Of a stretch of DNA of 64,000 bases, positions 1 to 64,000 are shown piece after piece (positions within the stretch are counted from its first letter, which is position 1; every line of letters begins with the position of its first letter). Made by a program: the position numbers and the translations under genes. Source of the DNA: a virus. Under the pieces are notes generated by a model. It had not been told where the DNA came from and searched no databases. It worked only from the letters and a program-made list of their open reading frames with translations. The stretch spans positions 14,803-78,802 of the IMG/VR virus record IMGVR_UViG_3300013137_000011. One strand, 5' to 3'.

Positions 1-30
1 GATAAGATTGCTCAGGGAAAGACCATTCTG

Positions 31-234
31 ATGAAGGGAATCGATGATAGGAAATGGGAGTACACTCCCGAGATTGCAAAGACCAAGAAGATGTCACAGG
101 CAGTACAGGATCCCGCTCTTGGTGGATATGGATCCCCTAGAGATGCCTCCAATCTCTTCATTAAGGTTGTCGGAGAAGATCCCGTTGTCGTAGAAAATCC
201 TTCCGCCGCAGAACCCGTTCCTGCGACGGCGTAA
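31..234 (+). CDS. 3' part of a hypothetical protein (probably begins before the window)
   Basis: Frame is open back to the window edge; followed by a hairpin at 273-299. Confidence 0.5.
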   Translation: MKGIDDRKWEYTPEIAKTKKMSQAVQDPALGGYGSPRDASNLFIKVVGEDPVVVENPSAAEPVPATA

Positions 235-322
235 GCACCTCCCCAATCTCATCAACCCCGTGTGTCCGGTTTTCCAGGGTTCCGGCTAAAAACCCTGGAT
301 TAAATCATTTTAGGAGGAAAAT

Positions 323-1483
323 ATGGATAGTGCAGAACAGTTTTTCGGAGATATAGATAGTGTACTGGATGAATTTTCAGAATTAAAAGCAAAGACACAA
401 GAAACTCCTAAACAGGAAGATCCTCCTTCTGTAAATAGTATTGAAAATGATATTTCTGATTTATTCGAGGGTTCACAAAAGATGGAATCTATTGAACCTG
501 AGATTAAATCTCAAGAAATGAATCCAGAAATTAAACCTGAACAAAAAATTGAAAAGAAGCAAGAAGAAATAATTAAACCTAAATCAGTAGACAAAGATAA
601 TAAATTTCCTCTTGATTATATATCACCAAAAGACATAGACAGTATTATATATCCTGAACTTAAAAAAGAGTTAAAGAATGTATTAGATTCTGAGCAATTT
701 AAACAGTCTGTCCAAAAAGCAAAAACCAAATCCGAGAAAGGATATGACACAACTGGAATATCGTCATATTTCTTGATGGATCGTCTTAACGATGTTGTTG
801 GTCCTTCTCATTGGAGGACTAATATTTTATCTGTCGAAACCAAAGAAAGTTCAACAGGTAGATCCTATCGTGGAATTGCAAGTGTAATTCTACAAATTGG
901 AAATACGTTTGAATTGGATAGTAGTAAGTCTGTATGGAAATTTTATCCGGTATGGGAATCAAAACCCAATACTGGAACTTCTATCAATATGACGGAAGGA
1001 GATGCGCTCAAGGGTTGTGTTACGAACGCATTTAAGAAGGCTTGTGCAGATATTGGACTTGGAGCAGAGGCTTACCGTGGAACACTTGATGATGATCTTG
1101 AGGTTTTTGAGGAACAGGAAAAACAAAAGAAGAAGGAAGAGCAGACTCAGATAATTAATCAACAAGTCAAACTAAACACAGGAGAAGCAACGATACAAAC
1201 AAAGAACACTAAGCCCGATGTTATGGCTCAGTTTAAGCCTTGGGTTTCAGATAATCCAGATACTGAACACAATCGTGCAGGACTCTTAAAGACTGTTCAT
1301 AATTTATATCATGCTCTTAGCCTCAACTCAACACAATATCTGGATTGGGTAATTAGGAAAAAGGATGAGTTAAAACTCGTCGTTGTTCCTGAAGATGAAA
1401 CTCAGATCGCATTTGAACCTCTCCAAAAGATTTACAATGCTTTGTATGAAACATACAAGAAAAAGATAGAATCCGCAAAGTGA
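323..1483 (+). CDS. Rad52/Rad22 (Sak-like) single-strand annealing protein
   Basis: MDRLNDVVGPSHW and GDALKGCVTNAFKKACADIGLG match the Rad52/Sak core; AGGAGG RBS; acidic N-terminal extension. Confidence 0.8.
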   Translation: MDSAEQFFGDIDSVLDEFSELKAKTQETPKQEDPPSVNSIENDISDLFEGSQKMESIEPEIKSQEMNPEIKPEQKIEKKQEEIIKPKSVDKDNKFPLDYISPKDIDSIIYPELKKELKNVLDSEQFKQSVQKAKTKSEKGYDTTGISSYFLMDRLNDVVGPSHWRTNILSVETKESSTGRSYRGIASVILQIGNTFELDSSKSVWKFYPVWESKPNTGTSINMTEGDALKGCVTNAFKKACADIGLGAEAYRGTLDDDLEVFEEQEKQKKKEEQTQIINQQVKLNTGEATIQTKNTKPDVMAQFKPWVSDNPDTEHNRAGLLKTVHNLYHALSLNSTQYLDWVIRKKDELKLVVVPEDETQIAFEPLQKIYNALYETYKKKIESAK

Positions 1484-1526
1484 AGACGGGTATAATATCA
1501 ATTAAATAAGAGGAGGATTGTAAGTA

Positions 1527-1844
1527 ATGTCTGCGATGTTATCGTACAGGGTGATCAACGGTAAAAAATTCGAAAATGATTATGGAGTTACATTCTACGT
1601 CGATGTAGAAGTATCAGTAATCACAAATGAATTTGCAAACCCTCCAGATGTTGTTCCTGTTCTCGATATTTTCAAGATCAAGGTTCTTCCAAAGAAAGAT
1701 AAGAGTGGATGGAATGTGTTTATGCCGTCGCCTCCTTATAACAAGGAGACAAAGGCAAAGACGTATCCATTCGTTAGAACCAAGATTAAGGAAGACTATG
1801 AGAATTTAATAAGTTTGCTGTCCAAGTGGGCTGATAATAACTAA
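1527..1844 (+). CDS. SpoVG-like nucleic-acid-binding protein, probable SSB
   Basis: IKV...SGWNVFMPS matches the SpoVG signature; sits between annealase and primase, where SSBs usually lie. Confidence 0.6.
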   Translation: MSAMLSYRVINGKKFENDYGVTFYVDVEVSVITNEFANPPDVVPVLDIFKIKVLPKKDKSGWNVFMPSPPYNKETKAKTYPFVRTKIKEDYENLISLLSKWADNN

Positions 1845-1855
1845 GCCCGCTCTAT

Positions 1856-1929
1856 AGTAATCGTGTCTGAAGTAGAACAGACTACTTGTGACTGATCATC
1901 ACGGGTTTTGAATCCCAGACACGATAACT
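1856..1929 (+). ncRNA. tRNA-like four-way-junction element (RNA or ssDNA) followed by a T-run
   Basis: Closing stem atcgtgtct/agacacgat encloses aagtag/ctactt, gtga/tcac (loop ctgatca) and ggg/ccc (loop ttttgaat). Confidence 0.55.
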
Positions 1930-4133
1930 TTTCTTTTATAAAAATATATAAAGAGGGGACAGGGTTAGGTAGGGTGCGTACAGAAAGTGTAAATATCCAC
2001 AAATTAGTCATAGAAAAATTTGTAGAATTATTTCAGGGTCGTCCTGATGTTTATGCAATACAACTTCAGGATGGTCAATATAAACCACAAGATGCAGAAT
2101 ATTCAATAAACGTCATAGGAGAACATCTAGCAGGAAGAAGAACAGTAGGGATATATCCGGTACATAATAATAGGGTTAGGTTTACATGTATTGATCTAGA
2201 TGAGGTAAATCTAGAAAAGATGGAAAAAATAAGAGAGTCGATAGCCAATCTTGGCTTGTCCAGTAATGAATACCTAATAGAATTTTCTGGAAAGAAAGGG
2301 TATCATTTCTGGCTTTTTTATTCTAATTGGATTGAAGCAAAATATGCCAGAGCGTTAGGTAAATTAATAACGTATAACGCAGGTTTGGAATCTCTTGAAG
2401 TATTCCCAAAGCAAGAAACAGTAGATCAATATTCTGCTAATGATAATGGTAAAAGAAATCTTGGAAGTTTAATTAAACTTCCAATGGGAATACACATGGT
2501 ATCTAAGAAAAGAAGTGAAACATTAGATCAAACTTTAACGCCAAGATCAACAAGAATACTCGAAATAAAACCACTAAATATAGATGGAGCAATAGAATTA
2601 CTAAAAGCAAATTACAAGGTATATGAAAACTCTAGAGTAGAAAAAATGACTTCTACTATAAATAGTAGAACTTATCCTTGTTTCCAGAAAATGCAATTTG
2701 GTACAGACCAAGGCGATAGGGATGAGGTAGCATTTAGACTCTCAATTCATTGTTATAGAAATGGAATAGAATCTGACCTAGCATTAAAATTATTGCAATC
2801 ATGGAACGAAAGAAACGCTCCACCTCTATCTTCAAAAGAAATAGAAACTAAAATAAGATCAGCATATTCAGGAAAATATACTGGATTTGGTTGCGAAAAA
2901 ACTTTCATGGCAAAGTACTGTTCTGATTCGTGTAAATTAAAAAAGAACAGGAAAAAGTCAGAAGATGTAAATATACTTATACCTCCTAATGGATTTGTTA
3001 GAGAATATATTGACTTCGCTATAGAGTGTACTGATGCGCCGGTACAATATCATATTATGTCGGCGTTTATTATTTTATCAACAATAATGAAGGGTGATCT
3101 ATGGCTTGAATTTGGTAATACAATGTTGAAACCTAACATCTGGGCGATTATTGTTGGACCGTCTAGCGGATTTAGAAAAACTGAGAGTTTGGGTATAGCA
3201 AGAACAATTATAGGAATGTATGATCCTAAACTCATATATCCAAAAGAATTTACTGGCGAAAGATTAATGGAAATAATGTCAGATAGGGCTCAAGGAGCAT
3301 TTTTCTTCTCTGAGTTTGGATCATTCATAAGTAACTTAAATAAATCATATATGGTTGGTGTTAAAGAAGTTCTTACTGAACTTTATGATTGTAAAGATGA
3401 TCCATCTCCACAAAGATCAACTAAATCTGGTGGAGATATATATATAAGAAATCCTTACATAAATATGTACGCAGCATCTACGTTAGACTGGATTACAGGT
3501 AAAATAACAGAAGAAGATATTATGAGTGGCTTTCTTCCACGCTGGCTATTAATGCCTGCAGTAAGAAAAACTCTTCACTATGGGTTGCCTCCGAAAGCAG
3601 ATAAGTTAAAGAGAAATGCTCTTGTTCAGCAATTACATCATATAGCAACATTGGGAGGGGAGGTCGATAGGTCCAGAATTGAGGACAGATTTGAAACTTG
3701 GTCAAAAGAACTGGATGATAGAATAAATGGACTTTCTGGTAAACTACAACCATTTTTGACTAGATATGAAATATATGCTCTAAAGATTGCTATGTTATAT
3801 GAAATTTCGTATAACTTCAGAAAGCCAGTTTCAATATCTCCAGAATCATTAGAATATGCAATATCTTTCATGGAGTTTATGTTTACTCAAACTAGAGAAA
3901 TAATTGAAACTAAGATGGCGTTCTCTAAATTTGAAAAAGACAGACTCAAAGTTGTAGAATTAATTGATAATAAGAATGGTTCTATTTCAAGATCAATGCT
4001 TATAAGATATGCTCATATGCTTTCTTCCGATCTTGACAAAATAGTAAATAATTTAGTAAATGATGGAACAATTGAAATAGAGAATCAACAGGGCGGTGGT
4101 CCAATAATTTATAAGATGAGGGAGACTGAATAA
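1908..4133 (+). CDS. AEP-type primase + PriCT-like domain + DUF3987-like P-loop helicase (true start probably GTG 1974)
   Basis: CIDLD and FSGKKGYH primase motifs; G-x-RDEVAF...WNERNAPPL (PriCT); GPSSGFRKT Walker A; C-terminal winged helix. Confidence 0.85.
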   Translation: MNPRHDNFSFIKIYKEGTGLGRVRTESVNIHKLVIEKFVELFQGRPDVYAIQLQDGQYKPQDAEYSINVIGEHLAGRRTVGIYPVHNNRVRFTCIDLDEVNLEKMEKIRESIANLGLSSNEYLIEFSGKKGYHFWLFYSNWIEAKYARALGKLITYNAGLESLEVFPKQETVDQYSANDNGKRNLGSLIKLPMGIHMVSKKRSETLDQTLTPRSTRILEIKPLNIDGAIELLKANYKVYENSRVEKMTSTINSRTYPCFQKMQFGTDQGDRDEVAFRLSIHCYRNGIESDLALKLLQSWNERNAPPLSSKEIETKIRSAYSGKYTGFGCEKTFMAKYCSDSCKLKKNRKKSEDVNILIPPNGFVREYIDFAIECTDAPVQYHIMSAFIILSTIMKGDLWLEFGNTMLKPNIWAIIVGPSSGFRKTESLGIARTIIGMYDPKLIYPKEFTGERLMEIMSDRAQGAFFFSEFGSFISNLNKSYMVGVKEVLTELYDCKDDPSPQRSTKSGGDIYIRNPYINMYAASTLDWITGKITEEDIMSGFLPRWLLMPAVRKTLHYGLPPKADKLKRNALVQQLHHIATLGGEVDRSRIEDRFETWSKELDDRINGLSGKLQPFLTRYEIYALKIAMLYEISYNFRKPVSISPESLEYAISFMEFMFTQTREIIETKMAFSKFEKDRLKVVELIDNKNGSISRSMLIRYAHMLSSDLDKIVNNLVNDGTIEIENQQGGGPIIYKMRETE

Positions 4134-4134
4134 A

Positions 4135-4380
4135 ATGTTTATGTTTCCATATATTTATAATATGGTATTAGTTTTTGCAGATCAAGAATTACTTGATTTA
4201 CATAGAAAAAATCCATCAGCATGGCCGAAACCAGAAGTATGGCTTAATTATGGAATAAAAATATTTGATGTTATTTTTATCAATCAAATCTTTTATGGAA
4301 TTAAACATAAATTGCGTTTATTGATAAAACTAGATAAGCCAATCACTAATGATAAAGTGTTTATGCAAAGTTATATTTGA
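4135..4380 (+). CDS. hypothetical protein
   Basis: Abuts the primase gene; its first codons recur at 4405. Confidence 0.45.
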   Translation: MFMFPYIYNMVLVFADQELLDLHRKNPSAWPKPEVWLNYGIKIFDVIFINQIFYGIKHKLRLLIKLDKPITNDKVFMQSYI

Positions 4381-4643
4381 ATTAAAAGGATGGTATTGAA
4401 TAATATGTTTATGTTTCCATATTTATTAAGTCTTGTCGGAAACGAAAACTTGGCCCACCAAGTCAATATGAAATTGTTATATCTTATAGGAATTTAATCT
4501 CCTACCCAAAAACCAATCACACTATATCCAGTATGTTTGATGGTTCCTGGAATATTATTTTTTAACTATAAGGTTGTATTCGCTGCTATTGTTCAAAAAC
4601 CAAAATCTAAAATCATAGTTGTAAATAGATAGGAGAAATTAAG

Positions 4644-5444
4644 ATGCCTTTGGTTGGTATAATATGTAGTGTTGATGGATGTAACTGTTCCTTGGAACAT
4701 TGTTTAGAATGTTCATTGAATAGAAAAAATAAATATTGTCATTTCTCATATCCAATACTTAAATCAATGTTTGAAAGATTAAGAATTGCTCCTAGAACAT
4801 CTGTAACTACAATATTTGGATGTGCTAGACAATTTTATCTTCTTTCAACAAAGAAATATTATATGGATTTACAAAAGAACTTTAAGCCGTATTTTGGACA
4901 AGTAATTCATAGTGAACTTGAAAGAAATAAAGAGTTTGATTCAGATGCTGAATTTTCAATGGAAATGATAAAAGATTATGCTCCTATGGGAGAAAATGTA
5001 TTTAGATTTACAATAACAGGAACTTGTGATTCTATAAGAATATCTCATGACCTAATCAGAGATTGGAAATTCACAGAGAAAGTTCCGTATAATAAATATC
5101 CCTGGCCTAAGCATACACTTCAGATAAATATGTATAGGTGGATGTTAATCCTACAAAATCCAAACGCAATAGGGATCAAAAATCTTGAACTATGCTATAT
5201 AAGCCCCTCTGAGAGCAAAATATGCAGGGCTAAGGTTTCTGACCTAAACGACCTTGAGAAGGCTCTAGAGAAGTCCCTGGAGCCCTATTACTGGCTATTC
5301 ACGAAGGGGGTTGTTCCCGCTCCGAATGTGGAGAAAGAGGACAAGGTTTTATGCCCTTTTTGTCAGGTAGAAAAAGAATGTTATCAAGAATATCACAATA
5401 TAGCATCAGCAAAACAAGTAGATAATATACTTGGAGGACTCTAA
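4644..5444 (+). CDS. PD-(D/E)xK Cas4/RecB-like exonuclease
   Basis: GQVIHSELE, GTCD, DWKF and QINMY motifs; C-terminal CPFC-x5-C; N-terminal Cys cluster. Confidence 0.8.
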   Translation: MPLVGIICSVDGCNCSLEHCLECSLNRKNKYCHFSYPILKSMFERLRIAPRTSVTTIFGCARQFYLLSTKKYYMDLQKNFKPYFGQVIHSELERNKEFDSDAEFSMEMIKDYAPMGENVFRFTITGTCDSIRISHDLIRDWKFTEKVPYNKYPWPKHTLQINMYRWMLILQNPNAIGIKNLELCYISPSESKICRAKVSDLNDLEKALEKSLEPYYWLFTKGVVPAPNVEKEDKVLCPFCQVEKECYQEYHNIASAKQVDNILGGL

Positions 5445-5796
5445 ATTAATGAGATATAATATTCCTGCTCCAAATGAACCAATTGAGGTTGATTCATTAT
5501 TTGCCAAAAAAGTAGGAATGACATCTGATAAATTTGCTCAAGAATGTATATTATTTTGGGATAACTCCACAAAAACAACAACAATAAATTTCATGTATAT
5601 AGAGAAATATAACCGTGGAAAAGGATATTTTAGTGAACTAGTAAAAAATCTTGAGAAGATATCTAAAAGAATAGTTATAATTTGTCCAACAGGTATAATG
5701 CAAAAGATAATGAAACCAAAAGGATATGGACCTATTTCCAGATCAAAATCAAAAGATTTAGAAAATTCAGTCTGGCATAAAATAGTTATGAGTTGA
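5431..5796 (+). CDS. GNAT-like acetyltransferase
   Basis: YIEKYNRGKGYF resembles GNAT motif A. Confidence 0.5.
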   Translation: MEDSKLMRYNIPAPNEPIEVDSLFAKKVGMTSDKFAQECILFWDNSTKTTTINFMYIEKYNRGKGYFSELVKNLEKISKRIVIICPTGIMQKIMKPKGYGPISRSKSKDLENSVWHKIVMS

Positions 5797-6116
5797 TAGA
5801 TATGAATAATGCAAAAATTATATTTGATGTAAGAATAGAGCAACTAAAAAATTCTATAATAGGAAAATTAATAGAATTTGACGAGAAACAAGAAAATTCT
5901 ATATCAATAGAATTGGAAAGACAAATAAAAAATTTCGATTATGTTGAATTTATTAAATCTGAAGTTAAAAAACAGATAAATATAGAATTACAAGAAGCAA
6001 TAAAATCAACAGTAAAAAGATTGTTTTGGTCCGATGGATTTAGAAATGCTTTAGCAGATATAGTAGCAAAAGAATTAGCATCAGAACTTAAAGCATATAA
6101 AGATAGAGGATATTAG
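5793..6116 (+). CDS. hypothetical helical protein
   Basis: Tightly packed ORF in the operon. Confidence 0.6.
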   Translation: MIDMNNAKIIFDVRIEQLKNSIIGKLIEFDEKQENSISIELERQIKNFDYVEFIKSEVKKQINIELQEAIKSTVKRLFWSDGFRNALADIVAKELASELKAYKDRGY

Positions 6117-6119
6117 TAG

Positions 6120-6950
6120 ATGAATATATTCAAGTATAAAACAGACAAAACATTCGTAAAATTCTTTAATTGCGACAGTTTTGATATTGCTCCTAAAATT
6201 CCCAATGAGAGTATTGATATGGTATGTACTGATATACCATATGGAGAAACTTCAAAAGAAGGCAGAATGATGCTTCATAAGGATGGAGTAAAATTGAGTT
6301 CAAATATAATGGCTTCATATGATGTATTTAAAGATAAGGCAGAATTTGATAACTTTGTTATAAGATTTCTAAAACATGCATACAGATTGCTTAAAAAATC
6401 AGGATCTATGTACGTTTGGATGGGAAGGGAGTATGCAGGATATTTCATAAGACTTGCAGAATCAATAACAAATAGACTAGACGATTCAGATAAAGATGGA
6501 TCTGGATTTTATAGCCATAATGTAATTATATGGGAAAAAACAAATCCAGGATTTTCTCAATTTAAATCAGAATGGTTATCGGCATATGAAGCATGTGTAT
6601 ATATGACTAAAGATTTCAAAAAACCTTTAGTATGGAATTGGCAAGGACACGATATTATGCAAAATGTATGGACAATAGGAAATGCATTTAAAAAGGAAAC
6701 AGAACATCCAAACGAAAAACCGATAGAATGTTTTTCTAGACCTATATTATCAAATACAAATCCTGGAGATGTCATTTGGGATCCATTTGCAGGATCTGGA
6801 TCATGTCTTAGGGCCTGTGAAGTAACAGGAAGAAGTATTATTGCATCTGAAATAAAATCCGATTATTTCAAACAAGCCTGCAAAAGATTAGGTAAACCAA
6901 CCAACGTAGGAAATTCGGCAGAATCCTTGCTTGATGATATGTTCGCATAA
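6120..6950 (+). CDS. DNA methyltransferase (N6A/N4C, beta class)
   Basis: TDIPY (motif IV), HPNEKP, DPFAGSGS (motif I). Confidence 0.9.
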   Translation: MNIFKYKTDKTFVKFFNCDSFDIAPKIPNESIDMVCTDIPYGETSKEGRMMLHKDGVKLSSNIMASYDVFKDKAEFDNFVIRFLKHAYRLLKKSGSMYVWMGREYAGYFIRLAESITNRLDDSDKDGSGFYSHNVIIWEKTNPGFSQFKSEWLSAYEACVYMTKDFKKPLVWNWQGHDIMQNVWTIGNAFKKETEHPNEKPIECFSRPILSNTNPGDVIWDPFAGSGSCLRACEVTGRSIIASEIKSDYFKQACKRLGKPTNVGNSAESLLDDMFA

Positions 6951-6993
6951 AAATATATCCTTGTATAAAATATATTATAAAGAGGAGGAAGTC

Positions 6994-7158
6994 ATGTCTA
7001 GTGATAGTAAAGGAAACAAACTAGAAACTTGTGTTCATTGTAAAGGAAATGGATGTACATTTGATGGATACCAGAATGGAGATTGTCCGCAAAAGAATTG
7101 TAAACATGTAGGATGCGAATATTTTTGCAAAAAGTGTATAGGAACTGGTGAAATATAA
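6994..7158 (+). CDS. small Cys-rich protein (DnaJ-type CxxCxGxG repeats)
   Basis: CVHCKGNG and CKKCIGTG; GAGGAGG RBS. Confidence 0.6.
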   Translation: MSSDSKGNKLETCVHCKGNGCTFDGYQNGDCPQKNCKHVGCEYFCKKCIGTGEI

Positions 7159-7211
7159 ATATCAAAGATACTTTTATTTTCATAAAGGCAGAATTAGAGA
7201 GGAACAATATT

Positions 7212-7418
7212 ATGGTGTATGATTCAGGTGCAAATACTGGAGATCCTCCTGTAGATGATGGTAGAATCTATAGTTATAGTTATATTGATAAAGATATAAA
7301 TACTAAATCCTTCAGGTTGACTAGTACTGGAAAATCGGTTAAGTGTAAATACTGCAAAACATATTACAAACCAAACAATTATTATAAATGTCCTAATTGT
7401 GGAGCAAGTGAACAATGA
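7212..7418 (+). CDS. zinc-ribbon protein
   Basis: CKYC...CPNCGA. Confidence 0.6.
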   Translation: MVYDSGANTGDPPVDDGRIYSYSYIDKDINTKSFRLTSTGKSVKCKYCKTYYKPNNYYKCPNCGASEQ

Positions 7419-7924
7419 ATTTTATGGGATTTGATATTGGATGGAATCAAATAGCATTTTCAGTAATAGATGAAAATGAAAAACTAATCTATTATAATAT
7501 GCATTGTTACGAAGAACCAATACTTCATAATATTTTTGAAAAATGCTTAAATCTTATAGATAGATTTAATCCTACAGTAGTAGGAGTGGAGTGTCCATTT
7601 GGAAGAAATCCAAAAGCTCTAATCATGCTTTCAGAAGTTAAAGGATCGATAAGATTAGCATGTCAGGAAAGAGAACGAATCTGTGTAGACATGACTCCAA
7701 ATCAAGCAAGAGCCATGACTGGAAAAATTGCAAATTCAGATAAAGATAGAAAGAAGAAAGTTATAGAAAATACAAATAGGTACTACAAAGAAAAGAATAA
7801 AAACTTTCCGTGGTTTGATAAATTAGATACAGAAAACGAACATATAGCGGATTCGGTAAATGTAGCATTGTATACTCTTAACATAGCAAAAAAAGAATTA
7901 GGAAGTATATTCAAATGTCAATAA
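7415..7924 (+). CDS. ruvC: RuvC-like Holliday junction resolvase
   Basis: GFDIG, VGVE and EHIADS acidic residues of the RNase H fold. Confidence 0.85.
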   Translation: MNFMGFDIGWNQIAFSVIDENEKLIYYNMHCYEEPILHNIFEKCLNLIDRFNPTVVGVECPFGRNPKALIMLSEVKGSIRLACQERERICVDMTPNQARAMTGKIANSDKDRKKKVIENTNRYYKEKNKNFPWFDKLDTENEHIADSVNVALYTLNIAKKELGSIFKCQ

Positions 7925-8430
7925 TAAAAACAGATAAAAATGGAAATACTGTTTATGATGTCCATACTCACATAGATATGATAGACTTTATTAAAATAAA
8001 TTTATTTTCAAAATCTTTAGAATTATCTCCAGGTAGATGTGCTAAATTTGTAGTAGAAATAGCAGTAGATATTTTTTATAGTAAAGGATATGAGGTTATT
8101 GAAAAAGAGTTGTACGAACTATCTGAAAAGAGAGTTGGATATAAAAGTTTACATATAATATTATCAGAAGACTATCATAATAAACTTGGAAATATAGCAA
8201 ATCTAATGAAATGCGGATTAGGAACTTGTATAAGAAAACTCATAAGATTATTATTTATAGTATATCCACTAAAATTTGTTAAGAGAAGATTAGATAAAAT
8301 AGATATTAGTAATGAAAGAATTATTAAGCCAAAAATATCTAAAAGATGGAGAAAATGGAGAAAACACGGAAAACCAATATACTCACACGAAATTAAACCA
8401 AAGAGAGGACCTTATAAAACACATGAATAA
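7915..8430 (+). CDS. hypothetical DNA-binding protein (ribbon-helix-helix-like)
   Basis: LHIILSEDYHNKL...IRKLI pattern; basic C-terminus. Confidence 0.45.
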   Translation: MSIIKTDKNGNTVYDVHTHIDMIDFIKINLFSKSLELSPGRCAKFVVEIAVDIFYSKGYEVIEKELYELSEKRVGYKSLHIILSEDYHNKLGNIANLMKCGLGTCIRKLIRLLFIVYPLKFVKRRLDKIDISNERIIKPKISKRWRKWRKHGKPIYSHEIKPKRGPYKTHE

Positions 8431-8574
8431 TAGAATAGAAAAAGGACATATAACAATCAAAGGAAAAGAATATTTTGTTTTTGATTGTAGAGATAAAATT
8501 GAAATGTTCGAGTTTCTAAAAATAGTCATAATGGTATGTGATAAATATAAATCTAGTTATAATTAGGAGATATA

Positions 8575-9762
8575 ATGATAATAGATTGCATAGATTTAAA
8601 AAACATTTGTAAAAACTTCGAGCCCTTATTTTCAAAGGCTGGAATATCACATCATCTTAGCAATATAAGAATATCTTATCTTCCAGATAAGAAAGTTGCT
8701 TTATTTGTATCAACAAATGGAAGTATATTCTGTAATGTAATGTTGAAAGTAGAATCAGAACCAAACGATGATAAATTTGACTTCTTAGTTGACGGATGTA
8801 AATTCGCAAATGCAATTTATTCTTCCAATTCTAATAATATATATATAAAGAGCAAAGGCCAATCTCTAATTGTGAACGACAAAGAGGCAAAATCTAAGTT
8901 CAAGTTTCAGACCATGCCTACCGATGTGTTCCCCGCTCCAATAATGAACAAGACAAATATTGAGCAATATAGCATAGATGTAAAAGAACTATATAAAATA
9001 GTTTCAGCAATTGTTGATGTTGCTAATGACTCAAAAAAGTCTGATAATGTTAAACAGTTTGGAGTATTTCTTGAGTTCAAGAATAGTGGATTAAATGTAT
9101 TCAATATTTCTGGAATGAGATCATTTATAATATCTCCAGACATAGATACAGGTAATTCAAATGAGAATACAATTTGCTTCGATTCTAGAGAATTTCGTTA
9201 TATTAAGCAGGTTGTTAGACTAAAAATACAACGTCAGGACGATAATACTAAGATAGTAATTTCAATCGACAAAAATATTGGAATAGTTTCTTTTAGGTTT
9301 TCTGATTCTGTGATATATCTTCGCAAACTGTCTCTAAGACTACCCAATATATATAATATATTAAATAAGAACCGTGACTGTTTACTAACTGTAGAGAAAG
9401 CAACATTCTCCGAACTTCTTAAAAAAGCCTCTCTAGTAGAAGACATTGAAGCAGGACAGTTTGTATTTATGTTTATAAAACAAGAAGACATTATAATCAG
9501 AGTAACCTCTAAACATGATTCAATAGACAGCATGTTTGATTCTGAGATGACAGCAACACAAAATAATGGCGAAAATTCATTCTTCATGTTTAATGCTTCT
9601 GCTCTTATGGATAGTATTTCTGTTATAAATGATCCATTTATTGAACTAAAAATACAATCACAAGCACAAGTACTAAATGGAGAGAGTATATATGGTTGGG
9701 AAATATCTGGAAAAGATAATAGAGAAGTAATTTTGATATTCACCCCAATGAGAGTAAAATAA
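8575..9762 (+). CDS. dnaN: DNA polymerase III beta-clamp-like protein
   Basis: 395 aa; STNG, KFQTMPTDVFP, LPNIYNIL and FNASALMDSI fit the three-domain DnaN pattern. Confidence 0.8.
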   Translation: MIIDCIDLKNICKNFEPLFSKAGISHHLSNIRISYLPDKKVALFVSTNGSIFCNVMLKVESEPNDDKFDFLVDGCKFANAIYSSNSNNIYIKSKGQSLIVNDKEAKSKFKFQTMPTDVFPAPIMNKTNIEQYSIDVKELYKIVSAIVDVANDSKKSDNVKQFGVFLEFKNSGLNVFNISGMRSFIISPDIDTGNSNENTICFDSREFRYIKQVVRLKIQRQDDNTKIVISIDKNIGIVSFRFSDSVIYLRKLSLRLPNIYNILNKNRDCLLTVEKATFSELLKKASLVEDIEAGQFVFMFIKQEDIIIRVTSKHDSIDSMFDSEMTATQNNGENSFFMFNASALMDSISVINDPFIELKIQSQAQVLNGESIYGWEISGKDNREVILIFTPMRVK

Positions 9763-9773
9763 AGGAGGACAAA

Positions 9774-10136
9774 ATGGGAAAATATACTGAAGACGTAACA
9801 ATCATTCCTTCTGTAGAAGGAGAGGGAGAGGAACTTAAATGGAAATTCACACTTGATCTCGATAATAGAAGTGTTGTTGCTTCTGAAGTAGCAAAATCTC
9901 CTGCATTGGGTGAACTTATCGGAAGAAGAGGATATCTTGCAAGCGATTTTTATGAAATGTCTAAAGATGCAATTATGGCAGCAAGCAGGTTTAATATGTT
10001 AATAGAGAAGCAGGATAGAGGTGGAATCAAGAGAGTAGTAAATAAAGATGATGATGGGTCTGTAAATTTTGTTAGAATAGATTATATAGACAAGCTTAGG
10101 CATGAAAATGATACAGAAAAACCTACAGCGGGTTAG
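9774..10136 (+). CDS. hypothetical protein
   Basis: AAGGAGG RBS. Confidence 0.7.
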   Translation: MGKYTEDVTIIPSVEGEGEELKWKFTLDLDNRSVVASEVAKSPALGELIGRRGYLASDFYEMSKDAIMAASRFNMLIEKQDRGGIKRVVNKDDDGSVNFVRIDYIDKLRHENDTEKPTAG

Positions 10137-10148
10137 GAGGATAAAATA

Positions 10149-10334
10149 ATGATAGATGAATCGAAAGTTATAGTCGCCTCCACAAAGAAAATACATGATA
10201 AATATTTCAAGGGATATGCAACATTAGTTACGTCGTGTGGATTAAGACTTCATATTGGAGAATATGCATATACAGATAAAAATTTAACTTGTAAAAACTG
10301 CATAAAAATAGTTAAAAAAGAAGGTAGAAAATAA
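10149..10334 (+). CDS. small Zn-binding protein
   Basis: H...CG...TCKNC; AGGAGG RBS. Confidence 0.6.
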   Translation: MIDESKVIVASTKKIHDKYFKGYATLVTSCGLRLHIGEYAYTDKNLTCKNCIKIVKKEGRK

Positions 10335-10585
10335 TGGCTAAAAAGAAAGAAGAAATATATGATAATATATCTCCACAAGTAAATCAAATAATGCTAACAT
10401 GTGGACATTTTGTAAATAATAAGGATGTTATCAATGATAACTTGATGGGACAATCTGTAATATGTAAATCATGTGAAAAAACAAAATTTACCGTAGGAGT
10501 AATAGCAAAAGTAATAAAAGAAGATCAAAATACTGCAACAGTAGTACTAATATCAAAAATAATAAAACCACTTAGGAGGATATAG
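10334..10585 (+). CDS. small Zn-binding protein
   Basis: TCGH...CKSC. Confidence 0.6.
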   Translation: MAKKKEEIYDNISPQVNQIMLTCGHFVNNKDVINDNLMGQSVICKSCEKTKFTVGVIAKVIKEDQNTATVVLISKIIKPLRRI

Positions 10586-10590
10586 ATAAA

Positions 10591-11088
10591 ATGGAACTAG
10601 ATGATAGAATGTTAAACCATATAGCATTAATGGCTGCAGATAGAAAAATAACTGAACTTAGAAATGGAATAAAACTAGATGATAGAGATGAGTTTATGGT
10701 TGGAAATGTCTCCGTTGCAGATTTTAAATCTATAACAGTATCTATAAAAAGAAGTAACTATAAAAGGTTATGGCTATTCTCACAAAAGAAGGGAATAACA
10801 TTATCTGAGTTAATAGATTCTATAATTGATACATTTGATGAGGATAGATATATAAAAAGAAAACTAGTAGTTCCAATTAAAGCAAGAAAACCAAATGCTA
10901 TAGATATTATAGCAAAGGTTATGTTAGATGAGGCTAAAAAACTTGCAAATTCTGGATATATATCTAATAATATATTCGTAGAGAAAAAGCTAGAAGATGA
11001 GACAATAGATGATAGCGAATTATACGATGTATTAGATGATATTTACGAATCTGATCAAGATATAATGGGGGATCTCTGTGGAGACTAG
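10591..11088 (+). CDS. RHH-like DNA-binding protein
   Basis: ITVSIKRSNYKRL...GITLSELIDSII. Confidence 0.5.
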   Translation: MELDDRMLNHIALMAADRKITELRNGIKLDDRDEFMVGNVSVADFKSITVSIKRSNYKRLWLFSQKKGITLSELIDSIIDTFDEDRYIKRKLVVPIKARKPNAIDIIAKVMLDEAKKLANSGYISNNIFVEKKLEDETIDDSELYDVLDDIYESDQDIMGDLCGD

Positions 11089-11344
11089 TAAATTTGTAGA
11101 AAAACTATTCAAAACGTCTACAAAATTATCTTCAATAATTTCTAATACAATAAAACATGTAGATTTTATAAGAATAGAAAGATCAAAAATAAAAACAAAT
11201 ACAACAACAGATCATAATATACATAAATGTTTGGTAGAGATATTAGAATCTCTTGCTCTAATTAACATATGTATAGTAAAACTTATAAATAGAACATCTA
11301 GATTAGTAAAACTAGTTAGAACGGAGGAAAATAAAAATGGGTAA
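11078..11344 (+). CDS. hypothetical protein
   Basis: Overlapping ORF in the operon. Confidence 0.5.
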   Translation: METSKFVEKLFKTSTKLSSIISNTIKHVDFIRIERSKIKTNTTTDHNIHKCLVEILESLALINICIVKLINRTSRLVKLVRTEENKNG

Positions 11345-11513
11345 GATTGTTGGACTCAGGGAGTTAAAAGAAGTAAAAACTCTGAATATGTTTCATCTTG
11401 GAATTAATGGAAATGTTTATTTAGAAGAATTATTAATAAAAATAGAATTTCTTTTTGAAATAGCATTGAAAGATAAAGTAGATTTAGATGCTCGGTGGCC
11501 TAACGCTGAATAA
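11337..11513 (+). CDS. hypothetical 58-aa protein (below the ORF-track cutoff)
   Basis: GGAGG RBS; MGKIVGLRELKEV...WPNAE. Confidence 0.55.
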   Translation: MGKIVGLRELKEVKTLNMFHLGINGNVYLEELLIKIEFLFEIALKDKVDLDARWPNAE

Positions 11514-11529
11514 GAAAGGAGGTGTAATT

Positions 11530-11814
11530 ATGGATTTCTTTAAGATGATGATTCCGTTCCTTCCCAAACTCAAGGGATTTGACTATGCAAGGGCAATGCC
11601 TTTTCTTCTTGATTCGTATTCAATCGTAACTAAAATCGATGCAAATCACGATGACGTTATCGATGGGAAGGAAAAACTCCAGGCTGCGAAGAATGAACTT
11701 CTTGAGATTCTTGAGCATTATCCAGAAATTAAGGATAAGTTTGCACTAGATCCTGAGAAGACCGAGAAGTTTATTAATTCGCTCGTCGAAACACTGAACA
11801 TCATTGTTAAGTAG
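11530..11814 (+). CDS. small protein with an EF-hand-like loop, possibly holin-related
   Basis: Perfect AAAGGAGGTG RBS; DANHDDVIDGKE loop; GKEKLQAA. Confidence 0.6.
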   Translation: MDFFKMMIPFLPKLKGFDYARAMPFLLDSYSIVTKIDANHDDVIDGKEKLQAAKNELLEILEHYPEIKDKFALDPEKTEKFINSLVETLNIIVK

Positions 11815-11820
11815 ATGATA

Positions 11821-11963
11821 AATTCTATGTGCCATCTCCATAAGAGGCTGAGAATAGTGGTAAGTCCTGTGCCAACGTGGAATAAACTAAAAGTGATTTT
11901 TACATCGCCAAAATCAACAAGTAAGTTTATCTGCAGGCATAAAGCAGGATGGCATATAGAATT
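11821..11963 (+). ncRNA. putative structured RNA
   Basis: 17-bp terminal stem aattctatgtgccatct/ggatggcatatagaatt with nested ataaact/agtttat and tgatttt/aaaatca stems. Confidence 0.45.
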
Positions 11964-12212
11964 GGAAAGGTTAACATGATAGAAATATATATAAGCATTG
12001 TACTCTTATTTTTAATGATATTCATACCAGTAGAAATAATAATTAGGAGAAAAGATAATGAACAAAAAAGTAAAAGATAGTTGCTACTGGATTGTTGAAG
12101 GTCGTGGAACTTGTTCAGATTGTGGAAATATTGGATGCGAGAATAATATAAATCAAGAAGTATTAGATTCATTAAATGAAATTATGTTTTTAGAGCGAGA
12201 GGAATTTACTTA

Positions 12213-12401
12213 ATGGATAAGATACCTGATAAATTTTGTATAATTTGCGGGAGAAAACTCACAGAAAATGATGTACTACCACTATGTAAAGAACATGAAA
12301 TTCATAGACATGAAATCAATAAAATCATTGATGATAAACTCAGGGATATTCATAAACAAGCAAGAAACTTATATGGATTCTACAAAGAAGAAATTATGTA
12401 A
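12213..12401 (+). CDS. small Zn-finger protein
   Basis: CIICG...LCKEH. Confidence 0.6.
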   Translation: MDKIPDKFCIICGRKLTENDVLPLCKEHEIHRHEINKIIDDKLRDIHKQARNLYGFYKEEIM

Positions 12402-12526
12402 TACTTGTATGAATGAAATACAGGATGGAAAATATTTATATATAGGAGAATATAAAGAACCATATTGTTCAATACTATGTATAATAAATAAAGTTAGAGA
12501 TATTAAACAAAAGGAGAATTAATATA

Positions 12527-13019
12527 ATGCTTTTTAATGAATATCAAAAATTAGCATTACGAACTGCAGGCAAATTAGAATCTTTTGAAGATAAAATTAT
12601 ACGTTTCTTTAGCATCTAATGCTTTAGATGTTCCACTTGAAGATGTAGCAAAAATAAATATATATAAACTAAAGAAAAGATATCCAAATGGATTTGAAGT
12701 AGAAAAATCTATAAATAAAGAAGAACAATATGAGACTATAGATGAAAATAAATTAATTAATTATAAGGCCTGTAAATTTAAAATGATAACAGAAATAATA
12801 TTTGATAAACTTAAAAATATCATTTATATTAAATTTAATAATATAAATCCTATATATAATGGATTAAACAATATAATAATTCCAATTAAACCAACATATA
12901 ATCTTAAAAAATTATTTGAAAACAACAACAAAGAAAGTATATTGTTTGAATCAGAAATAGTTGATCGTAAGTTAATTCTAATAAAGGAGATAAATGATAA
13001 TGCCATCAGCAATATGTAA
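12527..13019 (+). pseudogene. MazG-like NTP pyrophosphohydrolase with an internal deletion and frameshift
   Basis: MLFNEYQKLALRTA (ATG 12527) in one frame and YVSLASNALDVPLEDVAKINIYKLKKRYPNGF in another; the central ExxE...ELGD core is missing. Confidence 0.7.
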
Positions 13020-13221
13020 AGGATGTGGAAGAGCAACTAATTCTACTGTATCTAACTACTGGTGGTGTGAACCTGATAAACGACCGACAGAATGTTATTC
13101 TGCATATGTAGATGGAAAATGGGTGGAGGGATGTGCATATAATCGAATAACTGGATTTGATAAATATTTTGCAACAAAGCTGATAAATGAAGATAAAACA
13201 AAGGAGAACAAAAATGTTTAA
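12994..13221 (+). CDS. small Cys-rich protein
   Basis: CKGCG...ECY...GC; AAGGAG RBS. Confidence 0.6.
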   Translation: MIMPSAICKGCGRATNSTVSNYWWCEPDKRPTECYSAYVDGKWVEGCAYNRITGFDKYFATKLINEDKTKENKNV

Positions 13222-13531
13222 AGAAATTGCACAAGAACTTGGAGAACTTGTTGACAAGAAACAAGAGGCTTATGGAGATTCAATTACCGGATGTGGTGAG
13301 ATTCTAAAGCAACTATGCAGACATTGGAAGAAAGAAGATGGTCTATATCATATTCCAGAGTCCTTACTTATTCATCTTGCTATGTTAGTTAGAATTATAG
13401 ATAAACTTTCTAGAATATCAAGCAATCCAAATTTTGACTTAATGGGAGAGAGTCCATATAGAGATATAGCCGGATATGGATTACTTGGATATAAGTTAAT
13501 GAATCAAGTAGATAATTCTAAAAAGGAGTAA
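13214..13531 (+). CDS. nucleotide-modification-associated domain (DUF1599/Nmad1-like)
   Basis: KKQEAYGDS, RIIDKLSRI, ESPYRDIAGYGLL. Confidence 0.7.
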   Translation: MFKEIAQELGELVDKKQEAYGDSITGCGEILKQLCRHWKKEDGLYHIPESLLIHLAMLVRIIDKLSRISSNPNFDLMGESPYRDIAGYGLLGYKLMNQVDNSKKE

Positions 13532-13539
13532 TTAGTTAC

Positions 13540-13787
13540 ATGTCATTTTCATATTATGATATAGGAACATATACTTCAAGAGATGTTGATAGAGATAAAA
13601 TTTTAGAAAGATTTGAAGCATCAAAATTAGTATGTGATACTTGTGGATTTATGTTTATAACAAGATTTGACCTAAAAAAACCATAAAACGGTGTCCTTCT
13701 TGTCCAGATAAAAAAGGACTAATAGAGAGATTGTTTGAGATGTTTATGAAAGCAAAAGAGAACAATAATGATAATAGTAAAGGATGA
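13540..13787 (+). pseudogene. zinc-ribbon gene split by a -1 frameshift at an A7 run
   Basis: CDTC in frame 0 and CPSC in the -1 frame; junction CTA AAA AAA CCA TAA at 13672-13686. Confidence 0.6.
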
Positions 13788-13792
13788 TATAA

Positions 13793-14038
13793 ATGAGTGA
13801 ATTAGAAAATATATTAATTAAATCAAATTCTAATACTTTATATTATATCAATCTAATATATATAGCAAGCCATAATATATTTATAGTAGAATATGGAGAA
13901 GCCTATAGAGGTGATGAATACATCATGTTTGACAATTTAAAAGAAGCCGATGAATTTTATAATAACAGAAAATCAACATATAAAATAGATTCTCAAGATG
14001 AAATATACAATCAGGAGGTTATAGATGAAAATAGTTGA
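13793..14038 (+). CDS. hypothetical protein (WGR-like pattern)
   Basis: YYINL...VEYG...F.NLKEA. Confidence 0.5.
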   Translation: MSELENILIKSNSNTLYYINLIYIASHNIFIVEYGEAYRGDEYIMFDNLKEADEFYNNRKSTYKIDSQDEIYNQEVIDENS

Positions 14039-14642
14039 ACAATCAGTAGAAATCTTGGATGAACTCGATGGTTTAGAGATTCTCCAAAAACTAGAACTAT
14101 GTGGAAGAACTGCATATAAAAGTGAAGATAAGATAACAGAAGGATCTTCTACAACATTCATAAAAAATATAATAAAACGTAAACATGAATCAGTACTAGA
14201 ACATGTATCAATTTCAGTAAAATGTATAACTGATAGAGCAATATCTCATCAATTGGTAAGGCATAGAATCGCTTCATATACACAGGAAAGTCAAAGATTT
14301 TGTAAATATAAAGATGGTATAATTGTAATTGATTCAGGTTTTGAAGAAGATACTAGAGAAAGAAATAGATGGTTATTACTTATTTCTCTAGCAGAAGAAA
14401 TATATATTGAATATCTTGACAACGGAGTTTCTCCACAAAAAGCCAGAAAAATACTTCCTAACTGCACCAAAACAGAGATTATTATAACACAAAATTTACG
14501 TCAATGGAGACACTTCTTTAATGTAAGATGTGCCAAAGACGCCGACCCAGATATGCAAGTACTGGCAAAAATGATATTAGAAAAATTCTTAAAAAAAATT
14601 CCAGTCGTGTTTGATGATATTGAATATAGATTGAGAGAATAG
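14025..14642 (+). CDS. thyX: FAD-dependent thymidylate synthase
   Basis: HESVLEH and RHRIASYTQESQR signature; ARKILPN. Confidence 0.95.
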   Translation: MKIVEQSVEILDELDGLEILQKLELCGRTAYKSEDKITEGSSTTFIKNIIKRKHESVLEHVSISVKCITDRAISHQLVRHRIASYTQESQRFCKYKDGIIVIDSGFEEDTRERNRWLLLISLAEEIYIEYLDNGVSPQKARKILPNCTKTEIIITQNLRQWRHFFNVRCAKDADPDMQVLAKMILEKFLKKIPVVFDDIEYRLRE

Positions 14643-14700
14643 TATGCTAAAAACATATTTTTATTATTAAACAATTAATAATGATGGAGGAGACATAAAA

Positions 14701-14922
14701 ATGTATTATATAGCAAGTAAAATTACATCAATAACTAATAATGTAAAACCAGGTGATTATGTGATATATGGTGGAATTGATAATATCAAATCATGTTATA
14801 ATAATCTGCAAAAAGCAATTGAATCAATGAGGATTGCATTTTCTGAAAATGGAGATAAATTTAGAATATTCAAATTGGTTGAGGTTGATATTAATTTAGA
14901 GATAAAGGAGAAATTAATATAA
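14701..14922 (+). CDS. hypothetical protein
   Basis: GGAGG RBS. Confidence 0.6.
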   Translation: MYYIASKITSITNNVKPGDYVIYGGIDNIKSCYNNLQKAIESMRIAFSENGDKFRIFKLVEVDINLEIKEKLI

Positions 14923-14949
14923 AAGGATTTCGGCTGCAGATTCTGGAAA
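14923..14949 (+). repeat. 27-bp direct repeat, copy 1 (intergenic)
   Basis: aaggatttcggctgcagattctggaaa, identical to 17565-17591. Confidence 0.9.
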
Positions 14950-15005
14950 GTGGATGGGATGAGAAATGATGAAATTAAAATACAATTTGGTAAAGGAGAA
15001 AAACT

Positions 15006-15545
15006 TTGATTATTGGAGATTTCCATACACATATCAATGGCGGAGGAGATAGGGTGCAAAATGCTAGATTTTTAGCTAAAAAAGCAGTTGAATCTGGATT
15101 TACTCATATTGCATTAGGATGTCATGAATGGATATGTCCTATGCAATTAAAACAATTGATAGAATTTGAATTTAAAATAAAAGTAGTTAGATTTGCAGAG
15201 TGTTGGTGTGAATTCGATGATCATCTTCTTGCACTTAATATAGGTGATGCCAGATTTTATACGGAAAAATACAAACCTATAGAATGGTACATAGACTATA
15301 TTCATGGGATTGGTGGAAAAGCAGTTCTTGCACATCCTGATACACAAAAAACATTTGAAAGAGTAAAACACTTACTTGACGGAGTGGAAATAATTAATGG
15401 AAGATCCGGTGGTTATGGATATGTAAAAGATTCTGGATTACAATTATTTCAAAATAGTGACTTCCATGTATGGGAAGATGACAAAGATAGTTATGGAAAA
15501 CTACATACAATTCTCGATGATAATTGGTTTGGAATTCTAAAATAA
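15006..15545 (+). CDS. PHP-domain metal-dependent phosphoesterase
   Basis: DFHTH, CHE, VLAHP, GVEIING and SDFH motifs. Confidence 0.85.
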   Translation: MIIGDFHTHINGGGDRVQNARFLAKKAVESGFTHIALGCHEWICPMQLKQLIEFEFKIKVVRFAECWCEFDDHLLALNIGDARFYTEKYKPIEWYIDYIHGIGGKAVLAHPDTQKTFERVKHLLDGVEIINGRSGGYGYVKDSGLQLFQNSDFHVWEDDKDSYGKLHTILDDNWFGILK

Positions 15546-15558
15546 AAGGAGAAAAACA

Positions 15559-16281
15559 ATGAAACTTGTAACACCAGCAAATGATTGGAAAAATGTTATT
15601 TTGGTAGATGATGAACATAAGGAATTTGCTATTGATCTATTAGGTGATGTGGCAAAGAAACTTAATCTACCATTTACTTATGATGATAAAAACAATAAAT
15701 TATATATAGATAAACCTAGAAATGTAATTCAAAAAATAGTATCCAGTGTTGTAAACACTGTCAAAAAAGTATTTACTAAACAAGATAAATATAGAATAGA
15801 ATTTAAAATGCCCCTTCCAGAAAATCCAGTAGATCATTTAGTAGAGGGCTATTTAATATTATATTGTAATGATGTAGAATCGCTTAGAATAAGAGCTTCA
15901 AGTGGAGTAACCAGACATCAATATAAAAACCACTATTGGACTATAGGAAAATCTCCAATGCCTCCATCTAGTGAAATTGTTGGTTCTTATCAATATGCAA
16001 CATTTTGGTATAAACCAGGAAACGTATCAGCTTGTGGATCAAGATTCTATCCTATTAAGCCAGATCCAATTATAAACAAATATAATAAGAAACAAAAAAG
16101 ATCCGAAATAGGAGATCATTACGATGAAAATAATGTAGTTTCTCCAGGATCTGCAGGTTGTAATGTTGGTTTACCTAGAAAATCAACAGAAGAAAAAGGA
16201 TGGAATGATTGGAAGGCAGCTTTAGATGAAATAAACAAACTAGGGATTAATTGGATTCCTGCTGAAGTAATTTATAATTAA
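15559..16281 (+). CDS. L,D-transpeptidase (YkuD/Tlde1-like) catalytic domain; candidate lysin or cell-wall enzyme
   Basis: ASSG...SPMPP...RSEIGDH...SPGSAGC (H...SxGC catalytic motif). Confidence 0.6.
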   Translation: MKLVTPANDWKNVILVDDEHKEFAIDLLGDVAKKLNLPFTYDDKNNKLYIDKPRNVIQKIVSSVVNTVKKVFTKQDKYRIEFKMPLPENPVDHLVEGYLILYCNDVESLRIRASSGVTRHQYKNHYWTIGKSPMPPSSEIVGSYQYATFWYKPGNVSACGSRFYPIKPDPIINKYNKKQKRSEIGDHYDENNVVSPGSAGCNVGLPRKSTEEKGWNDWKAALDEINKLGINWIPAEVIYN

Positions 16282-16292
16282 CATACGAAAGG

Positions 16293-16574
16293 ATGTCTAA
16301 TATGATAGTTGCTAGAGTGCCCATTGAAACATTACAAAATTCATATTATAAAGATCAACTCAATAAACTTGAATCTTTCGTGGCTAAGAATTTTCCAAAA
16401 GAGTATAATTCTGATGACTCTTCTGTAGTTACTGCGGTTATTAGGATACTTAAAAAATTTATAGACAAAGAATCAATGTGTGAAGATATATCTGAAATAC
16501 TTTCCGAATTATCATTTATTCATGAAAATCATAAGCCGGAGGTACCCGATGCCGAAGATAGCGATAATCAATGA
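16293..16574 (+). CDS. hypothetical protein
   Basis: ORF in the operon; its 3' end crosses into the GC-rich segment. Confidence 0.55.
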   Translation: MSNMIVARVPIETLQNSYYKDQLNKLESFVAKNFPKEYNSDDSSVVTAVIRILKKFIDKESMCEDISEILSELSFIHENHKPEVPDAEDSDNQ

Positions 16575-16809
16575 GCATGAACCATGTCCCTACAATGAAC
16601 TTGGGAGCTGCACATACGACCTGTTAGCCGAGGAGGAGATTTGCGCCGGATACGACAAGTGCCTGCACCTCGAATCACTCACCGAGCACGATGCGGCGGT
16701 GTGGCGGAAGGCGATTGAGAAGATGGAGATGGCTATTCTAGGGTACGACAGGATGCTGTATTCGCATCAGGAAATTCGAACGATAGCCGCAATGCTGAAG
16801 GAGGCATAG
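16549..16809 (+). CDS. hypothetical Cys-rich protein (GC-rich segment)
   Basis: GGAGGT RBS before ATG 16549. Confidence 0.6.
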   Translation: MPKIAIINEHEPCPYNELGSCTYDLLAEEEICAGYDKCLHLESLTEHDAAVWRKAIEKMEMAILGYDRMLYSHQEIRTIAAMLKEA

Positions 16810-16813
16810 AAAA

Positions 16814-17200
16814 ATGGAAAAACTGACGGAAATGACCATCGAAGAATTTGAGGTGCTTTATACGGAACATCTCAAATGGCTGGAGGACAAGTCACAGGGG
16901 AAACGGCTTTTGTTGCGAAACGTCCTTATAAAATTCGATCTGATTGATCGGAATCTTTCGTACAGCCGCTTCGTGCGCAGCAGTTTCGAGGATAGCCGCT
17001 TCGAGCGCAGCAGTTTCGAGCGCAGCAGTTTCGAGCGCAGCAGTTTCGTGCGCAGCAGTTTCGTGCGCAGCCGCTTCGAGGATAGTAGCTTCAAGCGCAG
17101 TAGCTTCGAGGATAGCCGCTTCGAGGATAGTAGCTTCAAGCGCAGTAGCTTCGAGCGTAGTAGCTTCGTGCGTAGTACAGGCATAATCTGGATGGATTAG
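16814..17200 (+). CDS. pentapeptide-repeat protein, probably truncated at the C-terminus
   Basis: EHLKWL...GKR N-terminus typical of phage pentapeptide proteins; 14 x S[SR]F[EVK][RD]. Confidence 0.8.
   Translation: MEKLTEMTIEEFEVLYTEHLKWLEDKSQGKRLLLRNVLIKFDLIDRNLSYSRFVRSSFEDSRFERSSFERSSFERSSFVRSSFVRSRFEDSSFKRSSFEDSRFEDSSFKRSSFERSSFVRSTGIIWMD
16964..17173 (+). repeat. 15-bp coding tandem repeat, 14 copies
   Basis: agc agt ttc gag cgc-type units. Confidence 0.95.
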
Positions 17201-17261
17201 TCGCAAGGTTGAAGGAAAAGACGACCATCCGATATGTGATAAAAAAATGGGAGGCACCAAA

Positions 17262-17636
17262 ATGAATGAAGAATCGCAGGTATGTAACGAGAGAATAGAG
17301 CCAACCTGCTGCTGCTTACAGAAGCAGCTCTCCGACCTCAAAGCGCAGGTGCAGGCGCTGACGGAGGAGCGGGATAATCTGCAAAAAACATTGAGCGAAC
17401 CACCTATCGTTGTGATGCAGTCACAGGCCGTAATGTTGCAAGAAATTGAGCGATTACGGGCCAAACTAGCCGCCTACAAGAAGAGGAGGTGTGGGAATTG
17501 CGGGAATTATGGGACTGACGAGGATCATCATGAAATATGTTACGAGAGAAACGTATATACCTATAAGGATTTCGGCTGCAGATTCTGGAAAACGATGGAT
17601 GGGCGATTCAAAAGTAGTCTAAAGGAGAAAAAATGA
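17262..17636 (+). CDS. coiled-coil protein with a C-terminal Cys cluster
   Basis: GGAGG RBS; CGNC...C...C. Confidence 0.65.
   Translation: MNEESQVCNERIEPTCCCLQKQLSDLKAQVQALTEERDNLQKTLSEPPIVVMQSQAVMLQEIERLRAKLAAYKKRRCGNCGNYGTDEDHHEICYERNVYTYKDFGCRFWKTMDGRFKSSLKEKK
17565..17591 (+). repeat. 27-bp direct repeat, copy 2 (coding, KDFGCRFWK)
   Basis: Identical to 14923-14949. Confidence 0.9.
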
Positions 17637-17902
17637 ACGGAAAATACGGATATTCATTTACTAAATTAGAAGATAAGTTCATAATAAAGATATTTATGTA
17701 TGTAGTTCCAAACTACTTTAATAAATATAAAGATAGATCAAAACCAATCTTAACTATAATATCTGAACCAGAATATGAGTTTGATATGATAGATATTGCT
17801 ATAATTATAGTAAAATCATTAAATGACAAATCAATGAACTTGCCTGCAGAGAAAACTATAAATTATAGACAAGCGAAAACTATTATTAATATAGGAAAGT
17901 AG
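17633..17902 (+). CDS. hypothetical protein
   Basis: AAAGGAG RBS; ATGA overlap. Confidence 0.6.
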   Translation: MNGKYGYSFTKLEDKFIIKIFMYVVPNYFNKYKDRSKPILTIISEPEYEFDMIDIAIIIVKSLNDKSMNLPAEKTINYRQAKTIINIGK

Positions 17903-17910
17903 AGATTAAA

Positions 17911-18501
17911 ATGAGTAATATGATAAAATTTCCAGACAAAAAATACAACATTATCTATATCGACCCACCTTGGAAATATAATTTAAGAAACAATCCGAAC
18001 ACAAGATTTGGTTCAGGTATGCATATATATCCTGGAATGGAATTGCATGAAATTAAACGACTTCCAATTCAAACAATAGCGGATGAAAATTGTCTACTTT
18101 TTATGTGGACAACACCACCACAACTGATAAATCAAATATGGATTCCTGATCTGTGGGGGTTTGAGTATGTAACTAAAGCCTTCTGTTGGATAAAAATGAA
18201 CGCTAGAAACGAAAAGTATAGGTTTGGAAACGGTTACTATTGTAAATCTAATACAGAAGATTGTTATTTGTATAGAAAAGGAAAAATACAAGTAATTAAT
18301 AATTCAATATCACAAATCATAGACAAAGAATTTCCTTCAGACATTATAACTCATATTAGAGATCATAGCAGAAAGCCAGATGAAGTTAGAGATAAGATTG
18401 TTCAATTAGTTGGAGATTTACCAAGAATAGAACTTTTTGCACGAGGTCAATATCTAGGATGGGATGTATGGGGAAATCAGACATTTGAAACTATATATTA
18501 G
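17911..18501 (+). CDS. MT-A70 family adenine methyltransferase
   Basis: IYIDPPW, LFMWTT, HSRKPDE, RIELFAR, GWDVWGNQ. Confidence 0.92.
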   Translation: MSNMIKFPDKKYNIIYIDPPWKYNLRNNPNTRFGSGMHIYPGMELHEIKRLPIQTIADENCLLFMWTTPPQLINQIWIPDLWGFEYVTKAFCWIKMNARNEKYRFGNGYYCKSNTEDCYLYRKGKIQVINNSISQIIDKEFPSDIITHIRDHSRKPDEVRDKIVQLVGDLPRIELFARGQYLGWDVWGNQTFETIY

Positions 18502-18510
18502 GAGGTATAT

Positions 18511-18795
18511 ATGAGCAAAATACTTGAAACATATCAATGTACTAGGTGTAGTAAAGAATTTACGGTATTATTTCACTATGATAGAGATATGTCATTATGT
18601 CCATCTTGTGAAATGGAAAGTATCACTAATATGATTGAAGGAATGGTGAATGATAATAATAAACTATGCCTATTAGTAAATAAAGTATTTGATATGCTAT
18701 CTGACATTGAGTGGGCGACCGACGAACTTAATAAGTATGATATAATGAATGAAATAGGTAAAATAAAAACAATTATTTATACAGAAAGCAAATAA
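18511..18795 (+). CDS. zinc-ribbon protein
   Basis: YQCTRC...CPSC; AGGAGGT RBS. Confidence 0.65.
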   Translation: MSKILETYQCTRCSKEFTVLFHYDRDMSLCPSCEMESITNMIEGMVNDNNKLCLLVNKVFDMLSDIEWATDELNKYDIMNEIGKIKTIIYTESK

Positions 18796-18946
18796 CAATT
18801 ATGTCTAAAGTAAATTGTAGTAATCATAATTATAGATTTAATTGTGAGAAATTTAATGAATGTTATCTAGATGAAATAGTAATTGGAATGACAAAATTTG
18901 ATGATATGGAGATATATGTTTGCGAATCTTCTGAAGTGGAGGAATA

Positions 18947-19444
18947 ATGCAAGGATTAGTAAGTATATTGATCGGATGTCATTCAGTAATACATTCGATA
19001 CTCGTTCTAAAATCTTGGATTATACTTTATAAAAAATGGCCTAAACCATGGCAAATAATATGTATATTTCTTCATGACATTGGACACATTGGACTTAATT
19101 ATTTAGATAATATAGAATCTAAAAATAAACATTGGATTCTTGGAGCGAATATAGCAAGTTATTTATTTGGTTTAGATGGATATTTATTAATCGCAGGACA
19201 TAATACACACTCTGGATATAGTATAAGTGAATTATATAAAGCAGATAAGTATTCTTGGTACATAGCACCTTATTGGTGGCTATATTGGAATAATATAGTT
19301 GAACCAAAATTAAAATGTGGAATGAAAAATAAAGAGGCTGTTATAGACTTTATGAATCAAGTAAATAAAAGTATTGAGTCAGGCGAATTTATAGAAACTC
19401 ATAAAATGTATACAGAAAGAAAAGAAAAACTTGAGAACAATTAA
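18947..19444 (+). CDS. HD-domain-like protein
   Basis: H...FLHDIGH...H...ADK. Confidence 0.6.
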   Translation: MQGLVSILIGCHSVIHSILVLKSWIILYKKWPKPWQIICIFLHDIGHIGLNYLDNIESKNKHWILGANIASYLFGLDGYLLIAGHNTHSGYSISELYKADKYSWYIAPYWWLYWNNIVEPKLKCGMKNKEAVIDFMNQVNKSIESGEFIETHKMYTERKEKLENN

Positions 19445-19628
19445 TTGTAAAGAATTATCTGTAATTTCTGGAAATAAACGAAAAAGAAAAAATACCAGAA
19501 ATTCTCCATGCGATAAAATTCCAATAACATGTCCCAAATGTGGAAAAATTAGATATTATAATTCTGGGAAGGTTCCATATCTAACAACAAAATTATGCAG
19601 GAAATGTTATCTTAGGAGTTTTAGATGA
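19431..19628 (+). CDS. small Zn-finger protein
   Basis: CPKCG...CRKC. Confidence 0.5.
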   Translation: MRTINCKELSVISGNKRKRKNTRNSPCDKIPITCPKCGKIRYYNSGKVPYLTTKLCRKCYLRSFR

Positions 19629-19888
19629 TTAATATCAATACTAATAAAATAAATAGACAAGTACTACAACATGTACAAAACTTATTAATATCTGCATCAT
19701 CTAATTTAAATATAACATCAAGAATGATAAATCCATTTAGCATAAGCACATCTAGTATATATTTACAATATCGTAGAATGTGCATATGGTGCAAATGTGT
19801 GCAGGATATAGAAAACAAAATATGTATTGATTGCGGAGTAATACTTGATTGTACAGAAAATGTATATGATATTAGGAGGATTATTTAG
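19625..19888 (+). CDS. small Zn-finger protein
   Basis: CIWC...CIDCG. Confidence 0.5.
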   Translation: MININTNKINRQVLQHVQNLLISASSNLNITSRMINPFSISTSSIYLQYRRMCIWCKCVQDIENKICIDCGVILDCTENVYDIRRII

Positions 19889-19890
19889 TT

Positions 19891-20319
19891 ATGGAAGAAT
19901 TATTTAAAAAAATTCCTACAGTAACAGAAGAAAAATGGAAAGAAGATTTCATTTTAACAGACATGCATCTACCAAAATTATCTCCAAATTGGGGAGATGT
20001 TAGCCCAGATAAGCATAGTGAATTATATGGATTAAAAATGTTTAAACATCAAATAAATGGACTAGGAGTATGTTTCTCTGTTTCTGTTCATGAAGATGGA
20101 AAAAGATGGATTCATGTTTCGGCATCAAAGAAAAGACAAATACCAACATATGATGAATTATGTTTCGTTAAAAAAGAATTTATAGGAGAAAATAGAAAAG
20201 CAATACAGATATTTGCTAAGTTAGATGAGCATATAAATATACATCCAAATTGTTTTCATTTGTGGTCATGTTTAGATAATGATGGATTACCAAATTTTGG
20301 AAAGGATGGTATGATATGA
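19891..20319 (+). CDS. conserved phage protein
   Basis: WIHVS...PTYDEL..VK..F...HINIHPNCFHLW, a pattern I recognise from uncharacterised phage proteins. Confidence 0.7.
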   Translation: MEELFKKIPTVTEEKWKEDFILTDMHLPKLSPNWGDVSPDKHSELYGLKMFKHQINGLGVCFSVSVHEDGKRWIHVSASKKRQIPTYDELCFVKKEFIGENRKAIQIFAKLDEHINIHPNCFHLWSCLDNDGLPNFGKDGMI

Positions 20320-20320
20320 A

Positions 20321-20617
20321 ATGTCATATATAAAAGGTCATATATTAACAGTTAGTAGAGAAATTGGACCATGTTATAACACATGTAAAATGGAAATAGT
20401 TCTATCTCAAAATTCTTTCAATCAGTTTAATATTATTAATGATATACTAAATAGTGGAGGATTAATATTTATATGTAAAGATCCAGAAAAAAGTAATATT
20501 ATTAAAACCAAACCAGAAACATTTAGATGTATTTCTTGTGGAGCATATTTAGAAAAATATGAGAATAAATGTCAATTTTGTGATACACAACATTCATGGA
20601 AAAGGAGAGAAAAATAA
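20321..20617 (+). CDS. protein with a C-terminal zinc ribbon
   Basis: CISCGA...CQFC. Confidence 0.6.
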   Translation: MSYIKGHILTVSREIGPCYNTCKMEIVLSQNSFNQFNIINDILNSGGLIFICKDPEKSNIIKTKPETFRCISCGAYLEKYENKCQFCDTQHSWKRREK

Positions 20618-20946
20618 TGTCTTTTTTCGAATGTAAAATAGAACGCATTATCGACACTACCCCAAATTTAACAGAGTTAAATCATTGTGCCATGGATTTT
20701 ACAGCATTAGTTCCAACACACATGGTCAAGGTAGAATTGACTATTTATGGAGTAAATTCTTTAGAAAGTATATTTAAATCAATCGAGAAAAGAGAAAACT
20801 TATTACTTCTAAAAAATAATGATCATATTGATTCAAGATCATGTTTCTATTGCTCTGATTGTGGGGCATTAATATCTAACAATGATACAACAATTGATAA
20901 GATGGAATATATTTGTAATTTCTGTGGAGCAAAATACGCTAGATAA
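20596..20946 (+). CDS. protein with a C-terminal zinc ribbon
   Basis: CSDCGA...CNFCGA; similar layout to the preceding gene. Confidence 0.6.
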   Translation: MEKERKIMSFFECKIERIIDTTPNLTELNHCAMDFTALVPTHMVKVELTIYGVNSLESIFKSIEKRENLLLLKNNDHIDSRSCFYCSDCGALISNNDTTIDKMEYICNFCGAKYAR

Positions 20947-20958
20947 AAAGGAGTAGAA

Positions 20959-21996
20959 ATGAAAAACGTACTATTAGCGGGAGCCTATGGTTATAACAAT
21001 TTTGGCGATGATCTTGTAAGAGATATGATACTCAAATCACTAGACTCTTCAGGTATAAATATTAAATGGATGTCTCCTGGTATGAAAAATCCATTTGGAA
21101 ATGAAAAAATAGATTTCTCTATTTTAGGCGGCGGAGGAACACTATATGATGATCCAATCGAGAACCTAAATAATTATATAGAACTACTAAATCTTGGAGA
21201 GAAAAAAATTATTTTCAACATAGGAATACAGGGTATTATAACAATGAAAGGATTTGAACTATTCAAAAAGATGCTCGATTCTACATGTTTTATAAGTGTT
21301 AGAGATACAACATCTAAAAATATAGTTGAATCTTCTGGAAAACAATGCGAATTGGGATCGGATCCAGGATTTATATTTGAACATTTTGAAAATAAAAATA
21401 CTGAGTCAATAGGTAAAACTGTTGGATTAATATTACATGGATATGAAAATAGTGAAAACGATTCAATGATAAATAGAATTAAAGATTCTGTAAAAGAAAA
21501 ATATATTAATGAAATGATAAATTGTGTAAAAGAACTTCAGAATATTGGATATAACATTACACTATTTGTAATGTCAAACGATGATCTTAAATTAGAACAT
21601 TATATTCAATATAAATGCAATTTATCATGTAAATCAATAATATATGATGGTATGAACAGAGAAGAAGTTTCAACAGAACTTAAAAAATGTGAATATATAG
21701 TTACAGGAAGATATCATGGAGCAATAATGGCTATGATATATGATATTCCATTTGTTATGATAGGAAAATATTATTGTCTGAATTTCATTACTACAAAACA
21801 CCAAAGGCTACAATCTGAAATAGGAGTTAATTCATTATTAATTGATGTTTCAGATGTAAATATAAATCAAATTGCATTACGACTTAAAATAAATTCTATA
21901 GATAAAGTAATGAATTCAATCAGAGAATATAAAGATTTTCAACAAAAACTTTATATGGATTCTTATCTTAAACTAAAGAAGATTATTTTGGAATAA
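20959..21996 (+). CDS. polysaccharide pyruvyl transferase family (CsaB/WcaK-like)
   Basis: GAYGYNNFGDD, GGGG, ISVRD..S, DP, RYHGAI. Confidence 0.88.
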   Translation: MKNVLLAGAYGYNNFGDDLVRDMILKSLDSSGINIKWMSPGMKNPFGNEKIDFSILGGGGTLYDDPIENLNNYIELLNLGEKKIIFNIGIQGIITMKGFELFKKMLDSTCFISVRDTTSKNIVESSGKQCELGSDPGFIFEHFENKNTESIGKTVGLILHGYENSENDSMINRIKDSVKEKYINEMINCVKELQNIGYNITLFVMSNDDLKLEHYIQYKCNLSCKSIIYDGMNREEVSTELKKCEYIVTGRYHGAIMAMIYDIPFVMIGKYYCLNFITTKHQRLQSEIGVNSLLIDVSDVNINQIALRLKINSIDKVMNSIREYKDFQQKLYMDSYLKLKKIILE

Positions 21997-21999
21997 CAA

Positions 22000-22193
22000 T
22001 AGAAATAGCAAAACACTCAAAAGAAGTTTCCTAATAAACAAGAAAAATTCAATTTGAGTGTTTTACGACCAATGTTTATCAACAATTTCATGTATCCCTA
22101 GACTTAGGGAATCTGTAGCAATTTTGTTGATAAGGTTTTGGAACCTTCTCGAAGGAGGGAGGCTGGAGGTCTTGTCCGGTCTTTCTCTTCGGT
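22000..22193 (-). ncRNA. putative ~190-nt small RNA with anti-SD (CCUCC) tracts
   Basis: Own promoter, three hairpins, no RBS-led ORF. Confidence 0.5.
22010..22064. terminator. inverted repeat between convergent transcripts (possible bidirectional terminator)
   Basis: aaaacactcaaa / tttgagtgtttt. Confidence 0.5.
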
Positions 22194-22199
22194 AAAGCC

Positions 22200-22228
22200 A
22201 TTATAACAGGAAGGTAAAAGAAAGTCAA
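22200..22228 (-). promoter_or_regulatory. sigma70-type promoter TTGACT-17-TATAAT with extended -10
   Basis: Minus strand reads TTGACT ttcttttaccttcctgt TATAAT. Confidence 0.75.
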
Positions 22229-22265
22229 GAGGTTCAGGGACATTTGATTATCTCCTGAACCTCTT
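22227..22265 (-). terminator. late-operon end hairpin with GAGATAA-TCAAA loop
   Basis: 12-bp stem aagaggttcagg/cctgaacctctt; T-rich on both sides. Confidence 0.7.
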
Positions 22266-22287
22266 TTGTTTTGCTCCCAGGTTTATA

Positions 22288-22458
22288 TTATTTACTAAGT
22301 ACCCCTGATATTACATTTACTGCTATATCTATAGATTTGATCAGTTTTACTGAACATTCTTCATACGCACCATTTGGAGATTTTATCATCTGATCTGTAA
22401 CTTCTATGGCCTTATCTACGGCGATATGTGCCATAGCAATCTTGTCTCTTTTCTTCAT
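22288..22458 (-). CDS. 56-aa hypothetical protein after the holin (not in the ORF track)
   Basis: GGAGG RBS; MKKRDKIAMAHIAVDKA...GVLSK. Confidence 0.6.
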   Translation of the reverse strand: MKKRDKIAMAHIAVDKAIEVTDQMIKSPNGAYEECSVKLIKSIDIAVNVISGVLSK

Positions 22459-22473
22459 TGGCAAAAATCCTCC

Positions 22474-22770
22474 TTAATCGGGATCTAAGATGTCTTTACA
22501 TTTACTTATCACACCGACAAGTTTATCTGTTAGTTCATTATGTTTCTCCATTAATCTACATTGACATTCCATGGTTGCCTGAGTTTTTGTTGATGCTTCT
22601 GCTTGTTTTTCTGCCAACAAAATAACTCTATCTGTTAATTGATCCCTTCTAAGAATCATTCTGAACACTAGGATTACTAGGATTAGTACAACAAATGCAA
22701 GAACTCCTGGTACTCCATTATTCAAGAAATTTTCTATCGCTTCTTTTGTTACTGTTATGAATCCTAACAA
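22474..22770 (-). CDS. holin-like membrane protein (BhlA-like)
   Basis: One TM helix followed by a coiled coil; end of the late operon. Confidence 0.6.
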   Translation of the reverse strand: MLGFITVTKEAIENFLNNGVPGVLAFVVLILVILVFRMILRRDQLTDRVILLAEKQAEASTKTQATMECQCRLMEKHNELTDKLVGVISKCKDILDPD

Positions 22771-22801
22771 TCCGATATCCCCACCTTTCTGTATATTTTA
22801 T

Positions 22802-24148
22802 TTACGAGTGGGTTGCCCAACCAATACCAAGTGCCGTGGATCCGCTAACGATCAAGAACTGGCCCTCAGATCCAGGATCGAGGATACCAGGAACTCCAGA
22901 GGCAGAGAATCCAATAATACAGCCCTTTGCGGTTCCAATAGACTTTGCGATAAGAGTAGTAAGATCCTGATCTCCGGTGTTAACGCCAGAGGTAGAAACC
23001 AATCCATTGAGAGCAGTATCAATCTGTGCATGAGTGTTGGTGCCAATATCAGTAAGTGAGGTATGAGATTTGGTAGTGATATCTGCAATATCACTAGTTC
23101 CCTTGTCTACATCTGCCCAAATAGGGCGAGTCTTACCGAAAGTTCCAGCAACAGCATCATAGGAACTGAAGAACTGATTGCTAGTACTAGAAGTGCTTAT
23201 CGGAGTAACCTGATCTCCAGTATTAGTACCAGAAGTCGATACCAATCTCGTAAGAGCAGTATCAATCTGTGCGTGAGTATTAGTACCAATATCAGTAATT
23301 CCAGTATGCGAAGGTTGCGCTTTACCAAAAGTACCAGCAACAGCATCGTAGGAACTAAAAAATTGATTGGAAGTAGATGACGTACTTACAGGAGTTACCT
23401 GATCACCAGTATTGGTACCTGAAGTAGAAATTAATCTAGTCAAAGCAGTATCAATCTGTGCATGGGTATTAGTACCGATATCAGTTAATGCTGTGTGTGA
23501 TTTGGTAGTAATATCTGCGATACTACTAGTTGCCTTATCAACATTAGCCCAAGTTGGTCTAGCTTTGGTAAATGCACCAGTAACTGCATTATACTCAGTA
23601 AAGAACTGATTAGAAGTTGCAGAAGTACTTACAGGAACAACCTGATCTCCAGTATTAGTACCAGAAGTATTACTAACGACGGTTCTTTGTGCATCTGTAA
23701 TATATCTTCTATTAGTAGAATCAGGAATATCTGCAGTAGTGACATCCTCATCTAACTCATGAGTAATAAGAATGGTTCCAGAATCATTCTTAACTCCATC
23801 TAGATCCCAAGTATAATTAGGACGAAGAGTTACGTCATAAAGAACTCTCGTTCCACCAGCATCAACGATCTTAACATAGAATCTAACATTAGCAGTATCA
23901 CGATTTTCGATAAGAATGTTTTTAACTACAATCGTAATTTTTGCATTAGTAGGGGCAGGTACAATAGTAACAGGAGTAGCTCCTGCCAACTGATACGTTT
24001 TGCTCTTCTCCTCTCTAAGCGCAGTAGACTCAACCTTACCAGATTTTTCTTCATACACAACAGTACAATCTGGCTGAGTAGTAGCTGGAGCCCCAGACAT
24101 CACTACCTGGATATATTCAGTAGTCTTTTCAAGTGCAATTTCTCTCAT
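22802..24148 (-). CDS. tail-fibre-like protein with internal repeats
   Basis: TSG[TV]NTGDQ x4; TDIGTNTHAQIDTAL x3; Ser/Thr rich. Confidence 0.7.
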   Translation of the reverse strand: MREIALEKTTEYIQVVMSGAPATTQPDCTVVYEEKSGKVESTALREEKSKTYQLAGATPVTIVPAPTNAKITIVVKNILIENRDTANVRFYVKIVDAGGTRVLYDVTLRPNYTWDLDGVKNDSGTILITHELDEDVTTADIPDSTNRRYITDAQRTVVSNTSGTNTGDQVVPVSTSATSNQFFTEYNAVTGAFTKARPTWANVDKATSSIADITTKSHTALTDIGTNTHAQIDTALTRLISTSGTNTGDQVTPVSTSSTSNQFFSSYDAVAGTFGKAQPSHTGITDIGTNTHAQIDTALTRLVSTSGTNTGDQVTPISTSSTSNQFFSSYDAVAGTFGKTRPIWADVDKGTSDIADITTKSHTSLTDIGTNTHAQIDTALNGLVSTSGVNTGDQDLTTLIAKSIGTAKGCIIGFSASGVPGILDPGSEGQFLIVSGSTALGIGWATHS

Positions 24149-24160
24149 TTCAATCCTCCT

Positions 24161-24256
24161 TTATCGTACTTCGAGTTGTTTCATAAATGGCTTCGCCGGA
24201 CAATTAAGTTTAGTAGAAGCCTTTTTCTTTTTACTAGAAGATTTTTTTCCTGCCAT
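24161..24256 (-). CDS. 31-aa Lys/Ser-rich peptide (not in the ORF track)
   Basis: Perfect AAGGAGGTGA RBS; MAGKKSSSKKKKASTKLNCPAKPFMKQLEVR. Confidence 0.6.
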   Translation of the reverse strand: MAGKKSSSKKKKASTKLNCPAKPFMKQLEVR

Positions 24257-24314
24257 TCATCTCACCTCCTTTGCTATTTATTAACCCTGCCACTATATTA
24301 TTTACAACCTAAAA

Positions 24315-25103
24315 CTATCTTCTCTCATCTATTAAATCAGAACTAGGATCTGGTTTAACTGATTTTATAACATAACAAAATGCATACTTAGGACCAACTA
24401 ATCCTCCTAATGTCCTGAGAAGATTTATAACTTCCTCATCATTATCAGTAAGATGTCTAGCACCATCTAATCCAGGAACACCCCAATAAGGCATAAGATG
24501 AATTCCTTTAGCCGAATCTATATAAAAACCTGTATTAAATAACATCTCTTTAGTCTCATCATAGGTTAATTCTTTGGTATGATCTTGGCAACATTTAAAA
24601 TCTCTATATCCAAGAGCCCTATTCATAATAAGATGAAGACTATTTCTATTTGGAGAAGTCAAAAGAAATATCCCATTAGGTTTAAGAACTCTAAATGCTT
24701 CAGATATCATTTTTTCTGGATTCCCAACATGTTCTAATACTTCTTTAGCAACAACTATATCAAATGTATTATCTAGAAAAATTAGATTACAAGCATCCAT
24801 TTGCATAAACTCTGCTTCAGGATATTTTTTTTCAAACTTATTCCTAGCAATTGACATAGCAACTTCAGAAATATCAGTACAAACAATACTTTTACATCCT
24901 TTATATGAATGAAGAGATCCACATCCATCACCAGATCCAAGATCAAGTATGTGTTTTCCTTCAAATGGAACGCACATTTTTCTTGCTGTAGAATCAATAT
25001 CTATTCCACGAACTCTATCCCATAAAAATTCTTGATTGTATGGTTTACCATTAGAGTATAAATCATTCATCATATCCCTACTATTACGTTCCATTATAAC
25101 CAT
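24315..25103 (-). CDS. class I SAM-dependent methyltransferase (Methyltransf_11-like)
   Basis: ILDLGSGDG, FDIVV..EVLEHV, RVLKPNG. Confidence 0.9.
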   Translation of the reverse strand: MVIMERNSRDMMNDLYSNGKPYNQEFLWDRVRGIDIDSTARKMCVPFEGKHILDLGSGDGCGSLHSYKGCKSIVCTDISEVAMSIARNKFEKKYPEAEFMQMDACNLIFLDNTFDIVVAKEVLEHVGNPEKMISEAFRVLKPNGIFLLTSPNRNSLHLIMNRALGYRDFKCCQDHTKELTYDETKEMLFNTGFYIDSAKGIHLMPYWGVPGLDGARHLTDNDEEVINLLRTLGGLVGPKYAFCYVIKSVKPDPSSDLIDERR

Positions 25104-25795
25104 CCCTCCTCTGTAATAAGATAATTTTTCATAGCATCATTATTAAACGGAATAACAAATTTCTCTTGCCCTGGTGTACCTCCCCACTTTTTAATATAAT
25201 ATCTTTGAAATATATCTGCAAAGATATTCATATTAAGAGTATTTCTCATTGGATCGGATGCAATAGTTTGGCTTCCTTCATGGTGAATTGGAAGTTTTTC
25301 TGTATATATTGCATGATATCCAGCAAGTTTGGCTCTATATATCTGATCGTTATCAGAGAAGTAGTTTGGGAGGTTTGGATCTACAAGTCCAATCTTTTTT
25401 ATAGCACTAATACGCCATGCTATTACATACCATCTATCTGAATAGATCCACCAATTAGGATCCTCAAATGCTTTTTCTACACGTTCCATAAATTTCTTTA
25501 AAACATCGTCGCCAAGAAAGAATATATCAGAGTGTGTCCAAAACATAACATCATCTTCATTGTCAATACACTCTTTATAATACAGATTAAAGTTATCTGT
25601 AGATGATATATGCACTTTTGGTCTAATAATCTTTGGATTGAATCCAAATATTTTTTCTGGTTCTTTAAGATCAAAATTATCAGACACATCTGTTATAACC
25701 AGTTTGTCATAAACCTCATGAACATTATAACTCTTAACTGCTTTTATAAGTAAATCTAATCTACTTTTGTGCATTATTTTGAATGACCATTTCAT
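25094..25795 (-). CDS. glycosyltransferase, GT2-like (GT-A fold)
   Basis: HSD, IGLVDPNL..YFSDND...R...G, IHHEGSQT, YIKKWG. Confidence 0.8.
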   Translation of the reverse strand: MKWSFKIMHKSRLDLLIKAVKSYNVHEVYDKLVITDVSDNFDLKEPEKIFGFNPKIIRPKVHISSTDNFNLYYKECIDNEDDVMFWTHSDIFFLGDDVLKKFMERVEKAFEDPNWWIYSDRWYVIAWRISAIKKIGLVDPNLPNYFSDNDQIYRAKLAGYHAIYTEKLPIHHEGSQTIASDPMRNTLNMNIFADIFQRYYIKKWGGTPGQEKFVIPFNNDAMKNYLITEEGWL

Positions 25796-25801
25796 AATTA
25801 A

Positions 25802-26680
25802 TTACCTCCAAGACCTATTAGTAAACATTGATGGAAGATTTCCATAAAAAGTAGCAGTACCACTATCAACACTATGAACTGCATTTGTATAATGATATCC
25901 AATTGTAGGAAGCCAAAATAGTTGTGATGTTAGTGCTATAACATAACTATTTCCACAATCCTCCTGGGTTCCATCTGGCCCATCTGCCCTATCAACTCCG
26001 ATACTCCATCTAGTTGGACCAGGATTACCCCCTGTTGTTTGAACAAAAGCAGTACAATCATGTGTATTTTCAGTAATTCCTACTACAAACTCATGTTTCC
26101 AATTAGCATTACCACCATTTGCTGCTGCTGGAGTCGAAGAATTATATGTCCATGATGCAGTAGTATCTTGTTGAGATGATATAACTAATATTTTATTATA
26201 GTAATTATGCACAAATCTTTTCGCATTAGTGTTTTGAAATTTACTTGCAGCATCAACATGAACAGTACCAATATATCTTCTGGTTGTTGCTCCAGATTTA
26301 GATAGTACTCCATCCTGATAAACTAATGCTGTTGCTCTTGTAGCAGTACTAGCCCATGCAAGTTTTTCTAACGTAGGAGTTCCATTATCATCATAACAAA
26401 ATATATCATGAGGTGTATTAGCAGTAAATCCAGAATTAGATATTGACAGTTCGGTAAAATGCCTAAGATGCCAAAAAGTTCCATCATATAAAGATATAAA
26501 ATCTCCTATATATGGTGTAAAATATAGAGAAGTTTTGTCTGATTCATCGGCAGATGTAACAACAGGAGAACCACTAGTTAGTGTCAATCTTCCATTAACA
26601 GTACTATTAGTGACAATAGAAAGGACTTCTTCTTCAGTAGCCATCTCTGGATTAAGAGATTGTTTTCCAGGTTTTCCCAT
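25802..26680 (-). CDS. tail fibre / receptor-binding-like structural protein
   Basis: GRLTLTSGSPV...LYFTPYIG and RRYIGT motifs of phage tail proteins. Confidence 0.6.
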   Translation of the reverse strand: MGKPGKQSLNPEMATEEEVLSIVTNSTVNGRLTLTSGSPVVTSADESDKTSLYFTPYIGDFISLYDGTFWHLRHFTELSISNSGFTANTPHDIFCYDDNGTPTLEKLAWASTATRATALVYQDGVLSKSGATTRRYIGTVHVDAASKFQNTNAKRFVHNYYNKILVISSQQDTTASWTYNSSTPAAANGGNANWKHEFVVGITENTHDCTAFVQTTGGNPGPTRWSIGVDRADGPDGTQEDCGNSYVIALTSQLFWLPTIGYHYTNAVHSVDSGTATFYGNLPSMFTNRSWR

Positions 26681-28698
26681 TACTTTTTCCTCCTTATATC
26701 AATCCAAAGTTGATCTCCAGAGTGATGTTTGATTACTGGTTTACAATAAATAATTTCATATCCAAATACATTTGCAAGATGCTCTAAACTACTTTTGTTA
26801 TAAACAATGGTATGTTCACCAACAAAAGAAGCATTTAGGTATATCCAATTATTATTTCTTTCATTCCATTTATCTGTATCTGGAGTTATAATTGAAATTA
26901 CTCCATTTTCTGTTAACAACTCTTCAAGTTTCTCGAATAGTTTTATAGGATCATGTATATGTTCAATAACATGATTCATTAATATTAAATCATACTTATA
27001 TTTATTGTCAAAGTTTTCTACTGTTTTATCATATACATTTATTTCTAATTTATCATAAGTTAGTTTATAGTTGTCTCCGGTTTCTAATCCATCTGATATC
27101 CATCCTAACTTTTCCATTTTATCTACTATAGTTCCTGCTCCACAACCAACATCAAGAAACCTTCCTATATTTCCATAATGTTTATTAAATCTATTGTTTA
27201 ACTCAACAGCCAACTCAGATTCACGTTTTCTATAATCTTTTGTAAGATAACATCCAGTATACGATTTATCGTCATAGTATTTAGAACCATCTACAATAAT
27301 ATCTGTATATATTGCTTCACAGTTCTTACATCTCAAGAATTTAATGTAACTTCTCCTCATTACAAATTCACATTCAGTATCTCCACATACAGGACAATAC
27401 TCACGATATCCAGTATATGTTTCATCTTCTATATCTTTTAACTCAACAAATGGAGTTGAATCCATTGGAACTAAATCAATAGTTTTCTGTATTTCTTTCA
27501 TTATTTCATCAATTTTAAATTGTTTCATACAATGTGGATAATTTGGGATCCCTCCTGTATCTAAACATGAGTGTCCGTGCAACATGCATGGACCACATTT
27601 ATCAGTTTTTTGAATCCATCTTCCATATTTGTAATATCTCATTCTAAGATCACCATCAAAAGGACCATATAAACCTAAACAAGGTTTATCAAATGCTCCT
27701 GCAATATGAACACAACAACTATCTAGACCAACAACAAATTCACAATTCTTAATAAATAAAATAATTTCTCTAAGAATAAGTTGATCTGGAAATATGATCT
27801 TCTTATCAATATCATCAAACACCTTACTATCAAATCCAATCTTATTTCCACATTCCTCGCATCTTACTATGGTGTAGTGTATTCTTGGTCCTACATTTAA
27901 ATCAACAATCTTTCCACAAGAACTACACTTTTTTTCTTGATAATATTTATATATAGACTTATCTCCAATCATTATAACATAATATCCATACTTTTCAACA
28001 ATTTCTCTAGCCAATTGAATCATCTTCGGTATTTCAAGATTTCTTAACATAGATGACGTTTCATACTGAAGTACAACAAACTTTTCTTTATTCATATCTA
28101 TTTTATATATCTTTTTAAGATTCTTCTTAAATACTTTCATCTCTTTATCTGTAACATATAATGTTGGATTTTTCTCTTCGTCACTCATTTCATTAATTGG
28201 TGCGCCGACACAATCTAAGAATATATCATAAACATTATAAAGTTGTGCAAATGGATTTAATGTTATTTCTCCGTCAAAACAGAATACCATATCATATTCA
28301 TCGGTAGAAATGTTATGGTAAACTTGTTTTGTTTCTTCTATATTTAACAGAGTTAAATCTGTATTATTCATGAACACATCTGCTCCACGAGCAGAAGAAG
28401 ATACTGTAATCATGCAATTTGGATATTGTTTATGAAACCATTTGATCGCAGGCGTCATAAAAAGAACATCACCAACACCACCATGATGTATAAATAACGC
28501 AGTTTTTGGATCTTGATGTACCGATCTTTTAGTGCCAATTGGAGTTATATCTTTAAATCCAAGATGTCTAATAAAATAATTCTTCCAATATTGTTGTTCT
28601 ACAAATACAATACCATTAGAAAATCTATGTTCATATGCTTTTCCTGTTGCGTTTGAAGGAAATTTTTTACTTTTATTAGAATCAAGAATCCATGTCAT
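26680..28698 (-). CDS. GT9-like glycosyltransferase fused to zinc ribbons and a class I methyltransferase
   Basis: GGVGDVLFMTP; VGLDSCCVHIAGAFDKP..GLYGP; CSSC/CEEC insert; CPVC/CKNC; FLDVGCGAG; HVIEHIHDP. Confidence 0.88.
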   Translation of the reverse strand: MTWILDSNKSKKFPSNATGKAYEHRFSNGIVFVEQQYWKNYFIRHLGFKDITPIGTKRSVHQDPKTALFIHHGGVGDVLFMTPAIKWFHKQYPNCMITVSSSARGADVFMNNTDLTLLNIEETKQVYHNISTDEYDMVFCFDGEITLNPFAQLYNVYDIFLDCVGAPINEMSDEEKNPTLYVTDKEMKVFKKNLKKIYKIDMNKEKFVVLQYETSSMLRNLEIPKMIQLAREIVEKYGYYVIMIGDKSIYKYYQEKKCSSCGKIVDLNVGPRIHYTIVRCEECGNKIGFDSKVFDDIDKKIIFPDQLILREIILFIKNCEFVVGLDSCCVHIAGAFDKPCLGLYGPFDGDLRMRYYKYGRWIQKTDKCGPCMLHGHSCLDTGGIPNYPHCMKQFKIDEIMKEIQKTIDLVPMDSTPFVELKDIEDETYTGYREYCPVCGDTECEFVMRRSYIKFLRCKNCEAIYTDIIVDGSKYYDDKSYTGCYLTKDYRKRESELAVELNNRFNKHYGNIGRFLDVGCGAGTIVDKMEKLGWISDGLETGDNYKLTYDKLEINVYDKTVENFDNKYKYDLILMNHVIEHIHDPIKLFEKLEELLTENGVISIITPDTDKWNERNNNWIYLNASFVGEHTIVYNKSSLEHLANVFGYEIIYCKPVIKHHSGDQLWIDIRRKK

Positions 28699-28726
28699 TT
28701 TTATTATTCTCCTTTTATTTTATTAT

Positions 28727-28755
28727 GAGGGGATTTGAGGTTATCTCCTCCCCTC
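28727..28755 (-). promoter_or_regulatory. conserved-loop hairpin (GAGATAAccTCAAA)
   Basis: gagggga/tcccctc stem, 12 nt after the upstream stop. Confidence 0.6.
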
Positions 28756-28767
28756 CAACTTTCAAAA

Positions 28768-29193
28768 CTATTGGATAGTAAGAGTAAATACAGAACTAGT
28801 GCTAGGTGGGGCGGCCCCAAGAGTAAATACAACCGCATCGGTAGATGCAAAGTAAACCTGATTCATATCGGTTGCATCAGTAGCATCAGTAACATTATCG
28901 TTACAAAAAATACCATCAACCATAGGATGAACGCCAAACGCAGTAGGAGTCAGCGTTCCAGTTGCAGTAAATACCTTATTAGTTCCATTACATAATCCAC
29001 CTGCCATACCCATCACGGATGGCTTACCAGATACTCCCGCTGCAAGATGCGAAGCCTGAATAACTCCTGCGCTGATATGACTACCAACAACGGCGTCAGC
29101 AGAGATATGGCTACCAACTACGGCGTTATCGGCAATCAGAGTACCACCAACAGAACCCGCAAGACCTCTTGCTCCTAAATCAATTCTTCCCAT
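28768..29193 (-). CDS. small fibre or decoration protein
   Basis: AVVGSHIS repeats; AGGAGG RBS; codon usage like the capsid gene. Confidence 0.6.
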   Translation of the reverse strand: MGRIDLGARGLAGSVGGTLIADNAVVGSHISADAVVGSHISAGVIQASHLAAGVSGKPSVMGMAGGLCNGTNKVFTATGTLTPTAFGVHPMVDGIFCNDNVTDATDATDMNQVYFASTDAVVFTLGAAPPSTSSVFTLTIQ

Positions 29194-29214
29194 TTTGGTT
29201 TCCTCCTTTCTTAG

Positions 29215-30348
29215 TTATTTCCACCATCTTAATACTATCTTATCTCCTTCAGAGATAGAACCTAGACCGCCTATATCAAATGTAATCGATCTATCATTTG
29301 TTTCGGTATATTCATCACCAAGCCAACAAAATGAACTTTGCCATTCAACTTGCATTGAATCATCCCCAACAGTATATACGCTACTAGTGCTTACTATTCC
29401 AGATGCTGCCTGTGCAGCAGATATGATTACTCTATCACAATAATGTTGATGAGTAGCACTTGTCGATACTGTTATTATCTTTCCAGATTGTGATATATTA
29501 GATGATCCTGCACCAATAATGGTAATATTTCCATTTATATAATCATAACCATCTGCTTTTATTCCAGTTACATCAGCAGAAGTTGAAAAATATACTGCAT
29601 CTCCTACATGAGTTATTCCTACAGAACCAAGTCCGATAAATGTAAGATCACCAGTTATTTCATCTCCATCTACATTAATTGACTGGACACCTGCAGATGT
29701 TGAAACTTCGTTTATTTGAGTGTATAACCAATCAAGAGTGTCCTCTAATGTTGAGGTTCCTGAAGTTGATACAATATTAGGATCGTAATAATCTAATTTT
29801 CCAGTAGTTATTCCTGCGTCTGTTGCTACATGACGATTTCTAATTGTTAATCCAGAAATTGAGTCGATTGTGAGAAGGGGACCGTCTTGGGCCGTCCCTG
29901 TGTGTTTATGTCCACTAGAGGCGTCAAAGGAGCCATATATGGAGGAGAGATATGCCTTTACCGTGGCGAATGTATACTGAGGATCCGTTCCAAGGGTTGA
30001 CTGAATTTGTGAAATCGCATCCTGAAGTTGGTTAATGTCATCAGCAACAATGTAATCGCCATCACAAAGAATAGTTATTCCTACAGTAGAATTAGCACTA
30101 GATGAATTAAACACTATTTCATTGTTTTCATAATCTATATAAAACCTATCAGATAACGTAGGAGGATTACTTGACGTTGAAATATAACCTGGTATTGTAA
30201 CAACTGAAGATGTAGAAACACTATGATGTAAATGTACTATAAAATCTGTTGCTGGAATAACATAAGAATCGGTAACGGCTGTTCCACCATCAATCTTATT
30301 CACTCTATTATAGAATATATCTAATGTACCTGGAAATAATGATAACAT
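29215..30348 (-). CDS. tail fibre / tail-tip structural protein, rich in STS motifs
   Basis: ADDINQLQDAI, GHKHTG...DGP and GVQSIN...TGD fibre motifs. Confidence 0.7.
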   Translation of the reverse strand: MLSLFPGTLDIFYNRVNKIDGGTAVTDSYVIPATDFIVHLHHSVSTSSVVTIPGYISTSSNPPTLSDRFYIDYENNEIVFNSSSANSTVGITILCDGDYIVADDINQLQDAISQIQSTLGTDPQYTFATVKAYLSSIYGSFDASSGHKHTGTAQDGPLLTIDSISGLTIRNRHVATDAGITTGKLDYYDPNIVSTSGTSTLEDTLDWLYTQINEVSTSAGVQSINVDGDEITGDLTFIGLGSVGITHVGDAVYFSTSADVTGIKADGYDYINGNITIIGAGSSNISQSGKIITVSTSATHQHYCDRVIISAAQAASGIVSTSSVYTVGDDSMQVEWQSSFCWLGDEYTETNDRSITFDIGGLGSISEGDKIVLRWWK

Positions 30349-30362
30349 TTGTTCACCTTCTT

Positions 30363-30863
30363 TTACTTATATTCACAGCCATCACCATATTTTTGAGTAT
30401 CATACTTATATCCCAAAAATGTATTAGATGCTCTACTAAAATATCCAGTTCTTTCTGCAAGATTTTCTAATCTTAAATAACACCAAAAATCTCCAGTAGT
30501 ACTAGCACTAATAGGAATATCTATATCTATTGATGAATCTATAAATCCACCTTCTGAAAGTGAACCTATATTTAAAATAGATCCAGAAATCATTTGTTGG
30601 CTTCCGCCTCCAAAATCACATGAAATCCAACCTTCATCTACACATTCTTGTCCATATATATTTGAAGATCCACTTATAGTTTTTTCTCCAGTATATATAT
30701 TAGCAGAAGATGAAATTACTGTAAAATAACTATCAACCTCTCCTAACATATATGACATACTAAAACTTACTGAAGAAGAATCACTAGTAAATAGATCCTG
30801 AAATTCTATTTCACTAAGGAAACTTTTATGATCGGTTTTAGTTAATTGTACTCCAGATTTCAT
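30363..30863 (-). CDS. tail structural protein
   Basis: Position; Ser-rich beta-type sequence. Confidence 0.5.
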   Translation of the reverse strand: MKSGVQLTKTDHKSFLSEIEFQDLFTSDSSSVSFSMSYMLGEVDSYFTVISSSANIYTGEKTISGSSNIYGQECVDEGWISCDFGGGSQQMISGSILNIGSLSEGGFIDSSIDIDIPISASTTGDFWCYLRLENLAERTGYFSRASNTFLGYKYDTQKYGDGCEYK

Positions 30864-30865
30864 CG

Positions 30866-32758
30866 TTATACTTCCTGATGATAATACGCATCTCTAGTAT
30901 ACGTTGAATCCCATATTGCCTTGTTAAACCCTATACACTTCAAAGTCACCCCACGTTTATCTCCAAGAGAACTATACTGTAGGGCTCCTATAAATGATCC
31001 GGTAGAAATATTGTATTGATTTATATAACTTATTTCAGATGTATAGTCATAGTCAAATAGATTTAATTTAGAATCTGTTATTATTGGAGTTTTGCATGAA
31101 GTTGAAATTGTAGATGAATTCCAATTATTTGTACCTATTAAATCAATAGAATACCAATCTGTTAATTTATCTGGATCGTTGTTTACTGTTGTTTGAGTTA
31201 TTGATGTCCTTGATTCTTCTGGATATATTATATCATCCTCACTATGTTCAAGACCACGAAATATTACTTGATCGTCTATTCCAGAATGATATTTATCAGT
31301 TAAATCATATATTCTATGATACTTTCTCTCAGTATAATTAGTAATTTCACTAGAAGCATCCCAAGTAACGCTTATATCATAATTTTTTTCTACATAGTAT
31401 GACGTTAATGTTTTTCTATTTGTTATATTTCCAGTTGATAATTCTATTGAAACAATTCTTGATTCAGATGAACTAACATAGGCCCAACTTTCAGTTCCAT
31501 CTACTTCAGAATATGGAAATGATGCTCCCTGATAAAATTTTACAGGAATAACAGCAAGATCAAATACTATATATCTTTCTTCACATATCAATACATCATC
31601 TATTATACATATTGGTTTGTATAGTTTTATATCTTTAATATATTTTATACTATACGATTCTTTGCTCATTATGGTTCCAGGAGGATCTGTGACAATAACA
31701 TATTTTTGAGCATCTATTGAGCATGAATTTATAGTTATATCATTCAATGTCCATATATTAGTTAAGTTTGATCCACTATAACAATTTATATTTGAACCAA
31801 ATTCTAAATAATTATCAAATGTAATTATATAATTATTGTTTCCAATAAAACTAATATTCCTAGAAACTTCTAATGGATTTGTACTAAAATCATAACCAGA
31901 ATATTCATCTCCAAGTATACTATTTATAACAATTTCTCCGCTTACTGTATTATATTTAGATTTAGTATTACACAAAAGACCATACGAATATTCTAACAAA
32001 CTTGGATGAATTGGATAAGGTTTTGCCGGATAGAATGTTCCAATATCTGGACCCGATCCATATTCAGTAAAACCATATATAAACGGACCATCTCCAATAT
32101 TATAAAAAGTTTCTGGATCAAAATCTATATATAAAGATAAATCTGAAGTATATGATCTTATTTTAACTCCAGTAACCTGATGATTCGCACTATACCACCA
32201 TTCATTTCCTGCATTATAACTTATAATTATCATAAAATAAGTATTATTTACAAAAGCATTTCTACTTTGAAAAGTAATATTATCGTTATCAATAACATCT
32301 TCAATAATAGACAAATCTGTTTTGTCTATACATAATATATGATCATCGTTATTTGAATCTTTATAGTGAATATATATGTATGTAGAATTAACTCCAATAA
32401 TTTCTCCAGAAGAACAATCTATTGATAATATAGATTCTAGCATTTTTATTATTGTTTCGATATCTTTAGATATACTATATTTATATAATGTTTTAGATGA
32501 ATAGTTAAATCCAAACGCATTTGTATTATCTATTACATCTATTACTTGTCCTTCATCTAATTGTTTTAAGTCTCCAGAGGTGCTAATTCCATCTTCATTA
32601 TCTACTGATTTTGTGAAACTTGAATTACTTTCAAATGTTCTAAATAATTTAGAAATCCACTTCATAATAGTAGTTCTAATTAATGGAATAACATTAGGAG
32701 TTTTGATTAACTCTATTATATTCTTATCTCTAAACATCATTGGAATATAATTTGTCAT
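30866..32758 (-). CDS. tail-tip protein, possibly a beta-propeller
   Basis: Position; repeated beta/W patterns. Confidence 0.5.
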   Translation of the reverse strand: MTNYIPMMFRDKNIIELIKTPNVIPLIRTTIMKWISKLFRTFESNSSFTKSVDNEDGISTSGDLKQLDEGQVIDVIDNTNAFGFNYSSKTLYKYSISKDIETIIKMLESILSIDCSSGEIIGVNSTYIYIHYKDSNNDDHILCIDKTDLSIIEDVIDNDNITFQSRNAFVNNTYFMIIISYNAGNEWWYSANHQVTGVKIRSYTSDLSLYIDFDPETFYNIGDGPFIYGFTEYGSGPDIGTFYPAKPYPIHPSLLEYSYGLLCNTKSKYNTVSGEIVINSILGDEYSGYDFSTNPLEVSRNISFIGNNNYIITFDNYLEFGSNINCYSGSNLTNIWTLNDITINSCSIDAQKYVIVTDPPGTIMSKESYSIKYIKDIKLYKPICIIDDVLICEERYIVFDLAVIPVKFYQGASFPYSEVDGTESWAYVSSSESRIVSIELSTGNITNRKTLTSYYVEKNYDISVTWDASSEITNYTERKYHRIYDLTDKYHSGIDDQVIFRGLEHSEDDIIYPEESRTSITQTTVNNDPDKLTDWYSIDLIGTNNWNSSTISTSCKTPIITDSKLNLFDYDYTSEISYINQYNISTGSFIGALQYSSLGDKRGVTLKCIGFNKAIWDSTYTRDAYYHQEV

Positions 32759-33042
32759 TATATCTCCATCATAGAAAACTTACTGGTTCCGAAATTATCA
32801 TATCCAGTAATAATTCTATTCCCAGACTGAGTTTTAGAAATCCTAACAATATCATTAACTTTATATAAATTAGTAGTTGTATTATCTCCTGGTCTAACTT
32901 CTATGGGTTTTTTGTAGTATGTAACATTTCCAATTCTAAAATCATATAAATTGCCAGAATATGTTTTAGTTATAATTGCACGTTCAACTGCAACATTCTT
33001 TTTTATTTGGTTCATTACCAAACCATAGAAGAAATCATACAT
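32758..33042 (-). CDS. small OB-fold / spike-like tail-tip protein
   Basis: Follows the hub gene; YKVNDIVRI...IITG. Confidence 0.45.
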   Translation of the reverse strand: MYDFFYGLVMNQIKKNVAVERAIITKTYSGNLYDFRIGNVTYYKKPIEVRPGDNTTTNLYKVNDIVRISKTQSGNRIITGYDNFGTSKFSMMEI

Positions 33043-35282
33043 TATAGTACAAACCTCAACACATCCAAATTATCCCACATTCCTTTTTTAGTCAAGTTTC
33101 TTTTTTGACTTATAACATATAGATTAAGATCAATATCAAGTCTTGTATCAACAATTCTAATAACTTTACCTTTAAGTCTGATTGGGACAGAAGGAATTTT
33201 AACATTCATTCTTCTTTTTCTAGCAACAGAAAGATTTAAAAATCCATTTGCTATATAATATGCTATTGCAGTATCAGTAATAATTTGATCTTCTATTGGA
33301 TGTAATGGTTGAACAACTCTTCCGAAAGACTGAATTTCTGATAACTTATCAACAATTACTGTTCCTGTCCAATCGGTTGGAACAGGTATTGGAGCCCCAA
33401 ATGGCTGATCGGTTGTTTTTGCGGTAACAACCCAATTATATTCTGTATCATTTATAATCTTTTTATACCTAGAAGGATCTTTACTTCCTCCAGAATGTGC
33501 ATATTTATAGGTTTCCTCTATAACATCATAGGACGGATCGAATGTCATATCAGATTGATTTTTAAAATCATATCCATCCATTGATTTACTTCTAGTATAA
33601 TCCACGGAGCATATTGGAACCGATGGAAAATAAGCAACTCCATTTTCATCAGTAGTTTTTCTAAAAGCATCAGAACTAAAAACTGGTGCAGGTTTATCAG
33701 ATCCATCTACAACTATATCTATATTAGGATATAGATATGGTCCATCTGGTTCATATAATCTTTCATTACTTACATCAGTAAATTTTGATGAATCATATGA
33801 ACTTGCTATTGTCCCCAAAGTCCCCCAAATACATACTATATCTGTATTCGTTTTCTTCTCTTTTAAATAAAACCATCTTCCAGTTTGTCCTTCTGGAAAT
33901 GTTACCGATAATGTATCTATAAGACCTTTAATTGGAGTTATATTTTCTATTCTTGTTTCAGAATATTCTTCTCCTGCTCCACTTCTATAAACAGTAGTTG
34001 TAGCATCATACCAAAGATCCCTAATTGCCATACTATCTTTTATATTAGGATTTGTTGGAACAGTATTCCAAGGCTGATATTCAGAATTGTCTGTTATTGT
34101 ATAAGGAATCCTTACTCTTCCAATATTTAATCCATAAGATCCTACAATATACTCTGCACCACTATATGAATGTGATCCATTAGATTCTTTATGTACTCCA
34201 CCATATGCTTTTAATGTAGATGAATTTATTACTGCACCAGTATTTAAAAATGACTTCTCAAAATAAACATTATCATCATTAGTATATTTAAAACTAGGCG
34301 CAGGTTCAATTCCACATGGAAGTTCATTATCTCTACTACTAAATAAATCTGATGTTATAATTCCTGCTCCGATTGTCGTAGCGTTTGCATCAGCCCAATT
34401 ATTGAAATTCTGCTCGTAAGTAGCAGGATCATCAGATCCATTAAGAGTTGGTATTTCTGGGGTATAGATATATCTATTAAAACCAGTAGGATAATAGTCA
34501 ACTACTTTTTCATGTTCATCATTCTGATTTCTATTATTATAGAATCTTTGAGTACCACTAGATATTGCTATTCTATTAAAATATTGATCTGTTGAATTTC
34601 TTTCGTTATATATTACTATATCATTATTGTCTCTTATTGTTAAAACAACATTGTTCAAATCTCTAGGTATTTTAGGTGAAAAATAAACTATATTTCCAAT
34701 TACTTGAACCTGTGCATATATTTTATTTGCAAACTCTGAAATAACATCTATTGGATATTTACCAGACATATCGTAATTAGGTAACTCCCAATCAAATGCT
34801 GAGTATATACACGACATTCCTGCAAGACCTGCACAGTATCCGATAATTGTTGATATCTTTACTTTTGTCTCGTAATACTTGTTTAGGAGAGTATTATACC
34901 ATGGATGAGCAACTTTTGCAAGCATATCACGGGACATTATTGAGAAATTTTCAGATTTAGATGTTTCAGAAAGGTTCCTATCATCAATTATTCCACGATA
35001 TATTTCTAAGTAATTATTATTATAACCCTGTTCAACTGTTATTATTTTATCACATGACAATGGTAAATTTACATTATTCATTATTCCTACAAATTCAACA
35101 TCACAAGACGACATAGGATTGTCGAGATCCTCTGAAATGGTAACACTCTTAATATCTTCTAAAACTACTCCATCTAATTTAACTCTCCAACATGGATATA
35201 GTTCTATTAATTTTCCATGATCAACTGGAAATTGATATTTTATTACTGTTAAATTTCCTATTTCTTCAGTGGTGAATCCCAT
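33042..35282 (-). CDS. baseplate hub / Tal-like tail protein
   Basis: IKSVTISEDLD, IYRGIID, SRD, YFNRI; C-terminal GKVIRIVD. Confidence 0.7.
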   Translation of the reverse strand: MGFTTEEIGNLTVIKYQFPVDHGKLIELYPCWRVKLDGVVLEDIKSVTISEDLDNPMSSCDVEFVGIMNNVNLPLSCDKIITVEQGYNNNYLEIYRGIIDDRNLSETSKSENFSIMSRDMLAKVAHPWYNTLLNKYYETKVKISTIIGYCAGLAGMSCIYSAFDWELPNYDMSGKYPIDVISEFANKIYAQVQVIGNIVYFSPKIPRDLNNVVLTIRDNNDIVIYNERNSTDQYFNRIAISSGTQRFYNNRNQNDEHEKVVDYYPTGFNRYIYTPEIPTLNGSDDPATYEQNFNNWADANATTIGAGIITSDLFSSRDNELPCGIEPAPSFKYTNDDNVYFEKSFLNTGAVINSSTLKAYGGVHKESNGSHSYSGAEYIVGSYGLNIGRVRIPYTITDNSEYQPWNTVPTNPNIKDSMAIRDLWYDATTTVYRSGAGEEYSETRIENITPIKGLIDTLSVTFPEGQTGRWFYLKEKKTNTDIVCIWGTLGTIASSYDSSKFTDVSNERLYEPDGPYLYPNIDIVVDGSDKPAPVFSSDAFRKTTDENGVAYFPSVPICSVDYTRSKSMDGYDFKNQSDMTFDPSYDVIEETYKYAHSGGSKDPSRYKKIINDTEYNWVVTAKTTDQPFGAPIPVPTDWTGTVIVDKLSEIQSFGRVVQPLHPIEDQIITDTAIAYYIANGFLNLSVARKRRMNVKIPSVPIRLKGKVIRIVDTRLDIDLNLYVISQKRNLTKKGMWDNLDVLRFVL

Positions 35283-36040
35283 TATGATCCTACCTCAAAA
35301 GGAAAGTCTGTTCTATCAAATCCAATTATATTACAATGAATAGGAATCCACAATACACTATAAATATTTCTAGTACATAATCTGAAATAATTGTCTACTA
35401 ATTGATTGTCAATATATGCTTTTATCATTGTTGTTAATGGATTCTTATGCGAATCCCATGATTCGGGTACTGTTATTTTAACCCAAAACTTTAATTTGTC
35501 TCTATTATTAAAAGTAGTTACTTCTATTGATTTAGCGTAAGTTCCTGCAACTCCAGAATTGTCTTCTGCTAAATCAGTATGTATATGACCTTCTGAAATT
35601 GCAAATCCAAAATCATCTATACTATTTAATATTGAATCTGAACGTAATATTATTCCAGGAATAACTTCTTTCATTTCTTTTAGTGGATCAAAATTCCTTA
35701 CATCGTTCAATACGTTTCTGGGATTAATATATTTTAGTGGACGGACAAAAACTATTTCTTCGTATGAATTTATTCCAAATTTAAACAGATTGTCTATTAT
35801 TGCCTGCATATTAAGTTCGCTAAGTAACTGTGATCTATTATTAAAATACCATATTGACAAATCTGGATTTACCTGCAATTTTAATTTAGTATAATTACTA
35901 CCAGTATTATTGTTTATTTCAAACCAAGTTTCAATAACATCTCCAGACTTATATTTAGTAAGATCCTCATACCAAGAAATATTTAAACTATTCTTGGTTA
36001 TTTGGGATCCTCCTTCTTTATTAAAGAAATTGATATTCAT
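35282..36040 (-). CDS. tail structural protein
   Basis: Position; KFWVKITVP Ig-like strand. Confidence 0.5.
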   Translation of the reverse strand: MNINFFNKEGGSQITKNSLNISWYEDLTKYKSGDVIETWFEINNNTGSNYTKLKLQVNPDLSIWYFNNRSQLLSELNMQAIIDNLFKFGINSYEEIVFVRPLKYINPRNVLNDVRNFDPLKEMKEVIPGIILRSDSILNSIDDFGFAISEGHIHTDLAEDNSGVAGTYAKSIEVTTFNNRDKLKFWVKITVPESWDSHKNPLTTMIKAYIDNQLVDNYFRLCTRNIYSVLWIPIHCNIIGFDRTDFPFEVGS

Positions 36041-36041
36041 T

Positions 36042-36455
36042 TTATGGTTCCTTGCATACTAAGAATGTTATTCTTGTTTTAAAGGCCCATGATCCATCAT
36101 TAAACTTAGCATTTTCCCAATCTATGTTTAGACCCTGTTTTCCAGGATGAAACCTAACAACTCTAGAATATCCATTCCAATTTGTATAAGTCCATTGATA
36201 CATAAGTTTTCTAGCATCTCTTAGATCATAAGCATAATTTTCTTTTAACCATGTTTCAATAGTAAGTTCCCTATCACACTCATGAAATCCAAAGGTTTGA
36301 AGAATTCTTTTTCCACCAATAGTATCTTCTATTTCATATCTTTCTTCATCTTCAAATAGATTTGTTGGATGTGGTTCAAGGTTAAACATAAAAGATGAAG
36401 AACTTATTCTTGTGAAAGTATACGAACCGTTATATCTTACTAGTTTTGATTTCAT
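36042..36455 (-). CDS. distal tail (Dit-like) protein
   Basis: Directly after the tape measure; EDTIGGKRILQ. Confidence 0.5.
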   Translation of the reverse strand: MKSKLVRYNGSYTFTRISSSSFMFNLEPHPTNLFEDEERYEIEDTIGGKRILQTFGFHECDRELTIETWLKENYAYDLRDARKLMYQWTYTNWNGYSRVVRFHPGKQGLNIDWENAKFNDGSWAFKTRITFLVCKEP

Positions 36456-39400
36456 TTTGCACCACCAGAAACAGCGTTCTTTCTTTTATCCTGATCTTGA
36501 CAATATTTATTGATTTTGTTTATTTCTGCCTTAGCAATTTGTTCTGCAATCTTTTCTCCATCAAGATATATACTTGCATCTATGTGATAAATATCTGGAC
36601 CACTATTCTTTAATGGATGCTCTTGTGGCTTTACCTCTTCCTGTTTATTTTCATCGCCCTTTAGACGAATTCCATTATCCTTAGCCCAATCTTGTAAATA
36701 CTTTTTAAAATATTCATCAACATTAAATTTTCCAATATCATACTTCTTCATCATTTCTTCTAAATCTGCTTTTGCTGAACCAGTTATGGCATCAATAGAA
36801 ACGCTTTGAATCTTTTCTGTTTTCATTGATAATTCTGCAATCAGTTTTGCTATAATATCTTGAGTTTTACTATCTGCTCTAAGTGCTAATTTTTTTAATT
36901 CAGCAATACCTCTAGTCATATCGCTATCTGGACCATTTACTCTATCTCTATCTGATTTCATTCTATTATATATTTGAATTTGTTTTGCATAAGCCTGACC
37001 TTCTGGGCTGTTGGCACCAACACCTCTTTCAACCATTGATCTTTGCCAATTAAATAAGAACTTGTGTCGTTCATCTATCTTATCCTGTTTTTCTGCTATT
37101 TGATTTTTCATATATGGCAGATAGTCAATCCAACCTTTAACTCTCTTCTGTTCATCTCCAGATAAAACCTGACCAGATCCACCAGACTGAATCTTACCAA
37201 GTTCCGATCTATAAAGTTTTATCTGCTCAAAATCTCTTGAAGTTTTAAGTTTCTTACTTTCAAGAATCTTTAGATTATTTCTAAGCCTAGTCTCACGCTC
37301 TCCACCAACACCCATTTGACGCTCTTGTATGGCAATTCTATCTTCTTCTTCCTTTATCTGGGCATAGTAGAAAGGACGCATCCACGGATCAATACTAGGA
37401 TCATTCATAGCCTTATACTTACTAGTATATAATCCAAATCTAGATCCAACAAGACTTCCTCTTTGATCTTGTCCTGTTCTCTGAGCATAAGATTGACTAG
37501 TAGAAACGAATATTCCCATTCCTTCCTGCATTGACTTAAATCTAGTGTCATATATTCTAGCATAAATACTTTTCCAAAGCATATATACTTTAGTTGAAAA
37601 ATCTTTTTCGATTAGAAGTCTAAGTTCAATATCTCCATAATGTAATCTCATTCTATCGTTATACTCATTTTTGAGTGAATGATATTGTAAATTGTACTCT
37701 GCAGAAATTTCTTGCTTAGTTAAAGCAAATCTATTCTGCATAATACTCATATACATATCATTATATACTTTAGAATATTCTTCTTTAAATCTCCTGGCTT
37801 CTAATTCAAGTTCATTTTTAACATTAGCAGCAGCTTCTTTTCCCATTGGTGTATCTGGACCACCGGCATTTTGAACCTGTTGATATCCACTAGAGATAAT
37901 TTCTCTTATATTCTTATAGTGTTCCCCATATAAGTATCTTCCAGAAAGTTTTGCATTAAGTTGTTTTGTAGCGGTTTCAATTGCATACTGAATCGCATAA
38001 ATTCTTTCTTTATGATCTTTTACTGCTAGTTCTTCTTTTCCTTCATATATTTTCTTATTCTTTTTATAGGCATCTGATTCTGGATCTAAACTAGAAAGAA
38101 TCCTATCTTTATCTGCTCTAATCTGCATTACAGTTTCAATAATATCTGCACGAAGAGTCTTGCCAATAAGTCTAAGTCTTGTCGCAACTGCACTAGCATT
38201 TAAGGTATTAGTTTCACTTTGAAGATTAGATATATATACTTTATAATCTTGACCAAATGCTCTAGCATAGAATTTTCTTATTTCATTTTGCTTTATTAAA
38301 TTATCCTTAGCAGTAAACATCTCATCATCAAATGATTTCTGATTCTGAATAGTTTTACTCTTATACTCTGCATCTGCATATTGTCCACGAAGTCTATATT
38401 CTTCAATTATATTCCTTGCTTTAAGTTCTTTTAAGTTGTTCTCTTCATCTATTTTCTGTTTAGAGAACGTATGATTAAGTTCTCTTAAATTATAATAATA
38501 TTCAACTGCAAGCATCTTTAATTTATTAGTATCTTTCTCGTTATATGCCTGCCGTCTACTAGTTTCATAAGTATTCTGTAAACTACCTAGAGAAGAAATA
38601 TGATCTGCCTCTGGACCTCTTCCAGAAAGTCTTAATCCAATAGAACTAATAATACTTCTATATTGTTTAAGTTCTAACATTCTAGATGTTTCGATCATAA
38701 ACAATTTAGCAGTTTCAGTTAAATTTAAATCTTTTATAAGACCAGGAATAAGTTTTAATTCCTTTTGAAAAGTCTTTATTGCTGCATCTAATACCTTAAT
38801 TTTTTCTGGATCTTTTTCTTTTAATTTAGCATCTTTTGCTATATTAAGACTATCATTTATATCTTTATTTAATATATTAAACCAATCAAGTTGTTTTTTT
38901 GTGGAATCTTTAATTGACTTTTTCTTATTTTCATATGATGGAAAAAGTTGTGATATATCTGAATCTAATGTATTACGAGAATTTTCTATATCGTTATTCA
39001 TTTCAAGAGCCATATTATGTAGTGACTCTATTCTTTCGATACTAAATTTTTTATTTATATCTATTCTTTGCTTTTCTAACTGTTTCTTCTTTTGGCTAAG
39101 ACTAAGTATTTGAGTTTCCTCTTTTGTAATGCTAGTAGCATCTTTTTCATATTTCCTAGTTAATTCTTCTATTACTTTAGGTCCAGAAAATATTTTTACA
39201 GAATCATAAGCACCATAATTTTTTAGATCACGATACAATTGTTTAGATACCTTATCTATTTGTTCATTAGATGATTTATTAAATTCATCTACCTCAAATC
39301 TTCTTTTTCTAATATTATCAAACTGTCTTCTATACTTATTGTTTTGTGAAGAATACTCTAAATTAAATCCACTACCGGATTGTATATTAGATGTAAACCA

Positions 39401-42400
39401 GCTACTTGTATTTAAATCTTTCCAATCTGGCACATTGGATAATTTTCCAGAAAGTTTATTATATTTTTTACTATATCCAGTTCTAGTATCAATAATATCA
39501 TATAATCCTGCAACAGACATTACTCCAATATCTAAAGATGGAATACCTTGCTTTTCTGCAAGTAATAGTGATGCAGTTAGTTTTCTATGTTTCATTAATA
39601 TCTTTTTATTAGTTTCTAAATCATCTCCAAATAGATTAAGATAACTTTCTTGACCAGAAACAAGTTTTTTATATTTTTCTACAGCATCTTCTGCTTGATC
39701 TATAGATTTCTTAGCTAGACCAATTATCTCATTGGATAATGGTTCCATTTCTGTAGCAAAAGGTTCTCCAAATAGTGTTTTTAATAATTTAGACCATTCT
39801 TGTAATTTTTTTTCTCTTTCTGGACCAGAAACAGATGCAACATCTTTAAATATCTCATCTGTCTTAGACATTAAAGTGTTCATCCTTTCTGGAGTTAGGA
39901 ACTGAAGTTTGTGTTTCCACTTATCTTTTAGTTCTTCTCTAACATTTTTTGATTCATCAAAACTCTTCTGAGGATCTGTTTTTGGAGCCATTCCCAAATC
40001 TCCATAAAATCCTAATGAAGTCAATATATGACCCCAACCTTTTTTAACAGAATCATCATATTCTAGTGGATTTGTATCATAATTATTTAATTTCTCAATT
40101 TCAAATTTAAATCTACTTCTTTGAGATTCTATTCTATCAGTAAGACCTATTGAAATAACCTTTTTTAGATTAATTAACTGCCTAAGTTCCTTTTCTGCTA
40201 CATTTTCTTCTTGATAATTAGAAATACTCATTTTATATTTTTCGTATAGAATTAGAATATTTTTTAGTTTATTTATATCAGGATCAAATACACTAGTTGT
40301 ATTTTCGACTGGAGCAATCATTCTCTCAATATATTTTCTAGTTATATTTGGAATAGTTGATATACTTTTTCCGGCATTTTGATCTCCAGTAGATTTATAT
40401 AAATCTCTATAAAACTCTCCGCCACCAATATATCCAATTGATGTCTCAAATGCACGTTTAGAAACATTAGACTGTGCTATTTTTTGTTTTAAATCTTCTT
40501 CAAGTTTATCCTGGTTATCTTTATACCATTTTAATGCGGCAGAAGCAATAATACCAACAGAAATACCTACTGCAGGATTTAATACTGTTAATAATCCACT
40601 AGCAATTCCTATTTTTGCTCCTGCACCTGCATCTCCTGTATATGCTGCTGCACCTATTCCCGCTAAAGCACCAACACCAAACATTCTGCTTCCTGCTCCA
40701 GGAAGTAATGTGCTTGGATATATATTTGAATTACCTGGATTAAATCCACCACTATAACCATATCCAGGTCTCTTTAAAAAATTATATATAGTTTCATCTT
40801 GTCCTAATATCTTATTTTTGGCCCAACCACCCATACTCCACAGAGCAGCAGAACCTCCCATAGCAACTATTGATTCAACTCCACCTGTAACGACACCTCC
40901 AATTCCAGGAGATCCTTGTGCTGCTTGCTTTAATCCAGTAAATAAATCAATACCCGCTTTTGCTATTTTTCCAATATCCTTAACTAATGGCTCTGCTATT
41001 TCAATACCAAACTTGCCCATCTCATTAGAAAGAATCTTCCATTGATCTATAATATTATTAGTCATTACCTCAAATTGGCGTTGACCATCATTCATAGCCT
41101 TCTGCTTGTTAATTGCTTCATCAAAATCCGCTTTAGTATATCTCATCAATATTCTTCCAGCAGCGGAAGTTCTTTGTTCAAAGATATCTCCAAGATACTT
41201 TTCTTGTTTTCCAGTTGGAAGTTTAGAAAGTCCTTCTTTAAGTCTATTTAATTTATCATAAAGACTTACAGCAGATCCATCTTCATTCATCATTTCTATT
41301 CCCATATCCTTGAAAGCCTTTTGTGCTTCCTTAGATGGATCTGCAAGTCTCTTGATAACACCTCTCAATCTCTCACCCATATCAGTTCCACGAATACCTG
41401 CATCTGCTAGTTTCATCATCATTCCAAGAGTATCTTCAAATCCAAGACCTGACTCATTAGCAACAACACCTGCATATTTCATCGCTTCTGCAAGTTTAGG
41501 AATCTCTGTAGCAGATTTTGCTGCAGCATAAGAAAGCCCATCGAGAACTCTTTGAGATTCATCAGCACCCATATTAAACTGCTTCATTATAACAGCAAGA
41601 TGAACTGCTGCTTCAGATGAATCATACATTCCTAAAGTAGCAAGTTTATTGGCATTTTCAGCATTTTTGATACTTGCAGCAACATCAAGATATCCATCCT
41701 TTGATTGACCTAATCCAGTAGAAACAATATGATACATAGTTTCTGCTGTCTGTGCAGACGAGAATACTGATTTATCCATATCAAGTATTCCCTTTTTAAG
41801 TAACTGCATCTGATCTCTACCATGTGCAGTTATTGATGCAACCCTAGTTAATCCCTTTTCAAATTGCGATTCTGCTTCAAATGCACGTTTAAATGCATCG
41901 GCAACACCATATAGAACTGCTCCAGTAGCAACCCATTCAAGATGGCGTTTAACCATCCATCCCATTTCATTCGACCATTCTTTAGACTGTTCTCTACGAA
42001 GACCAATCTTTTCCTGACGAGTCATATCTTCTTTAGATATCTCGCCACGAAGAATCTGTTCTTTTCTTAATTGATCGTAAGACTCTTTTCTTTTACGAAT
42101 TTGTTCATTTTCTAATCCTATTGTACTACGAATATTATTAAGATCATTTTCATATTGTTCATTAGTAAAATTATACAAAGTATAACCTGTATATTTTTTT
42201 GTAGTCCAATTATTACCTTTATTTTCTTTTGGATCATATATATCTGGATCTTTAAGTCTAATACCAAGTTCTTGTGCTATTTTATGAACTTCTTGTCTAA
42301 TTCTACTTACAGGGATATAATTATTATCTTGAGTTGTATTTAAATAAAATGGAAATTGTCTTGAAAGAGATTCGCTTCTTGCTCCAAAAACTTTATTTAA

Positions 42401-43792
42401 ATATTCTTGTGTTCTAGGTGCTTGACGTTCATTTAATAGTTCAACATCTTTATCAAACATATGTCTTCTATTAGGAGCAAACCTAATTCTTCTTATAGTA
42501 GCATTTCTGGTATTTCTATCAACTACTCTACTACTATAATTATTTAATAAATCATTTTTTAAACTACTTAATTCTTCTTTCGATAGTTTCCTATTAGGAT
42601 CTCCAACAACACTACCAACTATATTTTCTGGACCTCCTGCAGTTCCAGCATATCTTCTATTTTGAATAATTGCTTGTTTTGTTAATGCAATCTGTTCTTT
42701 AATTGATTTATCCTCAAACTGCATCATTTGATACATTTCTTGTGATTCATTATGCATTTTCAACAAATAGTTTAGTTTTTGTTGTCTAAATTCATTCATT
42801 AATTCTTTCATTAATGATGAAACACTAGAACCTTTTATTGATCCTTGTGTTATACCAAACTCTTTTTGTAGTTGTGCTATGTCGTTCTTTGAAAATATTG
42901 CATCTGATATTTGAGTTGGTTGATTTCTAAGATCCTGAAATATTTTTCTAGACAAATCTATTACGCCAGTTTTTTCATCAAAACCACGACCAACATAATT
43001 TCCAATTAAACTAATAATTGATCCTGGAAGTTTAGTTTCTCTTCCGCTAGGACCACTAGAAGATAATTTTCCTCCACCTGCCATAAGATGTGGAGTATTA
43101 ATAATTCCTTGTATTGTTTGATTTGCTTGATTCACCCTATCAACACTAGCAACAAGAGACTTCTCCAAGTCACTTAAACCCTTTACTCCTTTCTGTCCCT
43201 TCATGCTACTAATTAATTCTCTTAACGCACCCAACTCCCCAATTTCACCCATAGAACCTTGATTAAATAAAGGTTTAATACTTAATGACTGTAAATGATC
43301 ATTTATTTTCTTTACAGTATCAACTCTAGTTACATTGTTGTTTTTAATTATTTCTTCCATTGTTTGTTTAACAGATGCATTATATGCTCTTACATCTTGT
43401 GAAACAACATTCTGGAAATTCTGATTATTAGTACCAGACAAAGCACCAGCAAGACGTTGAATTTCTTCTCGTTGCGCTTTCATTCTGTGCAACATATTAG
43501 ATGATTGCACAGTTATATTTCTCATCCTATCAACAAGTTGCTCTTCTGATTTTATGGCTGCTCTCTGTATTTCATTATATGCTTTATAAGAACCACCAAG
43601 TTTATTTAGTATTTCTGCTTGTTTTAAGAATGAGTTATTATAAGAATCAATTGCTTTCTGTCCCTGATAAATAGAGGGAGCCCATTTAGCCATGGCTCCC
43701 TGCACATCGTTAACCAATTTACCAATAACTTGAAATTTATCAAGTCCAGAAGTTTCGCAAGCAATTCTAATGATGTTATTTATTTCTGACAT
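36452..43792 (-). CDS. tape measure protein (TP901-type core)
   Basis: 2446 aa, helical; LAEAMKYAG...LADAGIRGTDMGERLR. Confidence 0.92.
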   Translation of the reverse strand: MSEINNIIRIACETSGLDKFQVIGKLVNDVQGAMAKWAPSIYQGQKAIDSYNNSFLKQAEILNKLGGSYKAYNEIQRAAIKSEEQLVDRMRNITVQSSNMLHRMKAQREEIQRLAGALSGTNNQNFQNVVSQDVRAYNASVKQTMEEIIKNNNVTRVDTVKKINDHLQSLSIKPLFNQGSMGEIGELGALRELISSMKGQKGVKGLSDLEKSLVASVDRVNQANQTIQGIINTPHLMAGGGKLSSSGPSGRETKLPGSIISLIGNYVGRGFDEKTGVIDLSRKIFQDLRNQPTQISDAIFSKNDIAQLQKEFGITQGSIKGSSVSSLMKELMNEFRQQKLNYLLKMHNESQEMYQMMQFEDKSIKEQIALTKQAIIQNRRYAGTAGGPENIVGSVVGDPNRKLSKEELSSLKNDLLNNYSSRVVDRNTRNATIRRIRFAPNRRHMFDKDVELLNERQAPRTQEYLNKVFGARSESLSRQFPFYLNTTQDNNYIPVSRIRQEVHKIAQELGIRLKDPDIYDPKENKGNNWTTKKYTGYTLYNFTNEQYENDLNNIRSTIGLENEQIRKRKESYDQLRKEQILRGEISKEDMTRQEKIGLRREQSKEWSNEMGWMVKRHLEWVATGAVLYGVADAFKRAFEAESQFEKGLTRVASITAHGRDQMQLLKKGILDMDKSVFSSAQTAETMYHIVSTGLGQSKDGYLDVAASIKNAENANKLATLGMYDSSEAAVHLAVIMKQFNMGADESQRVLDGLSYAAAKSATEIPKLAEAMKYAGVVANESGLGFEDTLGMMMKLADAGIRGTDMGERLRGVIKRLADPSKEAQKAFKDMGIEMMNEDGSAVSLYDKLNRLKEGLSKLPTGKQEKYLGDIFEQRTSAAGRILMRYTKADFDEAINKQKAMNDGQRQFEVMTNNIIDQWKILSNEMGKFGIEIAEPLVKDIGKIAKAGIDLFTGLKQAAQGSPGIGGVVTGGVESIVAMGGSAALWSMGGWAKNKILGQDETIYNFLKRPGYGYSGGFNPGNSNIYPSTLLPGAGSRMFGVGALAGIGAAAYTGDAGAGAKIGIASGLLTVLNPAVGISVGIIASAALKWYKDNQDKLEEDLKQKIAQSNVSKRAFETSIGYIGGGEFYRDLYKSTGDQNAGKSISTIPNITRKYIERMIAPVENTTSVFDPDINKLKNILILYEKYKMSISNYQEENVAEKELRQLINLKKVISIGLTDRIESQRSRFKFEIEKLNNYDTNPLEYDDSVKKGWGHILTSLGFYGDLGMAPKTDPQKSFDESKNVREELKDKWKHKLQFLTPERMNTLMSKTDEIFKDVASVSGPEREKKLQEWSKLLKTLFGEPFATEMEPLSNEIIGLAKKSIDQAEDAVEKYKKLVSGQESYLNLFGDDLETNKKILMKHRKLTASLLLAEKQGIPSLDIGVMSVAGLYDIIDTRTGYSKKYNKLSGKLSNVPDWKDLNTSSWFTSNIQSGSGFNLEYSSQNNKYRRQFDNIRKRRFEVDEFNKSSNEQIDKVSKQLYRDLKNYGAYDSVKIFSGPKVIEELTRKYEKDATSITKEETQILSLSQKKKQLEKQRIDINKKFSIERIESLHNMALEMNNDIENSRNTLDSDISQLFPSYENKKKSIKDSTKKQLDWFNILNKDINDSLNIAKDAKLKEKDPEKIKVLDAAIKTFQKELKLIPGLIKDLNLTETAKLFMIETSRMLELKQYRSIISSIGLRLSGRGPEADHISSLGSLQNTYETSRRQAYNEKDTNKLKMLAVEYYYNLRELNHTFSKQKIDEENNLKELKARNIIEEYRLRGQYADAEYKSKTIQNQKSFDDEMFTAKDNLIKQNEIRKFYARAFGQDYKVYISNLQSETNTLNASAVATRLRLIGKTLRADIIETVMQIRADKDRILSSLDPESDAYKKNKKIYEGKEELAVKDHKERIYAIQYAIETATKQLNAKLSGRYLYGEHYKNIREIISSGYQQVQNAGGPDTPMGKEAAANVKNELELEARRFKEEYSKVYNDMYMSIMQNRFALTKQEISAEYNLQYHSLKNEYNDRMRLHYGDIELRLLIEKDFSTKVYMLWKSIYARIYDTRFKSMQEGMGIFVSTSQSYAQRTGQDQRGSLVGSRFGLYTSKYKAMNDPSIDPWMRPFYYAQIKEEEDRIAIQERQMGVGGERETRLRNNLKILESKKLKTSRDFEQIKLYRSELGKIQSGGSGQVLSGDEQKRVKGWIDYLPYMKNQIAEKQDKIDERHKFLFNWQRSMVERGVGANSPEGQAYAKQIQIYNRMKSDRDRVNGPDSDMTRGIAELKKLALRADSKTQDIIAKLIAELSMKTEKIQSVSIDAITGSAKADLEEMMKKYDIGKFNVDEYFKKYLQDWAKDNGIRLKGDENKQEEVKPQEHPLKNSGPDIYHIDASIYLDGEKIAEQIAKAEINKINKYCQDQDKRKNAVSGGAK

Positions 43793-44072
43793 GTCTGGTC
43801 TGTTCCTCTAATTCCTTTTGCATAGCAGGAGTTAGTTTTATAGATAGACCGGAACTTTCATCACCTTTCTTGTCTTTCCCACTTCTTTTTGATTTCTCTA
43901 GTTCCTCATCTAAACATTTCTTTTGTATCAAATAATCCTGTTCTTCACAAAGTTCCGATATAAGTAACTGTTCGTCTGTTAATCCCCAGACTTCTCTACT
44001 GAAGAGTCCGACTCCGTATCTTTTTGCGTAGGATTGTCTTCTTCTGACTTCTGGGGATCTGATGAGTTTTTT
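43776..44072 (-). CDS. -1 frameshift extension of the tail assembly chaperone (G-T-like)
   Basis: Slippery A AAA AAC at 44072-44066; -1 frame open (LIRSPEV...LTDEQLL...RNK) to TAA at 43778-43776. Confidence 0.8.
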   Translation of the reverse strand, partial: KKLIRSPEVRRRQSYAKRYGVGLFSREVWGLTDEQLLISELCEEQDYLIQKKCLDEELEKSKRSGKDKKGDESSGLSIKLTPAMQKELEEQTRHVRNK

Positions 44073-44761
44073 AGTTCTTCCTCATCAATCATCAACTTAG
44101 TATAACATCCAACAAGATATCCCATTTCAGTTTCTTCAAGTCTATCTACAGAATCAATAGTCTTAAAAAATCTCTTCGAATGATTATCTGCATACTTGGT
44201 TTGTGCAAAAATCATCGCAATAGTTCTTGCTGCGATATACGACTCTCTATAAAGATCGTCCTCATAATGTTCGTAATCTGCATAAATTGAGTATGCAAGA
44301 TACTTTCTATCAATATATACACCTTTAATAATATTTGATTCAACTACATTAAACAACTTCCAATCAATAGGTTTCTCTTCTTCATCCTTATTATCTGGAT
44401 CATCCTTCCAAAATAGTTTTAAAGTTCCTAAATCTGCTGAGTTATGCTCAATTGAATAGAATACATAATCATTAGTTTTCTTATTAGATTCATCATCCCT
44501 AAGAGGAGTGATTTCAACATGGGCTTTATTAGATTCAAGAGTTCCATCTTCCTTTGCTTTATTTAGAAGAGTCCTAAAAGCCTTCTTTTGAATTATTTTA
44601 TCAGAATATCTTGGAGTATCCAGGAATAGTCTGTATTCTTTCTTGTTAATGTTTATTGTAACAATTCTATTAGGATTTTCGTCTGGATTTACAATATCCT
44701 GCAACGAACTAATATTTTCCGAATCAATAATCGGAAGTACCTTCTTTTCTTCTTCTGACAT
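43979..44761 (-). CDS. tail assembly chaperone
   Basis: Between the major tail and tape measure genes; contains the slippery site. Confidence 0.8.
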   Translation of the reverse strand: MSEEEKKVLPIIDSENISSLQDIVNPDENPNRIVTININKKEYRLFLDTPRYSDKIIQKKAFRTLLNKAKEDGTLESNKAHVEITPLRDDESNKKTNDYVFYSIEHNSADLGTLKLFWKDDPDNKDEEEKPIDWKLFNVVESNIIKGVYIDRKYLAYSIYADYEHYEDDLYRESYIAARTIAMIFAQTKYADNHSKRFFKTIDSVDRLEETEMGYLVGCYTKLMIDEEELKNSSDPQKSEEDNPTQKDTESDSSVEKSGD

Positions 44762-44785
44762 AATATCCTCCTAGTTTTTTATTAC

Positions 44786-44816
44786 GACGAGGGTTTGAAA
44801 TTATCTCGCCCTCGTC
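44786..44816 (-). promoter_or_regulatory. conserved-loop hairpin (GAGATAAttTCAAA)
   Basis: gacgaggg/ccctcgtc stem, 13 nt after the major-tail stop. Confidence 0.6.
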
Positions 44817-44829
44817 ACAGATTCCATAC

Positions 44830-45624
44830 TTACAGAGCAGACTGGACCGCAGTACCGATGATAACAGTAGAACCAATATCAAGTCCGTGGAAAATCACAC
44901 AGCCCTTTGCTCCAATGGCCTCTGCATCATCATAAGGCAGGAACTCGTAAGAAGGATCTGCGGTAACACCGTCATCTCCCTCTCTATCGGTGATGTCGAT
45001 ATAATCAGTTCCTGCACCCTTATATCTAACATAAGCAATCGCAGAAGATTCATAAGTGCTACTAAACTGACTATCAGCACCGGCATGTGCCGTGCTAGAA
45101 GTAGTTCCAGCAGTATGATAAACCTTTCCTGCGAAAGTTCTTACTTCATCACATCTACCAGAAATCGTAAGCATAGTGGCGGCGCCAGTAGAATTAGTAT
45201 TGCCCTTATTATCCGCTTTACAATTTCTAAGATACTCAGTAGTAATAACCTTAGCAGTTCCTCTGCGAAGTTCAGATTCCGAAGCCTCTGGATGGCAGTA
45301 CTCCTGTTGAAAATCAACGGGAAAACTATTAGCGATATTGAAATAGTTGTTAGCACTACTCGAAATATTGCCCCATCTCTGAAGATCGGCAAGATCCGTG
45401 AGTCTAAAATTACCACTCCAATTATATGAATTTCCCTGAGTCAGATACTTGGTTTTGAGAGATCCCTGCTCGGGACAATCAATCGAAGAACCTGCTTCAT
45501 TATTAGTAAGACTCTCTTTATGATAGAGTCTCTTAGTGGTTCCAGAATTAGGATCGACCGCCTTAGTGATGATATGGCTACCACCAATTCCAGGTACATC
45601 GGTAAACTCGTTAGTTGCGCCCAT
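44830..45624 (-). CDS. major tail (tube) protein
   Basis: Position before chaperone and tape measure; high-expression-type codon usage. Confidence 0.7.
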   Translation of the reverse strand: MGATNEFTDVPGIGGSHIITKAVDPNSGTTKRLYHKESLTNNEAGSSIDCPEQGSLKTKYLTQGNSYNWSGNFRLTDLADLQRWGNISSSANNYFNIANSFPVDFQQEYCHPEASESELRRGTAKVITTEYLRNCKADNKGNTNSTGAATMLTISGRCDEVRTFAGKVYHTAGTTSSTAHAGADSQFSSTYESSAIAYVRYKGAGTDYIDITDREGDDGVTADPSYEFLPYDDAEAIGAKGCVIFHGLDIGSTVIIGTAVQSAL

Positions 45625-45638
45625 TTATTTCCCTCCTT

Positions 45639-46343
45639 TCATTCGATATCATCAGGCAGTTTAACTTTTATAACCGCCGAACCTTCCATCCCATTTGCGA
45701 ACCTTCCTGAATCTTCAATTCTATCTATTTTGACTCTACCAACTGTGATTATTCCGCTCGTAGAAATGGCAGGAGAGACTGAATAATCCTTTAGTTTGAT
45801 GTTAGAAGAAAGTGCTGATTTCAATTCTTCCTTGATTCCATCTCTTTGTGAGACATCGAAACTTCCATTCTTCCTAACATCTGCATAAAAACCAATCGAT
45901 AGAATCTTTGTATCCTCTACAGTACTTTTTCCCTGATCATACTCCTGATCTATTTCAGAATCTATTTCAAACCACACCGCAGGCGTGGAAACTTGCTCTT
46001 TGTCTATTTGATTAAATGTTTCTTGCCACGATAACATCAATACTGGTTTATATTGATATTCAATTTCTACATTTTGACTAGAATTTGATGCATTAAATTG
46101 TAAGTTTGTGCTATTACCTTTTCCACCATAATTTATTACTGTATATTGATTGACCTGTGGATTTGAACTTACTCTTGTAAATCCATCTATATTATCACTT
46201 CCAGAAATTACTCTATTCTTTAATAATGTTTTGGAAGTACTTATGCTAAATGGATTTTCAGAATAATTTCTAGTAGATAAGTATAAATCAATGTGATCAT
46301 AAATGGATCTTATTATATTATCTGCGTGTTGTTGTCTATTCAT
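45639..46343 (-). CDS. tail terminator / completion protein with an inserted beta domain
   Basis: Position; PAVWFE. Confidence 0.55.
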   Translation of the reverse strand: MNRQQHADNIIRSIYDHIDLYLSTRNYSENPFSISTSKTLLKNRVISGSDNIDGFTRVSSNPQVNQYTVINYGGKGNSTNLQFNASNSSQNVEIEYQYKPVLMLSWQETFNQIDKEQVSTPAVWFEIDSEIDQEYDQGKSTVEDTKILSIGFYADVRKNGSFDVSQRDGIKEELKSALSSNIKLKDYSVSPAISTSGIITVGRVKIDRIEDSGRFANGMEGSAVIKVKLPDDIE

Positions 46344-47071
46344 CTTCTTCTTATGATTGGAGTCAATCCCTGTTCAATTCCGCTTATTTGGAAGGCTGTC
46401 CTTGTATTTGCAAGATTATTTAAATCTCTCATTACTAATTCAGAAAATCTTCTAGTCAACGCTTCTGCTGATTCCATTATTCTTGTAACTACTTTTCTAT
46501 TTTTCCGCTCTCTTACTTTAAAATTTGTTCCAGTAGAAAATCTTATTCTGGTTTTACTTTCTGCTCCACCGTCACGAATCCTTTTGTATTCATATTTACT
46601 TCCGGTTGGTTTTCCATTTATTACATGTCTTCTTATTTCTACTGTTTTATCTTGTTCGTCAAATTTCTTTTCAAAAAATATTATATTTCCTGCACTTAAT
46701 GGTTTCCTTCCCCTCTCCATAGCCTTCCAATAATCTATTGGTCTTTTTATGTATGTTTCAGAATGTTTTCCTTTACTGTATGTTACACTTTCTGAATATT
46801 CTGGATCTATGAAAACATTCATAGACATTCCAGAAACTCTTCCAGACGATCTTATTTCTCTTGTTGGTTCCCCTACTTTTATCGATCTTGCAAGTATTCC
46901 GTAATGATATCCAGGTCCATCAGGTTTTAATATCGAATCTATTTTCTCTCTTATTTCAGTTGCTAGTGTTTTAAATCTATTAGTTAGTACATTCTGTAAA
47001 TCTCTAGGAAATCTACCTAGTGTACTTGTTATCTCTTCAAGACTTATCTGAATTGATATTTTCGGAATCAT
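46340..47071 (-). CDS. neck / tail-completion protein (HK97 gp10-like)
   Basis: GILARSI...YWKAMERGRKP; basic. Confidence 0.55.
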   Translation of the reverse strand: MIPKISIQISLEEITSTLGRFPRDLQNVLTNRFKTLATEIREKIDSILKPDGPGYHYGILARSIKVGEPTREIRSSGRVSGMSMNVFIDPEYSESVTYSKGKHSETYIKRPIDYWKAMERGRKPLSAGNIIFFEKKFDEQDKTVEIRRHVINGKPTGSKYEYKRIRDGGAESKTRIRFSTGTNFKVRERKNRKVVTRIMESAEALTRRFSELVMRDLNNLANTRTAFQISGIEQGLTPIIRRR

Positions 47072-47510
47072 GTTCTTTCAATTCTCTTTGCATTTTAGGA
47101 GTAAGAAAGAGTATTAAAGACTTTTTAACAACAATTCCTACTGTTGTTAGAAGACAACTAAAATCTCTCCAAAGATCATTAGTCGAATCAAGAAACTTAT
47201 CTCTAATAGATTTCTTTTCTTCTATTGTAATAAACCAACCCTTATCACTTGAATTACTACCAACAGGAACACCATCCCTATTAGATTTAAGAACACTATC
47301 AAGAAAGTTAAGAAAATACTTTTGCGTTCTTACCTTAATCCAAGTTTCAACATTATTATTAAGTTCTTCGTCAATTTCACCATCTTTTGCAATAAAACTA
47401 TCAGTCATTCCGTTTTTTACAATTTTCTTTTGTGTTGAGATTATTTTGCCATCTTTCCAAAAAGTCAATATCTGAATAGTTTTTTCCCAAATATTATCAT
47501 ACTCTTTCAT
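47037..47510 (-). CDS. hypothetical protein in the head-tail module
   Basis: ORF; start ATG 47510 follows the upstream stop. Confidence 0.5.
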   Translation of the reverse strand: MKEYDNIWEKTIQILTFWKDGKIISTQKKIVKNGMTDSFIAKDGEIDEELNNNVETWIKVRTQKYFLNFLDSVLKSNRDGVPVGSNSSDKGWFITIEEKKSIRDKFLDSTNDLWRDFSCLLTTVGIVVKKSLILFLTPKMQRELKEHDSENINSDKS

Positions 47511-47511
47511 A

Positions 47512-47967
47512 TTAATTAGTTGACCTTTCTTTAATATTAAACAAAGCAGCAAATAAATATGGATCGTTATCTCCTACATTAAAACCTGGTTGAATTTTAT
47601 GAAGTATATATCTTTCATCATTATAGATCAATTCTGTGGTATTTTTAAAGTCTTCAAAATCATCGTATTTACCAACTATTAACAAATCTCCTTCAAGTTT
47701 TAATCCAAGTCTGGTGAATATCTTTTCTTCAAATGGATTTGTTACTGTATTTCTGCTTAATGATGCTACATATCTTGCAAGTACACGTTTTGATTTTAGG
47801 GTTTCTGTTTCAGAGAATCCACTATTAAATGGATTTGAGTCTTGAACAGTATCTGTAGTTCTAGTAGAAACTAATATCGAAACGTCTTGACCATCACCCA
47901 ACTTTCTTATGAAAGTAGATTTTATTCCTTTATGTACCTGCGAAGTTATAAATCCTCTTGTTATCAT
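47512..47967 (-). CDS. head closure / head-tail joining protein
   Basis: Position; GLKLEGD...ERY. Confidence 0.6.
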   Translation of the reverse strand: MITRGFITSQVHKGIKSTFIRKLGDGQDVSILVSTRTTDTVQDSNPFNSGFSETETLKSKRVLARYVASLSRNTVTNPFEEKIFTRLGLKLEGDLLIVGKYDDFEDFKNTTELIYNDERYILHKIQPGFNVGDNDPYLFAALFNIKERSTN

Positions 47968-47974
47968 TTTATCC

Positions 47975-48433
47975 TCAGTACTTGGTATCTAATCCAATCG
48001 ACCCAAGACTAGGTTTATCATAAACATCGTGAATACTTGCCATATGATCTGCCAAATCACTCTCAAGTTCCCTAATAATTTCTTTTCTATTCTTAGCAAG
48101 ATCACGAGTATCTATAGTTCCAGAAATATCTTGATTATATACGCTATTATTCTGATCTTCAAAACGCTGAGATTTAGATATAGCCATTTGAGTTGCTATA
48201 GATAAAGTTTGCAAATAATTATCGATATTTATATCTCCAGAAACTTCTACATTGAATCCACTATCTTCACTAACATACCATCCTTCACATGTTTCTGGAT
48301 ATAAATCTCTTAAAATTCTGACACCCTGGAAAATCTTATTTCCAAGAAATGAAGCACTATAAGTATAAGGTTCAGTAGTATCTGCTATATCCTCTCTTAC
48401 TCTAGTGACAATATCAGAATAACTAATCGCCAT
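47975..48433 (-). CDS. head-tail adaptor protein
   Basis: IVTRVREDIAD...YS helical N-terminus; position. Confidence 0.6.
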   Translation of the reverse strand: MAISYSDIVTRVREDIADTTEPYTYSASFLGNKIFQGVRILRDLYPETCEGWYVSEDSGFNVEVSGDINIDNYLQTLSIATQMAISKSQRFEDQNNSVYNQDISGTIDTRDLAKNRKEIIRELESDLADHMASIHDVYDKPSLGSIGLDTKY

Positions 48434-48825
48434 TACTTGCCTGCCCTATTCTTTCCAATCTTAGCCATTCTATCGTACTCTGCCTTAACAGCAAGTCTCG
48501 CATTTTGATTAGCAGGAATAACTTTATAATCTCTAATAAGTTCATTCTTGAGAAACTTTCTTCTTTGAATACTATCCATTTGTCCTCTTCTAATCAGATC
48601 AACAAGATCAAAACTTTCTCCTGCCTCAATCATTTCCTTGTGAAGTCCAGAAAGATTAAGTTTAGCATCTCCAAACTTAATCTTAGTTGCTTTAGGATTT
48701 TGCTGGATACCTCCACACCATACAAAAAGTTCACTAGTATCATCAACTGTTACGGTGTGTTCAAGTTTCTGTGCGGCAAGTTCAATGGAGAGCGGAGCGT
48801 CAATTATTTTTTGTGCAGTAGCCAT
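48433..48825 (-). CDS. hypothetical protein after the capsid gene (start ATG 48825 or GTG 48900)
   Basis: GGAAGG RBS before MATAQK. Confidence 0.6.
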   Translation of the reverse strand: MATAQKIIDAPLSIELAAQKLEHTVTVDDTSELFVWCGGIQQNPKATKIKFGDAKLNLSGLHKEMIEAGESFDLVDLIRRGQMDSIQRRKFLKNELIRDYKVIPANQNARLAVKAEYDRMAKIGKNRAGK

Positions 48826-48990
48826 TTTATTATTCCTTCCTTCTTCTAAATAATTATTATCTAAGTCCTCTAGAATATCCTCGAACTCTTCTATATCCAC
48901 GATTAAAACTTGTTCTCCTTCTATGATTAGAAACTAGATTTGCTTTTCTATTTGAAGATTTTTTTAGAGACAATCTTTTTTTCATAGTTG

Positions 48991-49021
48991 TGCGGGATTT
49001 TTGTGTTGGAGAAACCCCGCA
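48991..49021 (-). promoter_or_regulatory. hairpin after the major capsid gene
   Basis: tgcggggttt/aaatcccgca stem; no U-tract on the sense strand. Confidence 0.55.
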
Positions 49022-49033
49022 AAACCATAAGAC

Positions 49034-50071
49034 TTAACCTGATGCGTTGATCTTGTATCTGAAGAGAGTCTTGTCGGCAGCAACGATGCCAAGACTAACC
49101 TTCATCACAAAATGCCATCCACGCAGAAGTTCTCTCATATCCTCCCAATCATAAACACTAATTCCGCCCTTCTGAGCGAACTTAATGCCTCCAATTTGGA
49201 AGTTAGTTCCAACCAGGAACATATTATAAGGAGCCGTAATGGGAAGAAGAACCGTGCCCTTATCGTTCTTGAGAGCAACTCCATCCTCGTCCTGGGGTTG
49301 AATCAGTTCAACGAACGGAATTGCACGATACGATTCAAGCATACCCTGCGTTTCATAAATCTTGGTAAGAGTGTCGATAGAATATCCATAATCGAATCCG
49401 GTAACTGGAGTGAAACTGGACTGAGGACCAAGGATACCTGCAGGACGCTTGCCAATGATCGGCCACAGATAGTCAATACCAGAATCAAAACTGGTCTTCG
49501 AAATCTCCGAAGTAGTTTCGTTGGTATTAGCCGAACCATCAGTAACAGAAGTAACGCACAGATTATAAAGATATCCAAGAAGTTGAGACATGAGGGCCTG
49601 CGTAGACCATGCGGCAACCATATCAGGCGACGGACCCTTGCCATTTTCGAGATCCTTAATCCTAAGAGTCGGGAAACAATGAATCTCGAAGTCAGGGAAC
49701 TCAGTCCGAGTCATAGTAATCTTGGTTTCGGTAGGCGAAACGCCGTCCGCAAGAATCCAAGCCCTAAGACCAGGAGTAGTATCCCACTTGACCTGCTCAT
49801 CCCATCCAAGACCTTCCTGGACATCAGCAATCTGGGGAATAGGATTAACGTAAGGGAGGTGCGTTTCGACCATCTTTACGATATCCGATCCCATCGCAAG
49901 CCACTCACCATGCCTATCATTTCTGGCGGCAAAGGCGATTTTCTTGAGTTGTTCCTGTTTCTCATCGTCAGTAAAATTTCTCTGCTCAGAGATATTCTTG
50001 GCGAGAGCAAGAACCCTTTTATCAGTAATAGTATCGAACTTAGTTGCTCTGGTAGGTTTAAGTTTGAACAT
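49034..50071 (-). CDS. major capsid protein (HK97 fold, inferred)
   Basis: 345 aa after scaffold and decoration genes; AAAGGAGGTG RBS; strongest codon bias in the window. Confidence 0.8.
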   Translation of the reverse strand: MFKLKPTRATKFDTITDKRVLALAKNISEQRNFTDDEKQEQLKKIAFAARNDRHGEWLAMGSDIVKMVETHLPYVNPIPQIADVQEGLGWDEQVKWDTTPGLRAWILADGVSPTETKITMTRTEFPDFEIHCFPTLRIKDLENGKGPSPDMVAAWSTQALMSQLLGYLYNLCVTSVTDGSANTNETTSEISKTSFDSGIDYLWPIIGKRPAGILGPQSSFTPVTGFDYGYSIDTLTKIYETQGMLESYRAIPFVELIQPQDEDGVALKNDKGTVLLPITAPYNMFLVGTNFQIGGIKFAQKGGISVYDWEDMRELLRGWHFVMKVSLGIVAADKTLFRYKINASG

Positions 50072-50086
50072 TACACACCTCCTTTC

Positions 50087-50635
50087 TTAGGATTGTGTGG
50101 ATCGTTTATCAACGATCCAGGTTAGTTTGTTGTTATCATTAGCGGGAACAACCTTGACATATCCAGGAGAGAAATCTCCAGCGGTAGGAGAATCATCCTG
50201 TTCAAGTTTGCCTGCATTAACGAAAAGTCTTCCTCCTGCAGTAAAGGAAGAAGTCGATACATAACCATCGGTATCAACGGTATACTCTGCTCCATCAAGG
50301 AGTTCATGTCCGATATGCATACCGAGCATCTCGTTGGTAGTATCAAAATCAAATCCAGTATGCGGAGGAACAGCAAGACCAGTAAGACCAAACGGGGCTC
50401 CGAAATAAGTCTCGGGAATCATCCCACCATATCTCCGGTGATGCGGAATCTCAAGAATCCTAAGTCCAGTATTTGTTCTGGCACTAGCCTTCTGATAATA
50501 AACTTCTCCACTAACAACTACGGGCTCAAGAATCATACCGTCTTTTACCGTTAGAGGTACAGAAGCCGAAGATCCTGCAACATAAATCTTGCAATTTCTT
50601 GCCGAACCCATAATACGATGTCTGATTTTAAGCAT
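50087..50635 (-). CDS. capsid decoration / cement protein
   Basis: Between scaffold and capsid; YTVDTD...FTAGGRLFV..GKL beta-tulip-like pattern. Confidence 0.65.
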   Translation of the reverse strand: MLKIRHRIMGSARNCKIYVAGSSASVPLTVKDGMILEPVVVSGEVYYQKASARTNTGLRILEIPHHRRYGGMIPETYFGAPFGLTGLAVPPHTGFDFDTTNEMLGMHIGHELLDGAEYTVDTDGYVSTSSFTAGGRLFVNAGKLEQDDSPTAGDFSPGYVKVVPANDNNKLTWIVDKRSTQS

Positions 50636-50671
50636 CTAGTTTTAGCCTCCTTTCTTAAAAATTTTAATCAT

Positions 50672-51835
50672 TTAATGCTTGATCTTAGGAACGATAAAGA
50701 ACTTCTCATCAAGACCTTTAACTTGATAAGCATCCTTCGGCTTCGCATCCGAATCAAGCTCATAAGGTTTAGGAACCTTAGAAGCCTGAGCTGGATTCGC
50801 AGTAGCAACCTTGTCTTTATCATTGTTGGTAGTATCTTTTGCTTTAGCAGCCTCATCAATAGCTTGCTGTCTCTCTGCCTGAGCCTTAGCAAGATCAGAG
50901 ATATAAGCCTCAGAATCCTCTGCAGACCAACGTTTGAATCTTGCTTCGAGATCCTTCTTTTTCTCGTCATCAAACGTAAGACCCTGCTTTGTGGCGGATT
51001 CGAAATGACTGTTGACTCTCTTCTCAAGTTCAACAGCAGTTCTATATCCCTCAAACTCAGACTTAACAGAATCATGCTTCTTGATATGATCCTGAATCTC
51101 CGCATCCTTACCATTCAGCATCTTCTCAAGTTCAGTAATCCTCTTAACATGACCATCAATCTCGGTTTTGAGAGCGGCCATAGCAAGAACAGCATCATGT
51201 TCCTTATTCTTGTCGTTTTCTTCAGCCATTTTAACACTCCTTTCTTTAAGATTTTTGTTCGCTAACGCTAACGCCTTTACTCCAGGAAATCCTGGATCAA
51301 GGTTTAATAATATACCAACACCCTGAAAAGTAAGTTTTTTGAGTTTCCTGCCAACTTCGCCAAACTTCTTATCAGGGTGTTTATCTCCAAGATGTGAATA
51401 AAATTTACTATATGAACTATTTGCTCCCATATCTTCTCCACATTCCATGCAATACGCATGTTTAAATGATGTTTCGAAAGATACCGGAAGACCTCCTTTT
51501 GAATTAATTTTATTCTCTATCTTTTTAATTTTTTCAGGATATTTAATTGAAGAAATCTTGACCTTAACTGTTGGCTTATCTGTAGAGCAATCAAGGGGCT
51601 CAGATATAGCACCAACATTATCACTAAAATTATGATCAATATTAGCAAGAGTTGCTACTACAGATTCTTTTGCAATTTCTACTTCAGACCTCTCAACATA
51701 ATCAAGATTTTCACTAATAGTATCACACTTACAAAAGTCTGCTTTTAAAATCCTAAAATCCTTATCATCACTTGCAATTGCGAGTCCTATTTCGGAATTT
51801 ACCGATCCAGATATTTTTGCATTTTCAATTTCCAT
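50672..51835 (-). CDS. prohead protease - scaffold fusion with an internal in-frame start at 51229
   Basis: NIDH and VSFE catalytic-type motifs; CxxC insert; coiled-coil C-terminal half; AAAGGAG before the internal ATG. Confidence 0.75.
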   Translation of the reverse strand: MEIENAKISGSVNSEIGLAIASDDKDFRILKADFCKCDTISENLDYVERSEVEIAKESVVATLANIDHNFSDNVGAISEPLDCSTDKPTVKVKISSIKYPEKIKKIENKINSKGGLPVSFETSFKHAYCMECGEDMGANSSYSKFYSHLGDKHPDKKFGEVGRKLKKLTFQGVGILLNLDPGFPGVKALALANKNLKERSVKMAEENDKNKEHDAVLAMAALKTEIDGHVKRITELEKMLNGKDAEIQDHIKKHDSVKSEFEGYRTAVELEKRVNSHFESATKQGLTFDDEKKKDLEARFKRWSAEDSEAYISDLAKAQAERQQAIDEAAKAKDTTNNDKDKVATANPAQASKVPKPYELDSDAKPKDAYQVKGLDEKFFIVPKIKH

Positions 51836-51863
51836 TTGAAATATCCTCCATTGACAAGAAAAA

Positions 51864-51933
51864 TCCCTAGTCTAAAACTGATTTTTGTGTTTCTAAGCCT
51901 AGAGGAACCCAAAACCTGTTTTAAAACTAGGGA
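51864..51933 (-). promoter_or_regulatory. long hairpin in the leader of the capsid module
   Basis: tccctagttttaaaac ... gttttagactaggga. Confidence 0.55.
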
Positions 51934-52012
51934 ACCCACGTTGGGGGTGCTACACGAGCGAAGAGGAAGAACCCTTTAGGGACATTCTTCTAGTAATATT
52001 ATACTACAGGTG

Positions 52013-53443
52013 TCAACCCCTCTTATTTTGCTTCTTCCTATTATTCTTGGCTCCTTTTTCATTATCATCATCTTTTGAATCACTATTTGGATTATCTTTA
52101 TTCTCATTTCTATTTGAAAGTAATTCAATTAACCATGGATATTTCTTCATTTCTCTTTCACACTTTCTCATCTGATCATCGAAATTAAGACCTCTTCTTT
52201 CAACGAAATCAGTAAGAGAAATTCCACCTTCTTGTCTCATGGCTCTATCCATATCAAATATCATATTTTCTTCATTCCATGCAACTGGAGAGAATTGAAC
52301 TTTAGGAACCTTTTCCATATCCATATTATTCTTCTTTGCTATTATCAAGAACAATGAATTAAAATATTCTTCGACTGGTTCTTGGAAGAAAGTCTCGACC
52401 ATTCCAGATAAAGCAATAGAATCTAATATATCGTTTCCGAAGAACTGTTTTCCCATGGCCTGATCTAATCTTTTACTAATAGGATCATATATAGGAGCAG
52501 AATTTAAAATAGTAGGATCCATTGTAACAAACTTTGCAATAACATCATTAGTTGTTCCCACCGCACGATTCTTTCCGCTACCTTTAAATAAATCTACAAT
52601 TGCGTTTAGTTGTTTTTGAGTCAGTCTCTTAGTTCTAAGTCCACTACCCTTTTCTGATCTAGATGTATCAACAATAATATGAAGAACAAATGCGATAAAT
52701 GAGCATAGAACATTCCATATACTTTGATCTACCTCATTTTTTAAAGATGCAGATGTTATCATTGAATAAAATGGTGGTATTGCAAATACAGATTCATCAG
52801 ATTTAGGTATAAATACATGATCTAAATCCTCTTGATTAAGAGAACCATCATAAAGAGGATTGTCCTTATTTCCTAATGATGCTCTCTTAATACTGAACTT
52901 TGGAAAACCATTAACAATAGAATAATCTATAGAAGTGACAGGAAGAATATCTATTTCTATAGGTAAATTAAATCTATATTTTCCAGTCCAACTTTCTCCC
53001 CATTTGGTAATATATGGAAAAGCATTTCCAGATTTTATTAGATTTATTCCAATTGATTGTGCAATCTGCACTAATGTAGTTCGTTTTGGAACTCTTGTTA
53101 AATCAAAATTAAGAGTTTTGATACTCTCCCAAAAATTCATATCTTCTTCATTTAAATCTTCTCCAATAATATTCATATTTCTATATAGAACTGCTACAAT
53201 ATGTTTTATTGCAGAAGATACAACTTCATTTACATCATATGCCGCTATTGTCTCATTTACCAAATCCCATACATTCTTCTTCTTTGCACGATCATATTTA
53301 GTTTCCATGAAACTAGGAGTTACTAATGGATTAATTTCCGAATTAGAACCAGATCCATATAAAGCGGAATCTCTAGTTCCAGTAGATGCAATTGCAATTA
53401 CTGTTTTAGGTTCTCTTTTATTTGTTTTATTTTCGTCTTTCAT
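52013..53443 (-). CDS. portal protein
   Basis: 476 aa before the protease; VVSSAI, LIKSGNAFPY, FAIPP, GGISL. Confidence 0.75.
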   Translation of the reverse strand: MKDENKTNKREPKTVIAIASTGTRDSALYGSGSNSEINPLVTPSFMETKYDRAKKKNVWDLVNETIAAYDVNEVVSSAIKHIVAVLYRNMNIIGEDLNEEDMNFWESIKTLNFDLTRVPKRTTLVQIAQSIGINLIKSGNAFPYITKWGESWTGKYRFNLPIEIDILPVTSIDYSIVNGFPKFSIKRASLGNKDNPLYDGSLNQEDLDHVFIPKSDESVFAIPPFYSMITSASLKNEVDQSIWNVLCSFIAFVLHIIVDTSRSEKGSGLRTKRLTQKQLNAIVDLFKGSGKNRAVGTTNDVIAKFVTMDPTILNSAPIYDPISKRLDQAMGKQFFGNDILDSIALSGMVETFFQEPVEEYFNSLFLIIAKKNNMDMEKVPKVQFSPVAWNEENMIFDMDRAMRQEGGISLTDFVERRGLNFDDQMRKCEREMKKYPWLIELLSNRNENKDNPNSDSKDDDNEKGAKNNRKKQNKRG

Positions 53444-53453
53444 CTAATACCTC

Positions 53454-54722
53454 CTATTTTATAGATGGAAATCCATTTTCTCTACAGACCTTATCGAAAA
53501 AGTCTATCCATTGTGGCATGATAATATTATCGTAATCAAACCTATTTAAAATATCTTGTCTTCCAAGTTTTCCAATTTCATCTACTTTTTCTCTATTATT
53601 ATACAAATAATTGAGCCTATCAACTAATACATCTAAATTTGTTCCAAACCTTACAAGATTATTAGGATGTGCAATATAAGAACTTCCGACAGGCAACCGT
53701 TCAATTTCATGAACAGTTAATTCTGTACAAGCAGTACAATCCGTAACAAGAATAGGCTTTCCAACTGCATGATAATGAATAATAGGCAATCCAAATCCTT
53801 CTCCCTCAGTAAGAAGAACACCAACATCTGAAATACCATACAACATATTCATATCTGCGTCTGGACATCCAATCATAGGAGAAGAATTAATAACAATATC
53901 ATCAACTCCAACCTGTTCAATAAGATGAATAAGATCATGTGCCCCAATATCGGAATGATTTCTTGGAAGTGTTAAGTGTGTATGTAGGGCTAGGGCAACA
54001 TCATCCTTACCTTGTGCGAACTTTGCAAAAGCAACAATTAAATCCTCATTTCTTTTTCTATGTTGATTTGTAGCAACCATTTGAACAATAAAACTATTTA
54101 AATATTTATTAATCTTCTCATTAGGAATCATTTGCTTTCTTGCATCATATTTATTCATTGGATAGTATGTATTAGGATCTATTCCATGATAAATATTAGC
54201 ACTACAATCAATTCCATGTGATGCTAAAACTCTATTTGTCCATCCAGAATATGTTACTCTATAATCAACTCTACCAAGAACTTCTTTAAAACCCTTTGGA
54301 AGAAGATCATTAATACAGAATCCATCAATAGGAAAATATCCAATATGCTTAAATTTTCTAGTTTTAGGATCCATTAAATCAAATAAATACTTCTTTATTT
54401 CTCCAGTTCTTACATGAAGTTCAGGATGTGTAATTACATCCATCCAACCAACATCAAGATTACTAAATAAGAAGTCTGGGTTAACTTCTGATACGGCCCT
54501 TGCCAGAAATCCATTACCCCTTGGAAATGGATCTCCCATAGTAGGGAGAACCCTAAATGGATAGTTTACTGTATCTTCATGCCAAGAATCATATCCAACT
54601 CCAAGAAGAGTAATATCAAATTTTCCAGTCTTCCATAACCTTTTCATAGGCTCTCTCAAGGCAATTGCCAATCCTGTACTACCCCAATCACCCCATGCAA
54701 GAATCTTAACTTTGTTTTTCAT
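53454..54722 (-). CDS. glycosyltransferase family 4 (GT-B)
   Basis: STGLA, YFPID, IYHGID, NQHRKR, EGFGLP. Confidence 0.9.
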   Translation of the reverse strand: MKNKVKILAWGDWGSTGLAIALREPMKRLWKTGKFDITLLGVGYDSWHEDTVNYPFRVLPTMGDPFPRGNGFLARAVSEVNPDFLFSNLDVGWMDVITHPELHVRTGEIKKYLFDLMDPKTRKFKHIGYFPIDGFCINDLLPKGFKEVLGRVDYRVTYSGWTNRVLASHGIDCSANIYHGIDPNTYYPMNKYDARKQMIPNEKINKYLNSFIVQMVATNQHRKRNEDLIVAFAKFAQGKDDVALALHTHLTLPRNHSDIGAHDLIHLIEQVGVDDIVINSSPMIGCPDADMNMLYGISDVGVLLTEGEGFGLPIIHYHAVGKPILVTDCTACTELTVHEIERLPVGSSYIAHPNNLVRFGTNLDVLVDRLNYLYNNREKVDEIGKLGRQDILNRFDYDNIIMPQWIDFFDKVCRENGFPSIK

Positions 54723-54970
54723 TTTGCACCACTCTCTTTATTATATTTTATTTTAAATAATCTATTTAACATCCATGAAATATACTTAGACCATCCAGGT
54801 TTTGTAAATATATCTCCATTAAAAAATATCCACATCTTATTCTTAGGAAGATATTCTGTTTCAAATATATTTAATCTATATGTTAAAGTCCACTTGAAAC
54901 TTTCTTGTTCTAACTGCATCTTTAAATCATTAACTATAGAATTAATTTTATCTATTATCATTATATCCAT
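54719..54970 (-). CDS. hypothetical protein
   Basis: Tightly packed ORF. Confidence 0.5.
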   Translation of the reverse strand: MDIMIIDKINSIVNDLKMQLEQESFKWTLTYRLNIFETEYLPKNKMWIFFNGDIFTKPGWSKYISWMLNRLFKIKYNKESGAK

Positions 54971-55666
54971 TTATTTAACTTTCTCAAAAAATAATATAGT
55001 TTTGTGATTACAGTTATACACATTACTCCTATTAGAACTGTTCTTGCCGCCATCTTGATATCCCCATATTCTGTCACCACGAAAAACTATATTATCAAAT
55101 TTTCTAAGTTTAGCCATAACATCATAAGTTAGTGGAAGAATATCTCCACGAGAAGTAGTTACGATATTCTGAGAAACGAAAACAACTTGTCCACCAACCT
55201 GAAGACATTTTTCAATGATGTTCATATAGAATGTAACTATCTTGTCAATAAAGTCAAGATACTCATCTACATTAAACATTAGTTTGGTATCTTTTCCAAA
55301 ATTAGGAATATCACAATACATAAGTCTAGCCGTCCCACAGCATTTTTCAAATATCTCACTAGACTCTATTGCTTTTTTTGAATCATTTAATTCCATTTCA
55401 ATAAGTTGCTTATCTTTGGAATAGATTATTTTATTTTCAGAAACAAGATATCCAACAATATCTCTCCCTGACGAGAGACACCCATACGGATAATTCTTAG
55501 AAAATAAGTTAGGTATTACGATAGTTTCGTGAGGTCTGGTGAAGAACCCTACTATTGCATCGAATACACGATTTTTATCACGCTTGTCTTTCACTAGAAA
55601 GAAACTCTTCTTAATATCAAACGCAATTTCTATTTGACTATCTATAGGATGTCTCTCGTCAGTCAT
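54971..55666 (-). CDS. degenerate DNA-methyltransferase-like protein
   Basis: FFTRPHETIV, YCDIPNF and KCLQVGG resemble an MTase, but FxGxG and DPPY are not intact. Confidence 0.5.
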   Translation of the reverse strand: MTDERHPIDSQIEIAFDIKKSFFLVKDKRDKNRVFDAIVGFFTRPHETIVIPNLFSKNYPYGCLSSGRDIVGYLVSENKIIYSKDKQLIEMELNDSKKAIESSEIFEKCCGTARLMYCDIPNFGKDTKLMFNVDEYLDFIDKIVTFYMNIIEKCLQVGGQVVFVSQNIVTTSRGDILPLTYDVMAKLRKFDNIVFRGDRIWGYQDGGKNSSNRSNVYNCNHKTILFFEKVK

Positions 55667-55672
55667 TTTATC

Positions 55673-56059
55673 TTACTCCTCTTCCTGATTTTTCTTTGTC
55701 TTACGGGTCCTCTTTTGATATCCTCCGGTAAGAAGTTCCATAAGAGAAGTATCGAAGAACGAATTAAACTTCTTAAATCTGAGTCTCTTGCCCTCAGAAA
55801 TCATAATCTTCTCTCCGCTACTAGGATTTCTTCCAGTACGTTCCTTAGTTCTAACAATCTTCAACTTACCAATACCTTCAAGAACTACTTCTTTGCTAGA
55901 CTTGAGAGATACTTCCATGAAATAAAGAAGATTCTCGATTTGTTCGGTAGCAGATTTAAGAGTCTGACCAGTCAAATCTACCATCGCTTGAGCCAGTTCC
56001 TTCTTACCGATTTTGTTCGCAGACGATACCTTTCTCTTGTTGTTAGTTTCTTCCGACAT
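55673..56059 (-). CDS. HU/IHF family DNA-binding protein
   Basis: KKELA...VVLEGIGKL...RTGRNPSSGEKI.I...RFK. Confidence 0.92.
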   Translation of the reverse strand: MSEETNNKRKVSSANKIGKKELAQAMVDLTGQTLKSATEQIENLLYFMEVSLKSSKEVVLEGIGKLKIVRTKERTGRNPSSGEKIMISEGKRLRFKKFNSFFDTSLMELLTGGYQKRTRKTKKNQEEE

Positions 56060-56066
56060 ACATTTA

Positions 56067-56288
56067 TCATCCTTTCCTTATTGTATTTAACTTGATATTA
56101 TCAAGTATTTCCTCTTCATCATCCATCAAATAATGATTCCATGCAAAATGAACTTTATCTTCTTCTAAAAATTTTCGACCTTTTAGGTCTTCTTTCTTAG
56201 TAACAAATATACATTCTGAATCTGTAAATCCCATATCAATCTTTTTTATAACACAAGCCTGTCTAGTGTCACCAACGATAATATTCAA
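56067..56288 (-). CDS. hypothetical protein
   Basis: GGAGGT RBS. Confidence 0.6.
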   Translation of the reverse strand: MNIIVGDTRQACVIKKIDMGFTDSECIFVTKKEDLKGRKFLEEDKVHFAWNHYLMDDEEEILDNIKLNTIRKG

Positions 56289-56303
56289 TAGTTTATACCT
56301 CCT

Positions 56304-57845
56304 TCATCTTGCTGATATAACAAAATATTCATCATCATCGTCATCTTCTTCTGATACAGGAAACCATCCTTTAAAAAACTCGAACGCAATCTTGGCCTGA
56401 ACCCTTAACATTGATATTCTGTGGTCGTCTGTAGTATTATATACCATTCTTCCGTCTGGGTTTTTCCTTTGCCAAGCCTTAGCAAATTCTTTATCAAATT
56501 CATTTGAAATTGGAGGAAGAGAAATTAATTCATTGTCTATTTCAAATATAAGATATTCTGTTGTCCAGAATTTTACTTGTCTTCTTATTCCATTTATGAA
56601 TATCTCATCTGTCATTTCCATTCCATCTTCATCAACTTCATCTTCTTCTTTATATTCATCGGTTTTCATAGATGAATTGAATTCAACTGCATTTAATTTA
56701 TCAATAGGATAACCAGATTCTATTGCAGATTCCTGGAATCCCCTACCATAATATCCAAAGTCAAATCCAAGTAGCATCTTTCTCCCATAGTGATTATATA
56801 TCTTTGTTGCAAATCTACCTTGAACTATAGTATCAATTGCTAAAATTTCAATTATTTGATGTAATGTCCATTTTCCACAAGAGTCTAATGTCCATAATCC
56901 TACAATTGAAGGATCTGGTTTATATCCAAGATCCCAAGTTTGAGCCATAGCAACACAGTTAGATGGTAATCTAGGAAGAATTATTGAATTAAGAACTTCA
57001 TCATCAGTTTTATCTTCACTTTTACTTACAACTATATCCATATAGTCAGCATCTAGTCTAGTTATCTTATCAATCTTATCCAAATCAAAAAGTTTGCTTA
57101 CCGGATCGCCCCATAATGAATATAGTCTATTCTTTGCTTCTTGAGATCCCTTCCCGCCAACAGCCCTAAGAATCTTATTATATTGTTCTAAGGTACATCT
57201 ACTAGATTTCCATCTAGGAATATTTATAACAAAGAAATCTCCAACTTTCTTGTGTGAAACTTTATATAAAACAGACTGTCTATCTCCATTAATCATTCCA
57301 CAACTATATAGAGAACAGCCTGCTTTCATTCTTGAGTATATTTCATCCATTGATTTATGAGGTGCAATTTCCTCTTCATCCCTCATAACAATTCCATCTG
57401 GATGGATTCCATAATACGCCTCTCCAAATGTAGATGCAATCCTACATTTTAATACTGAATCATTAGAAAAAGAACATTCTATTTCAGGATGTCTTACTAT
57501 TTTCCTGAGCAATAGTTTTGCTAGTGGATTGTTCTTTGCCCTTTCTTCAATAGCACTAATAACAGGATCAAGATGAACTCTCCTTGGTGCTGTAAAGAGT
57601 GATATCGTTCTAGGCTTCTTTTTCCCACAGAAATAGTATGCTCTAGTTACTAGTTGGAATGTTTTTCCTGTTTCTGGACAAGATGTATCAACAATTTCAT
57701 CATAAACTTCAGATAAAATCATTCTTGCATCTTGGTAATCATCCATTTTATATCCACGATCATACCAAAGCAAATCCATAAATATAACTGGATCGTCAAT
57801 TGCATCCATCAAATCGAGATATTCCTGTGTTAATTGTTTCTGCAT
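56304..57845 (-). CDS. terL: terminase large subunit
   Basis: DPVIF, YQ (adenine-binding), TGKT Walker A, RDE Walker B, WDLG...D and DDH nuclease motifs. Confidence 0.85.
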   Translation of the reverse strand: MQKQLTQEYLDLMDAIDDPVIFMDLLWYDRGYKMDDYQDARMILSEVYDEIVDTSCPETGKTFQLVTRAYYFCGKKKPRTISLFTAPRRVHLDPVISAIEERAKNNPLAKLLLRKIVRHPEIECSFSNDSVLKCRIASTFGEAYYGIHPDGIVMRDEEEIAPHKSMDEIYSRMKAGCSLYSCGMINGDRQSVLYKVSHKKVGDFFVINIPRWKSSRCTLEQYNKILRAVGGKGSQEAKNRLYSLWGDPVSKLFDLDKIDKITRLDADYMDIVVSKSEDKTDDEVLNSIILPRLPSNCVAMAQTWDLGYKPDPSIVGLWTLDSCGKWTLHQIIEILAIDTIVQGRFATKIYNHYGRKMLLGFDFGYYGRGFQESAIESGYPIDKLNAVEFNSSMKTDEYKEEDEVDEDGMEMTDEIFINGIRRQVKFWTTEYLIFEIDNELISLPPISNEFDKEFAKAWQRKNPDGRMVYNTTDDHRISMLRVQAKIAFEFFKGWFPVSEEDDDDDEYFVISAR

Positions 57846-58493
57846 TTATAACAAATCTCCAAAAATATCTACTTTGAATGGATTCTCAAGTTTACCCCAT
57901 TGATTTGCCATAGCCGACGCAATTCCTTCAAATGTTCTACTTCTATCTTTTCCACGATCTGATTTTTTTTGATTTCTAAATAATTTTGACATCCTAACTC
58001 CAGGTCTTATAAAAACATAATCTGGTTCAACGTATTCTGTTGGTATTAATTTAGGAAGATTTTTTAACCATAAACATGTCTTCTTTGGTATTTCATGACC
58101 AAACTCATGTGGACTTATTATTTGATCTGGCTTTCTATAGATATTTGACATTATTCCTACTGGATTTTCTATTGCAATCATTGGTATATTCGAATTTGCA
58201 AACATCATAAAAAATTTTATTGCGTCTAACTGTGCCTTATGTTTATCATAACTATACTGTATGTGTTGGGCTCCTGAACTACACAAATATGTACATGGTG
58301 GATGTGCTATCATTAAATCAAAATCATCATTTATTATATCAAGTACATTTCCTTTGTAGTGCTTTAGAAAACTGTCTTCGCAATCTAATAAATCACAACT
58401 TATAACATCATGCCCTAATTTCAAAAACGCTCTATTTACCACTCCAGAAAATTCACATGCTACAAGAATTTTCATTGACAATTTCCTATTCAA
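57846..58493 (-). CDS. C5-cytosine DNA methyltransferase-like protein
   Basis: ILVACEFSG, AHPPCTYL, IENP, KKTCLW, RSRTF.GIA.AMA.QWG. Confidence 0.85.
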   Translation of the reverse strand: MNRKLSMKILVACEFSGVVNRAFLKLGHDVISCDLLDCEDSFLKHYKGNVLDIINDDFDLMIAHPPCTYLCSSGAQHIQYSYDKHKAQLDAIKFFMMFANSNIPMIAIENPVGIMSNIYRKPDQIISPHEFGHEIPKKTCLWLKNLPKLIPTEYVEPDYVFIRPGVRMSKLFRNQKKSDRGKDRSRTFEGIASAMANQWGKLENPFKVDIFGDLL

Positions 58494-59112
58494 AAACAGG
58501 ATCTTTTGGAAGATTTAGTTCTTCTATATTAATATCAATATATCCTCTACTTGCAATATAATCAATAAGATGTACAAATTTTTCTTCTTCTGTGCCTGGA
58601 TATCTTAATACAAATTTTGAATATCTATTAGTTATCCATTTACCCATATGAGATTCAATCATTCCACAAATAGATTTAATATATTTATCTTCAATAGTTT
58701 TTTCAGAACACTCATAAACACGATAAAAGAAGTTTGCTGCAAGAATTGGATGCTCATGTACTGTATATCCATTTGAACTACTAGTTTGTTTTATAGAATC
58801 GTGCAAAATAATTGCAGCAAGAATACAATCTTTTTGGGTTTCATCAAAATTGTAAAGTTGGAACAAATCAAGAGCAAATTTAAACATTAACTTAGTATGA
58901 ATTACAGTACCATGTTTTCCTCTGCATATAGTAGGATGATACTTACCTGTGCTAGATGCAGGAATATCCCAGAACATTTCTGAGATATTATAAAGCATCT
59001 TGTGAACCAATTTTCTAATCTCTATGTTAGAGATTGACAGTAACTCTGACTTAAACCATCTTTCAACTTGTTCTCCAGGAGTAAAATCCATACTATTGAC
59101 CATCCGTTTCAT
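58486..59112 (-). CDS. HD-domain phosphohydrolase
   Basis: PASSTGKYHP, H...LHD...H...SHMG.W...HLID. Confidence 0.85.
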   Translation of the reverse strand: MKRMVNSMDFTPGEQVERWFKSELLSISNIEIRKLVHKMLYNISEMFWDIPASSTGKYHPTICRGKHGTVIHTKLMFKFALDLFQLYNFDETQKDCILAAIILHDSIKQTSSSNGYTVHEHPILAANFFYRVYECSEKTIEDKYIKSICGMIESHMGKWITNRYSKFVLRYPGTEEEKFVHLIDYIASRGYIDINIEELNLPKDPVFE

Positions 59113-59740
59113 CTATAATATCCCAAGCATTTTGGATGATCTGTCTCTCATAATCTCTCTCAGAAACAACCATATCTGTTTCGAAGATAATATTAACAGG
59201 ATCTTGAGATGGTTCTATTCCATTCTCAAAATCCTCTAATTTACTCTTATGTAACGTATTATTTCTTCTATTTACAAGAATTATAGCCTCGCAATGAGGA
59301 CAATACATCGTATATTCATCTTCATGTTCTTTCTTATATTGAGCATGTAACTCAATCAATTCTTGTAGTGTTTCTTGACCAGTTTTACTTTGTGTTCTTT
59401 TTATCTCCTGCTCTCTTGTTATTCCTAACGATACTTGGATTCGTCTAATTTGTTCAATTATTGATGATTTTTGCCTGTGCTGTTCAGTATTAGCCATTGG
59501 TTCTGCGTCAATACGATTTCTAGTTATTTCTAGTGATATCATATTTGCGATAAGAACCCAATCCGCTAATTCAGGATTATATCTCTCTTCAAAATCAATA
59601 ATCCTTTGCGTAGCGAACGCAAACTCTTCCATTGTCCTACATACTATGTAATCCCCTCCAGGCACAGGAACATGCATTACAGTCATTACAGGGGCCTGAA
59701 TGTTGCTATCTGCGGGTTTGCGACTTCTCGAAGTGGACAT
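59093..59740 (-). CDS. putative terminase small subunit (leaderless)
   Basis: First late gene; helical with LGITRE and CPHC; ATG lies at the predicted +1. Confidence 0.5.
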   Translation of the reverse strand: MSTSRSRKPADSNIQAPVMTVMHVPVPGGDYIVCRTMEEFAFATQRIIDFEERYNPELADWVLIANMISLEITRNRIDAEPMANTEQHRQKSSIIEQIRRIQVSLGITREQEIKRTQSKTGQETLQELIELHAQYKKEHEDEYTMYCPHCEAIILVNRRNNTLHKSKLEDFENGIEPSQDPVNIIFETDMVVSERDYERQIIQNAWDIIDETDGQ

Positions 59741-59746
59741 GTTAAT

Positions 59747-59775
59747 ATTATAATGAAAATGGCCGAAATAGTCAA
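59747..59775 (-). promoter_or_regulatory. sigma70-type promoter TTGACT-17-TATAAT
   Basis: Minus strand reads TTGACT atttcggccattttcat TATAAT attaac ATG. Confidence 0.8.
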
Positions 59776-59816
59776 CAAGTAGTAGTTAATATGATTATCA
59801 CATTATGTTTAGACAA

Positions 59817-59846
59817 TTGACATTCTAGGTAAATATATGGTAGAAT
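59817..59846 (+). promoter_or_regulatory. sigma70-type promoter TTGACA-18-TAGAAT with extended -10
   Basis: Divergent from the late promoter. Confidence 0.7.
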
Positions 59847-59873
59847 TAACTTAGCGAAGAGGAGAGTGTCAAA

Positions 59874-60170
59874 ATGAATGAGTTTCCAGACAAAAAAATG
59901 CTAGTGGTGCTAGTAGATCAGGATACTTACGATAATCTAGCAGAACTTGCAAAAAACAAAAATATTACAACTGTAGAATTTGCAAATCAAATTCTTCACT
60001 CCATATCTCTTATCGAAGTAGTGAAGAAGGATTTTGCAATTCCTAAAGAACATCTTGAACTAATAGAAAAGAAAAGGGAAGAGAAAAAAGCGAAAGAAAA
60101 GATTGAAGAACCAATTAAAAAGGTAGAAGTTGTTAAGGAAGAAATTAATATGGATGATTTGTTTGAATAA
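59874..60170 (+). CDS. RHH-like regulator
   Basis: VLVDQDTYDNLAELAKNKNITTVEFANQIL. Confidence 0.55.
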   Translation: MNEFPDKKMLVVLVDQDTYDNLAELAKNKNITTVEFANQILHSISLIEVVKKDFAIPKEHLELIEKKREEKKAKEKIEEPIKKVEVVKEEINMDDLFE

Positions 60171-60189
60171 AATAAAAGGAGAATTTAAA

Positions 60190-60465
60190 ATGGCGGAATA
60201 TATCAGAAAAGAAGGAATTGTTGACGCAACAAAAATTACTAATGTGGATACTGCAGATGGTGAAACTGGTAAATCTACTCTCAATGAAGGTGATTATGTA
60301 GTTAAGGGAAGGCATCGTTGGGATACTGAGCCTAGAATTGTTTCTAAGAAGGATTTTGAGAGCGAATATACCAGAATTAATAAAGGAAAGACTGAGGAGC
60401 CGCCAAAACCGCCAACCATGCAAGAAATTGCTTCAAAGAAAATGAACGATATTGGTATGAGGTGA
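60190..60465 (+). CDS. conserved small phage protein (PGDYG-like: GDYVVKG...F...Y)
   Basis: AAGGAG RBS; family pattern. Confidence 0.55.
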   Translation: MAEYIRKEGIVDATKITNVDTADGETGKSTLNEGDYVVKGRHRWDTEPRIVSKKDFESEYTRINKGKTEEPPKPPTMQEIASKKMNDIGMR

Positions 60466-60469
60466 TAAA

Positions 60470-60694
60470 ATGTCAAAAGGTACTAATACTTTGGCGATTG
60501 AATGGGGAAAACTGTTTCTGAAACAACTTTATGGCAATATGCCATTAAGTCAAGTACATAAAATTACAAGACCAGTATCTAAAGGTGGAATATCCAATAT
60601 CGGAAATAGGAAGAAACATTCAATGATGAATGATATAAAAAACAAAAGACGACGAAAGATTTCGAAACTTAGCCGAAGGGCTAATAGGTGCTAA
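60470..60694 (+). CDS. small basic protein
   Basis: GAGGTG RBS; KRRRKISKLSRRANR tail. Confidence 0.65.
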   Translation: MSKGTNTLAIEWGKLFLKQLYGNMPLSQVHKITRPVSKGGISNIGNRKKHSMMNDIKNKRRRKISKLSRRANRC

Positions 60695-60720
60695 GGGGTT
60701 AAAATATTCTATTTGAAATA

Positions 60721-60750
60721 TAGACTATAAGATTTATTTCTTATAGTCTA
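60721..60750. promoter_or_regulatory. perfect 12-bp inverted repeat (operator or hairpin)
   Basis: tagactataaga-tttatt-tcttatagtcta. Confidence 0.55.
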
Positions 60751-60773
60751 ATTATTTAAAGGAGAATTTTAAA

Positions 60774-61550
60774 ATGGATAATACTGAAGTTAATGGTTGT
60801 CTTCATCTTCTTGGTCATGGTATTCTGCATACGAGATATTGTGATAAGTGCAAATCTGAATATAAGTTTTATGAAAAAAACAATACTCAAAATGTAGAAA
60901 TTAAATGTACTAAATGTATGAAAAGAAATCGCATTAAAAATAATATTGTAGTAAATAAAGATGTTCATAAACTTACTCCAGCAGATGTAAATATTTTGAT
61001 AAACAATAATCTTGTTATTGCAAATCTTGTAATGCATTGTAAAGTACAGGATAAAGTATATACAGAACCAGTAGACTTATCTTCAATTGCTATAGATAAA
61101 TCATATAATGTTTTCGAATTATCTAATTATGCATATAATCTTAATTTAGATTGTAGAATTTGTAAAGAAATTAATGAAGAAGTTAAAAATGGATATAGTT
61201 TTAATCTTGATAAGAAATCATTCAAAAGAAAAATGAAAAAAGCAGGTAAATACCTAGATATCATCAATAGATATATTGATAAATATTATAAAGAAATAGA
61301 ATTTAGTCTGAATGATTTAATGTTGTTTTACTCGTTTTACTATAGATCAAACAAAATATCACTTAAAATCAACAATAGATTGGTAGATAATAAACTCGGA
61401 AAACTGATATTTATGTTCAGAAGATCAGTTTATAAAGCACTGATGCAAACAAATTCACAGTATAGAAAAATTATATTTGCTGATTATGGAAATAACGAAT
61501 TATTACAATTATCTGGTAGTTCTCATCTGCCTTCATTTTGGGGAAAGTAG
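60774..61550 (+). CDS. hypothetical Zn-binding protein
   Basis: CDKC, CTKC, CRIC. Confidence 0.6.
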   Translation: MDNTEVNGCLHLLGHGILHTRYCDKCKSEYKFYEKNNTQNVEIKCTKCMKRNRIKNNIVVNKDVHKLTPADVNILINNNLVIANLVMHCKVQDKVYTEPVDLSSIAIDKSYNVFELSNYAYNLNLDCRICKEINEEVKNGYSFNLDKKSFKRKMKKAGKYLDIINRYIDKYYKEIEFSLNDLMLFYSFYYRSNKISLKINNRLVDNKLGKLIFMFRRSVYKALMQTNSQYRKIIFADYGNNELLQLSGSSHLPSFWGK

Positions 61551-61559
61551 GAGGTATTT

Positions 61560-61670
61560 ATGTTCTGTGAAATCTTTGATTCTAACTGGTGGTATATGTT
61601 TTGGGTATATTTTATCTTATTTGGCATACTAATGACAATATCGAAAGGAAATAATAATAAAAGTGGCTGA
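61560..61670 (+). CDS. 36-aa membrane peptide (not in the ORF track)
   Basis: AGGAGGT RBS; WWYMFWVYFILFGILMTI. Confidence 0.55.
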   Translation: MFCEIFDSNWWYMFWVYFILFGILMTISKGNNNKSG

Positions 61671-61920
61671 CAATAGGACATATACTTCAAAAGAATATAA
61701 CATAGCAATAACATTATCCGGTTTTTACTGTATTAATATCGAAGATGCACTAAAAATTGCTTGTTACGATGGCCCAAAAACATGCAATACATGCGATAAT
61801 TATGATACATCTAATAGAAAGGAATATCAACAAGGTAGATGTATAAAAAGAGACAAGTTTTTTCATGGAACTTATAAATGTTGGATGTGGTTTAACAAAA
61901 AAATAGCACAAATGGACTAA
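61663..61920 (+). CDS. small Cys-rich protein
   Basis: TCNTC...GRC...C..W. Confidence 0.55.
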   Translation: MADNRTYTSKEYNIAITLSGFYCINIEDALKIACYDGPKTCNTCDNYDTSNRKEYQQGRCIKRDKFFHGTYKCWMWFNKKIAQMD

Positions 61921-61925
61921 ATATC

Positions 61926-62627
61926 ATGAATATAGAGATAAAACTCAGAGATGTAAGTAAATATCTAATAAATTTTATAGATTTTGTAATAGCAAACGCA
62001 AAAATTGAAAAGAAAAAAAACAAAATCGTAAGAAAAAAATTTATGAAAAATAAAGAAATATTTGTATTTGATATAAAAAATTATATAAGTCTAATCAAAT
62101 ACATAATAAACTCAAAAAGAATTCCAGACGATCACCCCTTATTTGATGATATTTTTCAAAATTGTTGTCTAGAAGTATTCAAATTATCAAAAAGATTCGA
62201 TCCAAAGTTTGGAATTGATTTCACAACATATATGCATCATAGGGTTGTTGGTTGTATTAAGGATTTTTTCAGAGAAATAACTCAACTCTCTAGAGGGGAT
62301 ATTAAAAAAATAAGAAATTTACAAGAAATTCCAGAAAAATTAATGAAACCACTAAGTATAGATGATGCAGATTTTAAAACTAGTTTAATCCCAACAATTG
62401 AATTTGAAAATAAATTAATAGAAGACTTATCATTTGATGAAATGATGAAAAAACTTATAAATTTGTCAAAACAATTTAGAAGATCAGATATAATTGAAGA
62501 TTATTTGAATACTCAAAATATGGGAATAACAGCAAAAAATTTTGGATTGTGTAATAGTAGAATTAGTCAAATAATTTCTGAGTTTAGAAATATAGTTAGA
62601 GACAATCTTGACTATATATTAAATTAA
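61926..62627 (+). CDS. phage sigma-70 family factor (FliA/SigF-like)
   Basis: RFDPKFGIDFTTY...G.IKD..R (region 2); PLSID; FGLCNSRISQI (region 4.2). Confidence 0.85.
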   Translation: MNIEIKLRDVSKYLINFIDFVIANAKIEKKKNKIVRKKFMKNKEIFVFDIKNYISLIKYIINSKRIPDDHPLFDDIFQNCCLEVFKLSKRFDPKFGIDFTTYMHHRVVGCIKDFFREITQLSRGDIKKIRNLQEIPEKLMKPLSIDDADFKTSLIPTIEFENKLIEDLSFDEMMKKLINLSKQFRRSDIIEDYLNTQNMGITAKNFGLCNSRISQIISEFRNIVRDNLDYILN

Positions 62628-62641
62628 AGGAGGAATTTATT

Positions 62642-62983
62642 ATGGGTTGGTTTGATTTTTTATTTGATAAAGTTAAAACAAAAGAGGAGTTATTGCTTGA
62701 TGAAGTATGTCCAATTGTTCCCCCACCAAGACAATGTGGAAGTACAATATATTTTGATAAATATCATATTGCAACGAATATAAATACATTTAATTTCAAA
62801 ATATACCAAGATATATATTGGTCAAAGTTACAAAAATTTGTCTTATCTGGAATGTCAATTGATAAATCAGAAGAGAGGGCTCAAATGGAAGCCATGTACG
62901 ACACTATTAAAGATGGGGAGAGAAAATATGGTAATGCTATAAAAGATAGTGATGAGTATGCTCGCAAAATAGGGTTAAAATAA
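62642..62983 (+). CDS. hypothetical protein
   Basis: AAGGAGG RBS. Confidence 0.6.
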   Translation: MGWFDFLFDKVKTKEELLLDEVCPIVPPPRQCGSTIYFDKYHIATNINTFNFKIYQDIYWSKLQKFVLSGMSIDKSEERAQMEAMYDTIKDGERKYGNAIKDSDEYARKIGLK

Positions 62984-63001
62984 GTTAAAGGAGGATTTAG
63001 T

Positions 63002-63268
63002 ATGAAAAGACTTACTAAGGTTGCAATCTGTAGGAAATTAAAGGAACTTAGAGAATTAATGAACTTATCTCTAAAAGATGTTTCAAAAAAGACATCATAC
63101 TCAATTAATTCTTTATATAAGGTTGAGAGAGGATTTTTTATTCCTTCATTAGAAAAACTTAACAAACTCTGTAGAATATATGGATTAACTGTTGGAGAAT
63201 TATTTTTGCGTATTCAGTTTCCTAATGCTGCTATTAGTCTTAGAACTTTTATTGAAGATAATACTTAA
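63002..63268 (+). CDS. XRE-family HTH regulator
   Basis: LKELRE..NLSLKDVS...LYKVERG...PSLEKL. Confidence 0.9.
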   Translation: MKRLTKVAICRKLKELRELMNLSLKDVSKKTSYSINSLYKVERGFFIPSLEKLNKLCRIYGLTVGELFLRIQFPNAAISLRTFIEDNT

Positions 63269-63283
63269 AGGAAGATTTATAAA

Positions 63284-63496
63284 ATGCAATTTCATATATC
63301 ATTACGCATGAGATTTAGAAATGATACTGGATTTGATGAAAAAATATCACTTCCAGTACCATGTAGACAAAACGAGACAATAGAATCTCTAGTTAAAAGG
63401 ATTCCTAAAGTATATTCTAATATATATGGAGACAATAATTCACTTCAATATGGGGACAAGATTGTTATTCAAGTACTTCCGCCGGATGTGCGATAG
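63284..63496 (+). CDS. hypothetical protein
   Basis: ORF with RBS. Confidence 0.55.
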   Translation: MQFHISLRMRFRNDTGFDEKISLPVPCRQNETIESLVKRIPKVYSNIYGDNNSLQYGDKIVIQVLPPDVR

Positions 63497-63811
63497 ATGG
63501 ATAAAATAAGAATAATTAATCGAGACTTCAAAATTCTTGAGGTAGACTCGCCAAATAAGGTACATCCTAAAGGCGACTCCGACGGATATTTGAGTTTCTC
63601 CAAACAAGAGATTAAGATTCTCAAAACACTCAATCCTCAGAGAAAGCAAGAAGTGCTTTGGCATGAAGTGATCCATGCTATAATTCTAATGAGTGAATTG
63701 GAAGATTGTTTTAAGGATGTTAATCACGAAGAAAAATTCACAGTCATGTTCACTCGGATTTTACTGGATGTAATAGGCAGAAATTCGAATCTTCTCAAAC
63801 ACCTTATGTAA
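63497..63811 (+). CDS. ImmA/IrrE-like HExxH metallopeptidase
   Basis: QEVLWHEVIHAI...HEE. Confidence 0.75.
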   Translation: MDKIRIINRDFKILEVDSPNKVHPKGDSDGYLSFSKQEIKILKTLNPQRKQEVLWHEVIHAIILMSELEDCFKDVNHEEKFTVMFTRILLDVIGRNSNLLKHLM

Positions 63812-63859
63812 GGTTCAGCATTTCCCTACATTCATCCGATTTCTTAGCTTCCAATAATC

Positions 63860-63893
63860 AGGCCATCCCATTTATCCGTGGGGTGGCCTTTTT
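63860..63893 (+). terminator. intrinsic terminator
   Basis: aggccatccca/tggggtggcct 11-bp stem followed by TTTT. Confidence 0.8.
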
Positions 63894-63958
63894 GCTTCTC
63901 CAGCCTACCCCAAACTCAGTTCCATCCAAAAAAGATAATCTCATTTTATTATATATTA

Positions 63959-63990
63959 TACATGACATGGATCATACTCCATGACATGTA
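63959..63990. promoter_or_regulatory. operator-like inverted repeat with two CATGACATG units
   Basis: tacatgacatgga-tcatac-tccatgacatgta. Confidence 0.5.
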
Positions 63991-64000
63991 AAACAAAAAA

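What the first reader, a model, noticed from the sequence alone, without database searches (positions are those of the whole stretch)
22802..50635. Recurring [V/I]-S-T-S-[A/G/S] motif in unrelated virion proteins: candidate phage O-glycosylation sequon
Seen (manual count): STS occurs 8 times in 22802-24148, 7 in 29215-30348, 2 in 30866-32758, 2 in 45639-46343, and once each in 28768-29193, 50087-50635 and the tape measure. It is nearly always preceded by V, I or F and usually followed by A, G or S. Variants ISSSA, ISGS and ISAS occur in 30363-30863 and the major tail protein. I found only one STS in the + strand early genes (19625). The 7 copies in 29215-30348 sit in non-repetitive contexts and mix TCN and AGY serine codons (e.g. 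gtt tct aca tct, gta tcg aca agt, gta agc act agt), so the motif is kept at the peptide level and is not a DNA repeat. It concentrates in predicted surface proteins (fibres, decoration, tail tip) and is nearly absent from the 2446-aa tape measure. Inference: it is the acceptor sequon for the glycosyltransferases in the same operon, giving a programmed glycan coat on the virion.
Basis: partly seen in the sequence, partly recalled or inferred. Interest (0 to 1): 0.85.

Follow-up and report, generated by a model that had tools for sequence, protein, structure and literature searches.

The report
Lineage-specific [V/I]-S-T-S motif on phage fibres
An uncultured 79-kb phage carries the short peptide Val/Ile-Ser-Thr-Ser about twenty times more often than chance in its tail-fibre and other late proteins, mostly in the two fibre genes that flank its sugar-transferase genes. 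This fits a sugar-attachment signal, but nothing here shows that any sugar is attached.

Summary
In the late proteins STS occurs 23 times against 5.6 expected, [VI]STS 18 against 0.8, and [VIF]STS[SGA] 16 against 0.24 (0 of 1000 shuffles). TST, STT, TTS and TTT are at or below expectation. The serine codons mix TCN and AGY. The 23 copies fall into 18 unrelated contexts; one 189-bp tandem repeat accounts for the rest.

The motif is specific to this lineage. 119 homologues of the 448-aa fibre and 42 distant homologues of the 377-aa fibre show no excess. Where conserved fibre modules elsewhere read [IL][GAS]NTS-GTNTGDQ, this phage reads L[VI]STS-G[TV]NTGDQ. Only the two closest relatives of the 377-aa protein share the excess.

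Fifteen of the 23 copies lie in the two fibre genes that flank a four-gene cassette: a GT9-fold transferase fused to a sugar-type methyltransferase, a small putative transferase, a methyltransferase and an unknown protein. A GT4 and a pyruvyl transferase lie elsewhere.

The sequon reading is the best explanation (about 0.45) but is unproven. No enzyme is tied to the motif, relatives' gene content could not be fetched, and the nearest other phage GT9 genes sit in replication modules. This scan has reported similar candidate virion sequons ([S/T]-G and others) in other phages.

The parts
22802..24148 (-). 448-aa tail-fibre protein. It has 8 STS: three L[VI]STSG[TV]NTGDQ, three P[VI]STS[AS]TSNQFF and two overlapping STSNQ.
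   Evidence: It has 703 homologues that share the NTSGTNTGDQ fibre module. There is no Pfam hit.
23133..23485 (.). 189-bp (63-aa) tandem repeat, 1.9 copies, 82% identical. It duplicates part of the STS-bearing modules.
24315..25103 (-). 262-aa class I SAM-dependent methyltransferase.
   Evidence: Pfam Methyltransf_11, E 2e-22. PHROG 22502.
25094..25795 (-). 233-aa putative small glycosyltransferase, weakly supported.
   Evidence: PHROG 29879 'galactosyl transferase', E 5.5e-9. No Pfam or NCBIfam hit.
25802..26680 (-). 292-aa protein of unknown function, rich in Thr (13%) and Ser (9.6%), inside the cassette. It has no STS.
26680..28698 (-). 672-aa fusion. Residues about 60-410 form a GT9-fold glycosyltransferase and about 430-672 a sugar-type SAM methyltransferase. 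It has three 4-Cys clusters (aa 258-283, 368-390, 435-460).
   Evidence: Pfam Glyco_transf_9 at 30.9 bits (cut-off 22) and Methyltransf_23 at E 4e-20. The profile hits WaaF at 1e-20. Foldseek gives WaaF, 3tov, WaaC and TibC for the transferase part, and MtmC, KijD1 and TcaB9 for the methyltransferase part.
28768..29193 (-). 141-aa tail-fibre-like protein with 1 STS (PPSTSSV).
   Evidence: PHROG 892 'tail fiber protein', E 1.7e-4..
29215..30348 (-). 377-aa fibre-like protein with 7 [VIF]STS[SGA] in seven unrelated contexts. It has an N-terminal beta-sandwich, a helical neck, about 40-aa beta repeats that end in ...[VF]STSA, and a C-terminal domain.
   Evidence: VIA gives Z up to 7.6 to beta-sandwich domains of phage neck, tail and baseplate proteins. 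TRF finds no tandem DNA repeat.
30363..30863 (-). 166-aa protein with four variant motifs: VISSSA, TISGSS, MISGSI and PISAST.
30866..32758 (-). 630-aa distal tail protein with 2 ISTS.
36452..43792 (-). 2446-aa tape measure protein with 1 VSTS, which is at expectation (0.6).
45639..46343 (-). 234-aa late protein with 2 ISTS and 1 ISGS.
50087..50635 (-). 182-aa protein just upstream of the capsid gene, with 1 VSTSS. Its role (decoration or scaffold) is unknown.
   Evidence: No family hit.
49034..50071 (-). Major capsid protein (345 aa). It has no STS.
   Evidence: PHROG 2522 'major head protein', E 2e-5..
53454..54722 (-). 422-aa GT4 glycosyltransferase in the head module.
   Evidence: Pfam Glycos_transf_1 at 32.2 bits (cut-off 26.4). 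PHROG 2170, E 4e-28. A homologue lies between the capsid and neck genes of Pontimonas phage phiPsal1; another lies upstream of the terminase genes of Tetrasphaera phage TJE1.
20959..21996 (+). 345-aa polysaccharide pyruvyl transferase (CsaB-like). It is the last gene of the + arm and converges on the fibre gene.
   Evidence: Pfam PS_pyruv_trans, E 2e-29, 103.7 bits. TIGR03609 CsaB, E 1.6e-22, below its cut-off.

Best explanation
[V/I]-S-T-S-[S/G/A] is a recognition signal that selection has placed repeatedly on the tail-fibre and distal-tail proteins of this phage lineage. The most likely reading is an acceptor site for O-glycosylation in the host cytoplasm by the phage's own enzymes.

Shown: the excess of the motif, its order-specificity, its codon-independent conservation, its restriction to this lineage, and its position next to the transferase cassette.

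Inferred:
1. A phage transferase puts a sugar on one or both serines. The best-placed candidate is the GT9-fold/methyltransferase fusion at 26680-28698, which lies between the two most motif-rich fibre genes. The GT4 at 53454-54722 is the alternative. The serines would lie at the exposed end of a beta-strand, with the V/I as the last buried residue and the small +1 residue opening a turn.
2. The other enzymes (small putative transferase, methyltransferases, pyruvyl transferase) extend and cap the glycan with methyl and pyruvate groups.
3. The fibres are then assembled already glycosylated. This could alter adsorption, stability, or recognition by host or environmental factors.
For: 1. Enrichment: [VI]STS 18 against 0.82 and [VIF]STS[SGA] 16 against 0.24, with 0 of 1000 shuffles reaching these. 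Permuted triplets are not enriched. Position -1 is V/I in 18 of 23 and +1 is S/G/A in 17 of 23.
2. The signal is at the peptide level, with TCN and AGY codons mixed, and lies in 18 unrelated sequence contexts.
3. It is not a property of the folds.
   - 119 homologues of the 448-aa fibre (61,196 aa) have STS 64 against 77.7 expected and [VI]STS 5 against 10.2.
   - The three residues before G.N[TS]GD are NTS in 116 of 173 modules and never STS.
   - The module after GTNTGDQ reads VP.N..GAANNFL in many of the homologues sampled; STS lies within 16 aa in only 1 of 139.
   - 42 distant homologues of the 377-aa protein carry 4 STS in all. The two closest carry 4 (59% identity) and 6 (37%), including new copies at non-homologous sites.
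4. Background: ORFs of 80 unrelated metagenome loci give 3 [VI]STS against roughly 12 expected. Early proteins of this genome have 1 STS against 2.2.
5. Genomic link: 15 of the 23 copies lie in the two genes that flank the cassette 24315-28698.
6. Enzymes:
   - The transferase half has a GT9 fold.
   - The methyltransferase half resembles NDP-sugar C-methyltransferases, so it is glycan-building.
   - There is also a GT4 and a pyruvyl transferase.
   - No membrane or lipid-carrier component was found among the genes scanned.
7. Precedent:
   - The GT9-fold enzyme TibC O-heptosylates serines of a folded beta-helix in the cytoplasm, at sites such as VIQNS-GG and ITNTS-AA (PMC4358343).
   - Mycobacteriophages glycosylate capsid and tail-tube proteins with their own transferases (Freeman et al. 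2023, as cited in PMC12363180).
   - A GT4-methyltransferase-GT2 set lies between the capsid and neck genes of phage phiPsal1.
Against: - There is no chemistry, and no transferase is tied to a protein substrate.
- The GT9 domain is nearer to LPS heptosyltransferases than to TibC by sequence (WaaF 1e-20 against TibC E 2.6). It does not hit the BAHT model TIGR04414 even at E <= 10.
- After the single orthologue, its nearest phage relatives (25-28% identity) lie between the DnaB helicase and the primase in replication modules (L006, L008). That hints at another substrate, such as DNA.
- No nucleotide-sugar synthesis genes were found.
- The capsid, the probable portal and most tail proteins lack the motif.
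- Exposure of the sites could not be measured. Only 2 of the 23 copies lie in a confidently modelled region.
- The key comparison, relatives with and without the transferases, could not be made.
- Many cytoplasmic O-glycosyltransferases read structure rather than a strict linear sequon.
Confidence: 0.45

Rival explanations
1. The motif is a structural or assembly element of this lineage and carries no modification. [VI]STS[SGA] would be a favoured way to end a beta-strand and start a turn in this clade's trimeric fibres, or a contact site for a fibre chaperone or neighbouring subunit. It would have spread by module shuffling and convergent substitution. The transferases would serve another purpose.
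For: - Three copies in the 377-aa protein close about 40-aa beta repeats. In distant relatives the equivalent repeats end in ...ITISS.
- In the model the motif follows a strand or ends a helix.
- Modules are exchanged between the two fibre proteins: the C-terminus of P0002 resembles the repeats of the 448-aa protein.
- Earlier follow-ups of this scan on [S/T]-G excesses in other phages rated a structural reading as nearly as likely.
Against: - Homologous modules in over 100 other fibres fold without STS.
- The motif occurs in at least four different secondary-structure settings and in unrelated proteins.
- The strict S-T-S order, with TST and STT depleted, is hard to explain by strand capping alone.
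Confidence: 0.3
2. The motif is a recognition site for a different enzyme or partner, not for the phage transferases. Candidates are a host O-glycosyltransferase, a kinase, or another modification of Ser or Thr. The phage transferases would instead modify DNA or host envelope polymers.
For: - The nearest MTase-less relatives of the GT9-like gene sit in replication modules of other phage contigs.
- The CsaB-like pyruvyl transferase belongs to a family that acts on cell-wall polymers.
- The phage invests heavily in DNA modification, with three DNA methylases.
Against: - No base hydroxymethylase or other DNA hypermodification gene was found; ThyX is the only thymidylate-type enzyme.
- The cassette lies among the fibre genes on the late strand.
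- No kinase or other Ser/Thr-modifying enzyme was detected.
- The host is unknown, so a host enzyme can be neither supported nor excluded.
Confidence: 0.15
3. The excess has no function. A few chance substitutions would have been multiplied by duplication and by post-hoc choice of the pattern.
For: - A 189-bp tandem repeat multiplies copies in 22802-24148.
- The pattern was defined after looking at the data.
- STS alone, outside the two fibre proteins, is only marginal (8 against 4.2).
Against: - There are 18 independent contexts.
- STS is the top tripeptide in an unbiased scan of all tripeptides.
- [VI]STS is 6 against 0.57 even without the two fibre proteins.
- P0002 has independently gained further copies.
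Confidence: 0.07

Closest known systems
TibC/Aah autotransporter heptosyltransferases (BAHT) acting on TibA and AIDA-I of E. coli (PMC4358343)
   Same: - A GT9-type GT-B enzyme O-glycosylates many serines of a folded, beta-rich surface fibre in the cytoplasm.
- Mapped sites have the pattern hydrophobic residue, polar residues, Ser, then a small residue (VIQNS-GG, ITNTS-AA). This has the same flavour as [VI]-S-T-S-[SGA].
- The enzyme and substrate genes are adjacent.
- A 4-Cys cluster lies in the C-lobe at about the same place as the TibC iron finger.
   Different: - There is no sequence membership: TIGR04414 is not hit, and TibC scores E 2.6 against WaaF at 1e-20.
- No N-terminal beta-barrel was modelled.
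- The phage enzyme is fused to a sugar methyltransferase and carries two further Cys clusters.
- The substrates are phage fibres, not autotransporter beta-helices.
- The motif is a stricter linear peptide.
- The donor sugar is unknown.
Mycobacteriophage virion O-glycosylation (Che8, Corndog, Myrna; Freeman et al. 2023, Cell Host Microbe 31:1216, as cited in PMC12363180; the paper itself was not held)
   Same: Phage-encoded glycosyltransferases modify the phage's own virion proteins. Glycosyltransferase and methyltransferase genes occur in or next to structural modules (compare phiPsal1).
   Different: - There the targets are capsid and tail-tube subunits. Here the capsid has no motif and the fibres carry it.
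- The text read here reports no short linear sequon for those phages.
- The host and phage lineage are unrelated: this genome has about 31% G+C and no close relative in any collection searched.
- Homology between the transferases was not tested.
Serine-rich O-glycosylation motifs of Gram-positive surface proteins (GtfA/GtfB on serine-rich repeat adhesins; the SASSAS motif of Lactobacillus buchneri S-layer protein). From my own knowledge, not checked here.
   Same: Cytoplasmic GT4-type enzymes glycosylate Ser in short Ser-rich motifs of surface fibres. The phage encodes a GT4.
   Different: Those motifs are long low-complexity repeats. Here single pentapeptides are scattered in folded domains. 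No GtfB-like partner was found.
Candidate virion sequons reported earlier in this scan ([S/T]-G, S-G-S and G-x-T excesses in large aquatic phages)
   Same: A short Ser/Thr motif is over-represented on outer tail proteins of phages that carry glycosyltransferases. All of these are unproven.
   Different: - This motif is longer and more specific, with five positions.
- It is absent from homologous modules of other phages.
- It lies in a small (79 kb), low-G+C phage with no relatives, rather than across a clade.

Membership tests
Linear O-glycosylation sequon (operational definition) | The motif occurs more often than amino-acid composition predicts and is order-specific. | tested here: met
   [VI]STS is 18 against 0.82. 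TST, STT, TTS and TTT are not enriched.
Linear O-glycosylation sequon (operational definition) | The motif is present in lineages that have the enzyme and absent from homologous proteins of lineages that lack it. | tested here: inconclusive
   It is absent from 119 plus 42 homologues of other phages and present in the two closest.
Linear O-glycosylation sequon (operational definition) | The acceptor residues are exposed at the surface. | tested here: inconclusive
   The AF2 model of the 377-aa protein is confident only for residues 10-110. There the two motifs lie at a strand end or loop. No coordinates were returned, so accessibility could not be computed.
Linear O-glycosylation sequon (operational definition) | The residue is shown to carry a glycan. 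| not testable with these tools
   This needs mass spectrometry.
BAHT (TibC/Aah) protein O-heptosyltransferases | Sequence membership (NCBIfam TIGR04414), or closer to TibC than to LPS heptosyltransferases. | tested here: not met
   TIGR04414 is not listed at E <= 10. The profile gives WaaF 1e-20 and TibC E 2.6. Foldseek ranks WaaF and 3tov ahead of TibC, which is rank 10.
BAHT (TibC/Aah) protein O-heptosyltransferases | A four-cysteine iron finger inserted in the C-lobe. | tested here: inconclusive
   The cluster C368, C371, C378, C390 is at the equivalent place and is shared with phage relatives P0048-51. It was modelled at pLDDT below 50, and the metal is unknown.
BAHT (TibC/Aah) protein O-heptosyltransferases | [quoted passage not shown] | tested here: inconclusive
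   Residues 1-61 were modelled as low-confidence helices. The oligomeric state cannot be tested.
Glycosyltransferase family 9 (Pfam PF01075) | A Pfam hit above the gathering score, and a GT-B fold. | tested here: met
   30.9 bits against a cut-off of 22. Foldseek to 1psw, 3tov and 2h1h, E 4e-11 to 1e-8.
Glycosyltransferase family 4 (Pfam PF00534) | A Pfam hit above the gathering score. | tested here: met
   32.2 bits against 26.4 for 53454-54722.
Polysaccharide pyruvyl transferase (Pfam PF04230) | A Pfam hit above the gathering score. | tested here: met
   103.7 bits against 25.3 for 20959-21996. The CsaB equivalog cut-off is not reached: 80 bits against 213.
Mycobacteriophage-type virion glycosylation | Phage-encoded transferases lie in or beside the structural genes. 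| tested here: met
Mycobacteriophage-type virion glycosylation | Homology to the transferases Che8 gp110 or Corndog gp38, and glycans on capsid or tail-tube subunits. | not tested
   No comparison with those proteins was made. The capsid protein here has no motif.

The most novel reading that the evidence does not exclude
A phage lineage has evolved a defined five-residue O-glycosylation sequon, [V/I]-S-T-S-[S/G/A]. A phage-encoded GT9-fold transferase fused to a sugar methyltransferase reads it. The phage has written the sequon convergently into at least a dozen unrelated sites on its fibre and distal-tail proteins, so that the fibres carry a methylated, possibly pyruvylated glycan. This would be the first linear sequon known for virion glycosylation in a bacteriophage, and a new protein-directed branch of GT9.
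Probability: 0.3. Interest if true: 0.85.

Novelty: new variant of a known kind. Interest (0 to 1): 0.62.

Why it matters
Glycosylation of phage particles by the phage's own enzymes is known from very few cases, and the sources read here name no short acceptor motif for it. A short sequon would make phage glycoproteins predictable from sequence. It would also give a compact tag-and-enzyme pair for cytoplasmic glycoengineering.

It would help explain why glycosyltransferase genes sit inside so many phage structural operons. Here the motif has replaced conserved residues in widely shared fibre modules. That gives a clean natural experiment: the same module with and without the motif.

If the structural reading is right instead, the result still shows a rare case of a lineage-wide peptide signature written convergently into unrelated virion proteins.

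Tried and rejected
- **DNA-level repeat.** Rejected. The codons differ, and there is only one tandem repeat in 22700-32800.
- **Ser/Thr richness.** Rejected. Within-protein shuffles and the permuted triplets argue against it.
- **Generic feature of the fibre folds.** Rejected by 161 homologues.
- **Search for relatives with genomic context.** tblastn of the capsid protein, both fibres and the GT9 fusion against 50,697 phage records gave nothing or only short module hits. Three IMG/VR scans, two metagenome scans and two GTDB scans found no close relative.
- **Motif excess next to distant GT9 relatives.** No locus stood out: three [VI]STS in all across 80 loci. Those loci hold mostly replication genes.
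- **Solved homologues of the two fibre proteins.** None.
- **Fold of the 377-aa protein.** Foldseek gave nothing below E 0.09. VIA gave only common beta-sandwich matches, Z up to 7.6.
- **Depletion of STS in early proteins, as a sign of avoidance.** Not significant: 1 against 2.2.
- **The Freeman 2023 paper.** Not held.
- **Host.** Not identified.

Full report
**Setting.** The window is bases 14803-78802 of a single 78.8-kb virus contig with about 31% G+C. Early genes are on the + strand. They include an AEP primase, a Rad52-like protein, RuvC, a sliding clamp, ThyX and DNA methylases. Upstream of the window lie an SNF2 helicase, AAA and VWA proteins and RuvB. Late genes are on the - strand from 59740 down to 22802. 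The phage has no close relative in any collection searched.

- Shuffling each late protein separately gives STS 23 against 5.5 expected (z 7.3; 5.7 in a second run). STS is the most enriched of all tripeptides in an unbiased scan.
- The real unit is longer. V or I precedes STS in 18 of 23 cases (p 5e-12), and S, G or A follows in 17 of 23 (p 3e-8).
- [VI]STS occurs 18 times against 0.82 expected and [VIF]STS[SGA] 16 times against 0.24. No shuffle of 1000 reached these values.
- The order matters. TST, STT, TTS and TTT are at or below expectation, so Ser/Thr richness does not explain the signal.
- The serine codons mix TCN and AGY.
- One 189-bp tandem repeat in the 448-aa fibre gene multiplies some copies. 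Even so, the 23 sites fall into 18 unrelated flanking contexts.
- Without the two fibre proteins, STS alone is only marginal (8 against 4.2). [VI]STS remains 6 against 0.57 and [VI]S[ST]S 11 against 1.33.
- Early proteins of the whole genome have one STS against 2.2 expected.
The tape measure is at expectation, not depleted. The capsid protein, the probable portal and most tail proteins have no copy.

**The motif is specific to this lineage, not to the folds.** This is the main new result.
- The 448-aa fibre shares modules with at least 703 database proteins. In the 119 best of them (61,196 aa), STS occurs 64 times against 77.7 expected and [VI]STS 5 times against 10.2.
- Their conserved module reads [IL][GAS]NTS-GTNTGDQ. 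The three residues before the glycine are NTS in 116 of 173 cases and never STS.
- The window protein keeps one ancestral-type copy (SNTSGTNTGDQ) and has three copies of L[VI]STSG[TV]NTGDQ. Their serines use TCN codons, so each is more than one base change away from Asn.
- The next module, which in many of the relatives sampled reads VP.N..GAANNFL, reads V.P[VI]STS[AS]TSNQFF here. Only 1 of 139 homologous modules has STS within 16 residues.
- The 377-aa protein has 44 detectable homologues among 1.8 billion representatives. The 42 distant ones carry four STS in all.
- The two closest homologues carry 4 copies (P0001, 59% identity) and 6 copies (P0002, 37%). P0002 has three new LISTSN copies at non-homologous positions.
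- ORFs from 80 unrelated metagenome loci give 3 [VI]STS against roughly 12 expected.
- The motif has therefore been written repeatedly into unrelated sites in one small clade.

**The surroundings.** Fifteen of the 23 copies lie in the two genes that flank a four-gene cassette at 24315-28698. The cassette contains:
- a class I methyltransferase;
- a 233-aa protein with a weak 'galactosyl transferase' PHROG hit;
- a 292-aa Thr/Ser-rich protein of unknown function;
- a 672-aa fusion protein.

The N-terminal 410 residues of the fusion are a GT9-fold transferase. This rests on a Pfam hit above its cut-off, a profile hit to WaaF at 1e-20, and Foldseek matches to WaaF, 3tov, WaaC and TibC. The C-terminal part resembles the NDP-sugar C-methyltransferases MtmC, KijD1 and TcaB9. 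The fusion is therefore a glycan-building enzyme. It has three 4-Cys clusters. The one at residues 368-390 is shared with MTase-less phage GT9 relatives. It lies where TibC carries its iron finger (Cys 339, 342, 358 and 370; PMC4358343). It was modelled with low confidence.

A GT4 lies in the head module. One homologue lies between the capsid and neck genes of an actinophage, next to a methyltransferase and a GT2; another lies upstream of the terminase genes of Tetrasphaera phage TJE1. A CsaB-like pyruvyl transferase ends the early arm. No nucleotide-sugar synthesis genes, flippase or lipid-carrier transferase were seen among the genes scanned.

**Structure.** An AlphaFold model of the 377-aa protein is confident only for residues 10-110, a small beta-sandwich. 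VIA gives Z up to 7.6 to beta-sandwich domains of phage neck, tail and baseplate proteins, which is a common arrangement. In this domain one motif follows a beta-bridge and the other ends a strand. Further on, one copy (aa 194-196) lies in coil just before helix 201-218, one (216-218) ends that helix, and one ends a strand of a beta repeat. The tool returned no coordinates, so exposure could not be measured.

**Best explanation (about 0.45).** The motif is an acceptor signal for cytoplasmic O-glycosylation of fibre proteins by the phage's own enzymes.

Evidence in favour:
- The motif has hydroxyl residues with a small +1 residue.
- The enrichment is convergent and confined to one lineage.
- It is restricted to late proteins.
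- The two richest genes flank the cassette.
- The fusion enzyme is of a sugar-building type.
- There are two precedents. TibC is a GT9-fold enzyme that heptosylates serines of a folded beta-rich fibre at sites such as VIQNS-GG and ITNTS-AA. Mycobacteriophages glycosylate their own virions.

Evidence against:
- There is no chemistry.
- The GT9 domain is not a BAHT member. TIGR04414 is not hit at E <= 10, and TibC scores E 2.6 against WaaF at 1e-20.
- Its only clear orthologue (P0047, 47% identity, also fused) lies on a 7-kb contig that I could not read.
- Its next relatives lie between the DnaB helicase and the primase in other phage contigs, which hints at a non-protein substrate in those phages.
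- The comparison of relatives with and without the transferases could not be made.

**Rivals.**
- A structural or assembly motif of this clade, without modification (0.3).
- A site read by some other enzyme or partner, with the transferases acting on DNA or the host envelope (0.15).
- No function (0.07).

**Comparison and novelty.** In mechanism the nearest known system is TibC/Aah with TibA and AIDA-I, but a defining membership feature was tested and not met. In biology the nearest is mycobacteriophage virion glycosylation; there the capsid and tail tube are the targets, and the text read here reports no linear sequon. This scan has already reported similar unproven [S/T]-G, S-G-S and G-x-T excesses in other phages. 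The present motif is longer and stricter. It stands out because homologous modules elsewhere lack it. I rate it a new variant of a known kind, with interest 0.62. The decisive step is mass spectrometry of the 377-aa protein co-expressed with the cassette.

Noticed in passing
window 26680-28698 (-), residues 258-283, 368-390 and 435-460: The GT9/methyltransferase fusion has three 4-Cys clusters. The middle one is shared with MTase-less phage GT9 relatives and lies where TibC has its iron finger. The last one probably belongs to a TcaB9-type zinc domain of the methyltransferase. The first is found only in this protein and its one orthologue, P0047.
   Followed up: partly
L006 9797-11542 and L008 9800-11515: The nearest MTase-less relatives of the GT9-like gene (25-28% identity) lie in phage replication modules in the order DnaB helicase, 152-aa protein, GT9, Toprim primase, ribonucleotide reductase. 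L006 also has a thymidylate-synthase-like gene nearby. This may be a DNA- or replication-linked use of a viral GT9 family. The ESM Atlas lists viral GT9 clusters of 59-210 members.
   Followed up: partly
window 22802-24148 (-) and proteins P0055-P0173: A widespread fibre module, ...[IL][GAS]NTSGTNTGDQ followed by VP.N..GAANNFL, together with SHT..TDIGTNTHAQID-type His motifs, occurs in at least 703 database proteins. It has no Pfam family or solved structure.
   Followed up: partly
window 20959-21996 (+): A phage-encoded CsaB-like polysaccharide pyruvyl transferase ends the early arm and converges on the fibre gene. Pyruvylation is unusual for a phage gene set.
   Followed up: no
window 6120-6950 (+), 17911-18501 (+), 57846-58493 (-): Three DNA methyltransferases (N6_N4_Mtase, MT-A70, PHROG 757), together with ThyX (14025-14642) and an HU-like protein (55673-56059).
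   Followed up: no
window 30363-30863 (-): This 166-aa, 17.5% Ser protein has four [VI]S[SGA]S variants but no STS. It may be a relaxed form of the same signal or only a Ser-rich fibre part.
   Followed up: no
window 323-1483 (+): The Rad52-like protein has a sub-threshold Pfam hit to the TET-associated glycosyltransferase family (E 4e-4, 20.9 bits against a cut-off of 27.5). This is probably noise.
   Followed up: no
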